DNA of 64,000 nucleotides from an uncultured Methylobacterium sp. (lineage in GTDB: Bacteria; Pseudomonadota; Alphaproteobacteria; Rhizobiales; Beijerinckiaceae): contig CAXDNE010000008.1 of the NCBI GenBank assembly GCA_963990595.1, positions 370 to 64,369 on the forward strand, in the 5' to 3' direction. This document shows, in pieces, positions 1 to 64,000 of this stretch. The notes under the pieces were generated by a model that did not search any database, was not told the DNA's origin, and saw nothing but the letters and a program-made list of their open reading frames with translations. Numbering within the stretch: the stretch's first letter is position 1; each line of letters opens with the position of its first letter. Both the position numbers and the translations under genes were made by a program.

Positions 1-16
1 GGGATCTCCTGATCGC

Positions 17-508
17 GTGATCCAGCTCCGCGTCACCGTAGACACCGCCGCGTTCCGACTGCAGGCCCAGGCCAAGTTCGCCGACGTCCGCAGCGCGCTC
101 GACGACGCGGTCCTCTACCTGGCGCGCTCGGCCCGGACGCGATTGGCCCAGGCCACGGCCGAGGCCTTCGACCGCCCGACGCCCTTCGCGGTGAACGCCT
201 TCTCGGCTCGCCTGAGAAAGGGCACGACGATGAAGCCTGCGGTTAGGGCTCGGGGTCGGTATCGCGGGCGTAGGTCGTTTGCGTCGTGGACTTGCTCATG
301 TCTGCCATCGTCGCGAGGCAGCTGGGCGCATCCGCGCGCCAGTCAGGCCTCGGGGGGTGTCGTGTCGATGGTGTGGGATGGCGCGCGGTGCACGGACGCG
401 ATCGGGATCGCCACCAATAGGCGGAATCGCCGAGGAGTCCGTTCTCAGGTTGAGGACAGGATCGTCATGGAATGGCCGTTAGGCTGGGCCCGAGCCGTCG
501 TCGCTTAA
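17..508 (+). pseudogene. Possible remnant of a phage-like protein; only the first ~70 aa look protein-like
   Basis: The N-terminal AFDRPTPFAVNAF motif resembles phage/prophage hypothetical proteins; the rest of the ORF reads like non-coding shadow translation. Confidence 0.3.
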
Positions 509-671
509 GGGCAAGGTTCAATCCGGCAATGGCCGGAGGCGTCGTCCCGATCAGCGGGGCGACGCGGAACAGATAAGGAACAATTCCGTCCGGGGTCAAC
601 GCCCTTCGTCGACTATTCGACAGGTCATCTCGCCCGCTGTGGAGAACTTTGCTCCGAGGCGTTTGGAGGAG

Positions 672-2909
672 TTAATCGTCGCCGGGCGCGATGGTGGGCG
701 TCGTGCCCGGCGAGGCTGCATCGATCAGCCGGCGCACCTGACGAACAAACCGCTCGGCATCGGATTTGTCGTCCTCAGGGACACGGTCGTTCGCAAGGTG
801 CTCAGCGACGGCATCGGCCAGCGCCGACGCATCGAACACATCCCGGTCCGGTAGCCTATCGAGATCCCGGTAGTTGTAGGGCGGCGCGCTTGAAGTGACG
901 CGTCCCATCTGGGCGAAGGCGAGATCCACCGCGGCGATCGCATCGGGCAAACGCGTCGCTGCCCAGGACGAGGGGCCGGTCGCTCCGGCGAAGGTTGCCC
1001 AGACCTTGAGGGTCAGCCCGATCATCGGTTTGGTTTCGAGCGTACCCGTCTCGGCGGCCCGATTGATGCGTTCGGCCACGGCAGTCCCGAGGAGGTCGAT
1101 TTCGGAACGGGTCAGCAGCGGCGGATCCCTCGGCTCATGGCTGCCCCAGACGACTTGGTGGTCGCGACCGATGACAGCCACGAGCAGCGCCGAGGCATGG
1201 ACCCCCGTCGTTGGCTGGGCAGCGATCTCAAGGAGCGCTTCCAGGCGCTGGGTTTCCGGGATGCGTTCGACGGCGAGGATGATGAAGCTGTCGAGCCGGT
1301 CCGCGTTGCCGACCTTGAAAAAGTCGGAGACCTCGTCGCGCACCCTCATCATGTCTTCCGCGAACTCCAGGACGACGCCGATCAGGCACGGTTCGGCCGC
1401 GGCACCGTCCGCCAGCATCCCGGAGATCTCTTCGAGCAGCGGTGCGGCAAACGATATGTCGTCCGATCGCCGTCGCGCGAACGCATCACGGAACGCGTTC
1501 CGGATGAGCTCGGGGTCCCCCAATCCCTCGCGGATGCGCCGCAACTCGCTGGCGAGGATCTCGTCGAGGGGCGCCGAGAAGCGGAAGTAGGCGTCGAAGC
1601 CGTGAGGCGATCCGATGCGTCGGCCCGAGGTCGCGGGGACCCGCGAGCGATATACGAGGTGGCGGGGTCTCAGGCGCTCTTGGATGGCGGGGAGCATGCG
1701 GCAGAGCAGATCCACGACCTCGTCGCGGCCATTCGGCGATATGCTCTCGGTGATCAATCGTCCGAGTGCCTTCTCCGCCTCCTCGCCCATGAACGTGGCC
1801 TCGCCCGTGACGAAGCTCCGATTGTCCCGGATGAGGGCGTAGGTGCGAGGCTCGAAGTGCCGAAGCATCTCGACCGCCACGAGATCCGGCACGTACGCCT
1901 CACCGGCTACGGCCGGCCAGGCGACCGAGAGGGCGTTGCAGAGGCGGGTCACGTCGCGCGGTGAGATGAGGTAGCGTTTGAACGCGAGGCGAGCCACGGC
2001 GCCCCAGTCCTCCTGCTCCATCGGCGGGTTCGGCCCGACGATCGCCGTCAGCCGGTCGAAGGTCAGTTTGCGTAGGCCGGTAGGCCCGGGGGGCGGGAGG
2101 TCGAGTTCGACCTGCACGATCTTTTCGAGATAGGTCGGCAGGCGGCGCTCTTGGTCGCCTTGCGAGGGGGCCGCGCCGAGGGCCCTGTCGACGATCGTCC
2201 GGTCGTAGACGAGCAGGTGGATGACGTTCGGCAGGTTGCCGAAGGTCTTCACCAGCGTGAGGACTTGGCGCACTTCCTCGGGCTGCAGCCGATCGAGGTC
2301 GTCGATGATGACGAGGATCTTCGTCTCGATCCGGCCGAGTTGCGTCCGCAGATCGCCGATCCTGTCGTCCAGCGAGCGGGCCTGGAGACGATCCGCCCCG
2401 TAGTTGAGGGCGCCGGTCACGACCGATTTGAGGGCCGCGGCTCCCGGCGCCGCCGCCCCACCGCTCAACGCCACAGCGCCGACCGCGACGGCCCCGCCGA
2501 CCATCTCCGCGCCCCCACGGATCAGGCCTTCGAGGAAGCGCCGTGTACCTTCCGGTGCGCCCTCTCCCAACGTCTCGTCGATGACCCGCGCCAATTCGGA
2601 GACGTAGGCGGCTGCGAGGGTTTCCAGTCCTGAGAAGAGCCAAGGATTGAAGGGGCGGATCTTGAGCCGTCGCTCATCGGGAACGTCGGCTTCAAGCTCC
2701 CGGATCGCCTCCAGCGTCAGGTTGATGGCGCTGCTCTTACCCATGCCCCACTGCGCCTGCACGCCGATGACGAAGCCGTCGATCGGTGCGCGCTGGACGA
2801 TGCTTCGTGCCAACGCCTCGGCGAAGGCCTGGTAGTGCAGGCGATCCTCCCCCTTCGTCGAGATCGGCCGGTCTGCGGCGAGCTGAGCCGTGGCAACGTG
2901 ATCGGTCAT
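672..2909 (-). CDS. KAP family P-loop NTPase with long C-terminal extension
   Basis: N-terminal D-x-L (EDRLHYQAFA), Walker A QWGMGKSS, FNPWLFS, hydrophobic insert GGAVAVGAVALSGG, Walker B IIDDLDRL, YLEKIVQ and PRDVTRL: the KAP motif order. Alternative GTG start at 2930. Confidence 0.9.
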   Translation of the reverse strand: MTDHVATAQLAADRPISTKGEDRLHYQAFAEALARSIVQRAPIDGFVIGVQAQWGMGKSSAINLTLEAIRELEADVPDERRLKIRPFNPWLFSGLETLAAAYVSELARVIDETLGEGAPEGTRRFLEGLIRGGAEMVGGAVAVGAVALSGGAAAPGAAALKSVVTGALNYGADRLQARSLDDRIGDLRTQLGRIETKILVIIDDLDRLQPEEVRQVLTLVKTFGNLPNVIHLLVYDRTIVDRALGAAPSQGDQERRLPTYLEKIVQVELDLPPPGPTGLRKLTFDRLTAIVGPNPPMEQEDWGAVARLAFKRYLISPRDVTRLCNALSVAWPAVAGEAYVPDLVAVEMLRHFEPRTYALIRDNRSFVTGEATFMGEEAEKALGRLITESISPNGRDEVVDLLCRMLPAIQERLRPRHLVYRSRVPATSGRRIGSPHGFDAYFRFSAPLDEILASELRRIREGLGDPELIRNAFRDAFARRRSDDISFAAPLLEEISGMLADGAAAEPCLIGVVLEFAEDMMRVRDEVSDFFKVGNADRLDSFIILAVERIPETQRLEALLEIAAQPTTGVHASALLVAVIGRDHQVVWGSHEPRDPPLLTRSEIDLLGTAVAERINRAAETGTLETKPMIGLTLKVWATFAGATGPSSWAATRLPDAIAAVDLAFAQMGRVTSSAPPYNYRDLDRLPDRDVFDASALADAVAEHLANDRVPEDDKSDAERFVRQVRRLIDAASPGTTPTIAPGDD

Positions 2910-3082
2910 GTCGTCTCGCTTCGGCTTCACATTGCGGTCGAAAGGAGTAGGGGAGCAGGCTCTCCGCCGGCCGTGTTAGGGTCGGATCACGACGTCTTGC
3001 GCCCCACGGGGCGATAGGATCGAGGGAGGCCCGGCTCCCATCGACCCTCGCCGGTCGAATGGCCCGATCACGGATCTCGCGA

Positions 3083-3424
3083 TCAGCACCAGTCGACCTT
3101 GCCCCTGCGGAGCCAGAAATGGCTTTTGCAACCAACCTTGCGCCAGACGCTTGGCGCAAGGGATGCGGTGCCATCCCAGTGCTCTTTCAATCTCCAGCCC
3201 GGTCGGTCTCCAGGGATGAGAGAGAGTTTGATGGTCTCACCGCACCCGCAGGGGCAATCGAAGGCGGCGAACCACCGATGGCCGTCCTCGCCCACGACGT
3301 AGACGGTGCGAGGCGTGAGGGCGTCGGGCTCCTCCTCGACGAAGGCGGCGGTGTGTCGCCCGCGGCGGCGGGAGACCCAACGCAGGGCCCCCCGCAGTTT
3401 CATGAGGATGGGCCCCGTCATCAC
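3083..3424 (-). CDS. DUF6527-like small Cys/His protein (typical partner of prokaryotic E1/E2/JAB operons)
   Basis: Motifs CPCGCG, SLAPSVW and GCKSHFW, with terminal WC. The start overlaps the stop of the JAB-E1 gene. Confidence 0.8.
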   Translation of the reverse strand: MMTGPILMKLRGALRWVSRRRGRHTAAFVEEEPDALTPRTVYVVGEDGHRWFAAFDCPCGCGETIKLSLIPGDRPGWRLKEHWDGTASLAPSVWRKVGCKSHFWLRRGKVDWC

Positions 3425-4815
3425 GCGGCCCTCGCGAGCATGTCGAGATGGGGCCGATTGAGGAACGGGACCATGTCGCCCCGACCGACGTACCGGGCCA
3501 GCGCCTCGTCGACGCCCACGTCTGGCAAGTTCTCCCAGTATCCGGCCGTCAGGCTGAACGTCTGTGTCGCGAACCCGCCGTTCGGTTCGAGCCGCGACGG
3601 ATGCAGCCTGAGCAGGAACTCCATGACGGCAAGGCTGGAGAAGAGCCCATTCAACGCCCCCACGGCCGGCCGGTCCTCCGGAACCCCGCGGATGTAGCCG
3701 CGGGCGAGCCTGTCCTCGTAGGCCGCCGGATCCTGCCGGCGGAGGCTCTCGGCCTCCAGCATGCCATCCGTGTAAAGACCGCGCCCACGCAAGCTGGAAC
3801 GACCGGGCTGGAGGTAGTGGACCGAGCCGCAGATCTGCTTGACCCCGCCGTGCCCGTCGGCGTCGAGCATCACGCCGACATCGAAGTAGGCCAAGCCGTA
3901 GAAGGCAGTGAGCCGCCCCAGAAGATCACGGCCTTCGACGCCGTCCATGCAGCCGAAGACGATGTCGCAGGTCGAGACCGACTGCAGAGCTGCGGGGTGG
4001 GAGAGGTCGTGCGGGAACGCCTCCACGCGTGAGCCGAGGCCGAGCCGGTCCACGAAATCGGCGAGCACCTCGACCTTGGGCCGTCCAATATCGGCCCACG
4101 TGGTGTTCACGATACGGTTGAGGTTCTTCTCCTCGACCTTGTCCGGGTCGACGAGCACGATTTGGCCTACACCGAGGCGGGCAACCTGGTCGACGAGGGG
4201 GCCCCCGGTGCCGGAGCAGCCGACGATTCCGACCCGCAGCCCGCGGACGGTCTCGAAGGTCCCGCGTCCGAAGGCTTGGGCGTGCCGCTTGGCGAATTCG
4301 GGGACCTGCTGATCCTCGCTTGTCGGCGGCCTCCAGAGCCGGATGTCGTCGCCGACCAGGCAGACGTGGTGCAGTTCGCCGTGCTTCCCGTCGGCATGAT
4401 GGGCGCGGGCCAGCACGGCGCCGGATGGCACCATGATGGCGCTGAGGTGCGGGGCGCCGTCGTCGACCCAGGCGTGGATGCTGCCGAACAAGGCGTCGTC
4501 GGCCGCGTCATCGACCTCGCTGAACTGGAGGTTCCCGCCGGGGTGGGAGTGGATCTTCGCCACCGCCATCCCACGCCGCGCCGCCTTTTCCAGCAGGGGT
4601 TCAAGGAAGGAGGTCGGCCAGGTCACGCGCCGATCGGTCCGCTGGCAGGCGTCGTGGGGGACCGGCACGATCTCGTGGACGACGAGCTTGGCGCAGCCTG
4701 GCGACGCGGCCCGGCCGCACAGCATCAGGGCGACGGCCTCGCGGCCGTCACCCGGGAACAGATGGGAGTGGATCGCAGCGTGCTGGGCTGCGGTAAGGGC
4801 GAGCGTGACGCGCAT
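3421..4815 (-). CDS. JAB/MPN peptidase fused to ThiF/E1-like adenylating enzyme (464 aa)
   Basis: True start MRVTLAL at 4815 (TGATG overlap with the upstream gene). JAB motif E...HSHPGGNLQFSEVD; E1 motifs VGIVGCSGTGG, DPDKVEEKNLNR, GRPKV and FGCMD. Confidence 0.9.
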   Translation of the reverse strand: MRVTLALTAAQHAAIHSHLFPGDGREAVALMLCGRAASPGCAKLVVHEIVPVPHDACQRTDRRVTWPTSFLEPLLEKAARRGMAVAKIHSHPGGNLQFSEVDDAADDALFGSIHAWVDDGAPHLSAIMVPSGAVLARAHHADGKHGELHHVCLVGDDIRLWRPPTSEDQQVPEFAKRHAQAFGRGTFETVRGLRVGIVGCSGTGGPLVDQVARLGVGQIVLVDPDKVEEKNLNRIVNTTWADIGRPKVEVLADFVDRLGLGSRVEAFPHDLSHPAALQSVSTCDIVFGCMDGVEGRDLLGRLTAFYGLAYFDVGVMLDADGHGGVKQICGSVHYLQPGRSSLRGRGLYTDGMLEAESLRRQDPAAYEDRLARGYIRGVPEDRPAVGALNGLFSSLAVMEFLLRLHPSRLEPNGGFATQTFSLTAGYWENLPDVGVDEALARYVGRGDMVPFLNRPHLDMLARAA

Positions 4816-5510
4816 CAGGCGGCCCCCACTTCCTTGGCGAGGTTGTGCTCGACCACGGCGAGGTGCGTGCCGATGTCGTCGATGTCGGGCCGCCACGGGT
4901 TCAGGCCGGTGCGGTGCCGCGACCAGCCCTGCCAGTGCTTGCCCTCGAAGTTGTCGCCGACGAGCGCCCGGATCTGCGCGCCGTCCGTCCGGGCCAGGGG
5001 CGGGTGGAAGTACCACATGTCGATCTGCGAGGTCGGATACCCCGGCAGGAGCCGCATCATCAGGTCGGTCCGTTCCGGCGCGTAGCCGGCCCGGACGGGG
5101 TAGCCGCGGATGACGACGCGGGGGACGCCCGACTCCTGGACGGTCTCCCAGCGCAGGCCCAAGGCGTCGAGGGTCTCGCGGTCGCCCTCCGGCAGGACGA
5201 AGTCCCGGCGCGGGGGGAGCGCCTGCTCCCCCTCGGTCTGGTCCAGCGGCAGGGTGATGAAGCGCTCCTCGCCCTGGTCGCTGACATGGACCACCTCGTC
5301 GAGGCCGATCGGCTTCATCGTGGCGCCGATCTTCTGGAGGAGCTTGTAGCGCTCCGGGTACTCCTTGCCGGCGATGACGAGGAGGTCGCGGCCGGTCAGG
5401 TCCGGCAGCGCGTTCTCGTACTCCGTCTTGTCGATGCGGAAGCGGTAGACCCGGATCTTGCGGGTGCCGTCCTCGTCGTCGTGGTCGTTGGTGTGGCCGT
5501 TGGTCGTCAT
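4815..5510 (-). CDS. Ubiquitin-like (multi-ubiquitin type) domain fused to prokaryotic E2/UBC family E domain
   Basis: aa ~20-94 look beta-grasp-like (FRID...LTGRDLL...IGLDEVV...ERFIT) and end in QTEG94. The C-terminal part has PGYPTSQIDMWYFHPPL and WQGWSRH, typical of family-E prokaryotic E2. AGGAG RBS upstream. Confidence 0.82.
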   Translation of the reverse strand: MTTNGHTNDHDDEDGTRKIRVYRFRIDKTEYENALPDLTGRDLLVIAGKEYPERYKLLQKIGATMKPIGLDEVVHVSDQGEERFITLPLDQTEGEQALPPRRDFVLPEGDRETLDALGLRWETVQESGVPRVVIRGYPVRAGYAPERTDLMMRLLPGYPTSQIDMWYFHPPLARTDGAQIRALVGDNFEGKHWQGWSRHRTGLNPWRPDIDDIGTHLAVVEHNLAKEVGAA

Positions 5511-5653
5511 GACCGCTCCTTTCGTTCTCTCGTTGGATCCGGTGCTTCCCGCACCGTCGAGAGGTTGATCGAAAGGGACCGGCGCACCCGGAAACGGTCG
5601 CGCTCACTTTTTTTACAGGATCGATCTCGGCCTTCCCGCGGGCTTGCCGAACC

Positions 5654-8600
5654 TCAACGCTCCCTGGACAGCGGGTGCCGCACGAAGGCGCCGCCTGCCG
5701 GCAGACCGGGGCAAGCGAAGAGGTGTGGGCAGCGAAGGCAGCCACGGCCAGGATTGGGAGCGAAGTGGCCGCCGCCGATGTCGGCCATGTGCTGGGCGAC
5801 GGCGGCGACAAGCTCGGCCCGCTTGTCAGCCGCGACCGCCCGGCGGGTCGAGCCAGTCAGGTGGATCGCCTCGACGGTCACGGGCTCGCCGAAAGCCTGT
5901 TCTGCGGCGGCATCGAGGATCGCGTACTCGAATTCCTTTTCCAGAGAGGCCATGGCTCTGCGCGTGGCGATCCGCCTCACGATCAACCGGCCGTCTCGGG
6001 TGCGCACCACGTCGTGCGCCCGGGAGAGAATGTGTCCGCCGCCGGCAGCCAGACGCAAGGCCCTGGGCGCCTGCCGGCCTTCCTCGTCGCGCGTGCCTAC
6101 GAGAAATCTCAACATCTCCTCGGCGATCCGCCTGTATGCGTTGGCGTGGCCGTGGTCGGCCGGCCCGTGCTTTTCCCAGGCACCCTCGAACGCCGCCGCA
6201 AAACCCGCCGGCTCCGCCTGGGCGGCGTCGAAGTTCCGATCGAGCCAATCGATCATCGCCCGGACTGCGTTGTGCATCCGGATGTACGGGTTCTCGTCGC
6301 GGCGGCCGCCGAGGCTGAGGACGTAGGTGTATAGGAAGCGTAATCCGCACTTCCCGTAGGCATCGAGATGCTGGTGGTCGAGCTCGACCGGAACGCTCCA
6401 GGCGACCGGCACCGGCACGGGGGCAGCCGCCATGGGTGGTGCCGGGAGTGGGGGGATCGGACGTGTCGGGCCCAGCGTGGCGGCGATGCGTGCGTTGTAA
6501 GCGGAAGGGTTCCGCCGCCGCGCGCCACCCTTTTGCATCGTGGAGCGGTACAGGCGCAGGCCGTCTCGCGCGCGGGAAAGAAGCACGAAGAACAGACAGG
6601 CTTCCTGCTCGTCGTGGCCTGCCATGCACGCCTGGAGACCGGTCATGCCCACGCTGCCGGCGATGAGGCCGTCCGGCGGTGGGCAATCCGGCGCCTTCGC
6701 GCTACGGGGCAGTCCCGTGGCGATCATGCCCGGGGCATGCACGAGGTCGAATTCGAGCCCCTTGCTTCCATGGATCGTCATCAGCCGGACGGCATCGAGT
6801 TCCAGGGCTGCGTCCGGGAATTGCCGCAGCGAGCGCTCTTCGTTCAGCCGGATCAACCTCCTGATCTGACGAGTGACCTCGAAGGTCGGGAATTGCCCTT
6901 CAATCGGCAGGGACCGAAGGAAGTTGAGGAATTGCCAGACCGCGACGCCGGCCATCCGGTCGCCCAGCGTGGCGGCCCCCCCGATGCGTCTGGCGATCCC
7001 GAGCCTGTCGAGCACCAGGGCGCTCGCGATATTCCAGGGATGGGCGCGGGGCTCGAAGCCAGCGCAGGCTTCTCGGAGCCGCCGCAGGGATTCCTGCCCT
7101 TGCCGGCTCAGGCCGGGGATCTCGTCCGCCCCCTCCAGCCATGCCAGCGGATCGGTGGCCGCATCCCTGAGATGGGCCGCGACCAAGGCAACGTCGCCGA
7201 GCCCCATCCCGACTTCCGGGATCATGGCGACCCGTACCAGCGTCGCGGCGCGAGGGTCGTGGAACAGGGCGAGCAGGCTGAGCAGATCCTTGATCTCGGG
7301 CCGCTCGAAGAGGGGCCCGAGGTAGAGGACGGGGATGTTCCGAGCCGCCAGGCCGCCGGCGAAGGCAGCGAGCCGGTCGTTGGCCGTGCAGAGGACAGCT
7401 TGGTCGCGAAAGGCGATCCCCTCGGCGTTTGCCTCGGCGATTGAAGCGGCGACCAGAGCGATCTCGTCGTCGGGCGTTCCCGCCTCGTGAAGGACCGGTC
7501 GTTCGCCGCACCTCCCTCGATCGGGGGTAAGACGGAGGTCGCCAATGCGCCTAAAGGCCTCGACGCTCGAAGCGAAGGCCGAGAAGGTGTCGATGATCTC
7601 GCCGCGCGAACGATAGTTGACGGTCAGCGCGCCGTCCGTCGCGGTGGGGTAATCTTCCTTGAAAGCCCCCATACTTGCCGAGGTCGCGCCCCGGAAGCGG
7701 TAGATCGACTGGCGGGCATCGCCCACGACCCAGAGACGTTCACCGCCGTCCGCGGCGAGCGCACCGATCAGGCGGACGGTGGCGAAATTCACATCCTGGT
7801 ATTCGTCGACGAGGATGTGACGGTGCCGGAGCGCCAGCGCCTTGGCCACCTCGGGATGGTCCGCCATCAAGCGCACCGGCTTCATGATGAGATCGCCGAA
7901 GTCCAGGGTGTCATTGTCCGCGAGGAGCCGTTCGTAGGCTGCGTAGACCATCGCCTCCTCCGTCGCGCGCTTCGCCCGTAGGCGCGTCGCCTCGTCGGTC
8001 GCGGCACGGCCCATAGCCTCCGCGAGTTCGGCGTAACGAACGTGGTCGACGAGTTCGTCCTTCGCCCGCGAGATGGCAGCGAGGATGTCCGCGAGGTTGT
8101 CCTCGGGATCCCAGAGATCCCGGTAGTGATCCAATGGGAGGGCCGGGATGATCTCCTCAAGCATCGTGATGGCCGTGGCCTTGTCGACGAGGCGCGGGCT
8201 CGGGGGAAGCTTGAGACGGTCATGGAAGCGACGGACGATATCCAGGCCGAAGGCGTGGAAGGTACCGATCCAGACGGAAGCGGCCGCCTCGGGGTGTGAA
8301 AGGGCGAGCCGGTCCATCAGCTCGCCTGCCGCCTTGTTCGAGAATGTCAGGACGAGAATGCCGTTCGGGTCCACGCCCTCGTCGATGAGGCTCGTGACCC
8401 GGCGGATCAGGGTCCTGGTCTTACCAGTGCCGGGGCCGGCCTGGAGGAGATAGGGGCTGCCGCGGTGCGCGACGGCGACGTCCTGGCTTGGATCGGGTCG
8501 AAGCGCCCCGCCGGCGGGAGCGGCGACCGCCTCAGGAACCGGCGGCAGCAGGAGGGCATCGAGCAGTTGTTGCGTGACGACGTCCTCCCGGATCCCGAGC

Positions 8601-9082
8601 CGGGCGGCGATATCCGCTACGCTCATGCCCGCGGCATGGTGCTCGCGCACGACGAAGCGTGGCAACACGAGCTCGCGGGCGAAGAGATCCGCTTGGACTT
8701 CCCGCCGTTCGCCTCGCCCGTAATCGACGAGTCTCTCGACGGCGGAACCGCTCTCCGCCGAACGGCTGGGATCAGTGTGGTAGGTGAGAACCGGCACCGC
8801 GCACCCGTGCATCGCCACGTGGCCGAGTTCGTGCCCGATCAGGAGGGCGTCTTCTCCAGCCGATCCCGTCTCGCCGTAGAGGATACCTTTCGTCTCGGGG
8901 TCGATGATCGCCTTGCACCCGCGCAGCGAGACGTCGCCCGCCTGTGCAGGTTGATGCCAGAGGTCGTAGGTCGGGAGGGCCCGCACGACGACGTCGTAAG
9001 GCTGCCAAGGGTCGCCGCCGCTGGCGACGACCTCCCGGTGGATACGTTCAGCCCTCTTTCTTGCGGCCTCAATCGGATCCAC
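5654..9082 (-). CDS. ImmA/IrrE-type metallopeptidase fused to UvrD/PcrA-like SF1 helicase and a C-terminal PD-(D/E)XK-like (AddB/Cas4-like) domain
   Basis: N-terminal GHELGH and EVQADLFARELVLP; helicase motifs AGPGTGKT, DEYQD, GDARQSIYRFRGA, LMTIHGSKGLEF and VLLSRAR; C-terminal YGKC...CLRCPHLFAC four-Cys pattern. Confidence 0.88.
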   Translation of the reverse strand: MDPIEAARKRAERIHREVVASGGDPWQPYDVVVRALPTYDLWHQPAQAGDVSLRGCKAIIDPETKGILYGETGSAGEDALLIGHELGHVAMHGCAVPVLTYHTDPSRSAESGSAVERLVDYGRGERREVQADLFARELVLPRFVVREHHAAGMSVADIAARLGIREDVVTQQLLDALLLPPVPEAVAAPAGGALRPDPSQDVAVAHRGSPYLLQAGPGTGKTRTLIRRVTSLIDEGVDPNGILVLTFSNKAAGELMDRLALSHPEAAASVWIGTFHAFGLDIVRRFHDRLKLPPSPRLVDKATAITMLEEIIPALPLDHYRDLWDPEDNLADILAAISRAKDELVDHVRYAELAEAMGRAATDEATRLRAKRATEEAMVYAAYERLLADNDTLDFGDLIMKPVRLMADHPEVAKALALRHRHILVDEYQDVNFATVRLIGALAADGGERLWVVGDARQSIYRFRGATSASMGAFKEDYPTATDGALTVNYRSRGEIIDTFSAFASSVEAFRRIGDLRLTPDRGRCGERPVLHEAGTPDDEIALVAASIAEANAEGIAFRDQAVLCTANDRLAAFAGGLAARNIPVLYLGPLFERPEIKDLLSLLALFHDPRAATLVRVAMIPEVGMGLGDVALVAAHLRDAATDPLAWLEGADEIPGLSRQGQESLRRLREACAGFEPRAHPWNIASALVLDRLGIARRIGGAATLGDRMAGVAVWQFLNFLRSLPIEGQFPTFEVTRQIRRLIRLNEERSLRQFPDAALELDAVRLMTIHGSKGLEFDLVHAPGMIATGLPRSAKAPDCPPPDGLIAGSVGMTGLQACMAGHDEQEACLFFVLLSRARDGLRLYRSTMQKGGARRRNPSAYNARIAATLGPTRPIPPLPAPPMAAAPVPVPVAWSVPVELDHQHLDAYGKCGLRFLYTYVLSLGGRRDENPYIRMHNAVRAMIDWLDRNFDAAQAEPAGFAAAFEGAWEKHGPADHGHANAYRRIAEEMLRFLVGTRDEEGRQAPRALRLAAGGGHILSRAHDVVRTRDGRLIVRRIATRRAMASLEKEFEYAILDAAAEQAFGEPVTVEAIHLTGSTRRAVAADKRAELVAAVAQHMADIGGGHFAPNPGRGCLRCPHLFACPGLPAGGAFVRHPLSRER

Positions 9083-9701
9083 GTTCGGCCTCTGCCATAT
9101 CGAGCAGCCGTTTCTGCTGCTCGGCGGTCAGGCCCGACGTAGCAACCGCTTCCTCGAAGGTCTGCTTTTTCCCCGCCGCGGGTTTGCCGTCCGACTTCGC
9201 CATCATACCGAGCGGCATCGAGGCGGACCGCGCAAGACTTGCATGCACCGCACTTACTTCATGCCCAAGCTCGTCGGCAATTATCTTGGATAGTTTTCTA
9301 GGAAACGCGGATGCCTCGATAAGACCATCTTTTATTTTAATCAAAAAAAGCGGACTTAAATCAAGACGTGCAGCTAATCGTGGAAAGGCTGCTCCGCTAA
9401 CCCCCGAAAAAACGTTAGCCATTCTGGCTGCGTTAGGTACGGGTGTCGTCGCGGGCTCGGACTTTATCCCGGCCTGGAAACGGGCCCATGCGGAAGACAC
9501 CGTCTTCCTCGTCGACGCATCAGCAGCCGGCAATGTGCGAGCGGGTTCCAGGACCATCTCGACCGCAAGTTCCGTCAGCTCCCGACGCAACTCAGGGTGT
9601 TCCTTCGCGTAGGTTTCGAGGCGTCTTGGGGTCGGCTCCCCTTCCGTTGCAAACTCCATCAGTACGTCGCGCATGCCGCGCATGGTGCTGGTCGTTGTCA
9701 T
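9069..9701 (-). CDS. Hypothetical protein, putative anti-sigma / HTH-containing partner of the sigma factor and IrrE peptidase
   Basis: 210-aa ORF overlapping both neighbours (ATGA with the sigma gene, 14 nt with the helicase gene). Helical composition with an HTH-like C-terminal half (LAARLDLSPLFLIKIKDG). Function is inferred from position only. Confidence 0.6.
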   Translation of the reverse strand: MTTTSTMRGMRDVLMEFATEGEPTPRRLETYAKEHPELRRELTELAVEMVLEPARTLPAADASTRKTVSSAWARFQAGIKSEPATTPVPNAARMANVFSGVSGAAFPRLAARLDLSPLFLIKIKDGLIEASAFPRKLSKIIADELGHEVSAVHASLARSASMPLGMMAKSDGKPAAGKKQTFEEAVATSGLTAEQQKRLLDMAEAERGSD

Positions 9702-10471
9702 CGTCCCTCTCCGAGTTCACGACGCAGCTTTTCGTACGCCTTCTGAAGGCGATACCGTATCGCCCGGTCGGAGACGTCGCAAAGCTTCGCAATGTTTTCC
9801 GCGTCGTCGCCCTCGATGGGGTGCCCCTTGAGGACGAGCGTGACAGCCACCCTTTCGTGGTCTGGCAAACGGTCGATCGCGCGAAGAAGCTCGTTCCGGA
9901 AACGTTCTCTTTCCTGTTCGGCGCCCTCCGCCTGGAAAAATTCCCGCAGCTGCTTGGCTAGGACTGGTAGGGGCTGCCCTTCCTCGTCGTGCATGTCCTC
10001 GACGTGATCCTCCTTGGCGGACATCCGTCCGGAGGCGCGCAGCACGTCGATGCGCAAGGCCGCGAGCGCGCTGGCGAAACGCACCTCGAAGTAGTCGAGA
10101 CGCTCGCCCGATTGGTTGCGGTCCTCCACCAGGAGATCCACGAACCTATCGGCCACCTCCTGACGCAACTCCTCCACGTCATAGAGCGAGCTTGGCCGAA
10201 CAGACCCCTTCAACGATCGGACGACGCGGTCGAGGAGGATCTCGAATAACTGCGCGAAGCGGTCGTCGGAATTGTCTAGACGGGTCGAGCGGATGAGGTG
10301 GAGCAGGCATTCGGGCTCGATGAAGCCCGGTGCTCGCGGATCATCGAGGCGTGCCTCGCGGATGACGGTGTCGAGATCGAGCCCCGTTGCACGATCTATG
10401 GCGGCGTCGACAGAAGCTGTCCTGGCATAGAGTTCGCCCGTTTTTTTACGTTTCGTGAGGGGAGGCGGCAT
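9698..10471 (-). CDS. Sigma-70 / ECF-like sigma factor
   Basis: Region 2-like (EELRQEVADRFVDLL...FASALAALRIDVLR) and a clear region 4 HTH (AIDRLPDHERVAVTL...NIAKLCDVSDRAIRYRLQKAYEKLR). Confidence 0.75.
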   Translation of the reverse strand: MPPPLTKRKKTGELYARTASVDAAIDRATGLDLDTVIREARLDDPRAPGFIEPECLLHLIRSTRLDNSDDRFAQLFEILLDRVVRSLKGSVRPSSLYDVEELRQEVADRFVDLLVEDRNQSGERLDYFEVRFASALAALRIDVLRASGRMSAKEDHVEDMHDEEGQPLPVLAKQLREFFQAEGAEQERERFRNELLRAIDRLPDHERVAVTLVLKGHPIEGDDAENIAKLCDVSDRAIRYRLQKAYEKLRRELGEGR

Positions 10472-10594
10472 GCCGAATCCGTGTGGCGTTCCAGCGACGC
10501 TACCTCAAGATGATTTGTCGCCAAGTTCAAGGTGCGGGCCCCGTCCTTCCGTCCAATCTGAGCCTCAACGATTCTTCTGTTCGGCACCCTGTCC

Positions 10595-11409
10595 CTAACG
10601 GGCCGGAGATAGGTTGACCGCGCGCCCGCCTTCGAACCCGCTGGCCTCCTCGACGTGCCCGCGCGGGTTGCAGGCGACCCGGGTGGGCCCGACGCGGTAA
10701 TCGGCGGCGTGGTGGAGGTGGCCGTGGATCCAGAGGTCCGGCCCCCTCGCGTGGACCAGGTCGCGCAGGTCCGAGGCGTAGCACCAGCGCAGGTTGACGT
10801 GCGGATCTGGCAGGCTCTCGGGGAGCGGCGCGTGGTGGGTCACGACGACCGTGGGGCCGGGATGCGGCTCCGATAGGACGCGGTCTAGGAACGCGCGGGT
10901 GCGCCGGTGCATGGCGAGCACCTCGCCGGGCTCGATCCGGTGCCGCGAGCTCGGGCCGGTGCGGATCCGGCGGTAGTCGACCATGCCGAACCGCCCTTGC
11001 GCTGACCGCGTAGCCTGCGTCAGGGTCACGGATCCGAGCCGGAAATCGGTCCAGAGCGTGCCGCCGGCGAACCGGGTTCCGCCGATGGTGACGGCGTCGT
11101 CCATCAGCAGGTGAATGCCGTGACGGGCGGCGAGATCGCGGCCCCGGGCGACTTGGTCTTGGATCGTGTAGCGGTCCTCGCCCCGATCCCACAGAAGTCG
11201 TGGTTGCCGGGCACGTAGACGACCGGCACCCGGGGCAGGCGCTCGGCGAGCCAGCCGAGGGCGCGGGTCCGGGGCGTGTGTACGTCGCCGGCGACGATGG
11301 CCGCGTCGAACCCGCCCGTCGGCGCGTGCGCGGCTGGGTCCCAGGTGTTCTCCGGCTATTCCTGGTGCAGGTCGGAGAAGATCCTGAGGCGCTGAGGGCG
11401 GCCGGTCAC
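10595..11409 (-). pseudogene. Calcineurin-like metallophosphoesterase, inactivated
   Basis: GTG start at 11409 gives RIFSDLHQE* (in-frame TAG), then AGDVH...YVPGNHDF, a frameshift near 11195, and it continues GTLWTD...VVVTHHAP...WIHGHLH...NPRG. Confidence 0.85.
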
Positions 11410-11960
11410 GGGTCGCCTCCGTTTCGGCCCGCATTCTCGGCGAGGCGGGTGAGGATCTCGTCGATGGCGACGGGGCGGAAATCGAAGCAGTCCACGCCGA
11501 CGTTTGTGCTGGCCGCGGTGCCGGGCAGCCGGCCGTGGGAATGGCCGTAGAGGTGGATGTCGCCCCGGTGCTGGCCGGGCCAGACGCGGTGGGCGTAGTG
11601 CGAGCACCACACGCCCAGGGTCGTGCCGTCGGGGCGCGGGACGACGACCCGGGCGACGTCGACGACGCCGTCCCAGGGCAGGCGGGCCGCGATGCGGTCG
11701 TGGTTGCCGCGGACGAGGAAGCGTCGGCGGCCGTTGAGCCGGCCGAAGATCGCGCGTGCTCTGTCCTTCGGGCAGCGGTGACAGAAGTCGCCGAGGTGCC
11801 AGACGGTGTCGCCGGGGCGGACGGCCGCGTTCCAGCGGGCGATCAGCGCCTCGTCGTGCTCCTCGATGGTGGCGAAGGGGCGGTTCAGGCCGAACCGTGC
11901 GCCGAGTGCGGCCCGGTGCCCGAAATGACTGTCGGCGGTAAGCAGAATTCGGGATGGCAT
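11406..11960 (-). CDS. Metallophosphoesterase (phage-type small phosphoesterase)
   Basis: MPSRILLTADSHFGH, HDEALIARWN, WHLGDF, RGNHD, HLYGHSHG and NVGVD motifs. Confidence 0.88.
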   Translation of the reverse strand: MPSRILLTADSHFGHRAALGARFGLNRPFATIEEHDEALIARWNAAVRPGDTVWHLGDFCHRCPKDRARAIFGRLNGRRRFLVRGNHDRIAARLPWDGVVDVARVVVPRPDGTTLGVWCSHYAHRVWPGQHRGDIHLYGHSHGRLPGTAASTNVGVDCFDFRPVAIDEILTRLAENAGRNGGDP

Positions 11961-12002
11961 GGGAGCCTCGCGCGGGTCGCGGAGGCTCGACGCAGGGGGC
12001 CG

Positions 12003-12090
12003 CCATGGTGCCCGCCATGGTGGCAATAGACGGCCTCCCATGACGCTGTCCATGGTGGCGTATCGCTGTCGCCCATAAGGGTCTCCATGG
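12003..12090. repeat. CCATGG palindrome cluster (copy 1; 4 perfect plus near variants)
   Basis: CCATGG at 12003, 12015, 12050 and 12085; CCATGA at 12038. Confidence 0.8.
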
Positions 12091-12480
12091 CAGGGATCGT
12101 CAGAATGCGGCGCCCATCCTTCGCCACAAGCGGTGCCGATGTCCGATCAATCAATCTCCGCCGACATGCAGAGTGCTTACAACGAGGATGCGGAGTTCTT
12201 ACACTGCGCCTAGGGAAAGCCAACGCAAAACGAGCGCTTCGGCGCGCGCAATACTGTAAGGCAAAGACATAGAGCGGGTTGCGGAGCTGTCTTACCGGGG
12301 GATTGGCTGCCTGGTAAGCCTTCCCTGGCCATCCCAGCGCCTTCCACGGCCAGTCTCGCGTTACCTAGAGAGCTGTTTCCTAGAAACAGTATTGTCGGAC
12401 CTCGCCGCCCCGTTTCCCTTGTGGAATTGCTCCGCTTGCTGTAAGAACGTTACACGTCCTTCAGCCTGCCTCGGAGCCAG
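12048..12480 (+). other. Non-coding origin/promoter-like region upstream of rep (copy 1), homologous to 18452-18870
   Basis: Exact 29-mer 12048-12076 = 18452-18480, exact 25-mer 12095-12119 = 18500-18524, and colinear similarity through to TGTAA-N5-TTACA (12440-12454 vs 18844-18858). Confidence 0.75.
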
Positions 12481-12482
12481 GC

Positions 12483-14411
12483 ATGGCCTTCGTCCCCCAT
12501 TCTAGGAACATGCATGGCGCGCGTTACCGCCGGGCGGCGTTCACGCCCGGGCGCCGGGGGGACCTGGCGGCTGCGCTGGCGGATCCGGCGGCGCTCGCCG
12601 CCATCGCGCCCGGCCTTCCCCGTCCCGCATCGTGGCTTCTGGACGGACACGTCGCGCGTATGAGGGGGACGTACGCCCGGGACATGGCGCTATTCGAGTG
12701 TTTGGTCGAATGCGCCCGCGACGCCGACCCTTCTCTGGGCCGCCAGGACCTCGTCGAGATCCCGGTGCGCTGCGCTCTCACCGTTCTGTCGGCGGGCGGA
12801 CGCTCCGCCGCGCCGCGGGAGCTTGCACAGGCCCTGTCGCGGCTTTTCGACGTCCCGGCGCCCCGGCTGACGATCGACGGCCACTTCACCTTTCGCCTGC
12901 CCACGTGGACGCGGCACGTCATGCCGAAGGCCATCGGAGGCCGGTACGCACACTTGGACCTCGCCGCCTTGGCGAGGTTCAGAAAGAGGGCGAGCGCCCT
13001 CCTTTACCGGCAGATTCTCGGGCGTTTGGCCCAGCTTAAGGCGAGATACGCGCCGGATGCCGAACCTGTGCGCGTGACGTTCGATCCGCTCGAACTCTCC
13101 GACCTTCTTGGGCAGCCAGTCCCGCACATCCCCCAACTCAGGACGGGTTACCTTCAGCCGGCCCTCGACGAGATCCGCGAGCAGGTGAAGGATTTCGCCA
13201 TCGACGCTGTTGAGGAGACGAGATCCTCCGGGGCGGTGTCATCCTTTACGTTCGTGGTTCGACCGCTCCCCCCCAGGAACCTTCGCGCCGTCCGGGCCCG
13301 CGTTCTCGACGACGGCGATTTCGATGCCCTGTCGGCGCTCCTCGACGTCCCCGCCTATCGCGTTTCCGTGGCGGCGATGATCCGCGTCGGATCTGTCCTA
13401 CCGTCCAAAGTCCTCCGGCCGAAGGGGAAGCCGGCCCCCTCGCTCGTGAGCGAGGTTCTGTATCTCTACGAATGCTGGCTGGCTGCCCTGGACGAGGCCC
13501 TATCGGCGCGGCGGCTCTCCCCCGGCGTCGAGACGCGCCGATACCGGGGTGAGCGTCTGTTGCGGGCGATCGATGCGGAGACGCCTGACCAAGCCTTCTA
13601 TGGCTTTGTCCTAGAGGAGTCGGAGAGCCCCGACCTCACCGCGATGCTGCGTGATGACTACTTCATCCGTCGGGAGGCACAGCGCGTTCGCCGGGGTCGT
13701 GTCAGGGAGCATAAGGTCAATGCCGCCCGCGCGACCCGCGCGGAACTCCGGGCAGCGCGCGCCGAGGGGACCGCCCCGGCGGCGAAGCCCCGAAAGGCCG
13801 TAGCCCCGGCCGAGCCCGTCCAGGCCGTCCCGCCCGTGCCGACCGCGGAACCCTGGCGCGCGGAGCATGCGTCGGCCCTCCAATCCGATCAGGCCAAGTC
13901 GGAGGCCAAGGCGCTCTATGCCCTTTGGCAACTCGCGCGAGATCTGCCATTCGCCCACGTCGGGGATACATGCGCGTTGGTTCTGCGCGATTTCGAGACG
14001 CGGTTCCCGCTCCTGGCTCGCCTCGATACGGAGCGAGGGGGGCCCTATCGCCAAAACCTCAAATACCTGAAGCCGCTCAAACGCACGCCGTGGCTAAACT
14101 CAGACTCTGCGACCGAGTACGTAATTTGGCTGGCCATTGCGAGTTTAATCGGCATCGAGAATGGCGTGACCGACGATTGGGCCGCCAAAGTCCTCGCCGA
14201 TCGCGCCCACTGCAAGACGGTCATCCTCCGTGACAAGGAGGCCTACGCCAAGGCGCAGGAGCGAAACCGGGGACGCTACGTGCGCGGGCAACGATCGAGC
14301 TACGAGGAGGAGAAGCGGCTCAACGAGTCGACCCCAATCTTCCTCCCGCCAGCGGAGATGGATGAGCTGATTGCCTTCAACGAACGCATGCGCGAAGTAA
14401 GAGAGGATTAA
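12483..14411 (+). CDS. Plasmid replication initiator, Rep_3 (winged-helix) family, with long C-terminal extension
   Basis: Rep_3-like stretch YAHLDLAALARFRKRASALLYRQIL...FDPLELSDLLG...LRTGYLQPALDEIRE...VSSFTF, followed by ~380 aa with no recognisable domain. Confidence 0.75.
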   Translation: MAFVPHSRNMHGARYRRAAFTPGRRGDLAAALADPAALAAIAPGLPRPASWLLDGHVARMRGTYARDMALFECLVECARDADPSLGRQDLVEIPVRCALTVLSAGGRSAAPRELAQALSRLFDVPAPRLTIDGHFTFRLPTWTRHVMPKAIGGRYAHLDLAALARFRKRASALLYRQILGRLAQLKARYAPDAEPVRVTFDPLELSDLLGQPVPHIPQLRTGYLQPALDEIREQVKDFAIDAVEETRSSGAVSSFTFVVRPLPPRNLRAVRARVLDDGDFDALSALLDVPAYRVSVAAMIRVGSVLPSKVLRPKGKPAPSLVSEVLYLYECWLAALDEALSARRLSPGVETRRYRGERLLRAIDAETPDQAFYGFVLEESESPDLTAMLRDDYFIRREAQRVRRGRVREHKVNAARATRAELRAARAEGTAPAAKPRKAVAPAEPVQAVPPVPTAEPWRAEHASALQSDQAKSEAKALYALWQLARDLPFAHVGDTCALVLRDFETRFPLLARLDTERGGPYRQNLKYLKPLKRTPWLNSDSATEYVIWLAIASLIGIENGVTDDWAAKVLADRAHCKTVILRDKEAYAKAQERNRGRYVRGQRSSYEEEKRLNESTPIFLPPAEMDELIAFNERMREVRED

Positions 14412-14747
14412 GCCGGAAAATAATCCGAACGGCCTGCATTTTTCCCTGGACGCATTCAACTTTCCACGATCGGGCGTAGCCTCTTCTCGTTTCCGAGCGG
14501 GCAGCAGTTCGGGGCGGTCTACGGTCGATGATCGAGTTCCATGCCTACTTCTGTGTCGGGGAGGACCCCGCCGGCGAGAAGCGTCCGATCCTGCTGCGGC
14601 CCGGCTTGCGAACGTGATGTCGGCTGTGCAGGCCGACGGATGTTGCGCCACTGCGAGATATCCACAGCCATCCACATCCGAACTCCACCGGGATGCCTGA
14701 AATTTCTTAGGCCACGCTCCGCCACTTGGCGGGAACCCACCGCGTAT

Positions 14748-14762
14748 GTTCATCTTTTGTTC
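14748..14762 (+). promoter_or_regulatory. Alphaproteobacterial LexA (SOS) box
   Basis: Perfect GTTC-N7-GTTC (GTTCATCTTTTGTTC), 21 nt upstream of the umuD start. Confidence 0.9.
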
Positions 14763-14783
14763 CGTAGGTTTCGGAGCGAGCGC

Positions 14784-15212
14784 ATGCAGGCCCATACTGT
14801 CACGATCGGGCTGCCCACCCCCGTCCCCATCCTCGCCAAGGCAGTGCGTGCCGGCTTCCCAAGCCCGGCCGACGACTTCATCGAGGACGAGATCGACCTT
14901 CAGCGGCTGCTGATCGCAAACCGCCCGGCGACCTTCCTGGTGCGGGTGGCCGGCGACAGCATGATGCTCGCCAAGCTGTTCGACGGCGATATCGCGGTGG
15001 TCGACCGCTCGCTCAAGCCTCGCAATGGCGACGTGGTGGTGGTCGACGTCGACGGGGAGCGGTCGTTCAAAGTCTGGCGCCGCCAGGGCCCCCGGGTGAC
15101 CCTGCATTTCGCCAACCCCCGCTTTCCCGAGTTCCAGCTGTCCCCGGACGCGGTCATCGAGGTCTGGGGCGTCGTGTCCGGCTCGGTGAACCCGAGGCGA
15201 CGGAGCGAATGA
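14784..15212 (+). CDS. umuD: UmuD-like S24 peptidase (SOS mutagenesis)
   Basis: VRAGFPSPADD, TFLVRVAGDSM and DGERSFK (Ser/Lys dyad); ATGA overlap with umuC. Confidence 0.92.
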   Translation: MQAHTVTIGLPTPVPILAKAVRAGFPSPADDFIEDEIDLQRLLIANRPATFLVRVAGDSMMLAKLFDGDIAVVDRSLKPRNGDVVVVDVDGERSFKVWRRQGPRVTLHFANPRFPEFQLSPDAVIEVWGVVSGSVNPRRRSE

Positions 15213-16494
15213 GCGACCGGGCCTACGCGCTCTCGGATGGCAACAGCTTCTACTGTTCGTGCGAGCGAGTTTTCGATGCCCGGCTCGCGCGGATGCCGGT
15301 GATCGTGCTGTCCAACAACGACGGCTGCGCGATCGCGCGGACCGCCGAGGCCAAGGCGCTGGGGATCGGCATGGGCGATCCCTGGTTCAAGATCCGGGCA
15401 CTGTGCAAGGCCCGGAGCGTACGGGTCTACTCGTCGAACTACGCCCTCTACGGCGACATGTCGGCCCGGGTGAACGCGGTTTACCGGGACTTCTCCCCGC
15501 GCATCGAGATCTACTCGATCGACGAGAGCTTTCTGGACATCTCGGACGTGCGCGAGCGGGAGCGCGTGACGCTCGCCCGCGACATGCGCGAGACGGTGCG
15601 GGCCTGGACGGGTATCCCGACTTGCGTCGGGATCGGCGCCACGAAGACGCTGGCCAAGCTCGCCAACCACGTCGCCAAGAAGAACCCCGATCTCGGCGGA
15701 GTCTGCGACCTGACCGACCCGGCCGCCTACGACCACTGGATGGTGCGGATCCCGCCCGAGGACATCTGGGGCGTCGGGCCGGCGAACGCCCGCAAGCTCG
15801 GTGCGCTCGGTTGCGAGAGCGCCGCCGACGTGCGCGACCTCGACACCCGAGTGGTTCGCAAGGCCATGACGGTCGTAGGCGAGCGCCTGGTGCGGGAGCT
15901 GCGCGGCGAGGCCTGCCTCGACCTGGAGGAGGTCGCCGCGACACGGAAGGGCTGCGCGGTCACTCGCAGCTTCTCCGACCGGGTCGAGGATCGCGCGACG
16001 ATGGAGCAGGCTGTGGCGGCCCACGCGACCCGGCTCGGGGAAAAGCTGCGGCGGGAGGGGCTCGGGACCAACCACGTCACCGTCTTCTTTCACACCTCCG
16101 AGCACGACCGGACCCGACCGCAGCGATCGGTCTCGACGGTGGTGACCCTGCCCGAGGCGTCGAACGACAGCCTCGTGCTGGTGAAGGTCGCCCTGCATGG
16201 CGTTCAAAAACCTGGCGGGACGGCTTTCGCTACTCGAAGGCCGGGGTCGTCACAACCGACCTGCTGCCGCTCCACACCTCGCAGCGGGCGATGCCCGGCC
16301 TCGGCCAGCTCGACCGCGAGCACGGCGCCGCGCTGATGGCGGCGCTCGACGCCTGCAACCGCCGCTTCGGGCGCGGGGCGGTCGTGCCGGCCGCGGCCGG
16401 GTTCGCTCAGCAGCGGGGATGGTCGACGAAGTTCGAGATGCGCTCGCCGCGCTACACGACTCGGCTTGAGGAGATCCCGGTCGTGGCGGCCTGA
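15209..16494 (+). pseudogene. umuC: UmuC-like Y-family DNA polymerase, frameshifted at ~16205
   Basis: DGNSFYCSCERVF, VLSNNDGC, YSIDESF, GIGATKTLAKLAN. A one-base loss in GGCGTTCAAAAACCTGG shifts the frame; the C-terminus KTWRDGFRYSKAG...SPRYTTRL lies in another frame. Confidence 0.88.
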
Positions 16495-17169
16495 GAAGGG
16501 CGGCGTTGTCCGCGAGGCTGGGTGGCCGGCGTGCCGCGGACCCGTGGCCGCCGACGGTAAGCGAGGGGCCGGGCCCCGGCTCCGGCTCCGGCTCGTCCGA
16601 GACTACATCGATCCCATGCTACGATACCGCCGGGTACTATTCCTGCGCCTGCGACGCGGCGCTCAAGCGTGAGGCGACGACCGTCGCGGACGGCTCGAAC
16701 GCATCCCTGGAGGTCCGGCGCCGGGCCTTGAGCGTGGTGGAAGCGACCGCCGCTATGGACTGCCGCGCCCCGTAGCCGCGCGCGCCGGGTTCTTCAGTTC
16801 GGATAGCTCGGCGCACCCGCGACCCGGGCTGCCGCCTCGCGGGCCTTGGCATCGGCCGCGGCCTCCGTATGGTCCGACGCCTCCACGATGGCGTCGGGGT
16901 GCACGTCGCTATGCATCGCATTGTATGTGGCGCGACGGCACTGAGTTCCGCTGGAGTCGTGGCGCGACGGCGGCCTGAGTGGCTGCCCGCGCACCGATCC
17001 CGCGCCTGAGATCCCGTCGCGGGGACGAGGCTGGACGAGACCGCAACAGCGCCGGTGCCGACCGCGGTCGAGCCCGCTTCTTAGATTGGTCCGTCCTGCC
17101 TGCCTGGCCGTATCCTGTGGCAGCATCACGCCGACCACGAACAGAAGAGCGGCCCCCGCGACGTGGCAT

Positions 17170-17960
17170 CAAAGCCGGTCATTGACCAACCCGATTATAG
17201 AAGAAACTCTTAGACAAACCGATCGCCTTGTCGAAAATACAGGGCTAACCCTTGAGGCCCTCTTCCTCGCGAGCTTCGTTGCTCCATCCAATCTAATCAA
17301 ATCGACACAGTTCGGCAACAAATTCGGAAGCGTCGGCTCCGCTAAAAGCCTATAGTCTCGGACTGCGCGCGCCTTGATGGCAGACAATCTAAGGCGGAGA
17401 CAGTTTATTTCTATTTCAATTACAGAGAGATCCGAACTAATAACTTCGGCAACTTTGTCTGTCAGATCCTCTAATGCACGCCGTTCACGCTCAAAATTCA
17501 TGCATCCATATGACCAAGGAAGTGGGTCTACAATGACTGAGTCTTTTGCAAGTAAAAATCGAAGATATATCAGATATTCTTGCATATGTCTCACCTATCG
17601 AAATGAAGATATGCGGAAATTTGTTCAAAGATGTATATAAAGATTTACCGGTGATGCGCAATTATCCGATTGGCCTAACAAAATTCGTCGCGGAAAGCTT
17701 AGTAGATGTCGACGGCCTAATTCTCTATTCTCCGCCGCCATATATTTACTGACGCTACTCGTAGGGGCCATAGAGATATCCTAAGTAAAATGTCCTTGTA
17801 AATGCCTTTAATCCTGAAATGATGGCCTCAACGGTCCATCTAAATTCATCGTCCAAACGGACTAATCCATCGCAATCGGCCATACCGAGTATGCGTATTC
17901 TATACGGAATAGGATCGAGATTTCGATCACAGCACTCGCATCACCGCCCCCTCGTTGAGC
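17170..17960. other. Low-GC (AT-rich) foreign patch, probably a degraded gene
   Basis: Abrupt AT-rich composition against ~70% GC flanks. Plus-strand ORFs 17086-17355 and 17374-17640 are in the same frame, separated by a single TAG, followed by 17546-17752 in another frame. Confidence 0.55.
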
Positions 17961-18244
17961 GGCTTTTCGAAGCCCTTCGCCTACGTACCGCGCGAGCCGA
18001 ACAGCCGCTCCAGGGCATTATTGGTCCGTGACAAGTCGGGCCGGTCGGCGGCGCTGTCCGGCCCCGACGGAAGCTTGGCTTTCGCTTAAAGGTTGTAATC
18101 GCGATGGTGATTGCAACGGTCGCCGTGGCGCTGGCGTCCCTAAAGCCCGTGCCGAGAACGCCGCCGCGAGCGCATGCTCGACCCTGCGGAGGAGGATGGT
18201 GACCTGACTGGCTGGCTTTGGACCGGCCAACTCATGCTGCTCAA

Positions 18245-18495
18245 CCATGGCGCCCGCCATGGCGGTATCGACAGCTCTCCATGGGACGATCCACGGGCCG
18301 CAAGCTGCCATCTCCATGGCGCCGGCTATCGCGCCCCATGGCGCGATCCATGAAGAGACAGAAGCAACTTTCATGGCGATCGCCATGGTGGTGATAGACA
18401 GCCATCCATGTACAGTCGGCATGGCAGGATTGATCGTCATCCAATGGCTCCGTCCATGGTGGCGTATCGCTGTCGCCCATGGCGGATCTCCATGA
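18245..18495. repeat. CCATGG palindrome array (copy 2; 8 perfect plus several 1-mismatch copies)
   Basis: CCATGG at 18245, 18257, 18279, 18314, 18336, 18383, 18454 and 18477, plus CCATGA, TCATGG, CCATGT and GCATGG variants. Confidence 0.85.
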
Positions 18496-18870
18496 CTGAG
18501 ATCGTCAGAATGCGGCGCCCATCCCTCGCCGGAAGCGGCACAGATGACCGGTTCAGCCTCTCCTGCGACGTGCAGAGTCCTTACAGAGAGAGTGCGGAAT
18601 TCTTACACGCGGCACTGCCGGAAGCGCAGTGAAACGGGTACTTCGTCGCGCACAATACTATTAAGCGAAGACAAAGGTGCGGTGAAAAGGGCTGCCTTGC
18701 CGGGGTATTGGCTGCCTGGCCAGCCCCTCCCGGTCATTTGAGCGCATTCCAGGGCCAGTCCCGCGTTACCCGCTAAGCGCCTCCGAGAGATAGTATTAGC
18801 AGGCCTGCCATCCCCTTTTCCTTTGTGTAATTATCGCGCTTTCTGTAAGAACTTTACACGCCCTTTAGCC
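18452..18870 (+). other. Second copy of the rep-upstream origin-like region, with no rep gene downstream
   Basis: Colinear homology to 12048-12480 ends just before the position of the rep ATG in copy 1. Confidence 0.72.
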
Positions 18871-19226
18871 CGCTCGGCGTCGTCGAGTCCATCGACGGCG
18901 CCGTGATGCGGCGGGGATTCCTGGACATAGACGGAACCACGACCCCGTGGACGGCCGTCGAGATCCTCCATGTGACGTAGGACGACATCGACGGGGTAGC
19001 CCACGTCCCGGCCACGCCTGGGAACCACCGATGCATCATCGTGGCGGAGTGCGGATTCCGACGGAAGCCGGCCACCCATTCCGACGCGAAGTCGGCCAGC
19101 GTTCCGATTTGATGTCGGCCACCCTTCCGAGATGAAGCCGGCCACCCGGTAGCCGATATCGGCGACGGATCATCCCCGCGGGTCAGCAACCGCGGCATCC
19201 CTGTCCTCGACCACGAGGAGAGCGGG

Positions 19227-20765
19227 ATGCCGGCCAGGAGAGAGCTGACCATGCGACAGATCAAACAGATGCTGCGACTCGCCCACGAGGGGGTGAGTGC
19301 GCGAGAGATCGGACGAACGCTGAGCATCGCCCGCTCGACCGTGCAGGACAACCTCGCCCGGGCGAGCGCCGCCGGCCTGACCTGGCCGCTCGGCCCCGAG
19401 GTCAGCGACGCGGTGCTGGAACAGCGCCTGTTCGCCCGGGCCGGGGTGAAGCAGGGCATGCGCCGGCTGCCAGAACCGGACTGGCCCTCCGTGATCCGGG
19501 AGATGCGCCGACCCGGGGTCAATCTCACCGTGCTCTGGGAGGAGTACCGGGAGACCCATCCGGACGGCTACGGCTACTCCCGGTTCTGCGATCTCTACCG
19601 GGAGTTCGAGCGCCGGCTCACTCCAGTGATGCGCCAGCACCATGCCGCCGGCGACAAGGTCTTCGTCGACTACTCGGGCAAGAGGGTCGGGATCGTCGAT
19701 CCTACCACCGGTATCGTGCGCAAGGCCGAGATCTTCGTGGCCGTGCTCGGCGCGTCGAGCCTGACCTACGCGGAGGCGACCTGGACCCAGACGCTGCCCG
19801 ACTGGATCGGCGCGCATTTCCGCCTGTTCCGCTTCCTCGGCGGCGTCCCCCGCCTCGTCGTGCCCGACAACCTCAAGAGCGGGGTCCACAAGGCGTCGTT
19901 CTACGACCCCGAACTCAACCGTTCCTACGGGATGATGGCCGGGCATTACGGCATCGGCGTCCTGCCGGCCCGGCCCCGCAAGCCGCGCGACAAGGCCAAG
20001 GTCGAGGCCGGCGTGCGCTTCGCCCAGAGCCACATCCTGGGACGGCTGCGTCGCCAGACGTTCTTCTCCCTGACCGAGTGCAACGCCGCCATCGCCGCGA
20101 TGGTCGAGCGCATCAACGCTCACCGCATGCGCCGGCTCGGCACGACGCGCCGCGCCCTGTTCGAGGCGGTCGAGCGCGCGGCGCTGCGGCCCCTGCCGGA
20201 GCAGGACTACACCTTCGCCGAGTGGCGGCTGGCCCGGGTCAACCTCAACTACCACGTCGAGGCGGGCGGCTTCCTGTACTCGGTACCCCACGCCCTGATC
20301 CGCGAGCAGGTCGACGTCCGCCTGACAGTACGCACCGTCGAGGTGTTCCATCACGGACAGCGCGTCGCCGCCCACGAACGCCGCCACACCGGCCGGCGGC
20401 ACGGCACCGATCCCGACCACATGCCCAGCGCCCATCGCCGCTACGCCGAGTGGAGCCCCGAGCGCTTCCGGCGCTGGGCGCGCGGCATCGGGCCGGAGAC
20501 GGAGGGGCTGGTCATCGCCATCCTCCGCGACCGGCCCCATCCCGAGCAGGGCTTCCGCACCTGCCTGGGTATCCTGCGCCCCTACCGCGGGCTCGACCCC
20601 GCCCGGGCGGAGGCGGCCTCGGCTCGGGCCGTAGCGCTCGGCGCGCTCACCTACAAGAGCATCGCCTCGATCCTGGCCAACGGCCTCGACCGCGCGACGC
20701 CGCCGGCCGAGGCCGTCCCGGTCATGCTCCATCTCAACATGCGCGGCCCGCGCTACTTCCACTGA
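19227..20765 (+). CDS. istA: IS21 transposase IstA
   Basis: N-terminal HTH (SAREIGRTLSIARSTV), GYGYSRFC, FVDYSG, VPDNLKSGV and PRDKAKVEAGV. Confidence 0.95.
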   Translation: MPARRELTMRQIKQMLRLAHEGVSAREIGRTLSIARSTVQDNLARASAAGLTWPLGPEVSDAVLEQRLFARAGVKQGMRRLPEPDWPSVIREMRRPGVNLTVLWEEYRETHPDGYGYSRFCDLYREFERRLTPVMRQHHAAGDKVFVDYSGKRVGIVDPTTGIVRKAEIFVAVLGASSLTYAEATWTQTLPDWIGAHFRLFRFLGGVPRLVVPDNLKSGVHKASFYDPELNRSYGMMAGHYGIGVLPARPRKPRDKAKVEAGVRFAQSHILGRLRRQTFFSLTECNAAIAAMVERINAHRMRRLGTTRRALFEAVERAALRPLPEQDYTFAEWRLARVNLNYHVEAGGFLYSVPHALIREQVDVRLTVRTVEVFHHGQRVAAHERRHTGRRHGTDPDHMPSAHRRYAEWSPERFRRWARGIGPETEGLVIAILRDRPHPEQGFRTCLGILRPYRGLDPARAEAASARAVALGALTYKSIASILANGLDRATPPAEAVPVMLHLNMRGPRYFH

Positions 20766-20776
20766 GGGAGACGCCG

Positions 20777-21520
20777 ATGCTCACCCACCCCACCCTAGAT
20801 CTCCTGCACGAACTCGGCCTGAGCGGCATGGCCTCGGGCTTCAAGGCGCTGGACGCCAACCCGGAGGCCCGCGCCCTCGACCACGCCGAGTGGCTCGGAT
20901 TGCTCCTCGACCACGAGGCCACGGCCCGGCGGCAGAAGCGCTTCGAGGCCCGCGCCCGCGCGGCTCGGCTACGCCATCCCGCCAGCATCCAGGACGTTGA
21001 CTACCGCAGCCATCGCGGTCTGGACCGAGGACTGTTCCTGAAGCTCGCCACCGGCGACTGGATCCGGACCCGGCGCAACCTCGTGATCACCGGCCCCTCC
21101 GGCGTAGGCAAGAGCTGGCTGGCCTGCGCGCTCGGGCACAAAGCCTGCCGGGACGACCTCTGGTCCTGTACTATCGGGTCCAGCGCTTGTTTGCGGCGCT
21201 GAGCCTCGCGCGTGGCGATGGCCGCTACGGCCGGCTGCTGCGCCAGATCGCCAAGGTGAACCTGCTGATCCTCGACGATTGGGGTCCAGAGCCGCTCCTG
21301 CCCGAACAGGCGCGCGATCTTCTGGAGGTCGTCGAGGACCGCTACGACGCCGGCTCGACCCTGATCACCAGCCAGGTCCCGGTGGATCGCTGGTACGAGA
21401 TCATCGGCATCCCCACGCTCGCCGATGCCGTCCTCGACCGGCTGCTGCAAAAACGCCCACCGCATCGAACTCGCCGGTGAGAGCCTCCGCAAACGCAAGG
21501 CGGCCGAACCCGCCGCTTGA
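20777..21520 (+). pseudogene. istB: IS21 helper ATPase IstB with two frameshifts
   Basis: Walker A GPSGVGKS and Walker B LILDDWG. Frameshifts at ~21160 (one base missing) and ~21450 (extra A in CAAAAAC). Confidence 0.9.
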
Positions 21521-21833
21521 CCTGTCGGACCGACCTCGTGATCTTCACCCCAGACCCGCGGGAGCGCCCCGTCACCGGCCGGCTTCAGATCGGACCGGTG
21601 GCCGGCTTCGCCTCGGAATGACGGCCGGCTTCAAATCGGAATCCCCGGCCGGCTTCGTCGGAATACGCAGCGGAGCGAGCCGCCTACGGTCTGCTGGTCC
21701 CGGACTGGATCAAACTCGTCCTCGTCGAGGTCGATGAGGCGCTCGGACCCGGGCCGTCCATCGCCTGATCGGACCGGGGCCGGGCGTTCCCCGGCCCCTC
21801 GCGCGAAATGATACCGAACCGGCATTCGCTTCC

Positions 21834-22194
21834 GTGAACACGGATTCAGCCATCGACGACGTCACCTCGCGCCACAACGCCGAGCGCAAGCGGCGGATTG
21901 CTCGGGCCCGGGTGGAGGCTCAGCCATCGGCCATCGAGATCGCCCTGGCGGATACGGGCGGCAACGGAGCGCCTCCAGAGCTCGATCCCATGGACACGAT
22001 CCGGACGATCGGCGAAATTTTTCTCGGGACGCGATGGCAATCCGATGTGGCGGCCGACCTCGGTATTGCCCCGAGGCAGGTACGCAGGTGGGTCTCCGGA
22101 GAGGCCAAACCCACCCGAGCGGCACGCGGACTGGATGCGCGTCAGGGCCCGCAAAAGGGCACAGGACATCATGCGTCTAGTCGACCGGATCTAG
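21834..22194 (+). pseudogene. XRE-like HTH protein, frameshifted near 22115
   Basis: WQSDVAADLGIAPRQVRRWVSG HTH; the natural-looking C-terminus ERHADWMRVRARKRAQDIMRLVDRI* is in another frame. Confidence 0.55.
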
Positions 22195-22559
22195 CGGGTC
22201 CGGACGATCAGATCTGGCTCGGCCATCCCCGGACATCCGGCGAGCCAACCGGCCCAAAGCGCCCTGCCCCTCAGGGCCAACGTGAAATGCCCGCCCCCCT
22301 CGACGGCCCCCATAACCCATTCCTTTTCGTCGGGGGCGACGCCGTCGTAGACGTGGGCATCGGCCCGGCCGCCCCGCGTGTCGTAGCACCGAAGCTGCCA
22401 CCGCGTGCCGGCCGCAGTCCTCTCGAAAACCAGGCGGGCGAGGACGGCCCCGTCCGCCTGAACATCTCGGATTATCGCCAACCACCGGCCGGGCCCCACC
22501 CCCGGAGAGGGGGCGAGCCCGGCCGCGGCGAGCGCTAGGGCGAACGCCGCGGCCTTCAC
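22191..22559 (-). CDS. Hypothetical exported protein
   Basis: Signal-peptide-like N-terminus MKAAAFALALAAAGLA; coupled to the upstream phosphoesterase gene. Confidence 0.55.
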   Translation of the reverse strand: MKAAAFALALAAAGLAPSPGVGPGRWLAIIRDVQADGAVLARLVFERTAAGTRWQLRCYDTRGGRADAHVYDGVAPDEKEWVMGAVEGGGHFTLALRGRALWAGWLAGCPGMAEPDLIVRTR

Positions 22560-23344
22560 AGCGACACCACGAGCGTCGGATCGAAGGCGGGGTTCTCACC
22601 AGGATGGCCCTTCGGGTTCGCGACGATCCGCGTCCGGCCGACCGTGTAATCCCGGGACGCGTGGATGTGCCCGTGGACCCACAGGTCGGGGGCGTGCGGC
22701 CCCTCCAGATCGCGCGTCAGGTCGCTGGCGTACGCTGCGTCGATCGTCACCGTCGGATACCCGTGGAGGAGCGACCGCGGATGCGGGGCGTGGTGCGTGA
22801 CGACGAGCGTCGGCCCCTCGTACGGCACCTCCAGGGCGCGCCGGATTCGGGCGAGGTGGTCGTGATGCAGCGCGGCTGCGTCCGACGGCCGGAAGGCATT
22901 CGTGCCCCCGTCCGCCAAGCGCTTCTTGATCTTGCGATGATCGCGCATCCCGCCCACGCGGTCACCCGCGACGGCCATGGCCACGGACCGCCACGCCTCG
23001 CCCTGGACCGCGTAGTCCGTCCATAGCGTGGCCCCGACGATCCGCACGCCTCCTCTCGTGACGGTCTCCCCGAGCGCGAGCAGGGAGAACCCGGCGGCCG
23101 CGGCGGCGTCCCGGCCCCGGGCGAGCTCGGACTGGAGCCTGTGCCCGTAATAGTCGTGGTTGCCCGGGACGTAGATCAGGCTCCGCGTCTGGGGGACGAG
23201 GTGCTCGGCCATCCACGCGATCGAGCGGACCAGGCCATCGCGCGTGTCCCCGGCCACGATGCAGACATCGTGCTCGGGAACAGTCTCAGGCCTCCAGTCC
23301 GAGACGTCCGTATGTAGGTCGCTCAGTATCCAAAATCGGGGCAT
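22556..23344 (-). CDS. Calcineurin-like metallophosphoesterase
   Basis: ILSDLH, VAGD, YVPGNHDYY, GATLWTD, VVTHHAP, WVHGHIH and NPKG. Confidence 0.9.
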   Translation of the reverse strand: MPRFWILSDLHTDVSDWRPETVPEHDVCIVAGDTRDGLVRSIAWMAEHLVPQTRSLIYVPGNHDYYGHRLQSELARGRDAAAAAGFSLLALGETVTRGGVRIVGATLWTDYAVQGEAWRSVAMAVAGDRVGGMRDHRKIKKRLADGGTNAFRPSDAAALHHDHLARIRRALEVPYEGPTLVVTHHAPHPRSLLHGYPTVTIDAAYASDLTRDLEGPHAPDLWVHGHIHASRDYTVGRTRIVANPKGHPGENPAFDPTLVVSL

Positions 23345-23678
23345 CCTCGCCTCCTGCTGCCCATGCCGTGCCGTCCGTCTCGAAGCGTACGAGGCGCGCT
23401 TTTCGGACGGGCATGCCGTCGGCGTGGAAGCCGGCCGCGAGGGCTGGCCGGTAGTGGAGGCGGACCGCGTCCGCGGGGCGAGCGGCGTCGACCAGGCAGC
23501 CGCGCGCCCATGCGTGAACCGTGCGGTGCCCGGTCCGCAGGTACCGGAGGCGAGCCGGCTCGGAGGCGTGCAGGGTGACGTCGGCAAGCGCGGCCGAGGC
23601 GGCATGCGCGACGACGCGGCCGCCCTGCCGGAGGCTCCAGCAGCGACGTGACAGGTTCCTGTAGATGTCAGTCGCCAT
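23286..23678 (-). CDS. Phage-like hypothetical protein
   Basis: YRNLSRRCWSLR...VVAH...VHAWARG pattern seen in small phage proteins; lies in an overlap-coupled run. Confidence 0.55.
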   Translation of the reverse strand: MATDIYRNLSRRCWSLRQGGRVVAHAASAALADVTLHASEPARLRYLRTGHRTVHAWARGCLVDAARPADAVRLHYRPALAAGFHADGMPVRKARLVRFETDGTAWAAGGEDAPILDTERPTYGRLGLEA

Positions 23679-24294
23679 AGGAGACGGCCTTCTTGCCTTG
23701 CGCATGGGCGTCGCACGTGACCTTGGCCCATCCGCCCTTGCGTAGTCGACCCGTTGCACCACAGTATTCACAAGTATATCCCGAAATGATTTCCACGGCA
23801 CTAATGACGTTGTAGTGCCTACGCGTCAGAGATCCGTAGACGTACCATCGCAGCGTGCCGAACTTTTCCTTGGTCTGGCCGCACGACCAGTCCTTCGGCC
23901 GACCCAGGTCCTCGATCCACTCGGCTCCGGCGGCCCACAGGAACCGCCAGCCTGCCCACGACGCGGGGCCGCCCTCGTCGAACATGCCCGGGAAGGCTCG
24001 CGCGATCGGCTCGCGCCAGGTCGCGTCGTCGAACTTGACCGGCGTCGGCGGGCCGCCTCGCCACCGGACTTGCATCACCCGCATCACCCCTTCGAGGATC
24101 ACTTCGGCTGGCGGCTCGCCCGTCGGAGCGCCGAAGGCCGTGTCCGGAGGCGGGCCGATCGGCGCGTGCTCGTAGGCGACGACCGGGCCGAGCCTAGACG
24201 GCCGGATGGCCGTGACACGGATCGTGTCCACGCCCTGCCGCTGCCGCAGGGCGTGCTTGGAGGTCCAAAGGAACTCGTCTTCGATGCGTGACAT
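23668..24294 (-). CDS. Phage-like hypothetical protein with C-terminal Zn-ribbon-like motif
   Basis: QTKEKFGTLRWY...CEYCGATG...GW..VTCDAH motif typical of a widespread phage protein family; GAGG RBS. Confidence 0.65.
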   Translation of the reverse strand: MSRIEDEFLWTSKHALRQRQGVDTIRVTAIRPSRLGPVVAYEHAPIGPPPDTAFGAPTGEPPAEVILEGVMRVMQVRWRGGPPTPVKFDDATWREPIARAFPGMFDEGGPASWAGWRFLWAAGAEWIEDLGRPKDWSCGQTKEKFGTLRWYVYGSLTRRHYNVISAVEIISGYTCEYCGATGRLRKGGWAKVTCDAHAQGKKAVSYGD

Positions 24295-24305
24295 GACGAG
24301 GCTCC

Positions 24306-25934
24306 TCAGTGGCGGGCGGTGTAGACGTCGCGGGCGGCGAAGATCGTCTCGACGGCGCGGCGGAGGGGGCGGAGCGACCCGCCCTTCCACCAATCGAGGT
24401 GGTCCAGCTCGTCGCCGTCGAGCTCGGGGACCCATGAAGCGTCGAGGCCTCGCTCGCTGCGGATCTCCCGGACGATCGCCTGCGCGACGAACGGCAGGTG
24501 CTCCCGGCGCGGCCCCTGCCAGCGGAGGACTTGGCACCGGTCCCGCATGGGCGGCGACAGGCCGTCCAAGCTGTTGGCCGTCAGGATGAAGCTCACCGCG
24601 GACAGGTTCACGTTGGCCTCCAAGGAGGGGTCGAAGATCACCCGGGCGGTATGGCGCTCCAGGAACGGCAAGACGGTCTCGTCGAGCCGCCCCCACCGGC
24701 GCGAGGGCCCGGCCTTCTCGACCTCGTCGACGACGATCCCGACCGAGGCCGTGCGGGCCCGGAGGATCGCCTGCGCCGGGACGGACAGGCGCCATGAGCC
24801 CCATTGCCTGGACGTGCCGGCGAAGCTGCCGCCATCCATCTGGCCCGCCGCCGAGTAGACGGTGCAGTCCAGGCCGGCGAGCTGCACCAGGGAACGCGCC
24901 GCGGCGGTCTTACCCTCGCCCGGCGGGCCGACGAGGATGCGCGGGCGGAACAAGGCGAATGGCGCGCCGACGAGGTCCATGGCGAAGACCTCGGCGGCCT
25001 CCTCGGCCCATGGGCACGCGGCGAGGAAGGCCTGCCGGAACGCCGCAGGGTCCGGCGTACGGACGAGTGGCAGCGGCTTCTCCGCGACGTCCTCCACGAG
25101 GGCGCGGGGGCTATCGCCGCGGTCGCGGGCCGACTTGGTTGGCTCCGGCAGATGACGCAAGTTTGGGAACACGACGAGCGTCGGGCCCGCCGGCGGCGAC
25201 GCGACCGGCCGGTCGCCGAGGTCCGATGGATCCCAGTCGGCCGGGAGCTCGGGCGGTAGGTCGGACCCGCCCTGAACGCCGGCGCCACCGCGCAGGATGT
25301 CATCCTCCACCTCGACCATAATCTGCCCCGCGCGCACATCGGCGAGGAGCTCCGCGAGCGGCTTGAGGAGCTCGTCCTCGCTGATGATGTCGGCGTACCG
25401 AGGCGACGGCTTGTATTCGATGTCCCACGTGTCGGCCTTGCCCCGGTAGGCCCACCAAAGTGCCGCCCTGATGAAAAACCACAGGCCAAGGTCGTCCCGC
25501 ACGATGGACGCGCGCGCCTCCGCGATCGCGTAGCCGGCTGCGGTCGCGCAGGCCTGCGCGTCGCCGCACTCGGCCCGAACGAGGACCAGGACCTTCGCCA
25601 GCTCCTGACATCCAACTTGCCGCCACAGCGGGATCTTGGAGCTCTCAGCCTCGACGGCGAGCGCGGCCTCGGCGGTCCGAAGGCGTTGGACGTTGATCGC
25701 ATCCAGCAGGGCGTTGAGGCTATGCTGCGTGCGGCGGGACAGCTGCGGCCCTTCGAGGAACTCGGGGATGCGGACAGCCAGGTCGCGGCGCACGTCCCAG
25801 TCCATCCACTCGCCGCCGGCGAGCAGGATGCGGAGATACGACGGCCGATCGGGCTGCTGGGGGCCGGTGACGCGGTCGGGATTGAGCAGGAGGGCGCGCG
25901 CGATCGTGGCGCGGTGATTGGACGACGCGGACAT
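24306..25934 (-). CDS. AAA+ ATPase (Lon-like ATPase domain, no protease domain)
   Basis: Walker A GPPGEGKT, Walker B VVDEVEKA, sensor ILTANS and Arg finger PMRDRC. Confidence 0.85.
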   Translation of the reverse strand: MSASSNHRATIARALLLNPDRVTGPQQPDRPSYLRILLAGGEWMDWDVRRDLAVRIPEFLEGPQLSRRTQHSLNALLDAINVQRLRTAEAALAVEAESSKIPLWRQVGCQELAKVLVLVRAECGDAQACATAAGYAIAEARASIVRDDLGLWFFIRAALWWAYRGKADTWDIEYKPSPRYADIISEDELLKPLAELLADVRAGQIMVEVEDDILRGGAGVQGGSDLPPELPADWDPSDLGDRPVASPPAGPTLVVFPNLRHLPEPTKSARDRGDSPRALVEDVAEKPLPLVRTPDPAAFRQAFLAACPWAEEAAEVFAMDLVGAPFALFRPRILVGPPGEGKTAAARSLVQLAGLDCTVYSAAGQMDGGSFAGTSRQWGSWRLSVPAQAILRARTASVGIVVDEVEKAGPSRRWGRLDETVLPFLERHTARVIFDPSLEANVNLSAVSFILTANSLDGLSPPMRDRCQVLRWQGPRREHLPFVAQAIVREIRSERGLDASWVPELDGDELDHLDWWKGGSLRPLRRAVETIFAARDVYTARH

Positions 25935-26182
25935 GGGGGAGGCTCGCAGATCGGAGATCAGGACGCGCGAAGGGCGCCGAGCGCGTGGGCTCAGCGGGCG
26001 GTCGGTATCCGTTTCGGGCGAGCGGTCTTGGTCATGAGGGCACCATGCCGGGGGGCGGCCTCCGGCGCAACGCGATCCTCACCGAGTGGTTAGGTTTTCC
26101 CTGGCCCCCAATACGAAAATAGCCTCCGGGGGTCGCCGGGGGCCAAGGGTCTCGCAGGGAGGGAACATCCCCCCGAAGGAGG

Positions 26183-26315
26183 CATCCCCGCGCAAGGGGC
26201 GGGGTCTGGGGTGACGGTGCGACACCCACTTCTCGATGGGCCATCCCGCCCGGGGGGCGAGGGGTAACGCGTCCCCACGGGACGTAGGGATTTTTGGGTC
26301 ATCCCCGCGCAAGGG
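26183..26315. repeat. 16-bp direct repeat CATCCCCGCGCAAGGG (x2) within a C-run/G-run hairpin-rich intergenic region
   Basis: Exact copies at 26183-26198 and 26300-26315; related CATCCCCCCGAAGG at ~26166 and CCCCACATGGGG at ~26365. Confidence 0.7.
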
Positions 26316-26617
26316 CGAGCTCGATGACTTGGTCCCGGGTCCCGCCTTCGTTCGGGTGATCTTCCCCACATGGGGCGGGGGGCGTCCGCTTGTTCAGCGG
26401 TCGAGGCCCCAATGTAGACCCCGGCTTGGCCTTCGGGAAGGGGCAGACCTCGCGACCGGTCCGCATGGTAAACCTCGGTAGTCGCTACTGAGGTCGCCCA
26501 TGCCAGCCATCCTCCTGATCATCGCGGTCGTCTGGGCCGCGTCCCTGGCGATCTCGATGGATGGGATTTACTGCCTTGCAACGGCAGCCAGTACCCTCCC
26601 GCAGGATGGAGGTGACC

Positions 26618-26947
26618 ATGTCGCGACCAGAATGGATGACGTCTAGGACCGTCACGCACGCCGAGGCCGAGGAGGCTTCCAGGCGGCTGATCAACTTGCA
26701 CTTCCGGAACCCGGACGGGGCCCGCGTCTCGATCCCGGCGGACGCGGACCGGGACGACGACCTCGTCCTGACTGCCTACATCGCGCAGCGGAAGGTCGCC
26801 TGTTACGAGGCCGCCCAGCGGGCCCGAGATGCCATCGAGCGGGTGGAGCGGATCGCTCGACAGGTCGACAACTCCGACATCCGCAGGATCCGGCCCGATC
26901 TCTACCGGATCCTCGACCACGTCACCGGAAAGGACCGCTCCGGCTGA
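26618..26947 (+). CDS. Hypothetical protein
   Basis: GGAGG RBS before the ATG at 26618; protein-like composition. Confidence 0.6.
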   Translation: MSRPEWMTSRTVTHAEAEEASRRLINLHFRNPDGARVSIPADADRDDDLVLTAYIAQRKVACYEAAQRARDAIERVERIARQVDNSDIRRIRPDLYRILDHVTGKDRSG

Positions 26948-27080
26948 TTGGGCCAGCCCCCGTCCAAGCGGCGGCCCCAGGTTGAGGAGCGAACCTACAG
27001 GGCCGATGGAACCGTGCGAATCTGGATAGGCGGCGAGCCCAGCCTGCCCGCCGTCGGATCGTTCGGTTGAGGAGGTGGCC

Positions 27081-27311
27081 ATGTCGGACGGCTTCGAGGA
27101 CCTCGGTCTGGATGTCTACGCCTTGCGGAAGGCCGCCGACGGACTGCTCCGGCCCCGTCGCTCAGTCCAAGTAGCCATCAGCCAGACGGATAGCCTCCGC
27201 GAGAAGCGGGCGCTGGCCAAGCTCGCCGAGGACATTAAGGGCGTCCGATTGCGGTGCCGGGCGGCCAAGAACCGGATGGCGGCCCGGCGCCGCGCGAAGC
27301 AGGTGGCCTAA
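27081..27311 (+). CDS. Hypothetical protein (basic, helical)
   Basis: GAGGAGG RBS; sits in a co-directional run of small genes. Confidence 0.6.
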   Translation: MSDGFEDLGLDVYALRKAADGLLRPRRSVQVAISQTDSLREKRALAKLAEDIKGVRLRCRAAKNRMAARRRAKQVA

Positions 27312-27313
27312 CC

Positions 27314-27430
27314 GTGCGGATCGTAGGCTGGGCCGAGTTCCGGACGATGCTCCAGGGCACGGTGTTCCGAGTGAAGGACGATCGACATCCGGACCGGGGC
27401 GCTCTCCGGGTGCTTGATAAAATCTGGTTC
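27314..27430 (+). pseudogene. Truncated phage-like small gene, cut at a palindromic element
   Basis: GTG start 2 nt after the previous stop (MRIVGWAEFRTMLQGTVF..., resembling small phage proteins). Protein-like sequence stops exactly where the 27431 palindrome starts. Confidence 0.45.
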
Positions 27431-27497
27431 TGGCCGAAAGCTGCTGGTCCGCTTCGGAGCGGTGCGGCCGAAAAAGCGGACGAGCTCCTACCGACCC
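27431..27497. repeat. Junction palindrome, copy A (67 bp)
   Basis: TGGCCGAAAGCTG..GTCCGCTTCGG...CCGAAAAAGCGGAC..CTCCTACCGACCC; 58/67 identical to 49293-49359. Confidence 0.85.
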
Positions 27498-27696
27498 GAT
27501 GCGGTCGCCAAAGAGCCGTTCGATGGACCTTGAAAGCGGACCTCCTTGATCGCCTCGCCGGCGAAGCCGTCGACGTCCGCTATCGCCGAGGATGCGGTCT
27601 GCATGCTGACGACCTTGGGCTTCGATCTCATGGCGGGCAGCCGGACATCGCGTCGTTCCACCCGGACCTTTCCATGAGGCGCGGCATTGAGGGGGG

Positions 27697-28119
27697 ATGA
27701 CCCATGCCCCCTCGAACGCTTCGCCCTGTGCTCTCGTCGTCGATGACGACGAAATGGTCCGAATGGCCGCGGTCGACATCCTGGAGGACGCGGGGTTCAC
27801 GACCTTCGAGGCCGCCTCCGGCGACAAGGCGTTGCTCGTGCTCGAAGAACACCATGCGTGCATCACGCTGCTGTTCACCGACGTGCAGATGCCGGGCGTG
27901 CACGATGGCTTCGCCCTCGCTCGCAAGGTCGCGAGCGCCTATCCTCACATCTCGATCGTCGTTGCGTCGGGGCAGGCCAAGCCCGGACCGAGCGATCTGC
28001 CGGACGGAGCACGCTTCATCGGAAAGCCGTTCAGCGCGGACATCGTGCATCACCACCTGCGCGAGGTTCTGCCGGACGAGCAGAAGCCCGAGCCCTTGCG
28101 CAAAAAGAACCCCGCCTGA
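27697..28119 (+). CDS. Single-domain response regulator (receiver)
   Basis: LVVDDD, LFTDVQMPG, VASG and FIGKPF. Confidence 0.92.
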   Translation: MTHAPSNASPCALVVDDDEMVRMAAVDILEDAGFTTFEAASGDKALLVLEEHHACITLLFTDVQMPGVHDGFALARKVASAYPHISIVVASGQAKPGPSDLPDGARFIGKPFSADIVHHHLREVLPDEQKPEPLRKKNPA

Positions 28120-28206
28120 GAGTTGCGGTCATATCCGCCGTCAGCACTCGCAGCTACGCAAGCATTTGGAATGACTGTCAGCACCTCATAGCGGAAACGG
28201 CGGCGA

Positions 28207-28350
28207 CTTCCGCTTCGATGCATCTGCCATCCAGAAGCGGACAAGCGGGAAACCACCCGACCCAGTCGTTTAGGGGCGCCTGCCAATGCGACCGGAGCTG
28301 GCCGAAAGCGGAATGGCTGCTGTTAGGCTCAGATTGCGGGCAAGCGGACG
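28207..28350. repeat. Junction palindromes, degenerate copies
   Basis: TTCCGCTTC...GAAGCGGAC...CCCGACCC (28207-28263) and TGGCCGAAAGCGG...AAGCGGAC (28299-28350). Confidence 0.7.
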
Positions 28351-28687
28351 TTCAGCGCGGCTAATTTAATGGGCTCAGAGTGCCGTCCTCAGGACCATCC
28401 ACATCATACCACTGAAGGTCTGCATCAAGTTGCGAATCGGGCGTGACGCTGCTGATGCTGGCGCAAGCTGACGCCCAGTTTTTGCGCTCCGGACCAATGA
28501 TATGTTTTGCAACTCAAAGTTATTCTTAAAGCAGATCCAACTTAACCGGAGGATACGATCGTCAACCTGAGGCTGATTTAGGTCTTGCGTGCGCTGGATT
28601 TGATCGCCTTGACCTCCCCAAGGGCATCCTTGGCGAAGTCCCGCCCTGTGGCGGTAACCACCAAGCCGGCCCTAGCCGCGCGTGCCG

Positions 28688-28860
28688 TCAGATGGCGAAC
28701 TCGACGTCCGGCACCACCGCGAGCCGCTCGGGCAACGGCGCCTCGAGCGTGAACCGCACCCAGCCGGGCGGTAGTCGATCCCGGCCTTGCCGCCCATCTC
28801 GGACGCGAGCGCCCGCTCGATCAGGCGTAAGCCCAACCCGGCGGTCGTCTCTCTGATCGA
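28688..28860 (-). pseudogene. C-terminal fragment of an HWE-type histidine kinase
   Basis: GLGLRLIERALASEMGGKAGIDYRP, then a frameshift to (G)VRFTLEAPLP...; the N-terminal part is missing. Confidence 0.6.
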
Positions 28861-29088
28861 GGCCTCGGCCGGAAGTCTGTGACGCGCAGGGTCGCCGATC
28901 CGCATCGCGCCCGGCAGACGCACCCGTACCCGCATCATGCGCCGTTGCACAAAGGGCCCGAATTCCGCTCCTTGGTCATCCGGACGACCAAGCTTCGACC
29001 TTCCGCGGCAGGATCCCGTGCACGTCCGTCCCGCAGCCTTTTGAAGCTTGCAACTTGCGCGGACCTATATATGTACGTGTGAGCATAT

Positions 29089-29910
29089 ATGGGGACGGTG
29101 ACGATGCTGGCTGAGGGGTCAATCGGCGCTCGACGGACGTCGCGGCAGGCATTCCTGTTCCCCGGGGCGGCGCTGTTCCTCGGCCAGGCCACCGATCAGC
29201 GGCTGCATCGCCACAGGGCGTTCGAGGTCGCCATCCCGCTGGAAGGCCATCTGCGCATCGAGACGGCGCGCGCCCCGGGCATCGGTCCCGAGGCAGGCGT
29301 CCTCGCGCCACTCGAACATCATCGCGTCATCGCGACCGGCAGGACCGCCTTCCTGTGGGTGGATCCTGAAACCCGTGCGGCCCGCGCCTTGGCGCAGGTC
29401 CGCCCCTCCGTGGACGGCAAGGGGCACGAGCGGTTGGTGTCACTGCTGCGCGAGATGGACCGTTCGGAGCCGACCCATGACGAGGCATGGGCGCTGCTCG
29501 ACCTCTGGCGTTCGATCTGGCTCGACGGACTGCCGCAGTTGCCGCGGCTGGACCGCCGCGTGTCAGAGGTTGTCGATCTCATCGATTCCGCGCCGGTACC
29601 GCTGGCCAACCGCTACGAGGCTGCCGACCAGGTCGCCCTCTCTCCGAGTCGGTTCTCGGCGCTCTTCACCCAACAGGTCGGCATGCCGCTCAGGAAGTAC
29701 CTCCTCTGGCGGCGCCTGCTCTTTGGCATTCGCCGCCTCGGCAACGGGGCTTCGGTGACGTCGGCCGCGGTCGAGGCCGGCTTCGCCGACGGCGCGCATT
29801 TCAGCCGGGTTTTCCGGGCGACCTTCGGATGCAAGCCCTCGTCGCTCGCGAACATGAGGGTCGTCGCGAGCGAAGCCCACCCGATCTCGCCGCGACCCCG
29901 ACCGAGCTAG
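29089..29910 (+). CDS. AraC family transcriptional regulator
   Basis: C-terminal LSPSRFSALFTQQVGMPLRKYLLWRRL...AAVEAGFADGAHFSRVFRATFG. Confidence 0.92.
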   Translation: MGTVTMLAEGSIGARRTSRQAFLFPGAALFLGQATDQRLHRHRAFEVAIPLEGHLRIETARAPGIGPEAGVLAPLEHHRVIATGRTAFLWVDPETRAARALAQVRPSVDGKGHERLVSLLREMDRSEPTHDEAWALLDLWRSIWLDGLPQLPRLDRRVSEVVDLIDSAPVPLANRYEAADQVALSPSRFSALFTQQVGMPLRKYLLWRRLLFGIRRLGNGASVTSAAVEAGFADGAHFSRVFRATFGCKPSSLANMRVVASEAHPISPRPRPS

Positions 29911-29934
29911 GACGCGGCCCCGTCTCGCGGGACC

Positions 29935-29949
29935 GTCGTATCGTTCAAG
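29935..29949 (+). promoter_or_regulatory. 15-bp motif GTCGTATCGTTCAAG, repeated exactly at 31621-31635; candidate regulator site
   Basis: Exact duplicate upstream of two neighbouring transcription units. Confidence 0.5.
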
Positions 29950-30070
29950 GAATTCCCGTCGCCCGGCCCAGATGTAGGTGCAACCAGCGCAAGACCGGGT
30001 CGAGGGCGAAAGCCCCCACGTCAGGTATCCGCATTTGCGCGGAGCTCTTGCAGAAACATGGAGATCATCG

Positions 30071-30343
30071 ATGAGAGCCGTAGGCCCCCGTAAAAAGCAC
30101 CTTCCCACCGCGCTCGTCGGACTGGTGCTGACGTGCCTCGTCGGATCGGTCATGCAGGTCGAGGCACAGGAGTTTCACGACACCCCGTCGGAGACGATCC
30201 GCGACCGCCAGGCATGCACCTCTGACGTCATGAATCTCTGCCGGGCCTTCATCCCGAACCGGACCGCCATCACCAACTGCCTGGTCGAGAACATCGACCA
30301 TCTCAGTCCGGCCTGCCGCACCGTGATCGCGAGCCGTCGATGA
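30071..30343 (+). CDS. Small secreted Cys-rich protein
   Basis: Signal peptide followed by AC..DV..LC...P....I..CL...LS..C; paralogue at 58748-59005. Confidence 0.8.
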   Translation: MRAVGPRKKHLPTALVGLVLTCLVGSVMQVEAQEFHDTPSETIRDRQACTSDVMNLCRAFIPNRTAITNCLVENIDHLSPACRTVIASRR

Positions 30344-30492
30344 CCGCGGCACCACTCGACCAGCCCCTGGCCGGCGACGGGGTGGGCGGCGAGGCCGGTC
30401 ACGGTCATCCGCCCTCGGTGGGCCGCCGCGTCTGCTTGCAGCGTCGACGCCCGACGTTATATGTACGAAAGGACACTTATTCGGCGGGTGGG

Positions 30493-31158
30493 ATGGTTTC
30501 TCGACCCAGAGGGCCGGCCGAGGCGGGAACCCGTCCGCGCGGCCGCAGGACCAAAGACATGCCGGACGGTCGGCAGGCCCTTCTCCGTGCGGCGACCCTC
30601 GCGTTCTCCAACGACGGCTTCGACGGAGCCGACATCCGGAGCATTTCCATCGCTGCGGGGGTCAGCCCGAACCTGGTTCGCATCCATTTCGGCAGCAAGG
30701 CGGAGCTCTGGGAAGCCTGCCTCGACTTAATCGTGACGGCGACGACGCCTGTCATCGACGAGGTCGGAAAGCTTTCCAGGCAATCGGATAGGCCCCTTTA
30801 CGAACGTCTGAGCAATCTCATCACCACGGTCGCGAACTTCTACGCGGTCCATCCGGAGGTAAGGGATTTCGTCTTCCACCACGGGTCGGACGCCCCCGAG
30901 CGAGCGGTGATGGTGACGGAGCGCCTCCTCAGGCCGGCCTACGAGGCCTGCCGTTCGTTGTTCGCAGCCGGCATCGAGGCCGGGATCGTGCGCAGCAGCC
31001 ATCCGGCCCTGTTCTTCTCGCTGCTCAACGGTGCCGTGGGCCAGCCGCCCGCCTTCCCGGCGATGCTGAATCGGCTCGCGCCCGACATCGACGTCGAAGA
31101 GGCGCGCAGGCGCATGGCCAAGACCGTGGTCGCATCGCTGCTTCACCGGGCCGCCTGA
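30493..31158 (+). CDS. TetR/AcrR family regulator
   Basis: AATLAFSNDGFDGADIRSISIAAGVSPNLVRIHFGSKAELW. Start uncertain (30493 or 30559). Confidence 0.9.
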   Translation: MVSRPRGPAEAGTRPRGRRTKDMPDGRQALLRAATLAFSNDGFDGADIRSISIAAGVSPNLVRIHFGSKAELWEACLDLIVTATTPVIDEVGKLSRQSDRPLYERLSNLITTVANFYAVHPEVRDFVFHHGSDAPERAVMVTERLLRPAYEACRSLFAAGIEAGIVRSSHPALFFSLLNGAVGQPPAFPAMLNRLAPDIDVEEARRRMAKTVVASLLHRAA

Positions 31159-31707
31159 CCCGACCAGCCTTCTCCCGACGTCGATGGCGCCGGACCGAGC
31201 GACGGGACGCCGGCATCACCAGCCGGGTCCCGGCTGGCCAGCGGTCCCGGGCACGATGGTGAAGATTGAGAGAGCCGCCATGCCGCTCACCTTCGTTCGA
31301 CGTCCATCCTCTCACGGAGGCCGACCACGCCTCCGCATAGGACGCTGGGCCTTCGGCTTCGCCCCCTCGCCGGAAGTCCAGCCAGCAGGCCGCGCGGGCA
31401 ATAAGCCCGATCCCCGCGCGGCCTCCGACCTCGCCGACTTCCGGGGGGCGGTCCGCGGCAAGGAAAGCCTTCGCCGGTGCCGGTGGACCGAAATCCAGCC
31501 GCGGCAGGATCATCGGCTACCCCCGTGCCGAAGCCATCACTTGTTCGAAGAACTTCGAACCCATCGCCTTAAGCCGCGGTGGAGAACTTCGTCTCGGCTG
31601 CCGCCAGCGACGGCAAGTCAGTCGTATCGTTCAAGCGTTCAGGGCCGCCTGCCCGTAGCGTCCCTGCTCCGGCCCGAGGGCCGAAGCACCATCGGCCGGG
31701 GGGCTCA

Positions 31708-31953
31708 GTGAATGTGCCGGCTTCCCGGACGATGGCAGTGATGCAAGCCGCGGCACCGACCTTCAGCCTCTTCGGGGCCTTCTTCCCTGCGTGGCTCGTC
31801 TGCGCGGTCGCGGGGATCGTCGGCGCGTTGTCGCTCAGGGTGGCATTCTCCGTCATCCAACTCGACGACGGCATCCCGTTCAAGCTGCTGACCTACACCT
31901 GTGCGGCCTTGGCCATCGACTGTGGCCTCTGGCTGCTGCTGTTCGGCCCGTGA
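31708..31953 (+). CDS. ytcA: YtcA-like small membrane protein
   Basis: APTFSLFGAFFPAWLVC motif, directly upstream of mdtN-like gene. Lipobox not evident and start uncertain. Confidence 0.7.
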   Translation: MNVPASRTMAVMQAAAPTFSLFGAFFPAWLVCAVAGIVGALSLRVAFSVIQLDDGIPFKLLTYTCAALAIDCGLWLLLFGP

Positions 31954-31968
31954 GCGATATGCGGCCGC

Positions 31969-32997
31969 ATGGTTAAGGCACTCCTCGGCAGGCTCGTCGC
32001 CCTCGCGATCATCCTCACGGCGGTCGGCGTAGGCTGGAGCTACTACCGCGCGACGCAGCACAACCCGACCTCCGACGATGCGTCCATCGATGCGGACGTG
32101 GTCCACATGGCCGCCTCGGTCGGGGGACGGATCGTCGAGTTGCCGGTGCAGGAGAACCAACTGGTCCGGAAGGACGAGGTGGTGTTCCGCATCGACCCGG
32201 AGCCCTACCGCCTGCGCCTGGAGGCGGCCCTGGCCGAGGTGAAGGCCGGCGAGGGCCTGCTCGCGAGCCAGACCCGGGCCGTCGCCACCGAGCGGGCGAA
32301 CGTGGAGATCGCCGATCAGCAGGTCGTGCGCGCCCGTTCAAACCTCGAACTGGCCACGAACACCCTGGCGCGGATCAAGCCGCTGCATCCGAAGGGGTAC
32401 GTGTCGGATCAGCAGGTGGACGATGCCGCCACGGCCAAACGCAACGCCGAGACAAGCCTGACCCAGGCGATGCAGCAGGCCGCCGCCGCCCGCGGCGCGG
32501 TCGGTGACACGGAATCGGCGAAGGCCAACCTGGAGACCCGCAAGGCCACGGCGGCCCTGGCGGCGCGTGACCTCGCGAACACGGTCGTCAAGGCGCCCCA
32601 CGAAGGCCGCGTCACCGGCCTCACCGTCAAGTCGGGGGAATTCGTCGCCCCCGGCCAGTCGCTCTTCACCCTGATCGTCACCGACGAGTGGTTCGCCGTC
32701 GCCAACTTCCGCGAGACCGAACTCAACCGCATCCGGGGCGGCGGGTGCGCGGTCGTGTACTCGATGATCGACCGGACTGTGCCCATCAAGGGACGCGTCG
32801 ACAGCATCGGCTACGGCGTCTCGGGACAGGACCGGGTGAACCTGCCGCGTTCGGTCCCCATCGTCGTCCGTTCCGTCGACTGGGTCCACGTCGCCCAGCG
32901 GTTCCCCGTGCGCGTGAAGCTGGAGAACCCGCCGGAGGATCTCGCCCGGCTGGGCGCCAGCGCCATCGTCAGGATACCCCGCGATGGCGACTGCTGA
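31969..32997 (+). CDS. mdtN: MdtN-like membrane fusion protein (HlyD family)
   Basis: N-terminal TM, VGGRIVELPVQENQLV, FRIDPEPY, VKAPHEGRV and WVHVAQRFPVRV. Confidence 0.88.
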   Translation: MVKALLGRLVALAIILTAVGVGWSYYRATQHNPTSDDASIDADVVHMAASVGGRIVELPVQENQLVRKDEVVFRIDPEPYRLRLEAALAEVKAGEGLLASQTRAVATERANVEIADQQVVRARSNLELATNTLARIKPLHPKGYVSDQQVDDAATAKRNAETSLTQAMQQAAAARGAVGDTESAKANLETRKATAALAARDLANTVVKAPHEGRVTGLTVKSGEFVAPGQSLFTLIVTDEWFAVANFRETELNRIRGGGCAVVYSMIDRTVPIKGRVDSIGYGVSGQDRVNLPRSVPIVVRSVDWVHVAQRFPVRVKLENPPEDLARLGASAIVRIPRDGDC

Positions 32998-34870
32998 AGC
33001 ACGCGGCCCGTCGCCCCTCCTCGCCGAGTTGGCGCCTTTCCCAGGCCGCACCGGGATGGCCCTGCGGGTGACCGCGGTGTCCGTGCTCGTCGTCCTGGCA
33101 TCGATGACCTTCAAGGTCCCCGAGACCGCGGTCAGCGTCTTCCTCGTCCTCTTCCTGCAGAAGCCCGACAGCGCGACCACCGTCCTGATGTGCATCGCCC
33201 TCTCGGTGCTGCTGCCCATCATCGTGGGGATCATCTTCGCCGTCGCGATCCTGACCCTGGACTTCCCCCAGGCGCGGGTCGCCGCGATGGTCCTGCTGTC
33301 GTTCGGCATCCTTTGGTTAGCCTCGGCGAGCAAGCTCGGCGCCCTGGGCAACACGATAGGCCTCGTCCTCGCCTACGGCATCGACCTGCTCGGCAAGGGC
33401 GCCAACGGCGAGCTCGTGACCCGGGGCCTGCTTTATGCCCTGCAGTTCTCGATGATGCCGCTCGCGGTGTTGATCGCCTTCAACCTGCCCTTCGGCCGGC
33501 ATCCGGAGCGGCTCGCGAGGGAGGCGCTGGCGGAACGCCTCAGGCTCGCTGCCGCGTGCTTCGAGGACCCGGGCCGCGCGGATGCCATTCGCGTCGTGGA
33601 CCTGGACGATGGCGCGATCCGGAAGCTGGTACGTCTGGCCGGTCTCCTGGGCCGTCTGAAGCGGACGTCGGCGGCGCGGCTGGGCGCCCTGATGCCCGTC
33701 AGTCGGGCGCTCCTGATCAGGCTTGCCGCCGGTGGGGGCGCCGGACAGCCCACGGACCGTCCCGACCTCGGCGCCCGGTGCCGGGACCTGGCGCAGACGG
33801 TCGAACACGGGCGACCGACGACAGGGGGCGCAAGGCCGGCCGTCCAGCCGGGAGACGCCCTCGGGGATCTGGTCACGGAAGCGGAGGAGGCTTTCGCGAG
33901 CGGCCGGGCCGCAGCGAAGCCGAAGGTCGCGAAATCGGGATTCCTCAAACCCGACGCGTTCTCGAACCCCGACCACGTCCGCTACGCGCTGAAGACGACG
34001 TTGGCGGCGATGGCCTGCTACCTCACCTACGCCATCCTCGACTGGCCGGGCATCCACACCTGCATGATCACGTGCTTCGTGGGGTCGCTGCTCACGGTCG
34101 GCGAGACCAACCGGAAGCTGGTCCTGCGCCTATCCGGCTGCCTGATCGGCGCGACGCTCGGCCTCGCGACCCTCGTGTACGTCCTGCCGCACATCGACGG
34201 CATCACCGGCCTGCTCGTCGTCGTCGCCGCCGTCGTCCTGCCGAGCGCGTGGGTCGTCGTCGGCAGCGAGCGGATTTCGTACATGGGCATCCAGATCGCC
34301 TTCGCGTTCTGCCTGTGCGTGCTGCAGGGCTTCGCGCTGAAGACGGATCTGACCGTCGCCCGCGACAGGATCATCGGCATCGTCTTCGGCGACCTCGTGA
34401 TCTTCCTGGTGGCGACCCGGCTCTACCCCGTTTCGATCCTGCCGGAGGTGGAGGCGACGGTGCGCCGCTTCCTCGCCGGCATCCGCGGCCTCGTGGCGAG
34501 GGAGGAGACCGGTCCCGTCGGCCAGCGTTCCGACCCCGGCGCGCTGGAAGCCCTGGAGCGCCTGCGGGACCAGATCGACGCCCTGGCCTACGAGCCGGGC
34601 GACGGCCCCGAACGGGCGCGGCCCGCCACCGACATGCTCGACGCCGGGGAGCGTCTCTACGAGCGCGCGGCCCGCATCGGATCGCTCGCCGCGGAGCACC
34701 GCCCCCCCGCCATGGCCGGTGCCCGAGCCATGGCGGCTGCCGTGGACGGGGCGATGCACGAGGCGGACGACCCCGAAGCGCCCGCAAGGGGCGCCCCGGA
34801 CGTGGCCGGGTTCGCCGAGGCGTGGCGGACGCTCCGTTCGGACGCAGCGAGGCGTCACGCACATGCTTAG
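32984..34870 (+). CDS. mdtO: FUSC family / MdtO-like inner membrane efflux subunit
   Basis: ELAPFPGR start, NPDHVRYALKTTLAAMACY, WPGIHTCMITCF and ARDRIIGIVFG. Confidence 0.85.
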   Translation: MATAEARGPSPLLAELAPFPGRTGMALRVTAVSVLVVLASMTFKVPETAVSVFLVLFLQKPDSATTVLMCIALSVLLPIIVGIIFAVAILTLDFPQARVAAMVLLSFGILWLASASKLGALGNTIGLVLAYGIDLLGKGANGELVTRGLLYALQFSMMPLAVLIAFNLPFGRHPERLAREALAERLRLAAACFEDPGRADAIRVVDLDDGAIRKLVRLAGLLGRLKRTSAARLGALMPVSRALLIRLAAGGGAGQPTDRPDLGARCRDLAQTVEHGRPTTGGARPAVQPGDALGDLVTEAEEAFASGRAAAKPKVAKSGFLKPDAFSNPDHVRYALKTTLAAMACYLTYAILDWPGIHTCMITCFVGSLLTVGETNRKLVLRLSGCLIGATLGLATLVYVLPHIDGITGLLVVVAAVVLPSAWVVVGSERISYMGIQIAFAFCLCVLQGFALKTDLTVARDRIIGIVFGDLVIFLVATRLYPVSILPEVEATVRRFLAGIRGLVAREETGPVGQRSDPGALEALERLRDQIDALAYEPGDGPERARPATDMLDAGERLYERAARIGSLAAEHRPPAMAGARAMAAAVDGAMHEADDPEAPARGAPDVAGFAEAWRTLRSDAARRHAHA

Positions 34871-36386
34871 GATACTCCGTCGCGCCTTCGGTCTGGCGAC
34901 CGTCCTCCTCACGGCGGGATGCGCGACGTCGTCCCTGGACCTCGCCCCGGCGACGCCCGGCACGCCCTTCGTGCCGCCGGGCGCACCGGCGCCCATCGAG
35001 ATGAGCGAGGTCGATTTCGGTCTCCCGGCCAGGCCTGCGCTCGCGGTCGTTCAACCGCCGCCGGCCACAGACCCCGTCCGGGTCCACACCTTGCCGGAAC
35101 TCATCGACATCGCGCAGACCACGAACCCGACGACCCGCATCGCATGGGAGCAGGCCCGGCAGGCGGCTTTGGCGGTCGGCATCGTCAAGGCGAGCTACCT
35201 GCCGGTCGTCACCGCCACGGTCCTCGGCGGGTATCAGTATACCTCGTCGAGCCAGACGCTGCCGCTCACCGGCCGGACCGGCAACCTCGGGACCGAGGCT
35301 ACCGGCACGGTCTCGACGGCAGCCTTGCAGTGGCTCCTGTTCGATTTCGGGCAGCGTGACGCGCTGGCGAAGGCGGCCGGCAAGCTGTCGCTCGCCTCGA
35401 ACATCTCGTTCAACGCCGTCCACCAGAAGATCATCTATGACGTCGGGCGGCAGTTCTACGAGTTCGGCGCCGCCCGCGAGCGCGTCCGCATCGCGGGTGC
35501 GTCGCAGCGTGACGCGCGGGCCGTCCTCGACGCCGCCGAGAGCCGCCTGCACCAGGGCGTCGGGACCACCGTCGAGGTCGCGCAGGCCAAGCAGATGCTC
35601 GCCCAGGCCGACTTCGACCTGGTCCAGGGCCGGAACGCCGAGCGGGATTCCTACAACGGCCTCATCGGCGCGATGGGCGTGTCGCCGGTCACGCGGATCC
35701 GCGTCGAGGACGCTTCCGTCCATCCTCTGCCCCCATTGGTCGGTGCCCCCCTGGAAACGCTCGTCGGAACGGCCCTGCGCCACAGGCCGGACCTGCAGGT
35801 CGCGGTCGCGACCGCACAGGCCAGCCGCGCCGGCGTCGCCGCGGCGGAAGCCGACTTCCTGCCGAAGGTCTTCACGTCGGTCTCGGGGAACTCCGTGAAC
35901 GGCCGGCTGAGCGTGACGTCGTTGCCCATCGTGGGGAACGTCGGGAGCTCCGCCCTTGGCACGTCGCCAGGAAGCAGCAACGTCACCGTGCTCGGCGGCG
36001 TTTCCGTGCCGATCTTCGACGGAGGCGTGCGGGCCGCGCGCCTCGAAGAGGCGAGGTCCCGGACCGCGCAGGCCGAGGACACGTTCATCCGCCTACAGCA
36101 GGACGCGGCGCGGGAAGTGGTCGTGTCGGTCGACGCGCTGAAGAGCGCGCTCGCCGCGTTCCGCGCCGCTACCACGCTCGTGGCAGCGTCCGCGGTCAGT
36201 TACGACGCGACCCTGTCTGCCTATCGCAGCGGCGCGGGGACGATCACGGCGGCGCTGGAGGCGCAGAGGGCTCTCTTGGCGGCCCGGAATGCGCGGGGCC
36301 AGGCCCATGGAACGGCGCAGATCGCCGCCGCCACGCTGGCTTTCGCCATGGGTAGCGCGACCAACGCCCGGGCTTTCTCACGATGA
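34863..36386 (+). CDS. mdtP: MdtP/TolC-like outer membrane efflux lipoprotein
   Basis: Lipobox LTAGC; TolC repeats (LPELIDIAQTTNP, ALRHRPDL, SVPIFDGG). Confidence 0.88.
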   Translation: MLRILRRAFGLATVLLTAGCATSSLDLAPATPGTPFVPPGAPAPIEMSEVDFGLPARPALAVVQPPPATDPVRVHTLPELIDIAQTTNPTTRIAWEQARQAALAVGIVKASYLPVVTATVLGGYQYTSSSQTLPLTGRTGNLGTEATGTVSTAALQWLLFDFGQRDALAKAAGKLSLASNISFNAVHQKIIYDVGRQFYEFGAARERVRIAGASQRDARAVLDAAESRLHQGVGTTVEVAQAKQMLAQADFDLVQGRNAERDSYNGLIGAMGVSPVTRIRVEDASVHPLPPLVGAPLETLVGTALRHRPDLQVAVATAQASRAGVAAAEADFLPKVFTSVSGNSVNGRLSVTSLPIVGNVGSSALGTSPGSSNVTVLGGVSVPIFDGGVRAARLEEARSRTAQAEDTFIRLQQDAAREVVVSVDALKSALAAFRAATTLVAASAVSYDATLSAYRSGAGTITAALEAQRALLAARNARGQAHGTAQIAAATLAFAMGSATNARAFSR

Positions 36387-36462
36387 CCGCGGCGCCGCCG
36401 TCCCGACGACGATCTGCACTTGGCGTGCCGCCGGGACCTGCTTACTGAATGAGCCTCTAGCT

Positions 36463-37407
36463 TTAAGCTTTAGCGATCTCGGATCGCAGCTCCGGGACGA
36501 CCTGGAACAGATCGCCAACGAGGCCGTAATCGGCAACTTGGAAGATTGGCGCGTCCTCATCCTTGTTGATCGCGACGATGATCTTCGAGTCCTTCATGCC
36601 GGCCAGATGCTGGATCGCGCCGGAGATGCCGACCGCTACGTAGAGGTCCGGGGCCACGACCTTGCCGGTCTGGCCGACCTGCCAGTCGTTCGGCGCGTAG
36701 CCGGCATCCACGGCTGCGCGCGAGGCACCCACCGCCGCGCCGAGGCTGTCAGCTAGGGGCTCGATCAACTCATGGAACTTGTCCGACGATCCTAGCGAGC
36801 GGCCACCCGATACGATGATCCGCGCGGAGGCCAGCTCCGGGCGGTCGGACTTGGCGATCTCCTCGCCCTTGAAGCTCGAACGGGCCGCGTCAGGCGCGGC
36901 GGCGGAGACCGGCTCGATCGGGGCCGCGGCTCCACTTTCCTCGGCGGCCTTGAAGGCCGCGGTGCGCACCGTGATCACACGCTTGCCGGTCGGCGTCTGC
37001 ACGGTCTGGATCGCATTGCCGGCGTAGATCGGCCGCTCGAAGGTGTCGGGTGCGATGACCTTGATGATGTCCGACACCTGCGCCACGTCGAGCAGGGCGG
37101 CCACGCGCGGCAGCACGTTCTTGCCCGTGGTCGAGGCCGAGGCGATGACCGTCTCGTAGGGGTCGGCGATCGACGCTATCAAAGCCCCGACCGGCTCGGC
37201 GAGATCGTGATCGTAGACCGCATCCTCGGCAACGAGCACCTTCTCGACGCCGTCGAGCTTGGCGGCCGCTTCCGCCACGGATTTCGATCCGGAACCGAGC
37301 ACGAGGGCGTGGATCGGTGCGCCGATAGTCTTGGCGGCGGTCAGCGCCTTGAGCGTGCCGTCCTTGATCCGGCCGTTGCCGTGCTCGACGAAGAGAAGTG
37401 TGGTCAT
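36463..37407 (-). CDS. etfA: Electron transfer flavoprotein alpha subunit
   Basis: [36 protein letters not shown] and [12 protein letters not shown]. Confidence 0.97.
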
Positions 37408-37477
37408 GTGCGTGCGAACCCCTGTGTGTGCGGGCCGCGCTCGACCGTAGCGGGAGCGCGGCCACGGTTGCGTAGAC

Positions 37478-38227
37478 TTATATGACGCCGGCCTCGACCT
37501 TGAGTTTCTGTACCAGCTCGGCCGCGGAGCTGACTTTGACGCCGGCTGACCGGCCCGGCGGCTCAGCAGTCTTGAGCACCGTGAGCTTCGGCGTCACATC
37601 GACACCGAGCGCGTCGGGCGCGAGTTCTTCGAGCGGCTTCTTCTTCGCCTTCATGATGTTTGGCAGGGAGGCGTAGCGCGGCTCGTTCAGGCGTAGATCC
37701 GTCGTGACGATCGCCGGAAGCGTCAGTGTCACGGTCTGCAGGCCGCCATCGACCTCGCGGGTCACGTCGAGGCTGCCCTCGCCGAACTCGATCTTGTACG
37801 CGAAGGTGCCCTGCGGCCAGCCGAGCAGGGCGCCGAGCATCTGCCCGGTTTGGTTTGAATCGTCGTCGATCGCCTGTTTGCCGAGGATGACGAGTTCGGG
37901 ATTCTCCTTTTCCACGACCCCCTTCAGGAGCTTGGCGACCGCGAGCGGCTCGCAGTTGACGTCGGTCTTCACCAGAATAGCCCGGTCGGCGCCCATGGCG
38001 AGCGCGGTGCGCAGAGTCTCCTGCGCAGCCTGCGGGCCGATCGAGATGGCCACGATCTCGGTGACCTGGCCTTTCTCCTTGAGCCGGATCGCCTCCTCGA
38101 CGGCGATCTCGTCGAAGGGGTTCATCGACATCTTGACGTTAGCGAGTTCGACCCCGGAGCCGTCGGCCTTTACGCGGATCTTGACGTTGTAGTCTACAAC
38201 CCGCTTGACGGGCACAAGAACCTTCAT
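37478..38227 (-). CDS. etfB: Electron transfer flavoprotein beta subunit
   Basis: [33 protein letters not shown] and [16 protein letters not shown]. Confidence 0.97.
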
Positions 38228-38291
38228 CCTGTCTCTCCTGAAGATCTTCGATGGCTGCACGCGCAGACCGGCGTCACCTCCAGCGCACGCA

Positions 38292-38600
38292 TCACTGATC
38301 GAGAAGACCGGCGAGCTTCATCGCCACGCCCTGCGAGCCCTGGACCTTGAGGCGGCCGGTAGAGAATGCGATCGTCGGGCTCAGCTTGCCCCGCACCAGC
38401 TTAAGAAGGTTGTCGGAACTCAGCTTCATCACCGTATCGGCCTCGCCGCCCTCGCCGGTGGAGACGTTCACGCCGCCGCCGGTCGCGTCCACGAGGATGC
38501 TGCCGCCATCGGTGAGATCGAACCGGACCCGGTAGCCGAGGGCACTGAGCGCCTCCGACCGTTGCTCGATGCAATCGACCAGTTGCCCGAGATCCGCCAT
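38292..38600 (-). CDS. SCP2 sterol/lipid-binding domain protein
   Basis: [37 protein letters not shown]. Confidence 0.9.
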
Positions 38601-38664
38601 TGCTCTTCTCCGCATCGCCTCGAATGAATGCCCCCGCCCGGTTTTCGGCCGAGGAAGCTTCCCG

Positions 38665-40449
38665 TCAGAACATCGCCTCGTCGAGCGCCATCATCGCGCC
38701 CTTGCCGGACTTCACCGCCGCCAGCAGGCCCGCGACCTGGGGCAGGATGCGCTCCATGTAGAAGCGGGCCGTCGCGAGCTTAGCCTCGTAGAAGTCGCGC
38801 TCGTCCGTCCCGGCCTCGAGCGCGGTGTGGGAGACCTTGGCCGTGCGCAGCCACATGTAGCCCAACGCCACCAACCCGAAGAGACGCAGGTACTCGGTGG
38901 CGGCGGCACCCGCCTCCTCCGGATCCTTGAGGCCCCGCTGGGCGATGTGAGCGGTGGCGAGTTGTAGGGCGCCGAAGGCCTTCGACAGGGGCTGGGCGAG
39001 GGGGGCGAGGTCGTCGTCCTCGATCGCCTCGTCCAGGGCAGCGAGCACCGGGTGGAAGAAGCTGCGCAGGTAGCGGCCGGCATGGGCCGGGAGTTTGCGG
39101 CCGACGAGGTCGAGGGCCTGGATGCCGTTTGTGCCCTCGTAGATCATCGAGATCCGGGCGTCGCGGACGTACTGCTCCATGCCGTGGTCGCGGATGAAGC
39201 CGTGGCCGCCGTAGACCTGCATGCCGATGCTCGCCGATTCGAAGCCGAGATCGGTGAACAGCGCCTTCACGATGGGGGTCATCAGGGCGGAGAAATCCTC
39301 AGCCCGCCGCCGCTCGGCCGGATCGGGATGGTGCTCCATCACGTCGAGGCTTCGGGCGACCCAGGCGCCGAGCGCCCGGCAGCCCTCGTTGTACGCGCGG
39401 ATCGTCATCAGCATCCGCCGCACGTCCGGGTGGACGAGGATCGGGTCGGCGGGCAGGTCCGGCCGCTTGGCGCCCGAGAGCGCGCGGCCCTGGAGGCGCT
39501 CCTTCGCGTAGGCGATGGCGCCCTGGTAGGCGGCCTCGCCCGCGCCGAGCCCCTGGATGCCGACCGACAGGCGCTCGCTGTTCATCATCGTGAACATCGC
39601 GCGCATGCCCTTGTGCGGCTCGCCCACGAGCCAACCCGTGGCGTCGTCGAACGACATCTGGCAGGTGGCCGAGGCCTTGATGCCCATCTTGTGCTCAAGG
39701 GCGCTACAGGTCACGCCATTGCGCTCGCCCGGCGAACCGTCCGCCCGCGGCAGGAATTTCGGCACGAGGAACAGGCTGATACCCTTCACGCCCTTGGGCG
39801 CGTCGGGGATCTTGGCCAGCACCAAGTGGATGATGTTCTCGGTGAGGTCGTGGTCGCCCGCCGAGATGAAGATCTTCGAGCCGGTGACGCGAAAGGACCC
39901 GTCGTCCTGCCGCACGGCCTTGGTCCGCAGGAGGCCGAGATCGGTGCCGCAATGGGGTTCGGTCAGGCACATCGTGCCGGACCACGTGCCGTCCACGAGC
40001 TTCGGCAGGTAGGCCGCCTTCAGCTCCTCCGAGGCGTGGCCCTCGATCGCCTGATAGGCCCCGTGGCTGAGGCCGGGATAGAGGCCGAAGGACAGGTTCG
40101 TGGAGCAGATCATCTCCTCGACGAGCTTGTTGATGCCCGCCGGCAGGCCCTGGCCGCCATAGGCGGGGTCCGCGCCCATGGCGGTCCAGCCGCCCTCCCG
40201 GAACGCCTTGTACGCCTCGGGAAAGCCCTTCGGCGTACGGACGACGCCGTTCTCCAGGCAGCAGCCCTCCTCGTCGCCGGAGGCGTTCAGCGGCAGCAGG
40301 CGCTCCGTGCAGAACTTGCCGGCCTCCTCCAGGATGGCGTCGGCGACGTCGGGGGTGAAGTCTTCCAGGCCCGGCAGGGGCTGGGCGTCGGCGTGCAACT
40401 CGTGCAGCACGAAGCGCATGTCGCGCAAGGGAGCCTTGTAGGTCTGCAT
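38665..40449 (-). CDS. Acyl-CoA dehydrogenase
   Basis: YKAPLRDMRF, GTMCLTEPHCGTDL, GSKIFIS, EHKMGIKASATC and IYEGTNGIQALDL. Confidence 0.96.
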   Translation of the reverse strand: MQTYKAPLRDMRFVLHELHADAQPLPGLEDFTPDVADAILEEAGKFCTERLLPLNASGDEEGCCLENGVVRTPKGFPEAYKAFREGGWTAMGADPAYGGQGLPAGINKLVEEMICSTNLSFGLYPGLSHGAYQAIEGHASEELKAAYLPKLVDGTWSGTMCLTEPHCGTDLGLLRTKAVRQDDGSFRVTGSKIFISAGDHDLTENIIHLVLAKIPDAPKGVKGISLFLVPKFLPRADGSPGERNGVTCSALEHKMGIKASATCQMSFDDATGWLVGEPHKGMRAMFTMMNSERLSVGIQGLGAGEAAYQGAIAYAKERLQGRALSGAKRPDLPADPILVHPDVRRMLMTIRAYNEGCRALGAWVARSLDVMEHHPDPAERRRAEDFSALMTPIVKALFTDLGFESASIGMQVYGGHGFIRDHGMEQYVRDARISMIYEGTNGIQALDLVGRKLPAHAGRYLRSFFHPVLAALDEAIEDDDLAPLAQPLSKAFGALQLATAHIAQRGLKDPEEAGAAATEYLRLFGLVALGYMWLRTAKVSHTALEAGTDERDFYEAKLATARFYMERILPQVAGLLAAVKSGKGAMMALDEAMF

Positions 40450-40453
40450 CGGG

Positions 40454-42775
40454 TCAGTTCCTCACCGGCCGGCCGGTTTCGATGACGCTCTCGAAGCGGT
40501 CGAGGGTCGCCTCCGTCCGCACGAGGCGCATGAAGCTGTCACGTTCGAGTTCGAGGATTGCATCCTCGTCCAGCGCATCCAGGATGTCGGCCTCGCCCCC
40601 GGAGAGCACTGAGGCCAGTTCCCCCGCCACGACGAGGTCGTGCTTGGTGGCGATGCCGCGACGGGCGAAGCCCTCCGCCGCCATGCGCATGGCGACCCCG
40701 CCCGCGGGGCCGGGCAGCGTCACAGTGACGGGCTTGGGTGCCTCGTAGCCCTCGATGAGCGACAGGGCCTTGGCCTTGGCGTCGGCGAGCAGCCGGTCGC
40801 GGTTCATGGTGATCCCGTCGCTCTCGCGCAGGAACAGGAGGTCGCGGGCCTCCTCCGCCGACTTGGCGACCGTGGCGGTCGAGATCGTCTCGAACACCTT
40901 GGCGGCGGCGGGCATCGGCCCCCTCGGCAGCTTCGGCGACGATTGCCAGCGGGCCAGCATCTCCTTGCAGCCGCCCCAGGCCGGCACGAGCCCGACGCCC
41001 GCCTCCACGAGGCCGATATAGCTCTCGGCATGGGCCTGCACGGCATCGCTGTGCAGAAGGATCTCGCAGCCGCCGCCAAGCGCCATGCCGGCGGGGGCGC
41101 TCACCACCGGGAAGGGCGCGTATTTCAGCTGACCGTAGGTCTGCTGACCGAGGCTGACCAGCTTCTCGATCTCGCCCCAGGCGGCGATGTTGGCGGCGAA
41201 CAGGGCCAGCCCGAGATTCGCGCCGACCGAGAAGTTCGAGCCTTCGTTGTAGACGACGAGCGCCTTGTACTTATCCTTGATCAGCTTGATGGTCTTGCCG
41301 AGCAAGACCATGATCTGCTCGTCCAGCGCGTTCGACTGCGAGATGAACTCGAAGCAGACCACGCCGTCGCCGATATCCCACAGGGCGGCGGAGCCGTTCT
41401 TGAGGAGTGGCTTGGCGGACAGTTTGATGTCCTCCAACCGCAGAACGCCCTCGGGGCGGACGACATCCTTGTAGCCGCCCTCGGCCTGCAGCACCTGCCG
41501 ACGGCCGTTCTCGACCCGGTAGAAGGTCTGGCCGTTGAGCCCGGCGAGGATCGGCGGGACGGCATGGCCGTCCTTCGCCAGCCGCTCGGCCACGTAGGCA
41601 CCGCCGATCCTGTCGGTCAGCTCGAACGGCCCCCACTTCCAGTTGTAGCCCAGGCGCATGGCCTCATCGATGGCGGCGACCTCGTCGCTCGCCTCGCCGA
41701 CGAGCCCGGCGGCATAGGCCAACGTCGGGCCGATCACCTTCCAGGCGTAGTCGCCGGCGCGGCCCTTCAGGTCGAGCACCGCGCGCGGGCCCTTGGCCTC
41801 CTTCAGCGCCGGCAAGTCGGCCTTCGCGGAGGGCCTGTACTCACCGGTCTTTAGGTCGATGGCTTCCTTGGTCTTCTGCCCGTCCTTCCGGTTCAGGCGG
41901 TAGAAGCCGCCCTTGCCCTTGCGGCCGGTGAAGCCCTCCGCGATCAGCTTCGTGACCACCGGCATCTCGCGATAGGTGGCGTGGAATGCGTCCTCCGGCG
42001 GCAGGGCCGCCCGCAGGCTCTTCGTGGTGTGCGGGATCAGGTCGAGCCCGACGAGATCGACGAGGCCGAACACGCCGGTCTTCGGGATGCCGAAGGGGCG
42101 GCCCATCACCGCGTCCGCCTCCTCCACCGGCACGTCGAGGTCGTCGGCCGCCGCGATGGCGTTCTGGATCCAGAAGATCCCGAGCCGGTTGGCGATGAAA
42201 CCCGGCCGGTCCTTGCAGCGGACGATGCTCTTGCCGAGCTTGCGGTCGGCGAAGTCCGCCACGGTCTGGGCGAGCGCCGGATCGGTCTTCGGCCCCGTCA
42301 CGATCTCCAGAAGCCGCATGTAGCGCGGCGGGTTGAAGAAGTGGGTGATGAGGAAGTCTCGCTGGAATGCCTCGGGCATCCCTTCGACCAGCGCGTCCAG
42401 CGGAATGGTCGAGGTGTTCGACGAGACCGCCGTGCCGGGCCGGCGCACGGCGTCGATCCGCTTGTAGAGCGCCTGTTTCGCGTCAAGCCGCTCGATCACC
42501 ACCTCGATGATCCAATCGACCTCGCCGAGGCGGTCGAGATGGTCCTCGACGTTGAGCGTCTCCACGAGCTTGGCGGCCCGCGGGGACATGAAGGCGGCGG
42601 GCTCGGTCTTGAGCAGCTTCGCGATGGCGCCCTCGGCCAGCGCGTTCCGGCCGGCGGCGCCCTCGGGGACGATGTCCATGAGGAGCACCGGCATGCCGGC
42701 ATTGGCGACATGGGCGGCGATGCCGGCGCCCATGACTCCGGCGCCGATGACGGCGACTTTGCGGATCCCGGTCAT
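40454..42775 (-). CDS. 3-hydroxyacyl-CoA dehydrogenase / enoyl-CoA hydratase fusion (FadN-like)
   Basis: VAVIGAGVMGAGIA, SSNTSTIP, HFFNPPRYM, FIANRLG and ALGGGCE...IGLVEAGVGLVP. True start MTGIRKV at 42775. Confidence 0.95.
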   Translation of the reverse strand: MTGIRKVAVIGAGVMGAGIAAHVANAGMPVLLMDIVPEGAAGRNALAEGAIAKLLKTEPAAFMSPRAAKLVETLNVEDHLDRLGEVDWIIEVVIERLDAKQALYKRIDAVRRPGTAVSSNTSTIPLDALVEGMPEAFQRDFLITHFFNPPRYMRLLEIVTGPKTDPALAQTVADFADRKLGKSIVRCKDRPGFIANRLGIFWIQNAIAAADDLDVPVEEADAVMGRPFGIPKTGVFGLVDLVGLDLIPHTTKSLRAALPPEDAFHATYREMPVVTKLIAEGFTGRKGKGGFYRLNRKDGQKTKEAIDLKTGEYRPSAKADLPALKEAKGPRAVLDLKGRAGDYAWKVIGPTLAYAAGLVGEASDEVAAIDEAMRLGYNWKWGPFELTDRIGGAYVAERLAKDGHAVPPILAGLNGQTFYRVENGRRQVLQAEGGYKDVVRPEGVLRLEDIKLSAKPLLKNGSAALWDIGDGVVCFEFISQSNALDEQIMVLLGKTIKLIKDKYKALVVYNEGSNFSVGANLGLALFAANIAAWGEIEKLVSLGQQTYGQLKYAPFPVVSAPAGMALGGGCEILLHSDAVQAHAESYIGLVEAGVGLVPAWGGCKEMLARWQSSPKLPRGPMPAAAKVFETISTATVAKSAEEARDLLFLRESDGITMNRDRLLADAKAKALSLIEGYEAPKPVTVTLPGPAGGVAMRMAAEGFARRGIATKHDLVVAGELASVLSGGEADILDALDEDAILELERDSFMRLVRTEATLDRFESVIETGRPVRN

Positions 42776-43911
42776 CAGATGCGCTCCAGAACGGTGGCGA
42801 TGCCCTGGCCGCCGCCGATGCACTGGGTGGCCAGCGCGAAGCGACCGCCCTCGCGGGACAGGAGCGAGGCCGCCTTGCCGACGATGCGGGCCCCTGTGGC
42901 GCCGAGCGGATGGCCGAGCGCGATGGCGCCGCCGTCGATGTTGACGATCTTTTCGTCGAGGCCGAGGTCGCGCATGCAGGCGAGCGCCTGGGAGGCGAAG
43001 GCCTCGTTCAGCTCGACCACGCTTAGGGCGTCGGCGGCGATGCCCGCCCGGGCCAAGGCCTTGCGCGAGGCGACGACGGGACCCATGCCCATGATCTCCG
43101 GCTCGCAGCCCGCGACCGCGACCGAGGCGACCCGCGCCAGCGGCTTCAGCCCGTGACGGTTCGCGAAGCCTGCGCTGCACACCAGCACCGCCGAGGCGCC
43201 ATCGGTCAGCGGCGAGGACGTGCCGGCGGTGACTGAGCCGTCCTGCTGGAAGGCGGGCTTGAGGCTGGCGAGACCTTCGGCGCTGGCATCCGCCCGGATG
43301 CAGCCGTCCGTCTCGACCGTGCCGCCCTTGGTGGCGATCGGGACGATCTCGGCGGCAAGCCGCCCTTCTCCCTGCGCCTTGGCCGCCTTGTGGTGGCTCG
43401 CCACCGCGAAGGCCTCCTGATCCGCACGGGAGATCTCCCAGCGGCGGGCGACGTTCTCGGCGGTGTCGCCCATGCCCATGTAGGCGCCGGGGCGCTTCTC
43501 ATGGAGAGCCGGGTTCGGCATCGGGTTGAAGCCCATCATCGGCACGCGGCTCATGCTCTCCACACCCGCGCAGACGAAGGCCACGCCCGCGCCGAGGGCG
43601 ATCTGCCCCGCCGCCATGTGGACCGACTGCATCGACGAGCCGCAGAAGCGGTTCACCGTGACGCCGCCGACGCCGAGGTCGAGATCGGCCATCAGGCCGA
43701 TCAGGCGGGCGATGTTGAAGCCCTGCTCGCCCTCGGGGAAGGCGCAGCCGACGATCAGGTCCTCGATGTCCTTCGAGGGGATCCCGATGTCGGCGACCAG
43801 CTTGCGCACCACCTGCGCGGCGAGGTCGTCGGGACGGACCCGGGCGAGCGCTCCCTTCTTCGCGGGTGTGAAGGGCGAGCGGGCATAGCCCGCGATGACG
43901 ATGTCGGTCAT
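42775..43911 (-). CDS. Acetyl-CoA C-acyltransferase (thiolase)
   Basis: NRFCGSSM, ELNEAFA, GHPLGATG and QCIGGGQG. Confidence 0.96.
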   Translation of the reverse strand: MTDIVIAGYARSPFTPAKKGALARVRPDDLAAQVVRKLVADIGIPSKDIEDLIVGCAFPEGEQGFNIARLIGLMADLDLGVGGVTVNRFCGSSMQSVHMAAGQIALGAGVAFVCAGVESMSRVPMMGFNPMPNPALHEKRPGAYMGMGDTAENVARRWEISRADQEAFAVASHHKAAKAQGEGRLAAEIVPIATKGGTVETDGCIRADASAEGLASLKPAFQQDGSVTAGTSSPLTDGASAVLVCSAGFANRHGLKPLARVASVAVAGCEPEIMGMGPVVASRKALARAGIAADALSVVELNEAFASQALACMRDLGLDEKIVNIDGGAIALGHPLGATGARIVGKAASLLSREGGRFALATQCIGGGQGIATVLERI

Positions 43912-44185
43912 GTTTACCTCCCGGAAAGACTACGATGAGAGAGCGCCGGCGACGTCGCGGCTGCGGGCAGCCGCATCGCCTCCGCGAAGCCCTGGGCGCA
44001 TGGGCTTGTGAAGTGCGGCCCGACCCACGCCTCCAGGGCGGGATGCAGTCCCGGGGATGCGGCCGGAAAGCCTGCCGGCGCCCGGCGGTGGCATCCCGCG
44101 GGCAGGCCGGCGCTGCGTCCGACTGAATCCTCGGTGCGCAGCAGTTCTTCGTCGCGAGACCGGCGACGGTTCTTGCGAGCCCTTG

Positions 44186-44617
44186 CTAGCGCGCGCGCCG
44201 CGTCTTGTCGGGCTCCGCGTCGTCGAGGCCGGCCAGAGCGTAAAGCCTGAGCTTCTCCAGTTCGCCGAGCGTCTCGATGAGCGCCTTCTGCTGATCGACG
44301 AGTTGATCGATCCGGCCCTGAACCTTCTTCAGAAGGTCGCGCCACTGCTCTCTCTGGGTCGGATCGGCCGCGTAGAGGTCGAGATATTCCTTGATCTCGC
44401 GGAGCGAGAAGCCCAACCGCTTGCCCCGTAGGATGAGGATCAACCGGACCTTGTCGCGATGGGCGAAGATGCGGGTATTCCCGGCGCGCTGCGGGGTCAG
44501 CAGCCCCTTGTCCTCGTAGAAGCGCACCGTCCTCGCCGTAACCCCCAATTCCGTGGCGAGTTGGGTCACGGTGTACAGCGTTTCGGACACAGACGGCCTT
44601 TTCGTGAAGAACGTCAT
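44186..44617 (-). CDS. MerR family regulator (LiuR-like)
   Basis: YTVTQLATELGVTARTVRFYEDKGLL...RGKRLGFSLREIKEYLDLY. Confidence 0.92.
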   Translation of the reverse strand: MTFFTKRPSVSETLYTVTQLATELGVTARTVRFYEDKGLLTPQRAGNTRIFAHRDKVRLILILRGKRLGFSLREIKEYLDLYAADPTQREQWRDLLKKVQGRIDQLVDQQKALIETLGELEKLRLYALAGLDDAEPDKTRRAR

Positions 44618-44647
44618 CGTATGCCCCGAGGGTCCTTAGGGTCAACA

Positions 44648-46369
44648 TCATGCCGAAGCCCGCCTGTTCATGGCCGCCAGCCCGGCCCGTTCGCGCTCCT
44701 CCGCGATCAGTTCCTTCTTCGACAGCTTGCCGACCGCGGTCTTCGGCAGGCTTGTCCGGATCTCGATTTCCCTGGGCATCTCGATCTTCGAGATACGCTC
44801 GGAGAGGAAGGCGCGAAGCTCATCGGGCGTCGTCGGGAACCCGGCGCGCAGCTTCACGAACGCCTTGGGACTTTCGCCGCGGTACGCATCCGGGATGCCG
44901 ATCGCGACCACCTCTTCGACGGCCTCGTGCTCGTACAGTGCATCCTCGATCTGGCGCGGATAGACGTTGTATCCGCCACAGATGATGAGATCCTTGATCC
45001 TATCGACGAGGAACAGGAATCCCTCCGGATCGCGGTAGCCCACGTCCCCGGTCCTGAGCGCCCCGTCGACCAGAACCTCAGAGGAGTCGGCCGGACGGCG
45101 CCAGTAACCCGCCATGATCTGCGGGCCCCGGATGTAGACTTCGCCCTTTGCGCCAGCCGGCATCAGCCGATCGGAGCAGTTCGGATCCCGGATCTCGATG
45201 GTCGTGTCCACCAGTGGCAGGCCGACCGAACCCGCGCGACGCCGGGCGTCGAACGGATTGACGCTGACGACGGGCGAACTCTCCGTCAGCCCATAGCCTT
45301 CCGACAGCCGGCATCCCGTCAGCGCCTCGAAACGGGCCCCGACCTCGGCGGGCAGCGGCGCGCCGCCCGAGATGCACAGACGGATGGAGCGGAGATCGAC
45401 GTCGGCCGTTTCCGCCGCCTTGTTGATCGCCGCGAAGATCGTCGGGACGGCCGGGAAGAACGTGGGCTTTGTTCGTGCGATCGTGGCGAGGAGTTCCTCG
45501 ATCTTGAATTGCGGAACGAGGACGATCTGGGCGCCCATATCGAGGGCCAGATTCATCGCGACGGTCATCGCGAAGACGTGGAACAGCGGGATCACGGCGA
45601 GCACTCGCTCTTGTCCGTCGCGCAGCCCTCCGCCCTGCATCAGGGGCGACAACTGACGAACGTTTCCGGCGAGATTGGCGTGGGTCAGCATCGCACCTTT
45701 GGGCACGCCGGTCGTCCCGCCGGTGTACTGCAGCAGCGCGACATCGTCCGGACGCGGTGCGGGACGTCGCTGGGTAGCGCTGCGGCCGGACAGCAGCTTC
45801 GAGAAGGAAACGTGCCGCGCATCGTCATGAACGCGGGCCTTTTCCGTCCGCTTGAACAGCCGATAGAGAACGCCGCGGCCGAAGGGCAAAGCATCCGCAA
45901 ACGGACAGACGACCAGATGGCGAAGACCGGCCTCATCCGCCACGGCGGCGACGGGGCCATAGACCCGTTCTATGTCGGGCAAGACCATGATCGTCGTGTC
46001 CGAATCGAGGATCTGCGCTAGGCACTCCCGCGGGGTATAGAGTGGATTGTAGTTGACGACGGTTCCGCCGGACTTGAGAATGGCGAAGTAGAACACCACC
46101 GAATACGGCGAGTTCGGCAAGCACAGACCGACCTTAACGCCGTGTCCGACGCCGAGGCGGATGAGGCCCTCGGCCACGCGATCGGTCAGCTCGCCGACGT
46201 CACGATAGGTCCACTTCCGCCCGAAAAAATCGAGCGCCGGCCTGTCCGCGAAACGACGCACGGCCCGGTCGAATACCTCCGGCAACGTGTTCGGCTCACT
46301 GGCGGACAGACGTGGTGCCGAGGGTGCGGCTGCTTGCCTGCAACCGCCATCATCGTGGGTGGCCGACAT
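44648..46369 (-). CDS. fadD: Long-chain fatty acid-CoA ligase
   Basis: LQYTGGTTGVPKG, EGYGLTESSP, GPQIMAGYW, TGDVG and PKTAVGKL. Start MSATH at 46369. Confidence 0.92.
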   Translation of the reverse strand: MSATHDDGGCRQAAAPSAPRLSASEPNTLPEVFDRAVRRFADRPALDFFGRKWTYRDVGELTDRVAEGLIRLGVGHGVKVGLCLPNSPYSVVFYFAILKSGGTVVNYNPLYTPRECLAQILDSDTTIMVLPDIERVYGPVAAVADEAGLRHLVVCPFADALPFGRGVLYRLFKRTEKARVHDDARHVSFSKLLSGRSATQRRPAPRPDDVALLQYTGGTTGVPKGAMLTHANLAGNVRQLSPLMQGGGLRDGQERVLAVIPLFHVFAMTVAMNLALDMGAQIVLVPQFKIEELLATIARTKPTFFPAVPTIFAAINKAAETADVDLRSIRLCISGGAPLPAEVGARFEALTGCRLSEGYGLTESSPVVSVNPFDARRRAGSVGLPLVDTTIEIRDPNCSDRLMPAGAKGEVYIRGPQIMAGYWRRPADSSEVLVDGALRTGDVGYRDPEGFLFLVDRIKDLIICGGYNVYPRQIEDALYEHEAVEEVVAIGIPDAYRGESPKAFVKLRAGFPTTPDELRAFLSERISKIEMPREIEIRTSLPKTAVGKLSKKELIAEERERAGLAAMNRRASA

Positions 46370-46426
46370 GTTCCCCCCTTCCTGCGTCGCTCTCTTCGGA
46401 AGCGCTTCGTTCGAGCAGGTCTGGAT

Positions 46427-46440
46427 TGACGTATACGTTA
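46427..46440. promoter_or_regulatory. LiuR-like operator upstream of fadD
   Basis: TGACGTATACGTTA palindrome resembling the LiuR TGACGTnnACGTnA consensus; a near-identical copy lies at 46795. Confidence 0.7.
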
Positions 46441-46794
46441 GTCTATATCCGCATAGGTAAACCAAACGCAAGCCCCCACCCCGGCATTCGATCGCGGCGG
46501 TGTCCGGTCGAACTTGGGTTCTGCCGCGCCCGACGGATGACGGGACGCCGGTGGTCGACCTTCGAGATCTCGCTGCCGACGAGGATCCGAGGCGCGGCCC
46601 GCCGTTCCGTGCCGAGATCGGCGGCCCTCACACCGCGCGCGCGAATATTTGCGCAACACGTCGTTGTGCGCTGCAGCGAGAGCGCCGTTGGTGCCCAAAG
46701 GCCACATCCATTGGCGATTACATTCGGCCGATCGAATTTCGGTGAGAAAGGGGCAATCCGTGCTTGCAACTTTTTGCAGCATTAGTCAGCATCA

Positions 46795-46808
46795 TGACGT
46801 ATAGGTTA
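46795..46808. promoter_or_regulatory. LiuR-like operator upstream of fadL
   Basis: TGACGTATAGGTTA, one mismatch from the 46427 site. Confidence 0.62.
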
Positions 46809-46974
46809 TGTTAGTGCCACAAGCCGGCGCGATGAGTCGGTCTCGGCACCTCGGCATCCGATCTTGCCAGCCGCCGTTTCTCCCGCCCGTGCCTGCTAAG
46901 CCTGGGCGCTCCGGAACGGACTCAAAATTCGAAATCCGCATCGGCTCAATCAGCGGATTCGTGTGGGGGAAACC

Positions 46975-48288
46975 ATGAATTCACGCCTTCGCATCGGCTC
47001 GATTGCCGTCCTCACCGCGCTCTGCGCCGTTACGGAAGCATCTGCGGGCGCATTCGGCCTGCGGGAGCAGAGCACGCAGGCCCAGGGCCTGGGATTCGCG
47101 GGTGCGGCGGCCGGCTCCGGCGGCGTGTCGTCGATGTTCTGGAACCCGGCCGTCATCACGATGCGGCCTGGCTTCGTCACCGAGCAGAACCTCACGTATC
47201 TCGGTCCCTCTGCGACCATCACCCCGTCCACCGGCACCAACCCGGCCTTCGGGGGCCTCGGCGGCTCGGGCGATATCGGCCAGGGCGCGGTGCTCCCGGC
47301 GGGTGCAAGCTCTTACCAAATCAACGACCGCCTCTGGCTCGGCATCTCCACCGGCGCGCCGTTCGGCCTGACTACCAAGCCGAACGAGGTCTGGGCCGGC
47401 GAGGTCTACGGTCGCTCTTCGCGAATCTTCTCGCTGGTCTTCAACCCGGTCGTCGGCTTCAAGGTGAACGAGTGGCTCTCGGTCGCCGCCGGTCCGAACA
47501 TCGAGTATTTCCGCCTAACCCTGCGCCAGGCCCTGCCGCTTCCCGGCCTGCCCCCGACGGCCTATCCCAGCTCCTTCCTGAAGGGTGAGTCCTGGGGTGC
47601 GGGCTTCACCGCGGGCGTGAACATCACGCCCTGGGAAGGGACGGCGCTCGGCATCGGCTACCGCTCCTCGGTGCATCACGACATCGACGGCTCGATCGGC
47701 GTGCCGATCCTCGCCCTGGCGCCGCTGGCCGGACAGGTGCGCGCAAACTTCAACACGCCGGAGAAGCTCAGCGTGGGCCTGACCCAGGCGGTGAGCCCGA
47801 TCGCCCGCGTGTCCCTCGGCTTCGAGTGGGACAACTGGTCGAGGCTCGGCACCGTCGGCATCGTGTCGAAGACGCTGGGCGTACCGGTGAACTCCCTGCC
47901 GCTGAACTACAAGGACGGGTATTACTACTCGATCGGCGGTGAGTACGACGTGAACGCCGCCCTGACGGTGCGCGCCGGCTTCGGCTACGAGACTTCGCCG
48001 ATCGACTTCAGCAACCGCTCGGTCCGCCTGCCGGACGGCGACCGCTACAGCCTGAACGTCGGTGCGAGCTACCGCTGGAACAATCAGCTGACGCTGAACG
48101 CCGCCTATTCTCACCTCTTCCTGGACCGCTCGCGTATCCTCGCGGGCATCGGGCGGGACTACAACGTTGGCAACATCGCCTTCGCGGGTGTGGTCGATTC
48201 GAGCGTCGACATCGTCTCGGTCGGCTTCCGCTACGCCTTCGGCGCCCCGCCGCCGCCGGCGCCCGTCCCGCTGGTCCGGAAGAACTGA
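46975..48288 (+). CDS. fadL: FadL/OmpP1/TodX outer membrane long-chain fatty acid transporter
   Basis: Signal peptide, AFGLREQS...GFAG, MFWNPA and RLPDGDR. Confidence 0.92.
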   Translation: MNSRLRIGSIAVLTALCAVTEASAGAFGLREQSTQAQGLGFAGAAAGSGGVSSMFWNPAVITMRPGFVTEQNLTYLGPSATITPSTGTNPAFGGLGGSGDIGQGAVLPAGASSYQINDRLWLGISTGAPFGLTTKPNEVWAGEVYGRSSRIFSLVFNPVVGFKVNEWLSVAAGPNIEYFRLTLRQALPLPGLPPTAYPSSFLKGESWGAGFTAGVNITPWEGTALGIGYRSSVHHDIDGSIGVPILALAPLAGQVRANFNTPEKLSVGLTQAVSPIARVSLGFEWDNWSRLGTVGIVSKTLGVPVNSLPLNYKDGYYYSIGGEYDVNAALTVRAGFGYETSPIDFSNRSVRLPDGDRYSLNVGASYRWNNQLTLNAAYSHLFLDRSRILAGIGRDYNVGNIAFAGVVDSSVDIVSVGFRYAFGAPPPPAPVPLVRKN

Positions 48289-48357
48289 TCAGGTTTCCGC
48301 CCAGCATTTGTCTTGACGGTAAATCGCAGCCTTCCAGGCAGATCGTACGGGATTGTC

Positions 48358-49135
48358 CGCCGCAACGACCAGGATCTCGTCCAGCCGGGTCGTGTAGCGC
48401 GGCGAGCGCATCTCGAACTTGGTCGACCATGCCCGCGCCGGGGTGAACCCGGCCGCGGCTGGGACGACCGCCCCGCGCCCGAAGCGCCGGTTGCAGGCAT
48501 CGAGCGCCGCCATCAGCGCGGCCCCCGCTCGCGGTCGAGCTGGCCGAGGCCGGGTATCGCTCGCTGGGAGGCGTGGAGAGGCAGGAGGTCCGTCGTGACC
48601 ACTCCGGCCTTCGAATAACAAAAGCCGTCCCGCCAGGTCTTGCGGACGCCATGCAGTGCGGCCTTCACCAGCACCAAAGTGTCGTTCGACGATTCCGGCA
48701 GGGTCACCACCGTCGAGACCGACCGCTGCAGCCGAGTCCGGTCGTGCTCGGAGGTGCGGAAGAAGACCGTGACGTGGTCGGTTCCGAACCCCTCCCGGCG
48801 GAGCTTTTCCCCGAGCCGGGTCGCGTTGGCGGCGACCGCCTGCTCCATCGTTGCGTGATCCTCGACCCGGTCGGAGAAGCTCCGGTTCACGGCGCAGCCC
48901 TTCCGAGTCGCGGCGACCTCCTCCAGGTCGAGACAGGCCTCGCCGCGTAGCTGCCGCAACAGCCGCTCGCCGACCACTGTCATGGCCTTGCGCACCGCCC
49001 GGGGGTCGAGATCGCGCACGTCGGCGGCGCTCTCGCACCCCAGCGCCCCAAGCTTGCGGGCGTTCACCGGGCCAACGCCCCAGATGTCCTGCGTCAAGTT
49101 CTGGGCCATCCAGTGGTCGTGGGCGGGTCGGTCCG
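48358..49135 (-). pseudogene. umuC: 5'-truncated, frameshifted second umuC copy
   Basis: C-terminal half nearly colinear with 15710-16494 (DIWGVGP...SPRYTTRL); N-terminal half missing; frameshift at ~48520. Confidence 0.88.
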
Positions 49136-49292
49136 GTCGTAGCCCGAACGGCTCTGTCAACAAGTGGAGCGGGAATACGGGTATCGGCACCCGCCATGTC
49201 TGCTTTGGAGATGCCATCGAACCCCTGCGAACGACTGGCTTGGGCGCAAAGTCGAATGTCCGCTCGCGATGGCGATCCGGCGTGACGGGGTT

Positions 49293-49359
49293 TGGCCGAA
49301 AGCTGTCGGTCCGCTTCGGAGCAGTACGACCGGAAAAGCGGACGGCCTCCTATCGACCC
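49293..49359. repeat. Junction palindrome, copy B (67 bp)
   Basis: 58/67 identical to 27431-27497; degenerate half-copies just upstream (ATGTCTGCTTTGG ~49196, ATGTCCGCTC ~49256). Confidence 0.85.
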
Positions 49360-49513
49360 TGGTAAGACACAACAACGCAATATCTGCCGAGCTGAAAGCA
49401 GACGCGCTCTGCCGGTCCCGTTGGAGCTGTGTCGCTCGTAGCTGGCCGCTTCCACCGCCGTGCCATAATGGGCCTACTACGCAGGATATTTTCGCCGATC
49501 ACAGTCCCGTCGG

Positions 49514-49891
49514 TTAGCGGGCATGGACGATGGCTTCAACGATTTCCTTCGTGCCGTAGGGTTTGGCCACGAACAGGCCGTGGTCTGGCACCTCTTCGTT
49601 GGCGAGACGCTGCCGCCCGGAGGTCAGAATAAGTTGGATATCGGGCCACAACGCGTGAACGCGTGCGGCTAGGGTTTTGCCGCACATGGACCCGGGCATG
49701 TCGATGTCAGTGAACAGCACGCCGATGTTCGTATGGCGCTTCAGGATGGCCCAGGCCTCGTCAGCATCGCAGGCCTCGACCACCGCCAAGCCAGCATCTT
49801 CCAGCATCTCGACAGCGTACAGGCGCACGAATTCGTTGTCCTCGACGACGAGGACCATCGAGGTATTCAAAGGGGGCTTTGCGGACATCAC
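49514..49891 (-). CDS. Single-domain response regulator (receiver)
   Basis: VLVVEDNE, LFTDIDMPG, LTSG and FVAKPY. Confidence 0.92.
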   Translation of the reverse strand: MMSAKPPLNTSMVLVVEDNEFVRLYAVEMLEDAGLAVVEACDADEAWAILKRHTNIGVLFTDIDMPGSMCGKTLAARVHALWPDIQLILTSGRQRLANEEVPDHGLFVAKPYGTKEIVEAIVHAR

Positions 49892-50078
49892 GCATCAACT
49901 TGGATCCCGCAGGTTGGTTTCCGCCGCTCCATCCAAGACCGGAAGCGGCGCGTAGTCCCGTTCACTGCGGGGAATGACGGCGGGCAGAAGCTAGACCGGA
50001 GCCGGAACGTCGTCTGCGAGTTATGTCCCGGCGTCGTACCGGGCGTGTTGTCCCGATAGGCATGCACCCGAGGAGCGC

Positions 50079-51056
50079 ATGAACGAGATTCCCGAATTGA
50101 CGAGCGACGGCTGGACGCTGGCAAATTTCACCGGCGCGATCCACCGGGGCGGCGTCGGCCTCTGGGCGTGGTCGCCGACCCAGCGGAAGGCTCAGCTCGA
50201 CAGCCTATGCTGTGAGTTCTGGGGGGTCTCGGAAACCGTCATCGACATCGACGCGCTATTCGCGCGCGTCAGCGCCGACGACCGCACAGCGATGGTGGAG
50301 GAATGGGCGGCCAGCGAGCGGAACCCACATCCCTACAGTTTCGACTTCCGCATCGGCGATGGTGCGGACGCACGCTGGATCTCGGCGCGAGGCGTCGGCG
50401 GGGATGCCGGTCGGGTCGGGGAATGGATCCAGGCCATTTTCCTCGACGTCACTGACCGCAAGAGGGCCGAAGAAGCCGAGCGGCTTCTAACTGCCGAGCT
50501 CGCTCACCGCGTCTCGAACATGTTTGCGGTGGCCCGGGCGCTGACGTCCATCGTCGCCCGAGACGCCAAGTCGGCGCCACTATTCGCTGAAGACCTGTCG
50601 CGGCGGTTCGGCGTGCTTCACGAGGCGACGGCCCTAGCGACGCGCGCGCAGCGTAACGACCACGGAAACGTCCCGATGGTCGTCCTCGCAGAGCGCATTT
50701 TGGCACCGTACCGGAACGGCGCCAATATCGAGATCGACATTGACGACACGGTGGTCGTTCCCCCAAACAAGATCAATGACTTCGCGATGATCTTCCACGA
50801 ACTCGCCACTAACTCCGCTAAGTACGGTGCCCTGTCGGGAGGCGGGTCACTGAGAGTTCAGGGACAGATGGGCGGCGATGGGTTGCGCGTGACGTGGCAC
50901 GAAGGTCCAGCGGATGCCGACGTGCCCAAGGCCGATGGGACTGGGTTCGGCTCGCGGCTACTCAAGCAGACTATCGAGCGCAGCTTGAGCGGTCGCTTCG
51001 AGCGCACCATCGACGGGAGTGGCCTACGCTTCGAGATGACCGTCCCAAAGGCCTGA
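50079..51056 (+). CDS. HWE-family sensor histidine kinase with PAS-like domain
   Basis: ELAHRVSN, FHELATNSAKYGALS, TWHE and GFGSRLL. Confidence 0.92.
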   Translation: MNEIPELTSDGWTLANFTGAIHRGGVGLWAWSPTQRKAQLDSLCCEFWGVSETVIDIDALFARVSADDRTAMVEEWAASERNPHPYSFDFRIGDGADARWISARGVGGDAGRVGEWIQAIFLDVTDRKRAEEAERLLTAELAHRVSNMFAVARALTSIVARDAKSAPLFAEDLSRRFGVLHEATALATRAQRNDHGNVPMVVLAERILAPYRNGANIEIDIDDTVVVPPNKINDFAMIFHELATNSAKYGALSGGGSLRVQGQMGGDGLRVTWHEGPADADVPKADGTGFGSRLLKQTIERSLSGRFERTIDGSGLRFEMTVPKA

Positions 51057-51435
51057 CGCACGGACCGCTTAAGGTGCGATGTCAGCAGCTCTATCGGATG
51101 GTACGTACGCCCACGCCAGGTGCCCTATGGCCGACTTAGCCAATTGGCGGGCATCCGCTCTTCCGATCTATTTCTCAAGAATCCGACGGACCGAAATCCA
51201 CCCGAAGCTGCCTCGGCATCAAGTTCGCCTCAGCATGTCGGAATGCGCTGCGACCATGGCTGCCACGATGCTCGCGTAGACGCGCCAGCGAAGGATCGGT
51301 GGATGGTCTTAAAGGCAGATTACCCCGGGCAATACCAAACGGCCTACGACGTCACAGGGGGGCATAACAGGGCAGCTATAACTCTCCTCACGCGTTGCGG
51401 CATGAGTTTGCTGCAGCGCATGATCAGGTGATTCA

Positions 51436-52473
51436 ATGACTGAAACGAAACCGCGGGTCGCGCTGGGGCTCCAGGGGGGAGGCTCCTACGGTGCCTACGG
51501 ATGGGGGGTGATCGACCGACTCCTAGAGGAGCATGTCGAAATCGTCGCCGTCAGCGGCGCGAGCGCGGGTGCGCTCAACGGCTCCGCCTTGGTGTCGGGA
51601 CTCGCCGTCGGTGGCGACGACGGAGCCAGGGATGCGCTGACCCGCCTTTGGCAGACTACGGCCGATCGATCGCCGCTGCGGAGCTTCGATGATTTCGGTG
51701 CCTTCGCACCGATGCTGAACCCATTCCTCACGCACTCGTTGGCCGCTTTCCGTGAGGTCTCGCCCTACTTCGCGCCGTTCCTGCCATCCATACGTGACAT
51801 GCACCTGCTGCGCTCGGTGGCGCGCGCGAGCCTTGATCTGGATCTGGTCGCCCGGCAGACGCGGGTGCCGTTCTTCGTGTCGGCAACCGATATCCTGTCT
51901 GGCGCGGCGCGGGTGTTCACAGGGAACGAGGTGACGCTGGATGCGCTGATGGCTTCGTGTTGCCTACCGGAACTGTTCGCACCGGTGGAGATCGCCGGGC
52001 GGCGGTACTGGGACGGCGGCTACTCAGCCAATCCCGCGCTGGAGCCGCTGGTGTACGGCGGGCATGGTGCCACCGACCTCATCGTCGTACAGCTGACGCC
52101 GTTCGTCACGGAGGACGTCGGCGTATTGCCGTCAGAGCGGGCGGGCCGCGTGAGCGACATTAGCTTCAACGCATGTCTAATCCGCGATCTGAAGACCCTT
52201 GCCGAGCTCAAGCGCTATGCCCTCGCATCGGTTACGCGGGACGCGCACATGCAGGCCGTGGCGGACATCAATATCCATCTGCTCCATGCACCGGGCGAAC
52301 TGTCGAGCGGGGGCGTGAGCAAACTCGACACGCGCTGGTCGACGCTGACTGGCTTGCGCGACCTCGGTCGCGAGACAGCAGAGCGATGGCTCGCGGACGT
52401 AGGTGAGCGGATCGGCTCGGGTTCGAACCTGCAGGCTCTCGAAGAGGCGGTGAACGCGCCTCACGCAGCCTGA
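51436..52473 (+). CDS. Patatin-like phospholipase
   Basis: LQGGGSYG, GASAG and WDGGY motifs. Confidence 0.9.
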   Translation: MTETKPRVALGLQGGGSYGAYGWGVIDRLLEEHVEIVAVSGASAGALNGSALVSGLAVGGDDGARDALTRLWQTTADRSPLRSFDDFGAFAPMLNPFLTHSLAAFREVSPYFAPFLPSIRDMHLLRSVARASLDLDLVARQTRVPFFVSATDILSGAARVFTGNEVTLDALMASCCLPELFAPVEIAGRRYWDGGYSANPALEPLVYGGHGATDLIVVQLTPFVTEDVGVLPSERAGRVSDISFNACLIRDLKTLAELKRYALASVTRDAHMQAVADINIHLLHAPGELSSGGVSKLDTRWSTLTGLRDLGRETAERWLADVGERIGSGSNLQALEEAVNAPHAA

Positions 52474-52735
52474 GTCGAAGCTCAGCCTGTCTCCTACGTG
52501 AAGACCGTGGTGCGGGGTGTCATCCCCGCTCCGCTACCGAAGCGCAGCTTTATACCGGCTGCGGCGGTGTAGTTGCCCTGGCTGCCCCCAAGGCAGCGGT
52601 TCGACGTCGGTAGTGGGCCCGTCGGTTGAAGACGCCAGCAGTCTGTCGATCTAAGGCAGTGCATGCGCAGTGCTCACAGAACTAGGTTGGCCTAGCCCAT
52701 CTGGGCCGCGGACCAACCTATAACGAAACCCGGTC

Positions 52736-52795
52736 ATTCCGCTTCCGACCCAACTAAGTCATTCACATACAGCCATGCGGATCCCGAAAGCGGAC
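52736..52795. repeat. Junction palindrome, degenerate copy
   Basis: ATTCCGCTTCCGACCC...CCCGAAAGCGGAC, between the patatin and GntR genes. Confidence 0.65.
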
Positions 52796-52848
52796 GCATG
52801 TTTCGCGGTGTCACGATGCGTCAAAGGCTTTACTGCGCTGATCAGAGC

Positions 52849-53631
52849 CTATCGCTCGACTTTCTGACGTGTCGAAACCCGAACCCGATTCAGCCTGCGC
52901 AAGGATACCTGCAGACGCGCTTCCGATGCCTTGATCTCATTTAGGGCGTGGTGCGTGTAGTGGATGTGTGCCTCAGCGGCATTGCCGGCTTCCTCCGCGT
53001 TCCCGGCCATCACGCTGTCGAAGATCGCCCGATGTTGCGCACGCAGTTGGTCGCGCGTCTCCGGACGGGAGAACAAGGTCTCGCGGTTCTCGATCACACC
53101 CTGACGGAGCAGGCCGGACAACGCCCGCATCGTGTGCAGCACAACGAGGTTGTGGCTCGCCTCGTAGACCGCGATGTGCAGGTCGACATCCGCCTCCGCC
53201 TCCTCGCGCCGGACGCCGCTCTCGTGAGCGCGGTCGATGCGATCCATACAGAGGCTGAGCCGCTCGCGATCGACGCTGTTCGCGCGTTCGGCCGCGAGGC
53301 GGGCCGCTAGCCGTTCGGTCGTCGCCCGGAACTCCAGGTAATCGTCCACGACCTCCGCATGGGAGGCGATGAGCGCGATCAGCGGGTCCGTGATCCCGCG
53401 GCCGAGGGCGGCCACCGAGCGTCCGGTGGGCGTTTGGACGATGAGGCCTTCGTCCTCCAGGATCTTGATGCCCTGTCGCAAGGTCGGGCGCGACACGTTG
53501 AGCTGCACGGCCAGATCACGCTCGGGCAGCAGATGATCGCCGGGGCTGAGAGAACCCTCGCGGATCAGGTCCTTCAGGTGGCGCGCCGTGCTCTCGGCAG
53601 CGCTCGCCCCCTTGATCGGGTCCTCCTCCAT
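52849..53631 (-). CDS. GntR/FadR-family regulator (LldR/GlcC-like)
   Basis: LLPERDLAVQLNVSRPTLRQGI HTH and FCD domain (ADVDLHIAVYEASHN). Divergent from lldP-lldD. Confidence 0.92.
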   Translation of the reverse strand: MEEDPIKGASAAESTARHLKDLIREGSLSPGDHLLPERDLAVQLNVSRPTLRQGIKILEDEGLIVQTPTGRSVAALGRGITDPLIALIASHAEVVDDYLEFRATTERLAARLAAERANSVDRERLSLCMDRIDRAHESGVRREEAEADVDLHIAVYEASHNLVVLHTMRALSGLLRQGVIENRETLFSRPETRDQLRAQHRAIFDSVMAGNAEEAGNAAEAHIHYTHHALNEIKASEARLQVSLRRLNRVRVSTRQKVER

Positions 53632-53702
53632 CTCCCGCCCCCACTCACCCGTACCAACCCGCCCGGCCTGACAACTGTAGCTCGGGCAAGCGCCATGTCC
53701 AG

Positions 53703-53731
53703 TTGACATGATTGGTAAAATAGTTTTACCA
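53703..53731 (+). promoter_or_regulatory. TTGACA -35 box overlapping a perfect FadR-family operator TGGTAAAA-TAG-TTTTACCA
   Basis: TTGACA at 53703-53708; inverted repeat at 53713-53731 matches the TGGT...ACCA consensus of LldR/GlcC/PdhR. Confidence 0.85.
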
Positions 53732-53884
53732 GAACATTGCCTGCGGTTTAATAATGAGCCCTGGCGTCGGTTCAGCTCGATGAAGGCGGCCCTGGTTCTG
53801 CGCGCGTACGCCACACGCGCGGGGCGACGATAGGTGCTGGCTCGATCACGGCTCGGATCGGACCACCATCGGGAGGACCATGCC

Positions 53885-55552
53885 TTGAGTTGGAACCAAG
53901 TCTACGATCCCCTGGGCAGCGCGCTCTGGTCGACGGCGCTCGCCGCCCTGCCGATCGTCGTGCTGCTTGGCGGCATCGGCCTGCTGCACCTGAAGGCGCA
54001 CGTCGCGGCTCTGCTGGGCCTCGTCGTGGCGCTCTGCGTCGCCGTGATAGGCTTCGGGATGCCGGCCCCGATGGCCGGGGCCACCGCCGTCTACGGCGCG
54101 GCGTTCGGCCTGCTGCCGATCGGCTGGATCATCCTCAACGTCATCTTCCTCTACCGGCTTACGGAGCGGACCGGGCAGTTCGACATCCTGCGCGACTCGA
54201 TTGCCGGCATCACGCCGGATCGGCGGCTGCAACTCCTGTTCATCGCGTTCTCGTTCGGCGCCTTCTTCGAGGGTGCGGCCGGCTTCGGCACGCCGGTGGC
54301 GGTGACGGCCGCGATGCTGATGGGCCTCGGCTTCACGCCGCTGGCCGCTGCGGGCCTCTCGCTCATCGCCAACACGGCGCCCGTCGCCTACGGCGCGCTC
54401 GGCGCTCCCGTGATCGCGCTCTCAGCGGTCACGGGGCTCGATCTCATCGCGCTGTCCGCGATGATCGGCCGGCAGCTGCCGTTCTTCTCCCTCCTCGTGC
54501 CGTTCTGGCTGATCTGGGCGTTCGCCGGCCGCAAGGGCATGCTGGAGGTCTGGCCGGCGCTGCTCGTGGCCGGTCTCTCGTTCGCGGTTCCGCAGTATCT
54601 CGTCTCGAACTTCCACGGCCCCTGGCTCGTAGACGTGGTCGCGGCGATCTGCTCGATGGCGGCGCTCGCCGGCTTCCTGCGCGTCTGGCAGCCCGCTCGC
54701 ATCTGGACCGCAACCGATGTCGCCGCAGGAACGGCTCCGGTCGCTGAGCGGCGGACTCACTCCCCCGGCACGGTGTTCCGCGCCTGGCTGCCCTGGCTGA
54801 TCCTGTCGCTGTTCGTCTTCGCCTGGGGCACGCCGCAGTTCCGCGCCTGGCTCGACGCCCTCTGGGTGTGGAAGATGCCGGTGCCCTACCTGCACAACCT
54901 GGTCTTCAAGATGCCGCCGGTTGTCGCCGCGAGTCACAGCGAGGCCGCGATCTATACCCTCAACCTGCTCTCGGCGACGGGCACCGGCATCCTGCTCTCG
55001 GCGATCGTGGGCGGCCTGATCCTCGGCTTCAGCCCGCACAAGCTGCTGCGCGAGTACGGCCGCACCGCTTGGCTCGTGCGCTACTCCCTGATCACGATCT
55101 CGGCGATGCTGGCGCTGGGCTACGTCACCAAATACTCGGGCACCGACGCGACGCTGGGCCTCGCCTTCGCGCAGACCGGCTGGATCTACCCGTTCTTCGG
55201 GGCGATGCTCGGCTGGCTCGGCGTGGCGCTGACGGGTTCTGACACGGCCTCGAACGTGTTGTTCGGCGGCCTGCAGAAGATCACCGCGGAGCAGCTCGGC
55301 CTGTCGCCGACCCTGATGGCGGCCTCGAATTCCTCGGGCGGTGTCATGGGCAAGATGATCGATGCGCAGTCGATCGTCGTCGCCTCCACGGCGACGCAGT
55401 GGTACGGCGGAGAGGCGAAGATCCTGCGCTACGTCTTCTTCCACTCGATCGCGCTCGCCTGCCTCGTCGGCCTCCTGGTGATGCTGCAGGCCTACGTGCC
55501 GCCATTCACCGCCATGGTGCCGGCCGCGGCGATCCCGACCCTCGCTCATTGA
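53885..55552 (+). CDS. lldP: L-lactate/glycolate permease
   Basis: WNQVYDP, FGAFFEGAAGFGTP, ALTGSDTASNVLFG and GKMIDAQSI. TTG start after GGAGG. Confidence 0.93.
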   Translation: MSWNQVYDPLGSALWSTALAALPIVVLLGGIGLLHLKAHVAALLGLVVALCVAVIGFGMPAPMAGATAVYGAAFGLLPIGWIILNVIFLYRLTERTGQFDILRDSIAGITPDRRLQLLFIAFSFGAFFEGAAGFGTPVAVTAAMLMGLGFTPLAAAGLSLIANTAPVAYGALGAPVIALSAVTGLDLIALSAMIGRQLPFFSLLVPFWLIWAFAGRKGMLEVWPALLVAGLSFAVPQYLVSNFHGPWLVDVVAAICSMAALAGFLRVWQPARIWTATDVAAGTAPVAERRTHSPGTVFRAWLPWLILSLFVFAWGTPQFRAWLDALWVWKMPVPYLHNLVFKMPPVVAASHSEAAIYTLNLLSATGTGILLSAIVGGLILGFSPHKLLREYGRTAWLVRYSLITISAMLALGYVTKYSGTDATLGLAFAQTGWIYPFFGAMLGWLGVALTGSDTASNVLFGGLQKITAEQLGLSPTLMAASNSSGGVMGKMIDAQSIVVASTATQWYGGEAKILRYVFFHSIALACLVGLLVMLQAYVPPFTAMVPAAAIPTLAH

Positions 55553-55634
55553 GGCTGCCGGGCCGGGGGCGAGCGATCCCTCCCGGCCATCCTTCTGCTC
55601 TGGCGATGGCGCCACGCGCCCACGGGGATCCGAG

Positions 55635-56780
55635 ATGCGACTGAAGAGCTGCCACAGCTTCCACGATTTCCGCCGCATGGCGAAGGCCCGGCTGCCCGGG
55701 CCGATCTTCGATTACATCGACGGGGCGGCCGACGACGAGGTCACGTACCGGCGCAACACGACGGCCTTCGACCGGTGCGACCTGGTGCCGAACGTCCTGC
55801 GCGGCGTCGGCGATATCGACCTGTCCGTGACGGTCATGGGCCAGCGGCTCGCGCTGCCGGTCTACTGCTCGCCCACGGCTCTTCAGCGGCTATTCCATCA
55901 TCAGGGGGAACGCGCCGTCGCCGCTGCGGCGGGCAAGTACGGGACGATGTTCGGCGTCTCCTCGCTCGGGACCGTAAGCCTGGAGGAAGCGCGTCGCATC
56001 AGCGGCGGTCCCCAGGTCTACCAGTTCTACTTCCACAAGGACCGCGGCTTGAATCGCGAGATGATGGCCCGGGCCAAGCAGGCCGGCATCGAGGTCATGA
56101 TGCTGACCGTCGACAGCATCACGGGAGGGAACCGCGAGCGCGACAAGCGGACGGGCTTCTCGATCCCGTTCCGGCTTACCCTCGCCGGGATGATGCAATT
56201 CGCGATGAAGCCGGCCTGGGGGATCAACTATGTCACGCACGAGAGCTTCAAGCTCCCGCAACTTGATGGCCACGTGGATATGGGCGGCGGGGCACTCTCT
56301 ATCAGCCGCTACTTCACCGAGATGCTCGATCCCAGCCTGTCATGGGACGACGTCGCCGCCATGGTGCGTGAGTGGGGCGGCCAATTCTGCCTGAAGGGCG
56401 TGATGTCGGTGGAGGACGCCAAGCGTGCGGTCGACATCGGCTGCACCGGCATCATCCTGTCGAACCACGGCGGGCGCCAGCTCGACGGCTCACGCACGGC
56501 CTTCGACCAGCTCGCCGAGATCGTGGACGCGGTCGGCGACCGGATCGACGTGATCATGGACGGCGGCGTCCAGCGCGGCACCCATGTCTTGAAGGCGTTG
56601 TCAGTCGGAGCGAAGGCCGTCGGCCTCGGACGCTACTACCTGTTCCCCCTCGCTGCGGCTGGTCAGGCCGGGGTCGAACGCGCATTGGACCTGATGCGGT
56701 CCGAGATCGAAAGGGACATGCGGTTGATGGGTTGCGCATCCGTCGATCAGCTGACCCGGAGCAACTTGCGCTTCTCCTGA
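55635..56780 (+). CDS. lldD: FMN-dependent alpha-hydroxy acid (L-lactate) dehydrogenase
   Basis: FDYIDGAADDE, SNHGGRQLDG and MDGGVQRGTHVLKAL. Confidence 0.92.
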   Translation: MRLKSCHSFHDFRRMAKARLPGPIFDYIDGAADDEVTYRRNTTAFDRCDLVPNVLRGVGDIDLSVTVMGQRLALPVYCSPTALQRLFHHQGERAVAAAAGKYGTMFGVSSLGTVSLEEARRISGGPQVYQFYFHKDRGLNREMMARAKQAGIEVMMLTVDSITGGNRERDKRTGFSIPFRLTLAGMMQFAMKPAWGINYVTHESFKLPQLDGHVDMGGGALSISRYFTEMLDPSLSWDDVAAMVREWGGQFCLKGVMSVEDAKRAVDIGCTGIILSNHGGRQLDGSRTAFDQLAEIVDAVGDRIDVIMDGGVQRGTHVLKALSVGAKAVGLGRYYLFPLAAAGQAGVERALDLMRSEIERDMRLMGCASVDQLTRSNLRFS

Positions 56781-57079
56781 CGGGGTCCGGGCTTGCCGCT
56801 GTCGCGGGCCGTTGCAAGGCACCGCGATGCGGTTGAGCGCGGGTCCGCGAATCCTAGGAAAGACGGAGCATCGCCGGTCGTCCAGGCTTTTCAGCCGGAT
56901 CGCAATCGGGATGCGCGCCCGAGGGGATCGAGCCCTTGGAAGATGTCCGGCGCCGTGTCGCAGCCGACGGGCCGGATCAACTTGGTCCGGTCGATCATCG
57001 GCTCCCGCATCGACGGCAGCTCGGGCGTGGCGCTTAAGCCGGGTGAAATACGGCTCACCGGAACGTTGAGGAGGTCATC

Positions 57080-57301
57080 TTGCGTCCGCTCACGCCGCAC
57101 GAACTCAAGATCTTGGCGGCCCTCGACGACGAATTCATGAGCGCATCAGTCATCAAGATCCGGTCTGGCCACTCCAGCTCCGATCCCATCGACGGCGTCT
57201 GCGCGGCCTGCATCGAACTTGAGCGAAGAGGTCTGGCGGAGCGGACAGGGTCAGGTCGACGGTCGAAAAACCGCTGGCGTCGATCGCCGCAGATCAACTG
57301 A
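57080..57301 (+). CDS. Small hypothetical protein, possible winged-HTH
   Basis: 73 aa, LKILAAL...CIELERRGLAER; followed by AT-rich DNA. Confidence 0.35.
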   Translation: MRPLTPHELKILAALDDEFMSASVIKIRSGHSSSDPIDGVCAACIELERRGLAERTGSGRRSKNRWRRSPQIN

Positions 57302-57475
57302 GCTTGAATTGGGAAATTATATATCGAAGACAAATTTCTAGATTTATTGGTTTTAGTTTAACCTTTCTTACTTCGATATTTAAGCTCGGAGGGGTTTGTA
57401 TTAAAGCGAATTTTTGCTATTTGATTACTCGAATTAAGATCTGTCGCTTCGCTTTCGGCATGAATTTGCTGCTGC

Positions 57476-57620
57476 CGAGCGTCCGCTTCTCCCGATCTGT
57501 GCCCGAAACCGGAACTGCAGAAATCCACCCGGCGCAGTCATTCAGACCCCGTCCACGGGACGGGATCTGGCCGAAAGCGGTCTGGCAGCTTTCGGTCGCG
57601 CGAGGCGCTAAACCGGACAC
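57476..57620. repeat. Junction palindromes, degenerate copies
   Basis: GTCCGCTTC...CCCGAAACCGGAA and TGGCCGAAAGCGG...CAGCTTTCGG...AAACCGGAC (from 57568). Confidence 0.65.
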
Positions 57621-57988
57621 CGCAGCGTTCTCGCTGCCGGCTACCGACGGATACCTTTTCTCGACATTTGAATTTCCGACGCAGTATTCCAAGAGAATCC
57701 GGCAGCCTCGGCGGGCGCAACACATGCATAGACCGCGTTTGTTGAAAAACTTTCCTTTTATCTGCATCGCTGAGCGCGCTACCTATCGTTGAATTCCGAT
57801 TGGGCAAGCAATGTGGAACAGCGCAGCTAGAACTCATCCTTGCCGGTCAGCTCACAGAGAGAAGCTGGAACTGTCCGTCCGCTACAGATGCGCCTTTAGA
57901 CAACAATCGCCGGCATCTTCTCCTGACACCGACCGAAGACAGAGATATGATTTTGTATAATAATTCTGCATATGTTTAACCGATACTA

Positions 57989-58657
57989 TTATTTATTTTT
58001 GCACCAGGCCAGAAACATTCTGACACCTTCTCTTACTTGATCTTCAATTTCTATTGAAGAAGGACGCTCACCTAGAAGCATTCGCTCTCGGATCTGTCCT
58101 GTCGTCACGGACACAAACAACTGAACGGCGGTCGAGACATCCTTGATCACGAGCACACGTCGAGCGACTTGATCGGTGAGATACGCCGTCACGACTTCAC
58201 GGAACGCGTCGGTGCTCTCTCGATAAAGCGTTACGAGGTGGGGGAAGCGACCGGCTTCCGTGATGACAAGCCTGTAGAGTCCGAACTCACGCTCCGATGT
58301 CCAATGGTAGGCGGTGGTCAGGGCAAAGGTCGTCAGACCTTGCTCGGGGCTGATTGAGCCATCCATCAGCTCCTGTGCCAGTCCTTCGCGCGAGGCTTCC
58401 GTTAGGTGAACCACGACTGCCAGCAGCAACTCGTCCTTTGTGGCGTAGCGCGCGTAGATCGTCTTGGGCGAAACTCCTGCGGTACGGGCTACACGCGCGA
58501 TATTTGCCCCCTCATAGCCGTATGTCAGAAACTCGGCAGTGACGATGTCCATCAGCCGATCCTGACGTGCCTGGATCGTTGCCGCGCGCGGGCGTCCGGG
58601 GCTGAGGGCACGCTTCCGCGACGCCAACGGCGACGCCTCTTTCTGGCTTGTCGTCAC
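57989..58657 (-). CDS. TetR/AcrR family regulator
   Basis: EFLTYGYEGANIARVARTAGVSPKTIYARYATKDELL. GTG start at 58657 after GGAGG. Confidence 0.92.
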   Translation of the reverse strand: MTTSQKEASPLASRKRALSPGRPRAATIQARQDRLMDIVTAEFLTYGYEGANIARVARTAGVSPKTIYARYATKDELLLAVVVHLTEASREGLAQELMDGSISPEQGLTTFALTTAYHWTSEREFGLYRLVITEAGRFPHLVTLYRESTDAFREVVTAYLTDQVARRVLVIKDVSTAVQLFVSVTTGQIRERMLLGERPSSIEIEDQVREGVRMFLAWCKNK

Positions 58658-58687
58658 TGCATACCTCCCCGTGACATTCCTACTTGA

Positions 58688-58709
58688 AAAGGAACTTATT
58701 ATTTCCTTT
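58688..58709. promoter_or_regulatory. Candidate TetR operator AAAGGAA-N8-TTCCTTT
   Basis: Inverted repeat in the short divergent interval between tetR and the P450 operon. Confidence 0.6.
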
Positions 58710-58747
58710 ATGGTTCTACGACGGGGGCGCATCCAGAGAGCCGCATC

Positions 58748-59005
58748 ATGTCGCGTTTGACCCTCCTAATCCTATTCCTCGTCGTCGGTACCAGTCTCAA
58801 CGGCGCCGCTGCCGAGACAAGTATCACGGAAGCGACCTTGGCGTGTCGCAGCGACGTCCTGCGCCTGTGCGCTGAGGACGTGCCCAACCGTCCGGCGATC
58901 ATCGCCTGCATGCATCAACACCGCGAGCAGTTGAGTGCTCGGTGCGGTGCCGTGTTCGATGAGGGGACGAGCGCGCCATCCTCCGCCGGGAGGTCACACG
59001 ACTGA
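58748..59005 (+). CDS. Small secreted Cys-rich protein
   Basis: Signal peptide followed by ACRSDVLRLC...P....IIACM...LSARC; paralogue of 30071-30343. Confidence 0.82.
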   Translation: MSRLTLLILFLVVGTSLNGAAAETSITEATLACRSDVLRLCAEDVPNRPAIIACMHQHREQLSARCGAVFDEGTSAPSSAGRSHD

Positions 59006-59066
59006 CGCTCCGCGTCCTCCAGTGACTGCCGCCACCGGCGCTTGCCCCTTCGACGGAGTGTCATCC

Positions 59067-59294
59067 ATGAAGGTCGTCGTCGACCTCAACCGCTGCCAAG
59101 CTTACGCGCAGTGCATCTACGCCGCTCCCGACCACTTCGCCCTGCATGGTGCAGAAGCGTTGGTCTACGACACGGCACCCGACGAAGCCGCTCGAGCCGA
59201 GATTGAGCGCGCGGTGCAGGCCTGCCCGGTGCGTGCCATTACTGCGACGAGCGACGTTCCGGCCCTTATGCCGCATAAAGTGGGCGACCGATGA
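59067..59294 (+). CDS. Ferredoxin (3Fe-4S type, P450-associated)
   Basis: VVVDLNRCQAYAQC...AP..F...AVQACPVRAI. Confidence 0.92.
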   Translation: MKVVVDLNRCQAYAQCIYAAPDHFALHGAEALVYDTAPDEAARAEIERAVQACPVRAITATSDVPALMPHKVGDR

Positions 59295-60577
59295 CAGCGC
59301 CCACCGAAGCTCCTCGCCAGATCGTCATCGTCGGCGCCTCGCTCGCGGGCCTGTCCGCGGCGCACGCACTGCGTGACGTGGGCTACGAAGGCAGGATTGT
59401 TCTGATCGGTGACGAGAACGAGCCGCCCTACGATCGTCCGCCGCTGTCGAAGCAGGTGCTCCGCGGCCTGTACAGCGCGGAAACATCCCTGCCGCAACGG
59501 GCCGATCTGAACGCCACGTTCCGCCTCGGGGTCGGTGCATTGGGGCTCGATACGCTCGCACATCGTATCTACCTCTCGGACGGCACACAGATCGTATACG
59601 ACCGGCTGCTTATCGCGACCGGGACTCGGGCACGCCCGTGGCCGAACGGTGCGGAAGCAGCTTCCTCGAACGTGTACACGCTTCGCGGCCACGCGGACGC
59701 AGAGCATCTTGCGCGTGGCCTCGCCGGGAAACCGCGCCGCGTGCTCATCATCGGTGGCGGGTTTATCGGCTGTGAGATCGCGTCGTGCTGCCGCGATCTC
59801 GGCCTCGACGTGACCCTGGCGGTGCGCGGTGCGCTCCCGTTGGTTCATGCCCTGGGTTCCGTCACGGCCGCTTTCATGCGGGACGTAATCCGCGACCGCG
59901 GCGTGGACCTCCGACTGGAGACAGAAGTCGCGCGATTTCAACCCGACGCGGATAGCCGGGTCGTCGCGGCCATCCTGCGCAACGGCCAACGGATCGAGGC
60001 CGATTGCGTCGTCGCTGCCCTCGGCGCCCTGCGCAACACTGAGTGGCTGGCCGGTGCAGGCTTGGCGGTTTCGCCTAAAGGCGTCCGGGTGGACACCCAC
60101 TGCCGCGTCCTCACCGCCACTCGGGCAGTTGTGCCGGATGTCTTCGCGGCCGGCGATATCGCTCACTGGCCGAGCGCCATCTACGGCAACCGCCTCCTCG
60201 CCGTCGAGCATTGGGGCAACGCGGTCGCTCAAGCGGAGACGGCAGCCCGGAACATGGTCGCCGGTGAAGCGGGACTAATCCCCTACGACCACCTGCCGGA
60301 CTTCTGGTCGCAGCAGTTCGGCCTCAACATCAAGCTCGTTGGCCTGCCGACCGGGGCCAACCAATTCGCCGTCGTGCAGGGTTCGTTGCGGGATCGCCGG
60401 TTCATCGGCGTGTACGGCGCGCAGGGGCGAACTGTGGCCGCTGTCTCCGTAGACAGCGCCCGCTGGCTGCCCGCCTACCGGGCGGCGGTGGCGGAGGCGA
60501 CGCCTTTCCCACCGATCGTCGGCGCTCTCGACCAAGCCGACATCCGGCCTCAACCGCTGGCCCGGGCCGTGTCCTGA
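59291..60577 (+). CDS. NAD(P)/FAD-dependent ferredoxin reductase
   Basis: IVGASLAG, PYDRPPLSK, IIGGGFIG, FAAGD and PDFWSQQF. Confidence 0.94.
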   Translation: MTAPTEAPRQIVIVGASLAGLSAAHALRDVGYEGRIVLIGDENEPPYDRPPLSKQVLRGLYSAETSLPQRADLNATFRLGVGALGLDTLAHRIYLSDGTQIVYDRLLIATGTRARPWPNGAEAASSNVYTLRGHADAEHLARGLAGKPRRVLIIGGGFIGCEIASCCRDLGLDVTLAVRGALPLVHALGSVTAAFMRDVIRDRGVDLRLETEVARFQPDADSRVVAAILRNGQRIEADCVVAALGALRNTEWLAGAGLAVSPKGVRVDTHCRVLTATRAVVPDVFAAGDIAHWPSAIYGNRLLAVEHWGNAVAQAETAARNMVAGEAGLIPYDHLPDFWSQQFGLNIKLVGLPTGANQFAVVQGSLRDRRFIGVYGAQGRTVAAVSVDSARWLPAYRAAVAEATPFPPIVGALDQADIRPQPLARAVS

Positions 60578-60612
60578 CCGCATCCCGCACCACCGTCCGA
60601 CAGGAGCTCACC

Positions 60613-61875
60613 GTGAACGGCACGCTGTTCCAGCAGATCCTCGATCCGGCCAACCGCGCCGACCCGTACCCGCTCTACGCCGAGATGCGCCGGACGCCCG
60701 TGAGCCGCCAGGACGACGGCAGTTACGTCGTGAGCACTCACGCGGAACTCTACCGCCTCCTGCACGATCCGCGCATTAGCTCGGAGGATCTGCCCGATCC
60801 GCCTCTATTCCGCTGGACCGGGCATCCACTGAGCGATCTGTTCGTGCGCCCGGTCCGCAGCCGGATCACCGCGCGCCATCGTCCCTTCATCTTCCGCGAT
60901 CCGCCAGACCACGACCTCCTGCGCCGGCAGGTCATGCGCGAGTTCGCACCTGCTCGCGTGCGGGCGATGCACCGTAAGGCGGAGCAGCTCACCCACGCCC
61001 TCCTCGACGGGCTGCGGGACCGGACCGACCTCGATCTGGTCGACGATTTCTCCTACCCCCTGCCAGTCACGGTGATCTGCGAGCTGCTCGGCGTCCCGCG
61101 CGAGGACGAGCCCCGGTTCCAGGGGTGGGCGACTCAGCTCGCCACCGCCCTCGAACCGGACCGGCGTACGGACCGCGAGAACGCCGGCAGGACTGAGGAA
61201 GCGTTTACTGCGATCACCGACTACCTGCAGGGATTGATCAAAGAGAAGCGCCGGGCGCCGCAGGACGACCTGCTCTCCGGGCTCGCAGCCGAGCACGACG
61301 GCGAGCGGATGAACGACCACGACCTCGTGGCCACGGCCGTCCTCCTCCTGGTCGCGGGTCACGAGACGACCGTGAACTTGATTACCAACGGCGTCCTTAC
61401 GCTGCTCCGCTTCCCCGAGCACCTGGAACGCCTGCGCCGAGAGCCGGAAGTCGCGCCGCGGCTGATCGAGGAGTTGCTGCGCTACGAGCCGCCCGTCCAC
61501 TATCGCACGCGGCTGGCGCGCGCCGACATCGCGATCGGTGGAACCACGATCCCGGAAGGGGCGCCGGTGGTGCTCCTGCTCGCCTCCGGCAGCCGCGACC
61601 CGCTGCGCTTCGCTGATCCGGACCGCTTCGTTCCCGACCGCGCGAACAACCAGCACTTCGGGTTCGGCGGCAGCCTGCACTACTGCGTGGGCGCGCCGCT
61701 CGCGCGGATCGAGGCGGAGGTCGCACTCGTGGCATTGGCCCAGCGGCTGCAAGCGCCGCGGCTTCTCGCCGACCCACCGCCATACCGCCCCGGCGCCTCG
61801 CTGCGAGGCCCACGGCACTTGCTTTTGGCCATCGACGCCGTCACACCGAGCGCATCGGCGGAGCTCGCGGCATGA
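60613..61875 (+). CDS. Cytochrome P450
   Basis: DPPDH, I-helix LLVAGHETT, ExxR EELLR and heme motif FGGSLHYCVG. Confidence 0.96.
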   Translation: MNGTLFQQILDPANRADPYPLYAEMRRTPVSRQDDGSYVVSTHAELYRLLHDPRISSEDLPDPPLFRWTGHPLSDLFVRPVRSRITARHRPFIFRDPPDHDLLRRQVMREFAPARVRAMHRKAEQLTHALLDGLRDRTDLDLVDDFSYPLPVTVICELLGVPREDEPRFQGWATQLATALEPDRRTDRENAGRTEEAFTAITDYLQGLIKEKRRAPQDDLLSGLAAEHDGERMNDHDLVATAVLLLVAGHETTVNLITNGVLTLLRFPEHLERLRREPEVAPRLIEELLRYEPPVHYRTRLARADIAIGGTTIPEGAPVVLLLASGSRDPLRFADPDRFVPDRANNQHFGFGGSLHYCVGAPLARIEAEVALVALAQRLQAPRLLADPPPYRPGASLRGPRHLLLAIDAVTPSASAELAA

Positions 61876-62996
61876 GTACGCTCGACGGGAGTTCTCACCG
61901 CGACGCCGGAAGGCCCTATCTTCGCTACACGCCGGATGTCGAGGTTCAACAACCCGATGAGGCGGCCCTGACGGCCGAAATCCTCAACGTCATGGCGCGC
62001 TCGAACCATGTGGCGTTCGAGCGGCATCGTCACGCGGTTCGCGACGCCCACGCGAAGAGCCACGGCATCCTCACGGGCGAGCTTGTCATATCTGACGGGC
62101 TGCCGGCATACCTGCAGCAGGGGATCTTCGCACGACCCGCCGTCTATCCCGTCGTCGTGCGCCTGTCCTCCGCGCCCGGCGACATCCACTCCGATACAAT
62201 CCCGGCTCCGCGCGGCATGGCGATCAAGGTGCTCGGGGTCAAGGGCGAACGCCTTCTGCATGAGGATGCGGGAGGCAACCAAGACTTCCTGCTGGTCAAC
62301 ATCCCCGTACTCAGCTTCGGTACCATCCAGGCCTACAGGCAGCTCGTCGATCTCCTGGAAAAGAACGCCCGAAATCCAGCCTTCCTGCAGCGGGCGCTCG
62401 CCGGCGCCGCGCGCGGGATCGAGTCGGCGGCCGAAGCGATCGGTCTCATGCCCGGCGCGACCCTGCGCGGGTTGGCCCGGGACAACGCGCACCTGCTCGG
62501 CGAGACCTACCACTCCATGGCGGCGCTCCGCTTCGGCGACCACGTCGCCAAGATCAGCGCCGCGCCGTTGTCCGCGAACGTGAGGGCGCTGGCGGGCAAG
62601 GAAGTCGGCCCGGTCGACGATGGGACTATGCGCAATCTCGTAGTCGAGCACTTCCGGACGGCAGGGGCCGAGTATCAGCTGCGTGCCCAGCTCTGCACCG
62701 ATCTCGCGGCGATGCCAGTCGAGGATGCGTCGGTGCTCTGGCCGGACGATCTCTCCCCGCATCAGCCGATTGCGACCCTGCGGTTCCCACCGCAGGATGC
62801 CTACTCTCCGACCCGGCGTGTCTACGGCGACGACGTGCTCTCGTTCAATCCTTGGCACGGCATCCAGGAGCACCGGCCACTCGGCTCGATCATGCGCGTG
62901 CGCATCGCCGCCTACGAACGGTCGAGCGCACGTCGACACATGCTGAACGCACAGCCACGCGTCGAGCCGACGTCGATCGAGCAGATACCTGACTGA
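61872..62996 (+). CDS. Catalase-related heme protein (mini-catalase / allene oxide synthase-like)
   Basis: Distal RDAHAKSHG, VRLSS, RGMAIKV, QDFLLVN, and proximal RIAAY; only 374 aa. Confidence 0.85.
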   Translation: MSTLDGSSHRDAGRPYLRYTPDVEVQQPDEAALTAEILNVMARSNHVAFERHRHAVRDAHAKSHGILTGELVISDGLPAYLQQGIFARPAVYPVVVRLSSAPGDIHSDTIPAPRGMAIKVLGVKGERLLHEDAGGNQDFLLVNIPVLSFGTIQAYRQLVDLLEKNARNPAFLQRALAGAARGIESAAEAIGLMPGATLRGLARDNAHLLGETYHSMAALRFGDHVAKISAAPLSANVRALAGKEVGPVDDGTMRNLVVEHFRTAGAEYQLRAQLCTDLAAMPVEDASVLWPDDLSPHQPIATLRFPPQDAYSPTRRVYGDDVLSFNPWHGIQEHRPLGSIMRVRIAAYERSSARRHMLNAQPRVEPTSIEQIPD

Positions 62997-63032
62997 AGGG
63001 ATCTCGAACCCCAGACGCGACAGGAGCCACCG

Positions 63033-63644
63033 ATGACCGACAGCCACGACGCCCCGCAGATCGACGAGACCCGTCTCCAGGCGATCCGCCGCCGGATCGA
63101 GGAGGTTGCGGGCGACGCGCCGCAGCTCGCCAAGCTTGCGCTCGAACAGATGATGACCAAGCACAATCCCGACTTGAAGGGCTCCGCGGGCTCGGCCGGG
63201 CGGGTCGGTGCACAGTCCGGCAACGTCTCGGAGCTGACGGCGATCGCCAGGCTGAAGCCTGGAGGCGCCGAACGGCTGCGGCGCATCTTCGGCCTGGTCA
63301 ACGGCAACTTCGACGGCGCGCAGAAGGTCGGCACACTCCACGACATGCGCTTCGCCTTCTTCGACGATGACACGCGCATCCTGTTCGCCACCACCTACGA
63401 CGGCGACTGGGACACGTACATCAACGACTTCGCCACCAAGATCCCGGATCTGATGGATCTGCTGTTCCAGTCGGTTGAGGGCTGGCCGGGGATCAAGAGC
63501 CCGAAAGTCAAGGACTTCATCGCCGGACATCAGATCACCGCGGCCGGCTGGTTCGTGGCCAACCCACAGGTCACGGTCGTCGACGTGCGCCGGCTCCAGC
63601 GCTTGGAGCGCGCGTTCAACGAATTCCTGGACAAGGTGGGTTGA
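63033..63644 (+). CDS. Hypothetical protein of the type associated with Dyp/catalase-like clusters
   Basis: LHDMRFAF..LFATTYDGDWDTYINDF...GWPG motif; co-transcribed position. Confidence 0.7.
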   Translation: MTDSHDAPQIDETRLQAIRRRIEEVAGDAPQLAKLALEQMMTKHNPDLKGSAGSAGRVGAQSGNVSELTAIARLKPGGAERLRRIFGLVNGNFDGAQKVGTLHDMRFAFFDDDTRILFATTYDGDWDTYINDFATKIPDLMDLLFQSVEGWPGIKSPKVKDFIAGHQITAAGWFVANPQVTVVDVRRLQRLERAFNEFLDKVG

Positions 63645-63647
63645 GGC

Positions 63648-64000
63648 ATGTCGATCATCGAACGACTCGCATCGCGCTTCCGCAGAGACACCGTCTCGCT
63701 GGAGCTCGACGACATCCAGGCGCTGATCCTGCGCAGCCGTCCCGAGCCGTACGTCGGCATCCACGCCATGCTCCACTTCGACGACGCGGAGGGTGCGCGC
63801 GACCTGCTCGGACGCCTTGCTCCCCACATCGCGTCGGCCGACACGTGGACCGACGAACTCGATTACTGGATCGGCGTGGCCATCAGCTACGAAGGGTTGA
63901 AGGCCCTTGGTCTGCCTGAGGCCCAGCTCAAGACCTTCCCGCTGCCCTTCCAGCAGGGCATGGCCGCACGCGCGCCGCAGCTGCGCGATCAGGGGCTCAA
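63648..64000 (+). CDS. Dyp-type peroxidase, N-terminal part (runs off the window)
   Basis: LELDDIQALILR, VAISYEGLKALGL, FQQGMAARA..LRD: typical Dyp N-terminus. The catalytic motifs are beyond the window. Confidence 0.75.
   Translation, partial: MSIIERLASRFRRDTVSLELDDIQALILRSRPEPYVGIHAMLHFDDAEGARDLLGRLAPHIASADTWTDELDYWIGVAISYEGLKALGLPEAQLKTFPLPFQQGMAARAPQLRDQGL

Follow-up and report, generated by a model that had tools for sequence, protein, structure and literature searches.

A dispersed hairpin repeat in Methylobacterium at the joints of exchanged gene blocks

The imperfect palindromes that separate the gene blocks of a Methylobacterium contig raise the question of what kind of element they are and whether they take part in moving the blocks between them. 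The sequence analysed here, called the window, is a stretch of 64,000 nucleotides from an uncultured Methylobacterium sp. (contig CAXDNE010000008.1). An earlier note on this DNA had described a family of hairpins delimiting its functional blocks and had suggested that they are recombination sites or scars of an integron-like or REP-like gene-capture system acting in trans. The repeat family, its hairpin, the exactness of the junctions and the use of the repeat core by mobile elements are established by the analysis below, and a recombinase acting in trans on the cores is a candidate for the activity that would join the blocks.

The hairpin unit and its copies

The repeat is built on a unit of about 44 nt, in which an 'ATGAC box' is followed by a hairpin with arms GGCCGAAAGC and GCTTCGG around a 9-nt loop; the stem is 7-9 bp long and contains a bulged base. 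Units are often doubled in inverted order, in REPIN fashion, and about 60 nt upstream of the main unit there is a second one that has GGGCGC at its end and is related to it (alignment score 36, against 14 +/- 5 for 2000 shuffles). In a full element two units stand in tandem, GGGCGC closing the upstream one, and inverted copies come after them. Many members of the family are mosaics or fragments, in which upstream modules of classes a and b, the main unit, right arms of type I or II, and tails are variously combined; the type I core is two inverted units, and type I copies contain CCUCCU. The sequence GACGTAGTCT directly before GGCC is restricted to upstream modules of class a (about 11 of 37 copies), where it lies 3-4 nt from the core, and the other classes have GGGACTGGAACT and similar sequences. 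Outside the cores identity between copies is about 70-85%, and copies in the same genome are no closer to each other than are copies of different species.

Two diverged copies have compensatory changes that preserve the pairing of the hairpin (L013b, A-T to G-C; L005b, C-G to T-A), and G-T pairs are tolerated on the strand that bears GGCCGAAAGC. Another apparent case of covariation, L059b, was dropped when it proved to be a junction with an IS110-family insertion. Whole copies did not fold with better energies than shuffles on either strand, RNAalifold folded the type I copies into a long imperfect hairpin with zero compensatory changes, and a degenerate unit pattern with mismatches allowed gave matches at chance level. 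A loose hairpin sweep that combined a regular expression with folding was discarded as much too permissive.

That a hairpin-repeat family is present in the window was borne out by its best pair of copies (27426-27497 and 49288-49359, 72 nt, 85% identical, 21.9 kb apart), by a covariance model of the unit (Table 1) and by an excess of AAGCGGAC, which occurs 14 times against 3.0 expected, a number reached in 0 of 100 shuffles, and clusters in the named intergenic stretches. There are exactly four occurrences of GGCCGAAAGC in the window (27432, 28300, 49294 and 57569), all on the + strand. The copies listed in the earlier note are of unequal standing. A and B are strong copies; E and C are partial (in both, the 5' half of a unit comes after the tail of one element), and the covariance model is significant for E and not for C. 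D and the stretch at ~51128 are degenerate relics recognised by eye, by reading them against the modules of the family, and drew no support from BLAST or nhmmer.

Table 1. Repeat copies and the gene blocks between them, in window coordinates
Feature	Position	Strand	Description
Copy A	27418..27542	+	nhmmer E 2.5e-19; covariance model (CM) 55 bits
Copy A, first unit	27418-27461	+	ATGAC box and hairpin GGCCGAAAGC-TGCTGGTCC-GCTTCGG
Copy A, second unit	to 27497		Inverted; tail ends in AAGCGGAC at 27534-27541
Mini-block A-C	27543..28206	+	Response-regulator receiver gene 27697-28119 (Pfam)
Copy C	28207..28385	+	Hairpin CTTCCGCTTC...GAAGCGGAC; tail CCACCCGACCCAGTCGTT...GACCGGAGCT; CM 7.3 bits, not significant
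Copy C, unit core	28300-28309		GGCCGAAAGC, then degenerate type II arm (AAGCGGACGTTCAGCGCGGCT...)
Block 1 (AraC...umuC', 21 kb)	28300..49247	.	From C core to ...GGCTTGGGCGC; AraC, TetR-like, efflux (MFP-FUSC-OEP), ETF, acyl-CoA dehydrogenase, beta-oxidation genes, MerR, acyl-CoA ligase, FadL, truncated umuC'
Copy B	49196..49404	+	Upstream unit ending GGCTTGGGCGC (49237-49247); nhmmer; CM 61.9 bits
Copy B, remainder	49248-49404		Variable linker 49248-49293; main unit 49280-49323; inverted unit to 49359; tail to 49404
Block 2 (receiver...lldD, 8.3 kb)	49294..57568	.	Pfam: receiver, HWE histidine kinase, patatin, GntR, L-lactate permease, L-lactate dehydrogenase (FMN_dh)
~51128 relic	51128..51215	+	Element tail GCATCCGCTCTTCCGATCT...GAAATCCACCCGAAGC, inside block 2; read against left arm of E
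Relic D	52736..52795	+	TCCGCTTCCGACCCAACTAAGTCATTCAC...CCGAAAGCGGACG: end of inverted unit and tail; intact unit absent
Copy E	57476..57655	+	Tail GTCCGCTTC...CCACCCGGCGCAGTCATTC...GGGACGGGATCT, then unit, then degenerate arm; CM 19.4 bits (E 0.013)
Copy E, unit	57569-57597	+	GGCCGAAAGC-GGTCTGGCA-GCTTTCGGTC
Block 3 (TetR-P450-DyP, ~9.3 kb)	57569..64000 and ~1.9 kb beyond window end	.	Ends ...CTGAATGACCGGGACGGGCGC; TetR, ferredoxin, ferredoxin reductase, P450, two unnamed genes, DyP-like

Blocks 1-3 span several operons, include their own regulators and have genes on both strands, and no recombinase gene was found in them. The receiver mini-block has a homologue on a plasmid of M. oryzae that matches 27634-28122 only, without A and C. 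Copy B adjoins the 5'-truncated umuC', as the earlier note had observed. The truncation of a backbone gene that it placed at 27430 found no support, the ORF before A having neither a Pfam match nor a tblastn match (plasmids), and its statement that copies mark every junction was too broad: the operon gaps at 31158-31579, 43911-44186, 46471-46963 and 49891-50079 are without a copy, and D and the ~51128 relic are in the interior of a block. The note was right that an integrase is absent, in that none of the scanned ORFs codes for a tyrosine or serine recombinase; at 19227-20765, though, the window has an IS21-family transposase.

An exact-pattern search found 37 loci, almost all in Methylobacterium and scattered over the genomes of about 30 species; a density of 1-4 copies per ~0.5 Mb megaplasmid suggests tens of copies per genome. 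By a crude ORF call, about 35 of the 37 copies in other Methylobacterium species are intergenic, and the neighbours of about 35 of the 37 are ordinary metabolic, transport and regulatory genes, with no recombinase nearby, so the family is not confined to cargo junctions. Y1 transposases are absent from the 25 commonest families among 112 neighbouring genes. Orientation relative to the flanking genes is unbiased (10 ++, 9 --, 8 +-, 8 -+), and neighbouring copies at other loci are mostly in the same orientation as each other.

Two familiar identities were rejected. A MITE would have terminal inverted repeats, a target-site duplication and a clean pattern of presence or absence; here consistent outer ends and duplication are absent, and strain differences are internal, at the unit core. 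MiniMdi3, a MITE of M. extorquens, is unrelated to the family. An intrinsic terminator is disfavoured by the unbiased orientation and by the lack of a T run after the hairpin. Rfam gave no match at gathering score across the window, nor at E 10 over 49180-49480, and a tRNA and tmRNA scan of the window found none. Literature searches, for the motif itself and for MITE, REP and RAYT in Methylobacterium, found no description of the hairpin family.

Junctions between blocks in near-identical strains

In assemblies of strains that are 99.7-99.9% identical, the same blocks are present, absent or reordered, and the switches fall inside the 10-11 nt unit core, between T and GGCCGAAAGC, or directly after GGGCGC. 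The repeats are places of recombination, as the earlier note had proposed. As all partners have an identical core, the crossover position is resolved to 10-11 nt only; part of the strain evidence comes from metagenome contigs, Logan contigs and loose ends of 30 nt. The block limits are internal to the element, at the foot of the unit hairpin, and not at its outer ends.

Block 3 (99.7-99.9% identical) was found in at least six left contexts, each switching between T and GGCCGAAAGC, and in at least six right contexts, each switching directly after GGGACGGGCGC; the ~50 nt that precede this right switch are also conserved among copies, with block-specific differences. At copy E, six different left arms are joined between T and GGCCGAAAGC. 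Block 2 is missing as one piece in L059/L060, where its loss leaves a single hybrid element, and in 19 similar places, and in L046 its joint is with a defence island in which there is a small serine recombinase. Block 1 has different neighbours in L056/L059, L057, X3 and L073. An identical resolvase-side left arm is joined to the B core in L046 and to the C core in run X3. Two loci from different species (L011 and L034) share a right arm that is 99.5% identical over at least 949 nt, have unrelated left arms, and switch between T and GGCC. At the locus L048, identity to the window is 99.96% on the left side of B and falls to only 95% and 92% on its right side.

Within copy C breakpoints lie at 28253 (IS91-like, L057), 28299 (X3) and 28300 (X17), and within copy B, in other strains, at 49247/8, 49289-49293, 49297-49300 and 49316. 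Breakpoints outside any unit lie at 28473, the end of a TniB/TniQ transposon, and at 21404 and in L079, where there are IS21 elements. D and E are not breakpoints in X9, X3 or X18, in which the block around D and the ~51128 relic is collinear; X17 differs upstream of 52783. Exact-pattern scans of genome and metagenome contigs did not match the resolvase-side junction or the empty block 3 site. Linkers vary between strains at the same locus, and one contig has an identical 52-nt linker on both sides of block 3. A model in which a block is inserted and the linker duplicated was rejected, as it fits just one of the four contexts with both linkers known.

Such junctions could in principle arise from homologous or short-homology recombination between dispersed repeats, stimulated by the hairpin and involving no dedicated enzyme, the core being simply the only identical stretch. 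On this view the repeats simply supply homology at many places. Because copies are just ~70-85% alike elsewhere, any exchange would become visible where they are conserved; deletion between short repeats is known to be stimulated by a palindrome lying between them, and the differences between linkers at one locus suggest frequent conversion. However, several junctions share 10-12 nt only (for example the right arm of E against standard units), which is too short for efficient RecA action, and all six right junctions of block 3 fall after GGGCGC despite the conserved ~50 nt before it. Two more points tell against it: independent events are numerous in strains that share more than 99.7% identity, and the same few bases are used by a mobile element with a tyrosine recombinase gene. 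We regard this explanation as rather unlikely, though one to be taken seriously.

Mobile elements at the core and a proposed mechanism

The mobile element in question is of the IS91 family and carries a gene for an Xer/IntI-like tyrosine recombinase. It sits in the core (GGsCCGrA^) at 41 distinct sites across Alphaproteobacteria, three of them in the source species; at 40 of the 41 the right flank begins with CG, and the flank consensus is gGGCCG.a on the left and CG.aaGC.Gac.G.C.GcTtt.gg on the right. The unit is its target also in Mesorhizobium, Rhizobium, Ensifer and others. In three strains the element lies at block junctions B and C and to the left of block 3, and an IS110-family element lies inside the unit at the far end of block 3. 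Together the 41 IS91-family sites and the one IS110-family site amount to the repeated, position-specific insertion that characterises IS-target repeats.

We lean towards the view that this is a REP/RIME-like repeat whose core is a preferred, and probably site-specific, point of breakage and rejoining. Two cores in direct order would recombine, and the intervening stretch would leave as a circle, which could then re-enter at any other core. Core-by-core exchange of this kind would account for neighbouring multi-gene blocks whose order and surroundings vary among near-identical strains while every join falls at a core. The cutter may be a recombinase supplied in trans, for which a plausible candidate is an Xer/IntI-like tyrosine recombinase of the kind found in the IS91-family element, whose insertion point is GGC^CGAA^AGC. 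Simple core-by-core exchange does not predict the 52-nt linker that flanks block 3 on both sides. A more far-reaching version is that this is an undescribed gene-block exchange of Alphaproteobacteria, in which the dispersed hairpin is a universal attachment site and the recombinase, spread by an IS91-family element that itself resides in these sites, cuts at these bases and can thereby excise, integrate and rearrange whatever part of the chromosome is enclosed by two repeats, in effect an integron-like capture of operon clusters with sites scattered over the genome; this we put forward tentatively, as a possibility that we doubt somewhat more than we credit.

It is also conceivable that the IS91-family element itself moves the blocks, by one-ended rolling-circle transposition that carries neighbouring DNA in the manner of ISCRs, with the units as start and stop signals. 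Its transposase is present and inserted at the junctions named above, and ISCR/IS91 elements are known to mobilise adjacent DNA. This route nevertheless seems improbable: most arrangements (the window, L059, L046, L061, L073) lack an IS91 copy beside the block that has moved, the ends of the element are unlike the unit, and empty and filled sites differ by a core-bounded block, not by IS plus block.

The repeats might instead act chiefly at the RNA level or as protein-binding sites (terminators, mRNA stabilisers, small RNA genes, nucleoid-protein sites), their position at joints being incidental. REP and BIME sequences in E. coli have roles of that sort, and the intergenic placement, the compensatory changes, the tolerance of G-T pairs on the GGCCGAAAGC strand and the CCUCCU of type I copies would be in keeping with it. 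As a full account it has little to recommend it, given the unbiased orientation, the lack of a T run and of any Rfam match even at E 10, and it leaves the exact junctions unexplained; such a role is compatible with exchange as a second one beside it.

Relation to known repeats and significance

Set against known families, the elements are best placed, on balance, as the Methylobacterium representative of a hairpin repeat that occurs across Alphaproteobacteria, of the same kind as the REP/BIME of enterobacteria, the RIME of rhizobia and the Bru-RS of Brucella. They are short, extragenic, imperfect palindromes, often in inverted doublets that make a longer hairpin, like REPs and REPINs, and are assembled from a few modules in varying order, like BIMEs and RIMEs. 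Like the REP/BIME/REPIN sequences of gamma-proteobacteria, which go with RAYT transposases, they combine a palindromic unit with mosaics of units and linkers and an intergenic, genus-wide distribution. Those sequences are known IS targets and known join points of rearrangements. GTAG, the conserved 5' head of the REP hairpin, occurs a few bases before the hairpin in one subclass of the Methylobacterium upstream module and is not universal. The Methylobacterium family differs in having tens, not hundreds, of copies per genome and in exchanging kilobase blocks at the core. RAYTs are reported to be rare in Alphaproteobacteria (PMC5581495). Closer in taxonomy are RIME, the Sm-repeats and the AB/C palindromes of rhizobia and Bru-RS1 and Bru-RS2 of Brucella, which are intergenic palindromic mosaics of dozens of copies with no assigned function (PMC2573895); IS711 is described as inserting in Bru-RS1 (PMC3163539). 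We set these beside the Methylobacterium family by description, and found a role in block exchange described for none of them.

Of the two likenesses offered by the earlier note, the REP-like one stands, on the hairpin unit, the inverted doublets, the mosaic modules, the intergenic position and the use as IS target, and the integron-like one falls. As in arrays of attC or VCR sites, imperfect palindromes with a bulged base stand at every array joint in one orientation, the crossover lies in the stem, and the cassettes lack a recombinase of their own; a true integron, with the repeats as attC sites and the blocks as cassettes captured by an integron integrase, is nonetheless scarcely credible, since RYYYAAC/GTTRRRY boxes (R/L boxes) are lacking, the window has neither IntI nor attI nor Pc, the blocks are multi-operon stretches of 8-21 kb with regulators of their own and genes in both orientations, and the sites are dispersed among ordinary genes in about 30 species. 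The sequence next to the core is GGTTCTGGCC in A and GGGGTTTGGCC in B, neither of which fits GTTRRRY, and the arms are GGCCGAAAGC and GCTTCGG.

Two further systems offer partial parallels. The pdif modules of Acinetobacter plasmids, and IMEX, are likewise discrete modules with short sites in many contexts, for which a Xer-type enzyme is thought to act in trans, and the candidate enzyme here is Xer-like; the Methylobacterium core, however, is GC-rich and by eye not dif-like, without 11-6-11 arms around an AT-rich centre, and its sites are in direct rather than inverted order, chromosomal and genus-wide. Tycheposons and tRNA island arrays (bioRxiv 10.1101/2020.12.28.424599) share the cargo arrays, the attachment-site repeat at each joint and the occurrence of blocks without an integrase. 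They differ in that their attachment site is the end of a tRNA gene, whereas in Methylobacterium it is a hairpin repeat in dispersed copies, and in that no integrase-bearing array member was seen.

Importantly, a single repeat family here marks, to within ten bases, the joints of operon-sized block swaps among strains more than 99.7% identical, with efflux and beta-oxidation, two-component signalling and lactate use, and a P450 cluster among the functions exchanged, and these bases are also the target of a mobile element that is very widespread and carries a tyrosine recombinase gene. The palindromic repeats of Alphaproteobacteria, RIME, Sm-repeats and Bru-RS among them, have been catalogued for 30 years, and to our knowledge have no known role. 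If a recombinase does act in trans on the cores, these repeats would gain a function as simple recombination sites, and accessory metabolism would be reshuffled without plasmids or phages. If the exchange is only repeat-mediated recombination, it would still be a clean case of repeats shaping gene order at the level of strains.

Copies and modules of the hairpin repeat

The sequence GGCCGAAAGC occurs exactly four times in the window (27432, 28300, 49294 and 57569), every time on the + strand, and the octamer AAGCGGAC is found 14 times against 3 expected, concentrated in the intergenic regions that the earlier note names. The two most similar copies (27426-27497 and 49288-49359) share 85% identity over 72 nt, with 21.9 kb between them. 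Profile and covariance-model searches of the window place B first and A second, both full copies, with E as a partial copy; C does not reach significance, and D and the copy at ~51128 receive no support. Read against the family modules, C and E each have an element tail ahead of the first half of a unit, and D and 51128-51215 are relics. The gene calls of the earlier note are broadly correct: a receiver; AraC-efflux-beta-oxidation-FadL-truncated umuC'; receiver-HWE kinase-patatin; GntR-lactate permease-lactate dehydrogenase; and TetR-ferredoxin-reductase-P450.

An exact scan for GGCCGAAAGCNNNNGGTCCGCTTCGG in a set of one genome per species returned 37 loci, nearly all in Methylobacterium, and their alignment reveals a four-part mosaic. 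An upstream module of ~75 nt (...CTGAATGnCCGGGATGGGCGCnAAGCCGAAyGTCCGGTTyTGCGCG...GATCCGGCATGACGTAGTCT) precedes the main unit, which is composed of GGCCGAAAGC, a 9-nt loop and GCTTCGG; the right part is in type I an inverted second unit (...AAAAGCGGACGGCCTCCTAyCGACCC), in place of which type II carries another arm, and the tail ends AAGCGGACrTT. A second unit lies within the upstream module, as ATGACCGGGATGGGCGCAAAGCCGAACGTCCGGTT and ATGACGTAGTCTGGCCGAAAGCnGCnGGTCCGCTT align with a score of 36 (shuffles, 14 +/- 5). The hairpin is under selection, and compensatory changes preserve it in two diverged copies of the unit. A third apparent compensatory case proved to be an IS junction and was withdrawn. 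No covariation is seen in the long type I hairpin, whole copies fold no better than shuffles, and Rfam and tRNA scans gave zero matches.

About 35 of the 37 copies lie between genes, as judged by a crude ORF call, and they show no orientation bias relative to the flanking genes. Their neighbours are ordinary genes (MFS transporters, short-chain dehydrogenases, regulators); transposases account for 2 of the 112 neighbour genes, and no recombinases appear among the commonest families of these 112. On Methylobacterium megaplasmids the density is 1-4 copies per ~0.5 Mb. Nearest in kind are REP/BIME/REPIN, RIME and Bru-RS (PMC2573895, PMC3163539), and RAYTs have been described as rare in Alphaproteobacteria (PMC5581495).

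Other features of the window and its strain

Positions of repeat copies, blocks and other features (in the window unless a fetched locus, L, is named)
Feature	Position	Content
Copy A	27418-27542	
Copy C	28207-28385	
Copy B	49196-49404	
Relic	51128-51215	
Copy D	52736-52795	
Copy E	57476-57655	
Block 1	28300-49247	AraC to umuC'
Block 2	49294-57568	receiver to lactate dehydrogenase
Block 3	from 57569, past window end	TetR-P450-DyP
umuC	15209-16494	full length
umuC'	48289-49455	N-terminally truncated
Defence- or phage-like island	1-27000	KAP NTPase, sigma-70 region 4 protein, three metallophosphatases, AAA ATPase, 1142-aa UvrD-helicase/PD-(D/E)XK nuclease with M78 peptidase domain; zero repeat units
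Direct repeats	12004-12469 / 18372-18873	75-84% identity, 6.4 kb apart
IS21-family element	19064-21656	istA, then istB
istA	19227-20765	rve and Mu-transposase C domains
IS21-family inverted repeats	19064-19143 / 21577-21656	
Defence stretch	L046 4990-9062	ABC-3C-type defence genes (Pfam MC2, CTD6), 194-aa small serine recombinase
Transposon remnant	L056 5547-9186	TniB/TniQ
52-nt linkers	L061 (reverse complement) 5522-5603 / L071 ~9330-9400	one contig
First receiver gene copy	L045 (M. oryzae plasmid NZ_CP090353.1) 1536-3487	88.6% identity, without A and C

The island at the left of the window is missing from X9, X3 and X17, sequencing-run contigs of near-identical strains, at least across 26000-28275. 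In three near-identical loci (L038, L039, L043), what lies left of window position 21404 is a large serine recombinase gene, absent from the window, which is fused to the final ~250 nt of the IS21 element. A 642-aa ORF without a Pfam match lies downstream of the direct repeats, which are unrelated to the hairpin family. Full-length umuC and umuC' form an inverted repeat of 86-90% identity, 32 kb apart, and the truncated end of umuC' adjoins the upstream unit of copy B. The plasmid that carries the receiver gene copy is mobilizable, with a small recombinase gene alongside that copy. Over window 47000-52000, the strain is present at ~99.9% identity in metagenomes of cold-seep, marine, groundwater, invertebrate and 'surface' origin, and also in runs labelled as other organisms, a distribution typical of a Methylobacterium that contaminates laboratories or reagents.

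Block joints in near-identical strains

Blocks have been gained, lost and reordered with their joints inside the 10-11 nt core at the foot of the hairpin. Other arrangements of the same DNA were found by looking up the window's proteins in public assemblies; genes in the fetched loci were called by a simple GC3 rule, and some junctions are based on 30-nt contig overhangs. In L059/L060 and 19 similar places, an isolate genome among them, window 38513-49316 is joined directly to 57565-64000, the 8.3-kb block 2 being absent as one piece and one hybrid element being left. In L046 and five others, a defence-like island with a small serine recombinase at its end replaces everything left of 49289, and the joint reads ...CCCGGTTGT|GGCCGAAAGCTGTCGG; in run X3 the same left arm is fused to the core of C at 28299. 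The defence and recombinase stretch of L046 stops ~150 nt from the copy B core.

Block 3, at 99.7-99.9% identity, has six left arms (the window, L059, L061, L070, L072 and L081), all switching at T|GGCCGAAAGC, and at least six right contexts, every switch falling directly after ...CTGAATGACCGGGACGGGCGC. Block 1 ends at the equivalent GGCTTGGGCGC (49237-49247), which is why the ~46-nt linker before the copy B core differs between the window and L059/X3 whereas the flanking umuC' is 99.7% identical. A GGDEF-PAS block comes after block 1 in X3 and after block 3 in L073. L048, in which copy E is lacking, matches the window at 99.96% identity to the left of B, against 95% and 92% to the right. Two different species (L011 and L034) have a right arm in common (99.5% identity over at least 949 nt) and unrelated left arms, with the switch point at T|GGCC.

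The main rival explanation is that such exchanges arise by recombination without any dedicated enzyme. The shared identity at several joints is only 10-12 nt, however, and joints recur at GGGCGC, the end of the upstream unit, despite longer conserved sequence alongside, both of which make it less likely. Assembly chimeras are an unlikely source, as several of the arrangements are each found in many independent assemblies, isolates included.

Some observations fit a core-directed exchange less well. X9, X3 and X18 are collinear with the window at D and E, and the breakpoints at 28473, at 21404 and in L079 are those of a Tni transposon and of IS21 elements. On one contig, an identical 52-nt linker (TAAGCCGAATTTCCGG...GACGTAGTTT) flanks block 3 on both sides, resembling a long target duplication; matching linkers do not occur in the other three contexts in which both linkers are known. 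In L056, where copy C is missing, the junction between the transposon remnant and block 1 lies at 28473, ~10 nt past a GGCGCAAGC motif similar to the upstream-unit core.

Insertion elements in the core and a proposed mechanism

The core is specifically used by at least one IS family. An IS91-family element of 2.56 kb (about 2.53 kb in relatives) lies in the copy B core (GGCCGAA^...^CGAAAGC), and at the corresponding position in inverted, diverged units beside block 1 (L057) and block 3 (L072). Flanks across 41 distinct insertion sites read gGGCCG.a | CG.aaGC.Gac.G.C.GcTtt.gg, which is the hairpin-repeat unit; the right flank begins CG in 40 of the 41, and in 35 the reconstructed target folds into a hairpin. 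The unit serves as target in Mesorhizobium, Rhizobium, Ensifer, Methylobacterium, Ancylobacter and sphingomonads. Just 11 of 41 sites have the same four bases on either side of the joint, a pattern more suggestive of coupling sequences from staggered cuts than of a plain duplication. The unit at the distal end of block 3 holds an IS110-family element.

The IS91-family element bears a Xer/IntI-like tyrosine recombinase gene whose top NCBIfam match is 'integron integrase' (177 bits, under the cut-off), with XerC and XerD scoring nearly equally, and whose relatives at 80-91% identity lie in 366 stretches of alphaproteobacterial genomes. The element with this gene (L082-L161) is highly conserved across Rhizobiales, Sphingomonadales and others, uses the same hairpin unit and orientation every time, and is multicopy in Mesorhizobium, at 5-7 loci per genome among the matches listed.

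The earlier note had taken the palindromes for sites or scars of an integron-like or REP-like capture system acting in trans; every feature that defines integrons fails here, and an integron system is rejected. In behaviour, integron arrays, pdif modules and tycheposon arrays are the nearest parallels. The repeats belong to a class of alphaproteobacterial hairpin repeats and occur across the genus, and we propose that a candidate recombinase, supplied in trans, would cut the core, such that any stretch between two co-oriented units would exit as a circle and could re-enter at another unit.
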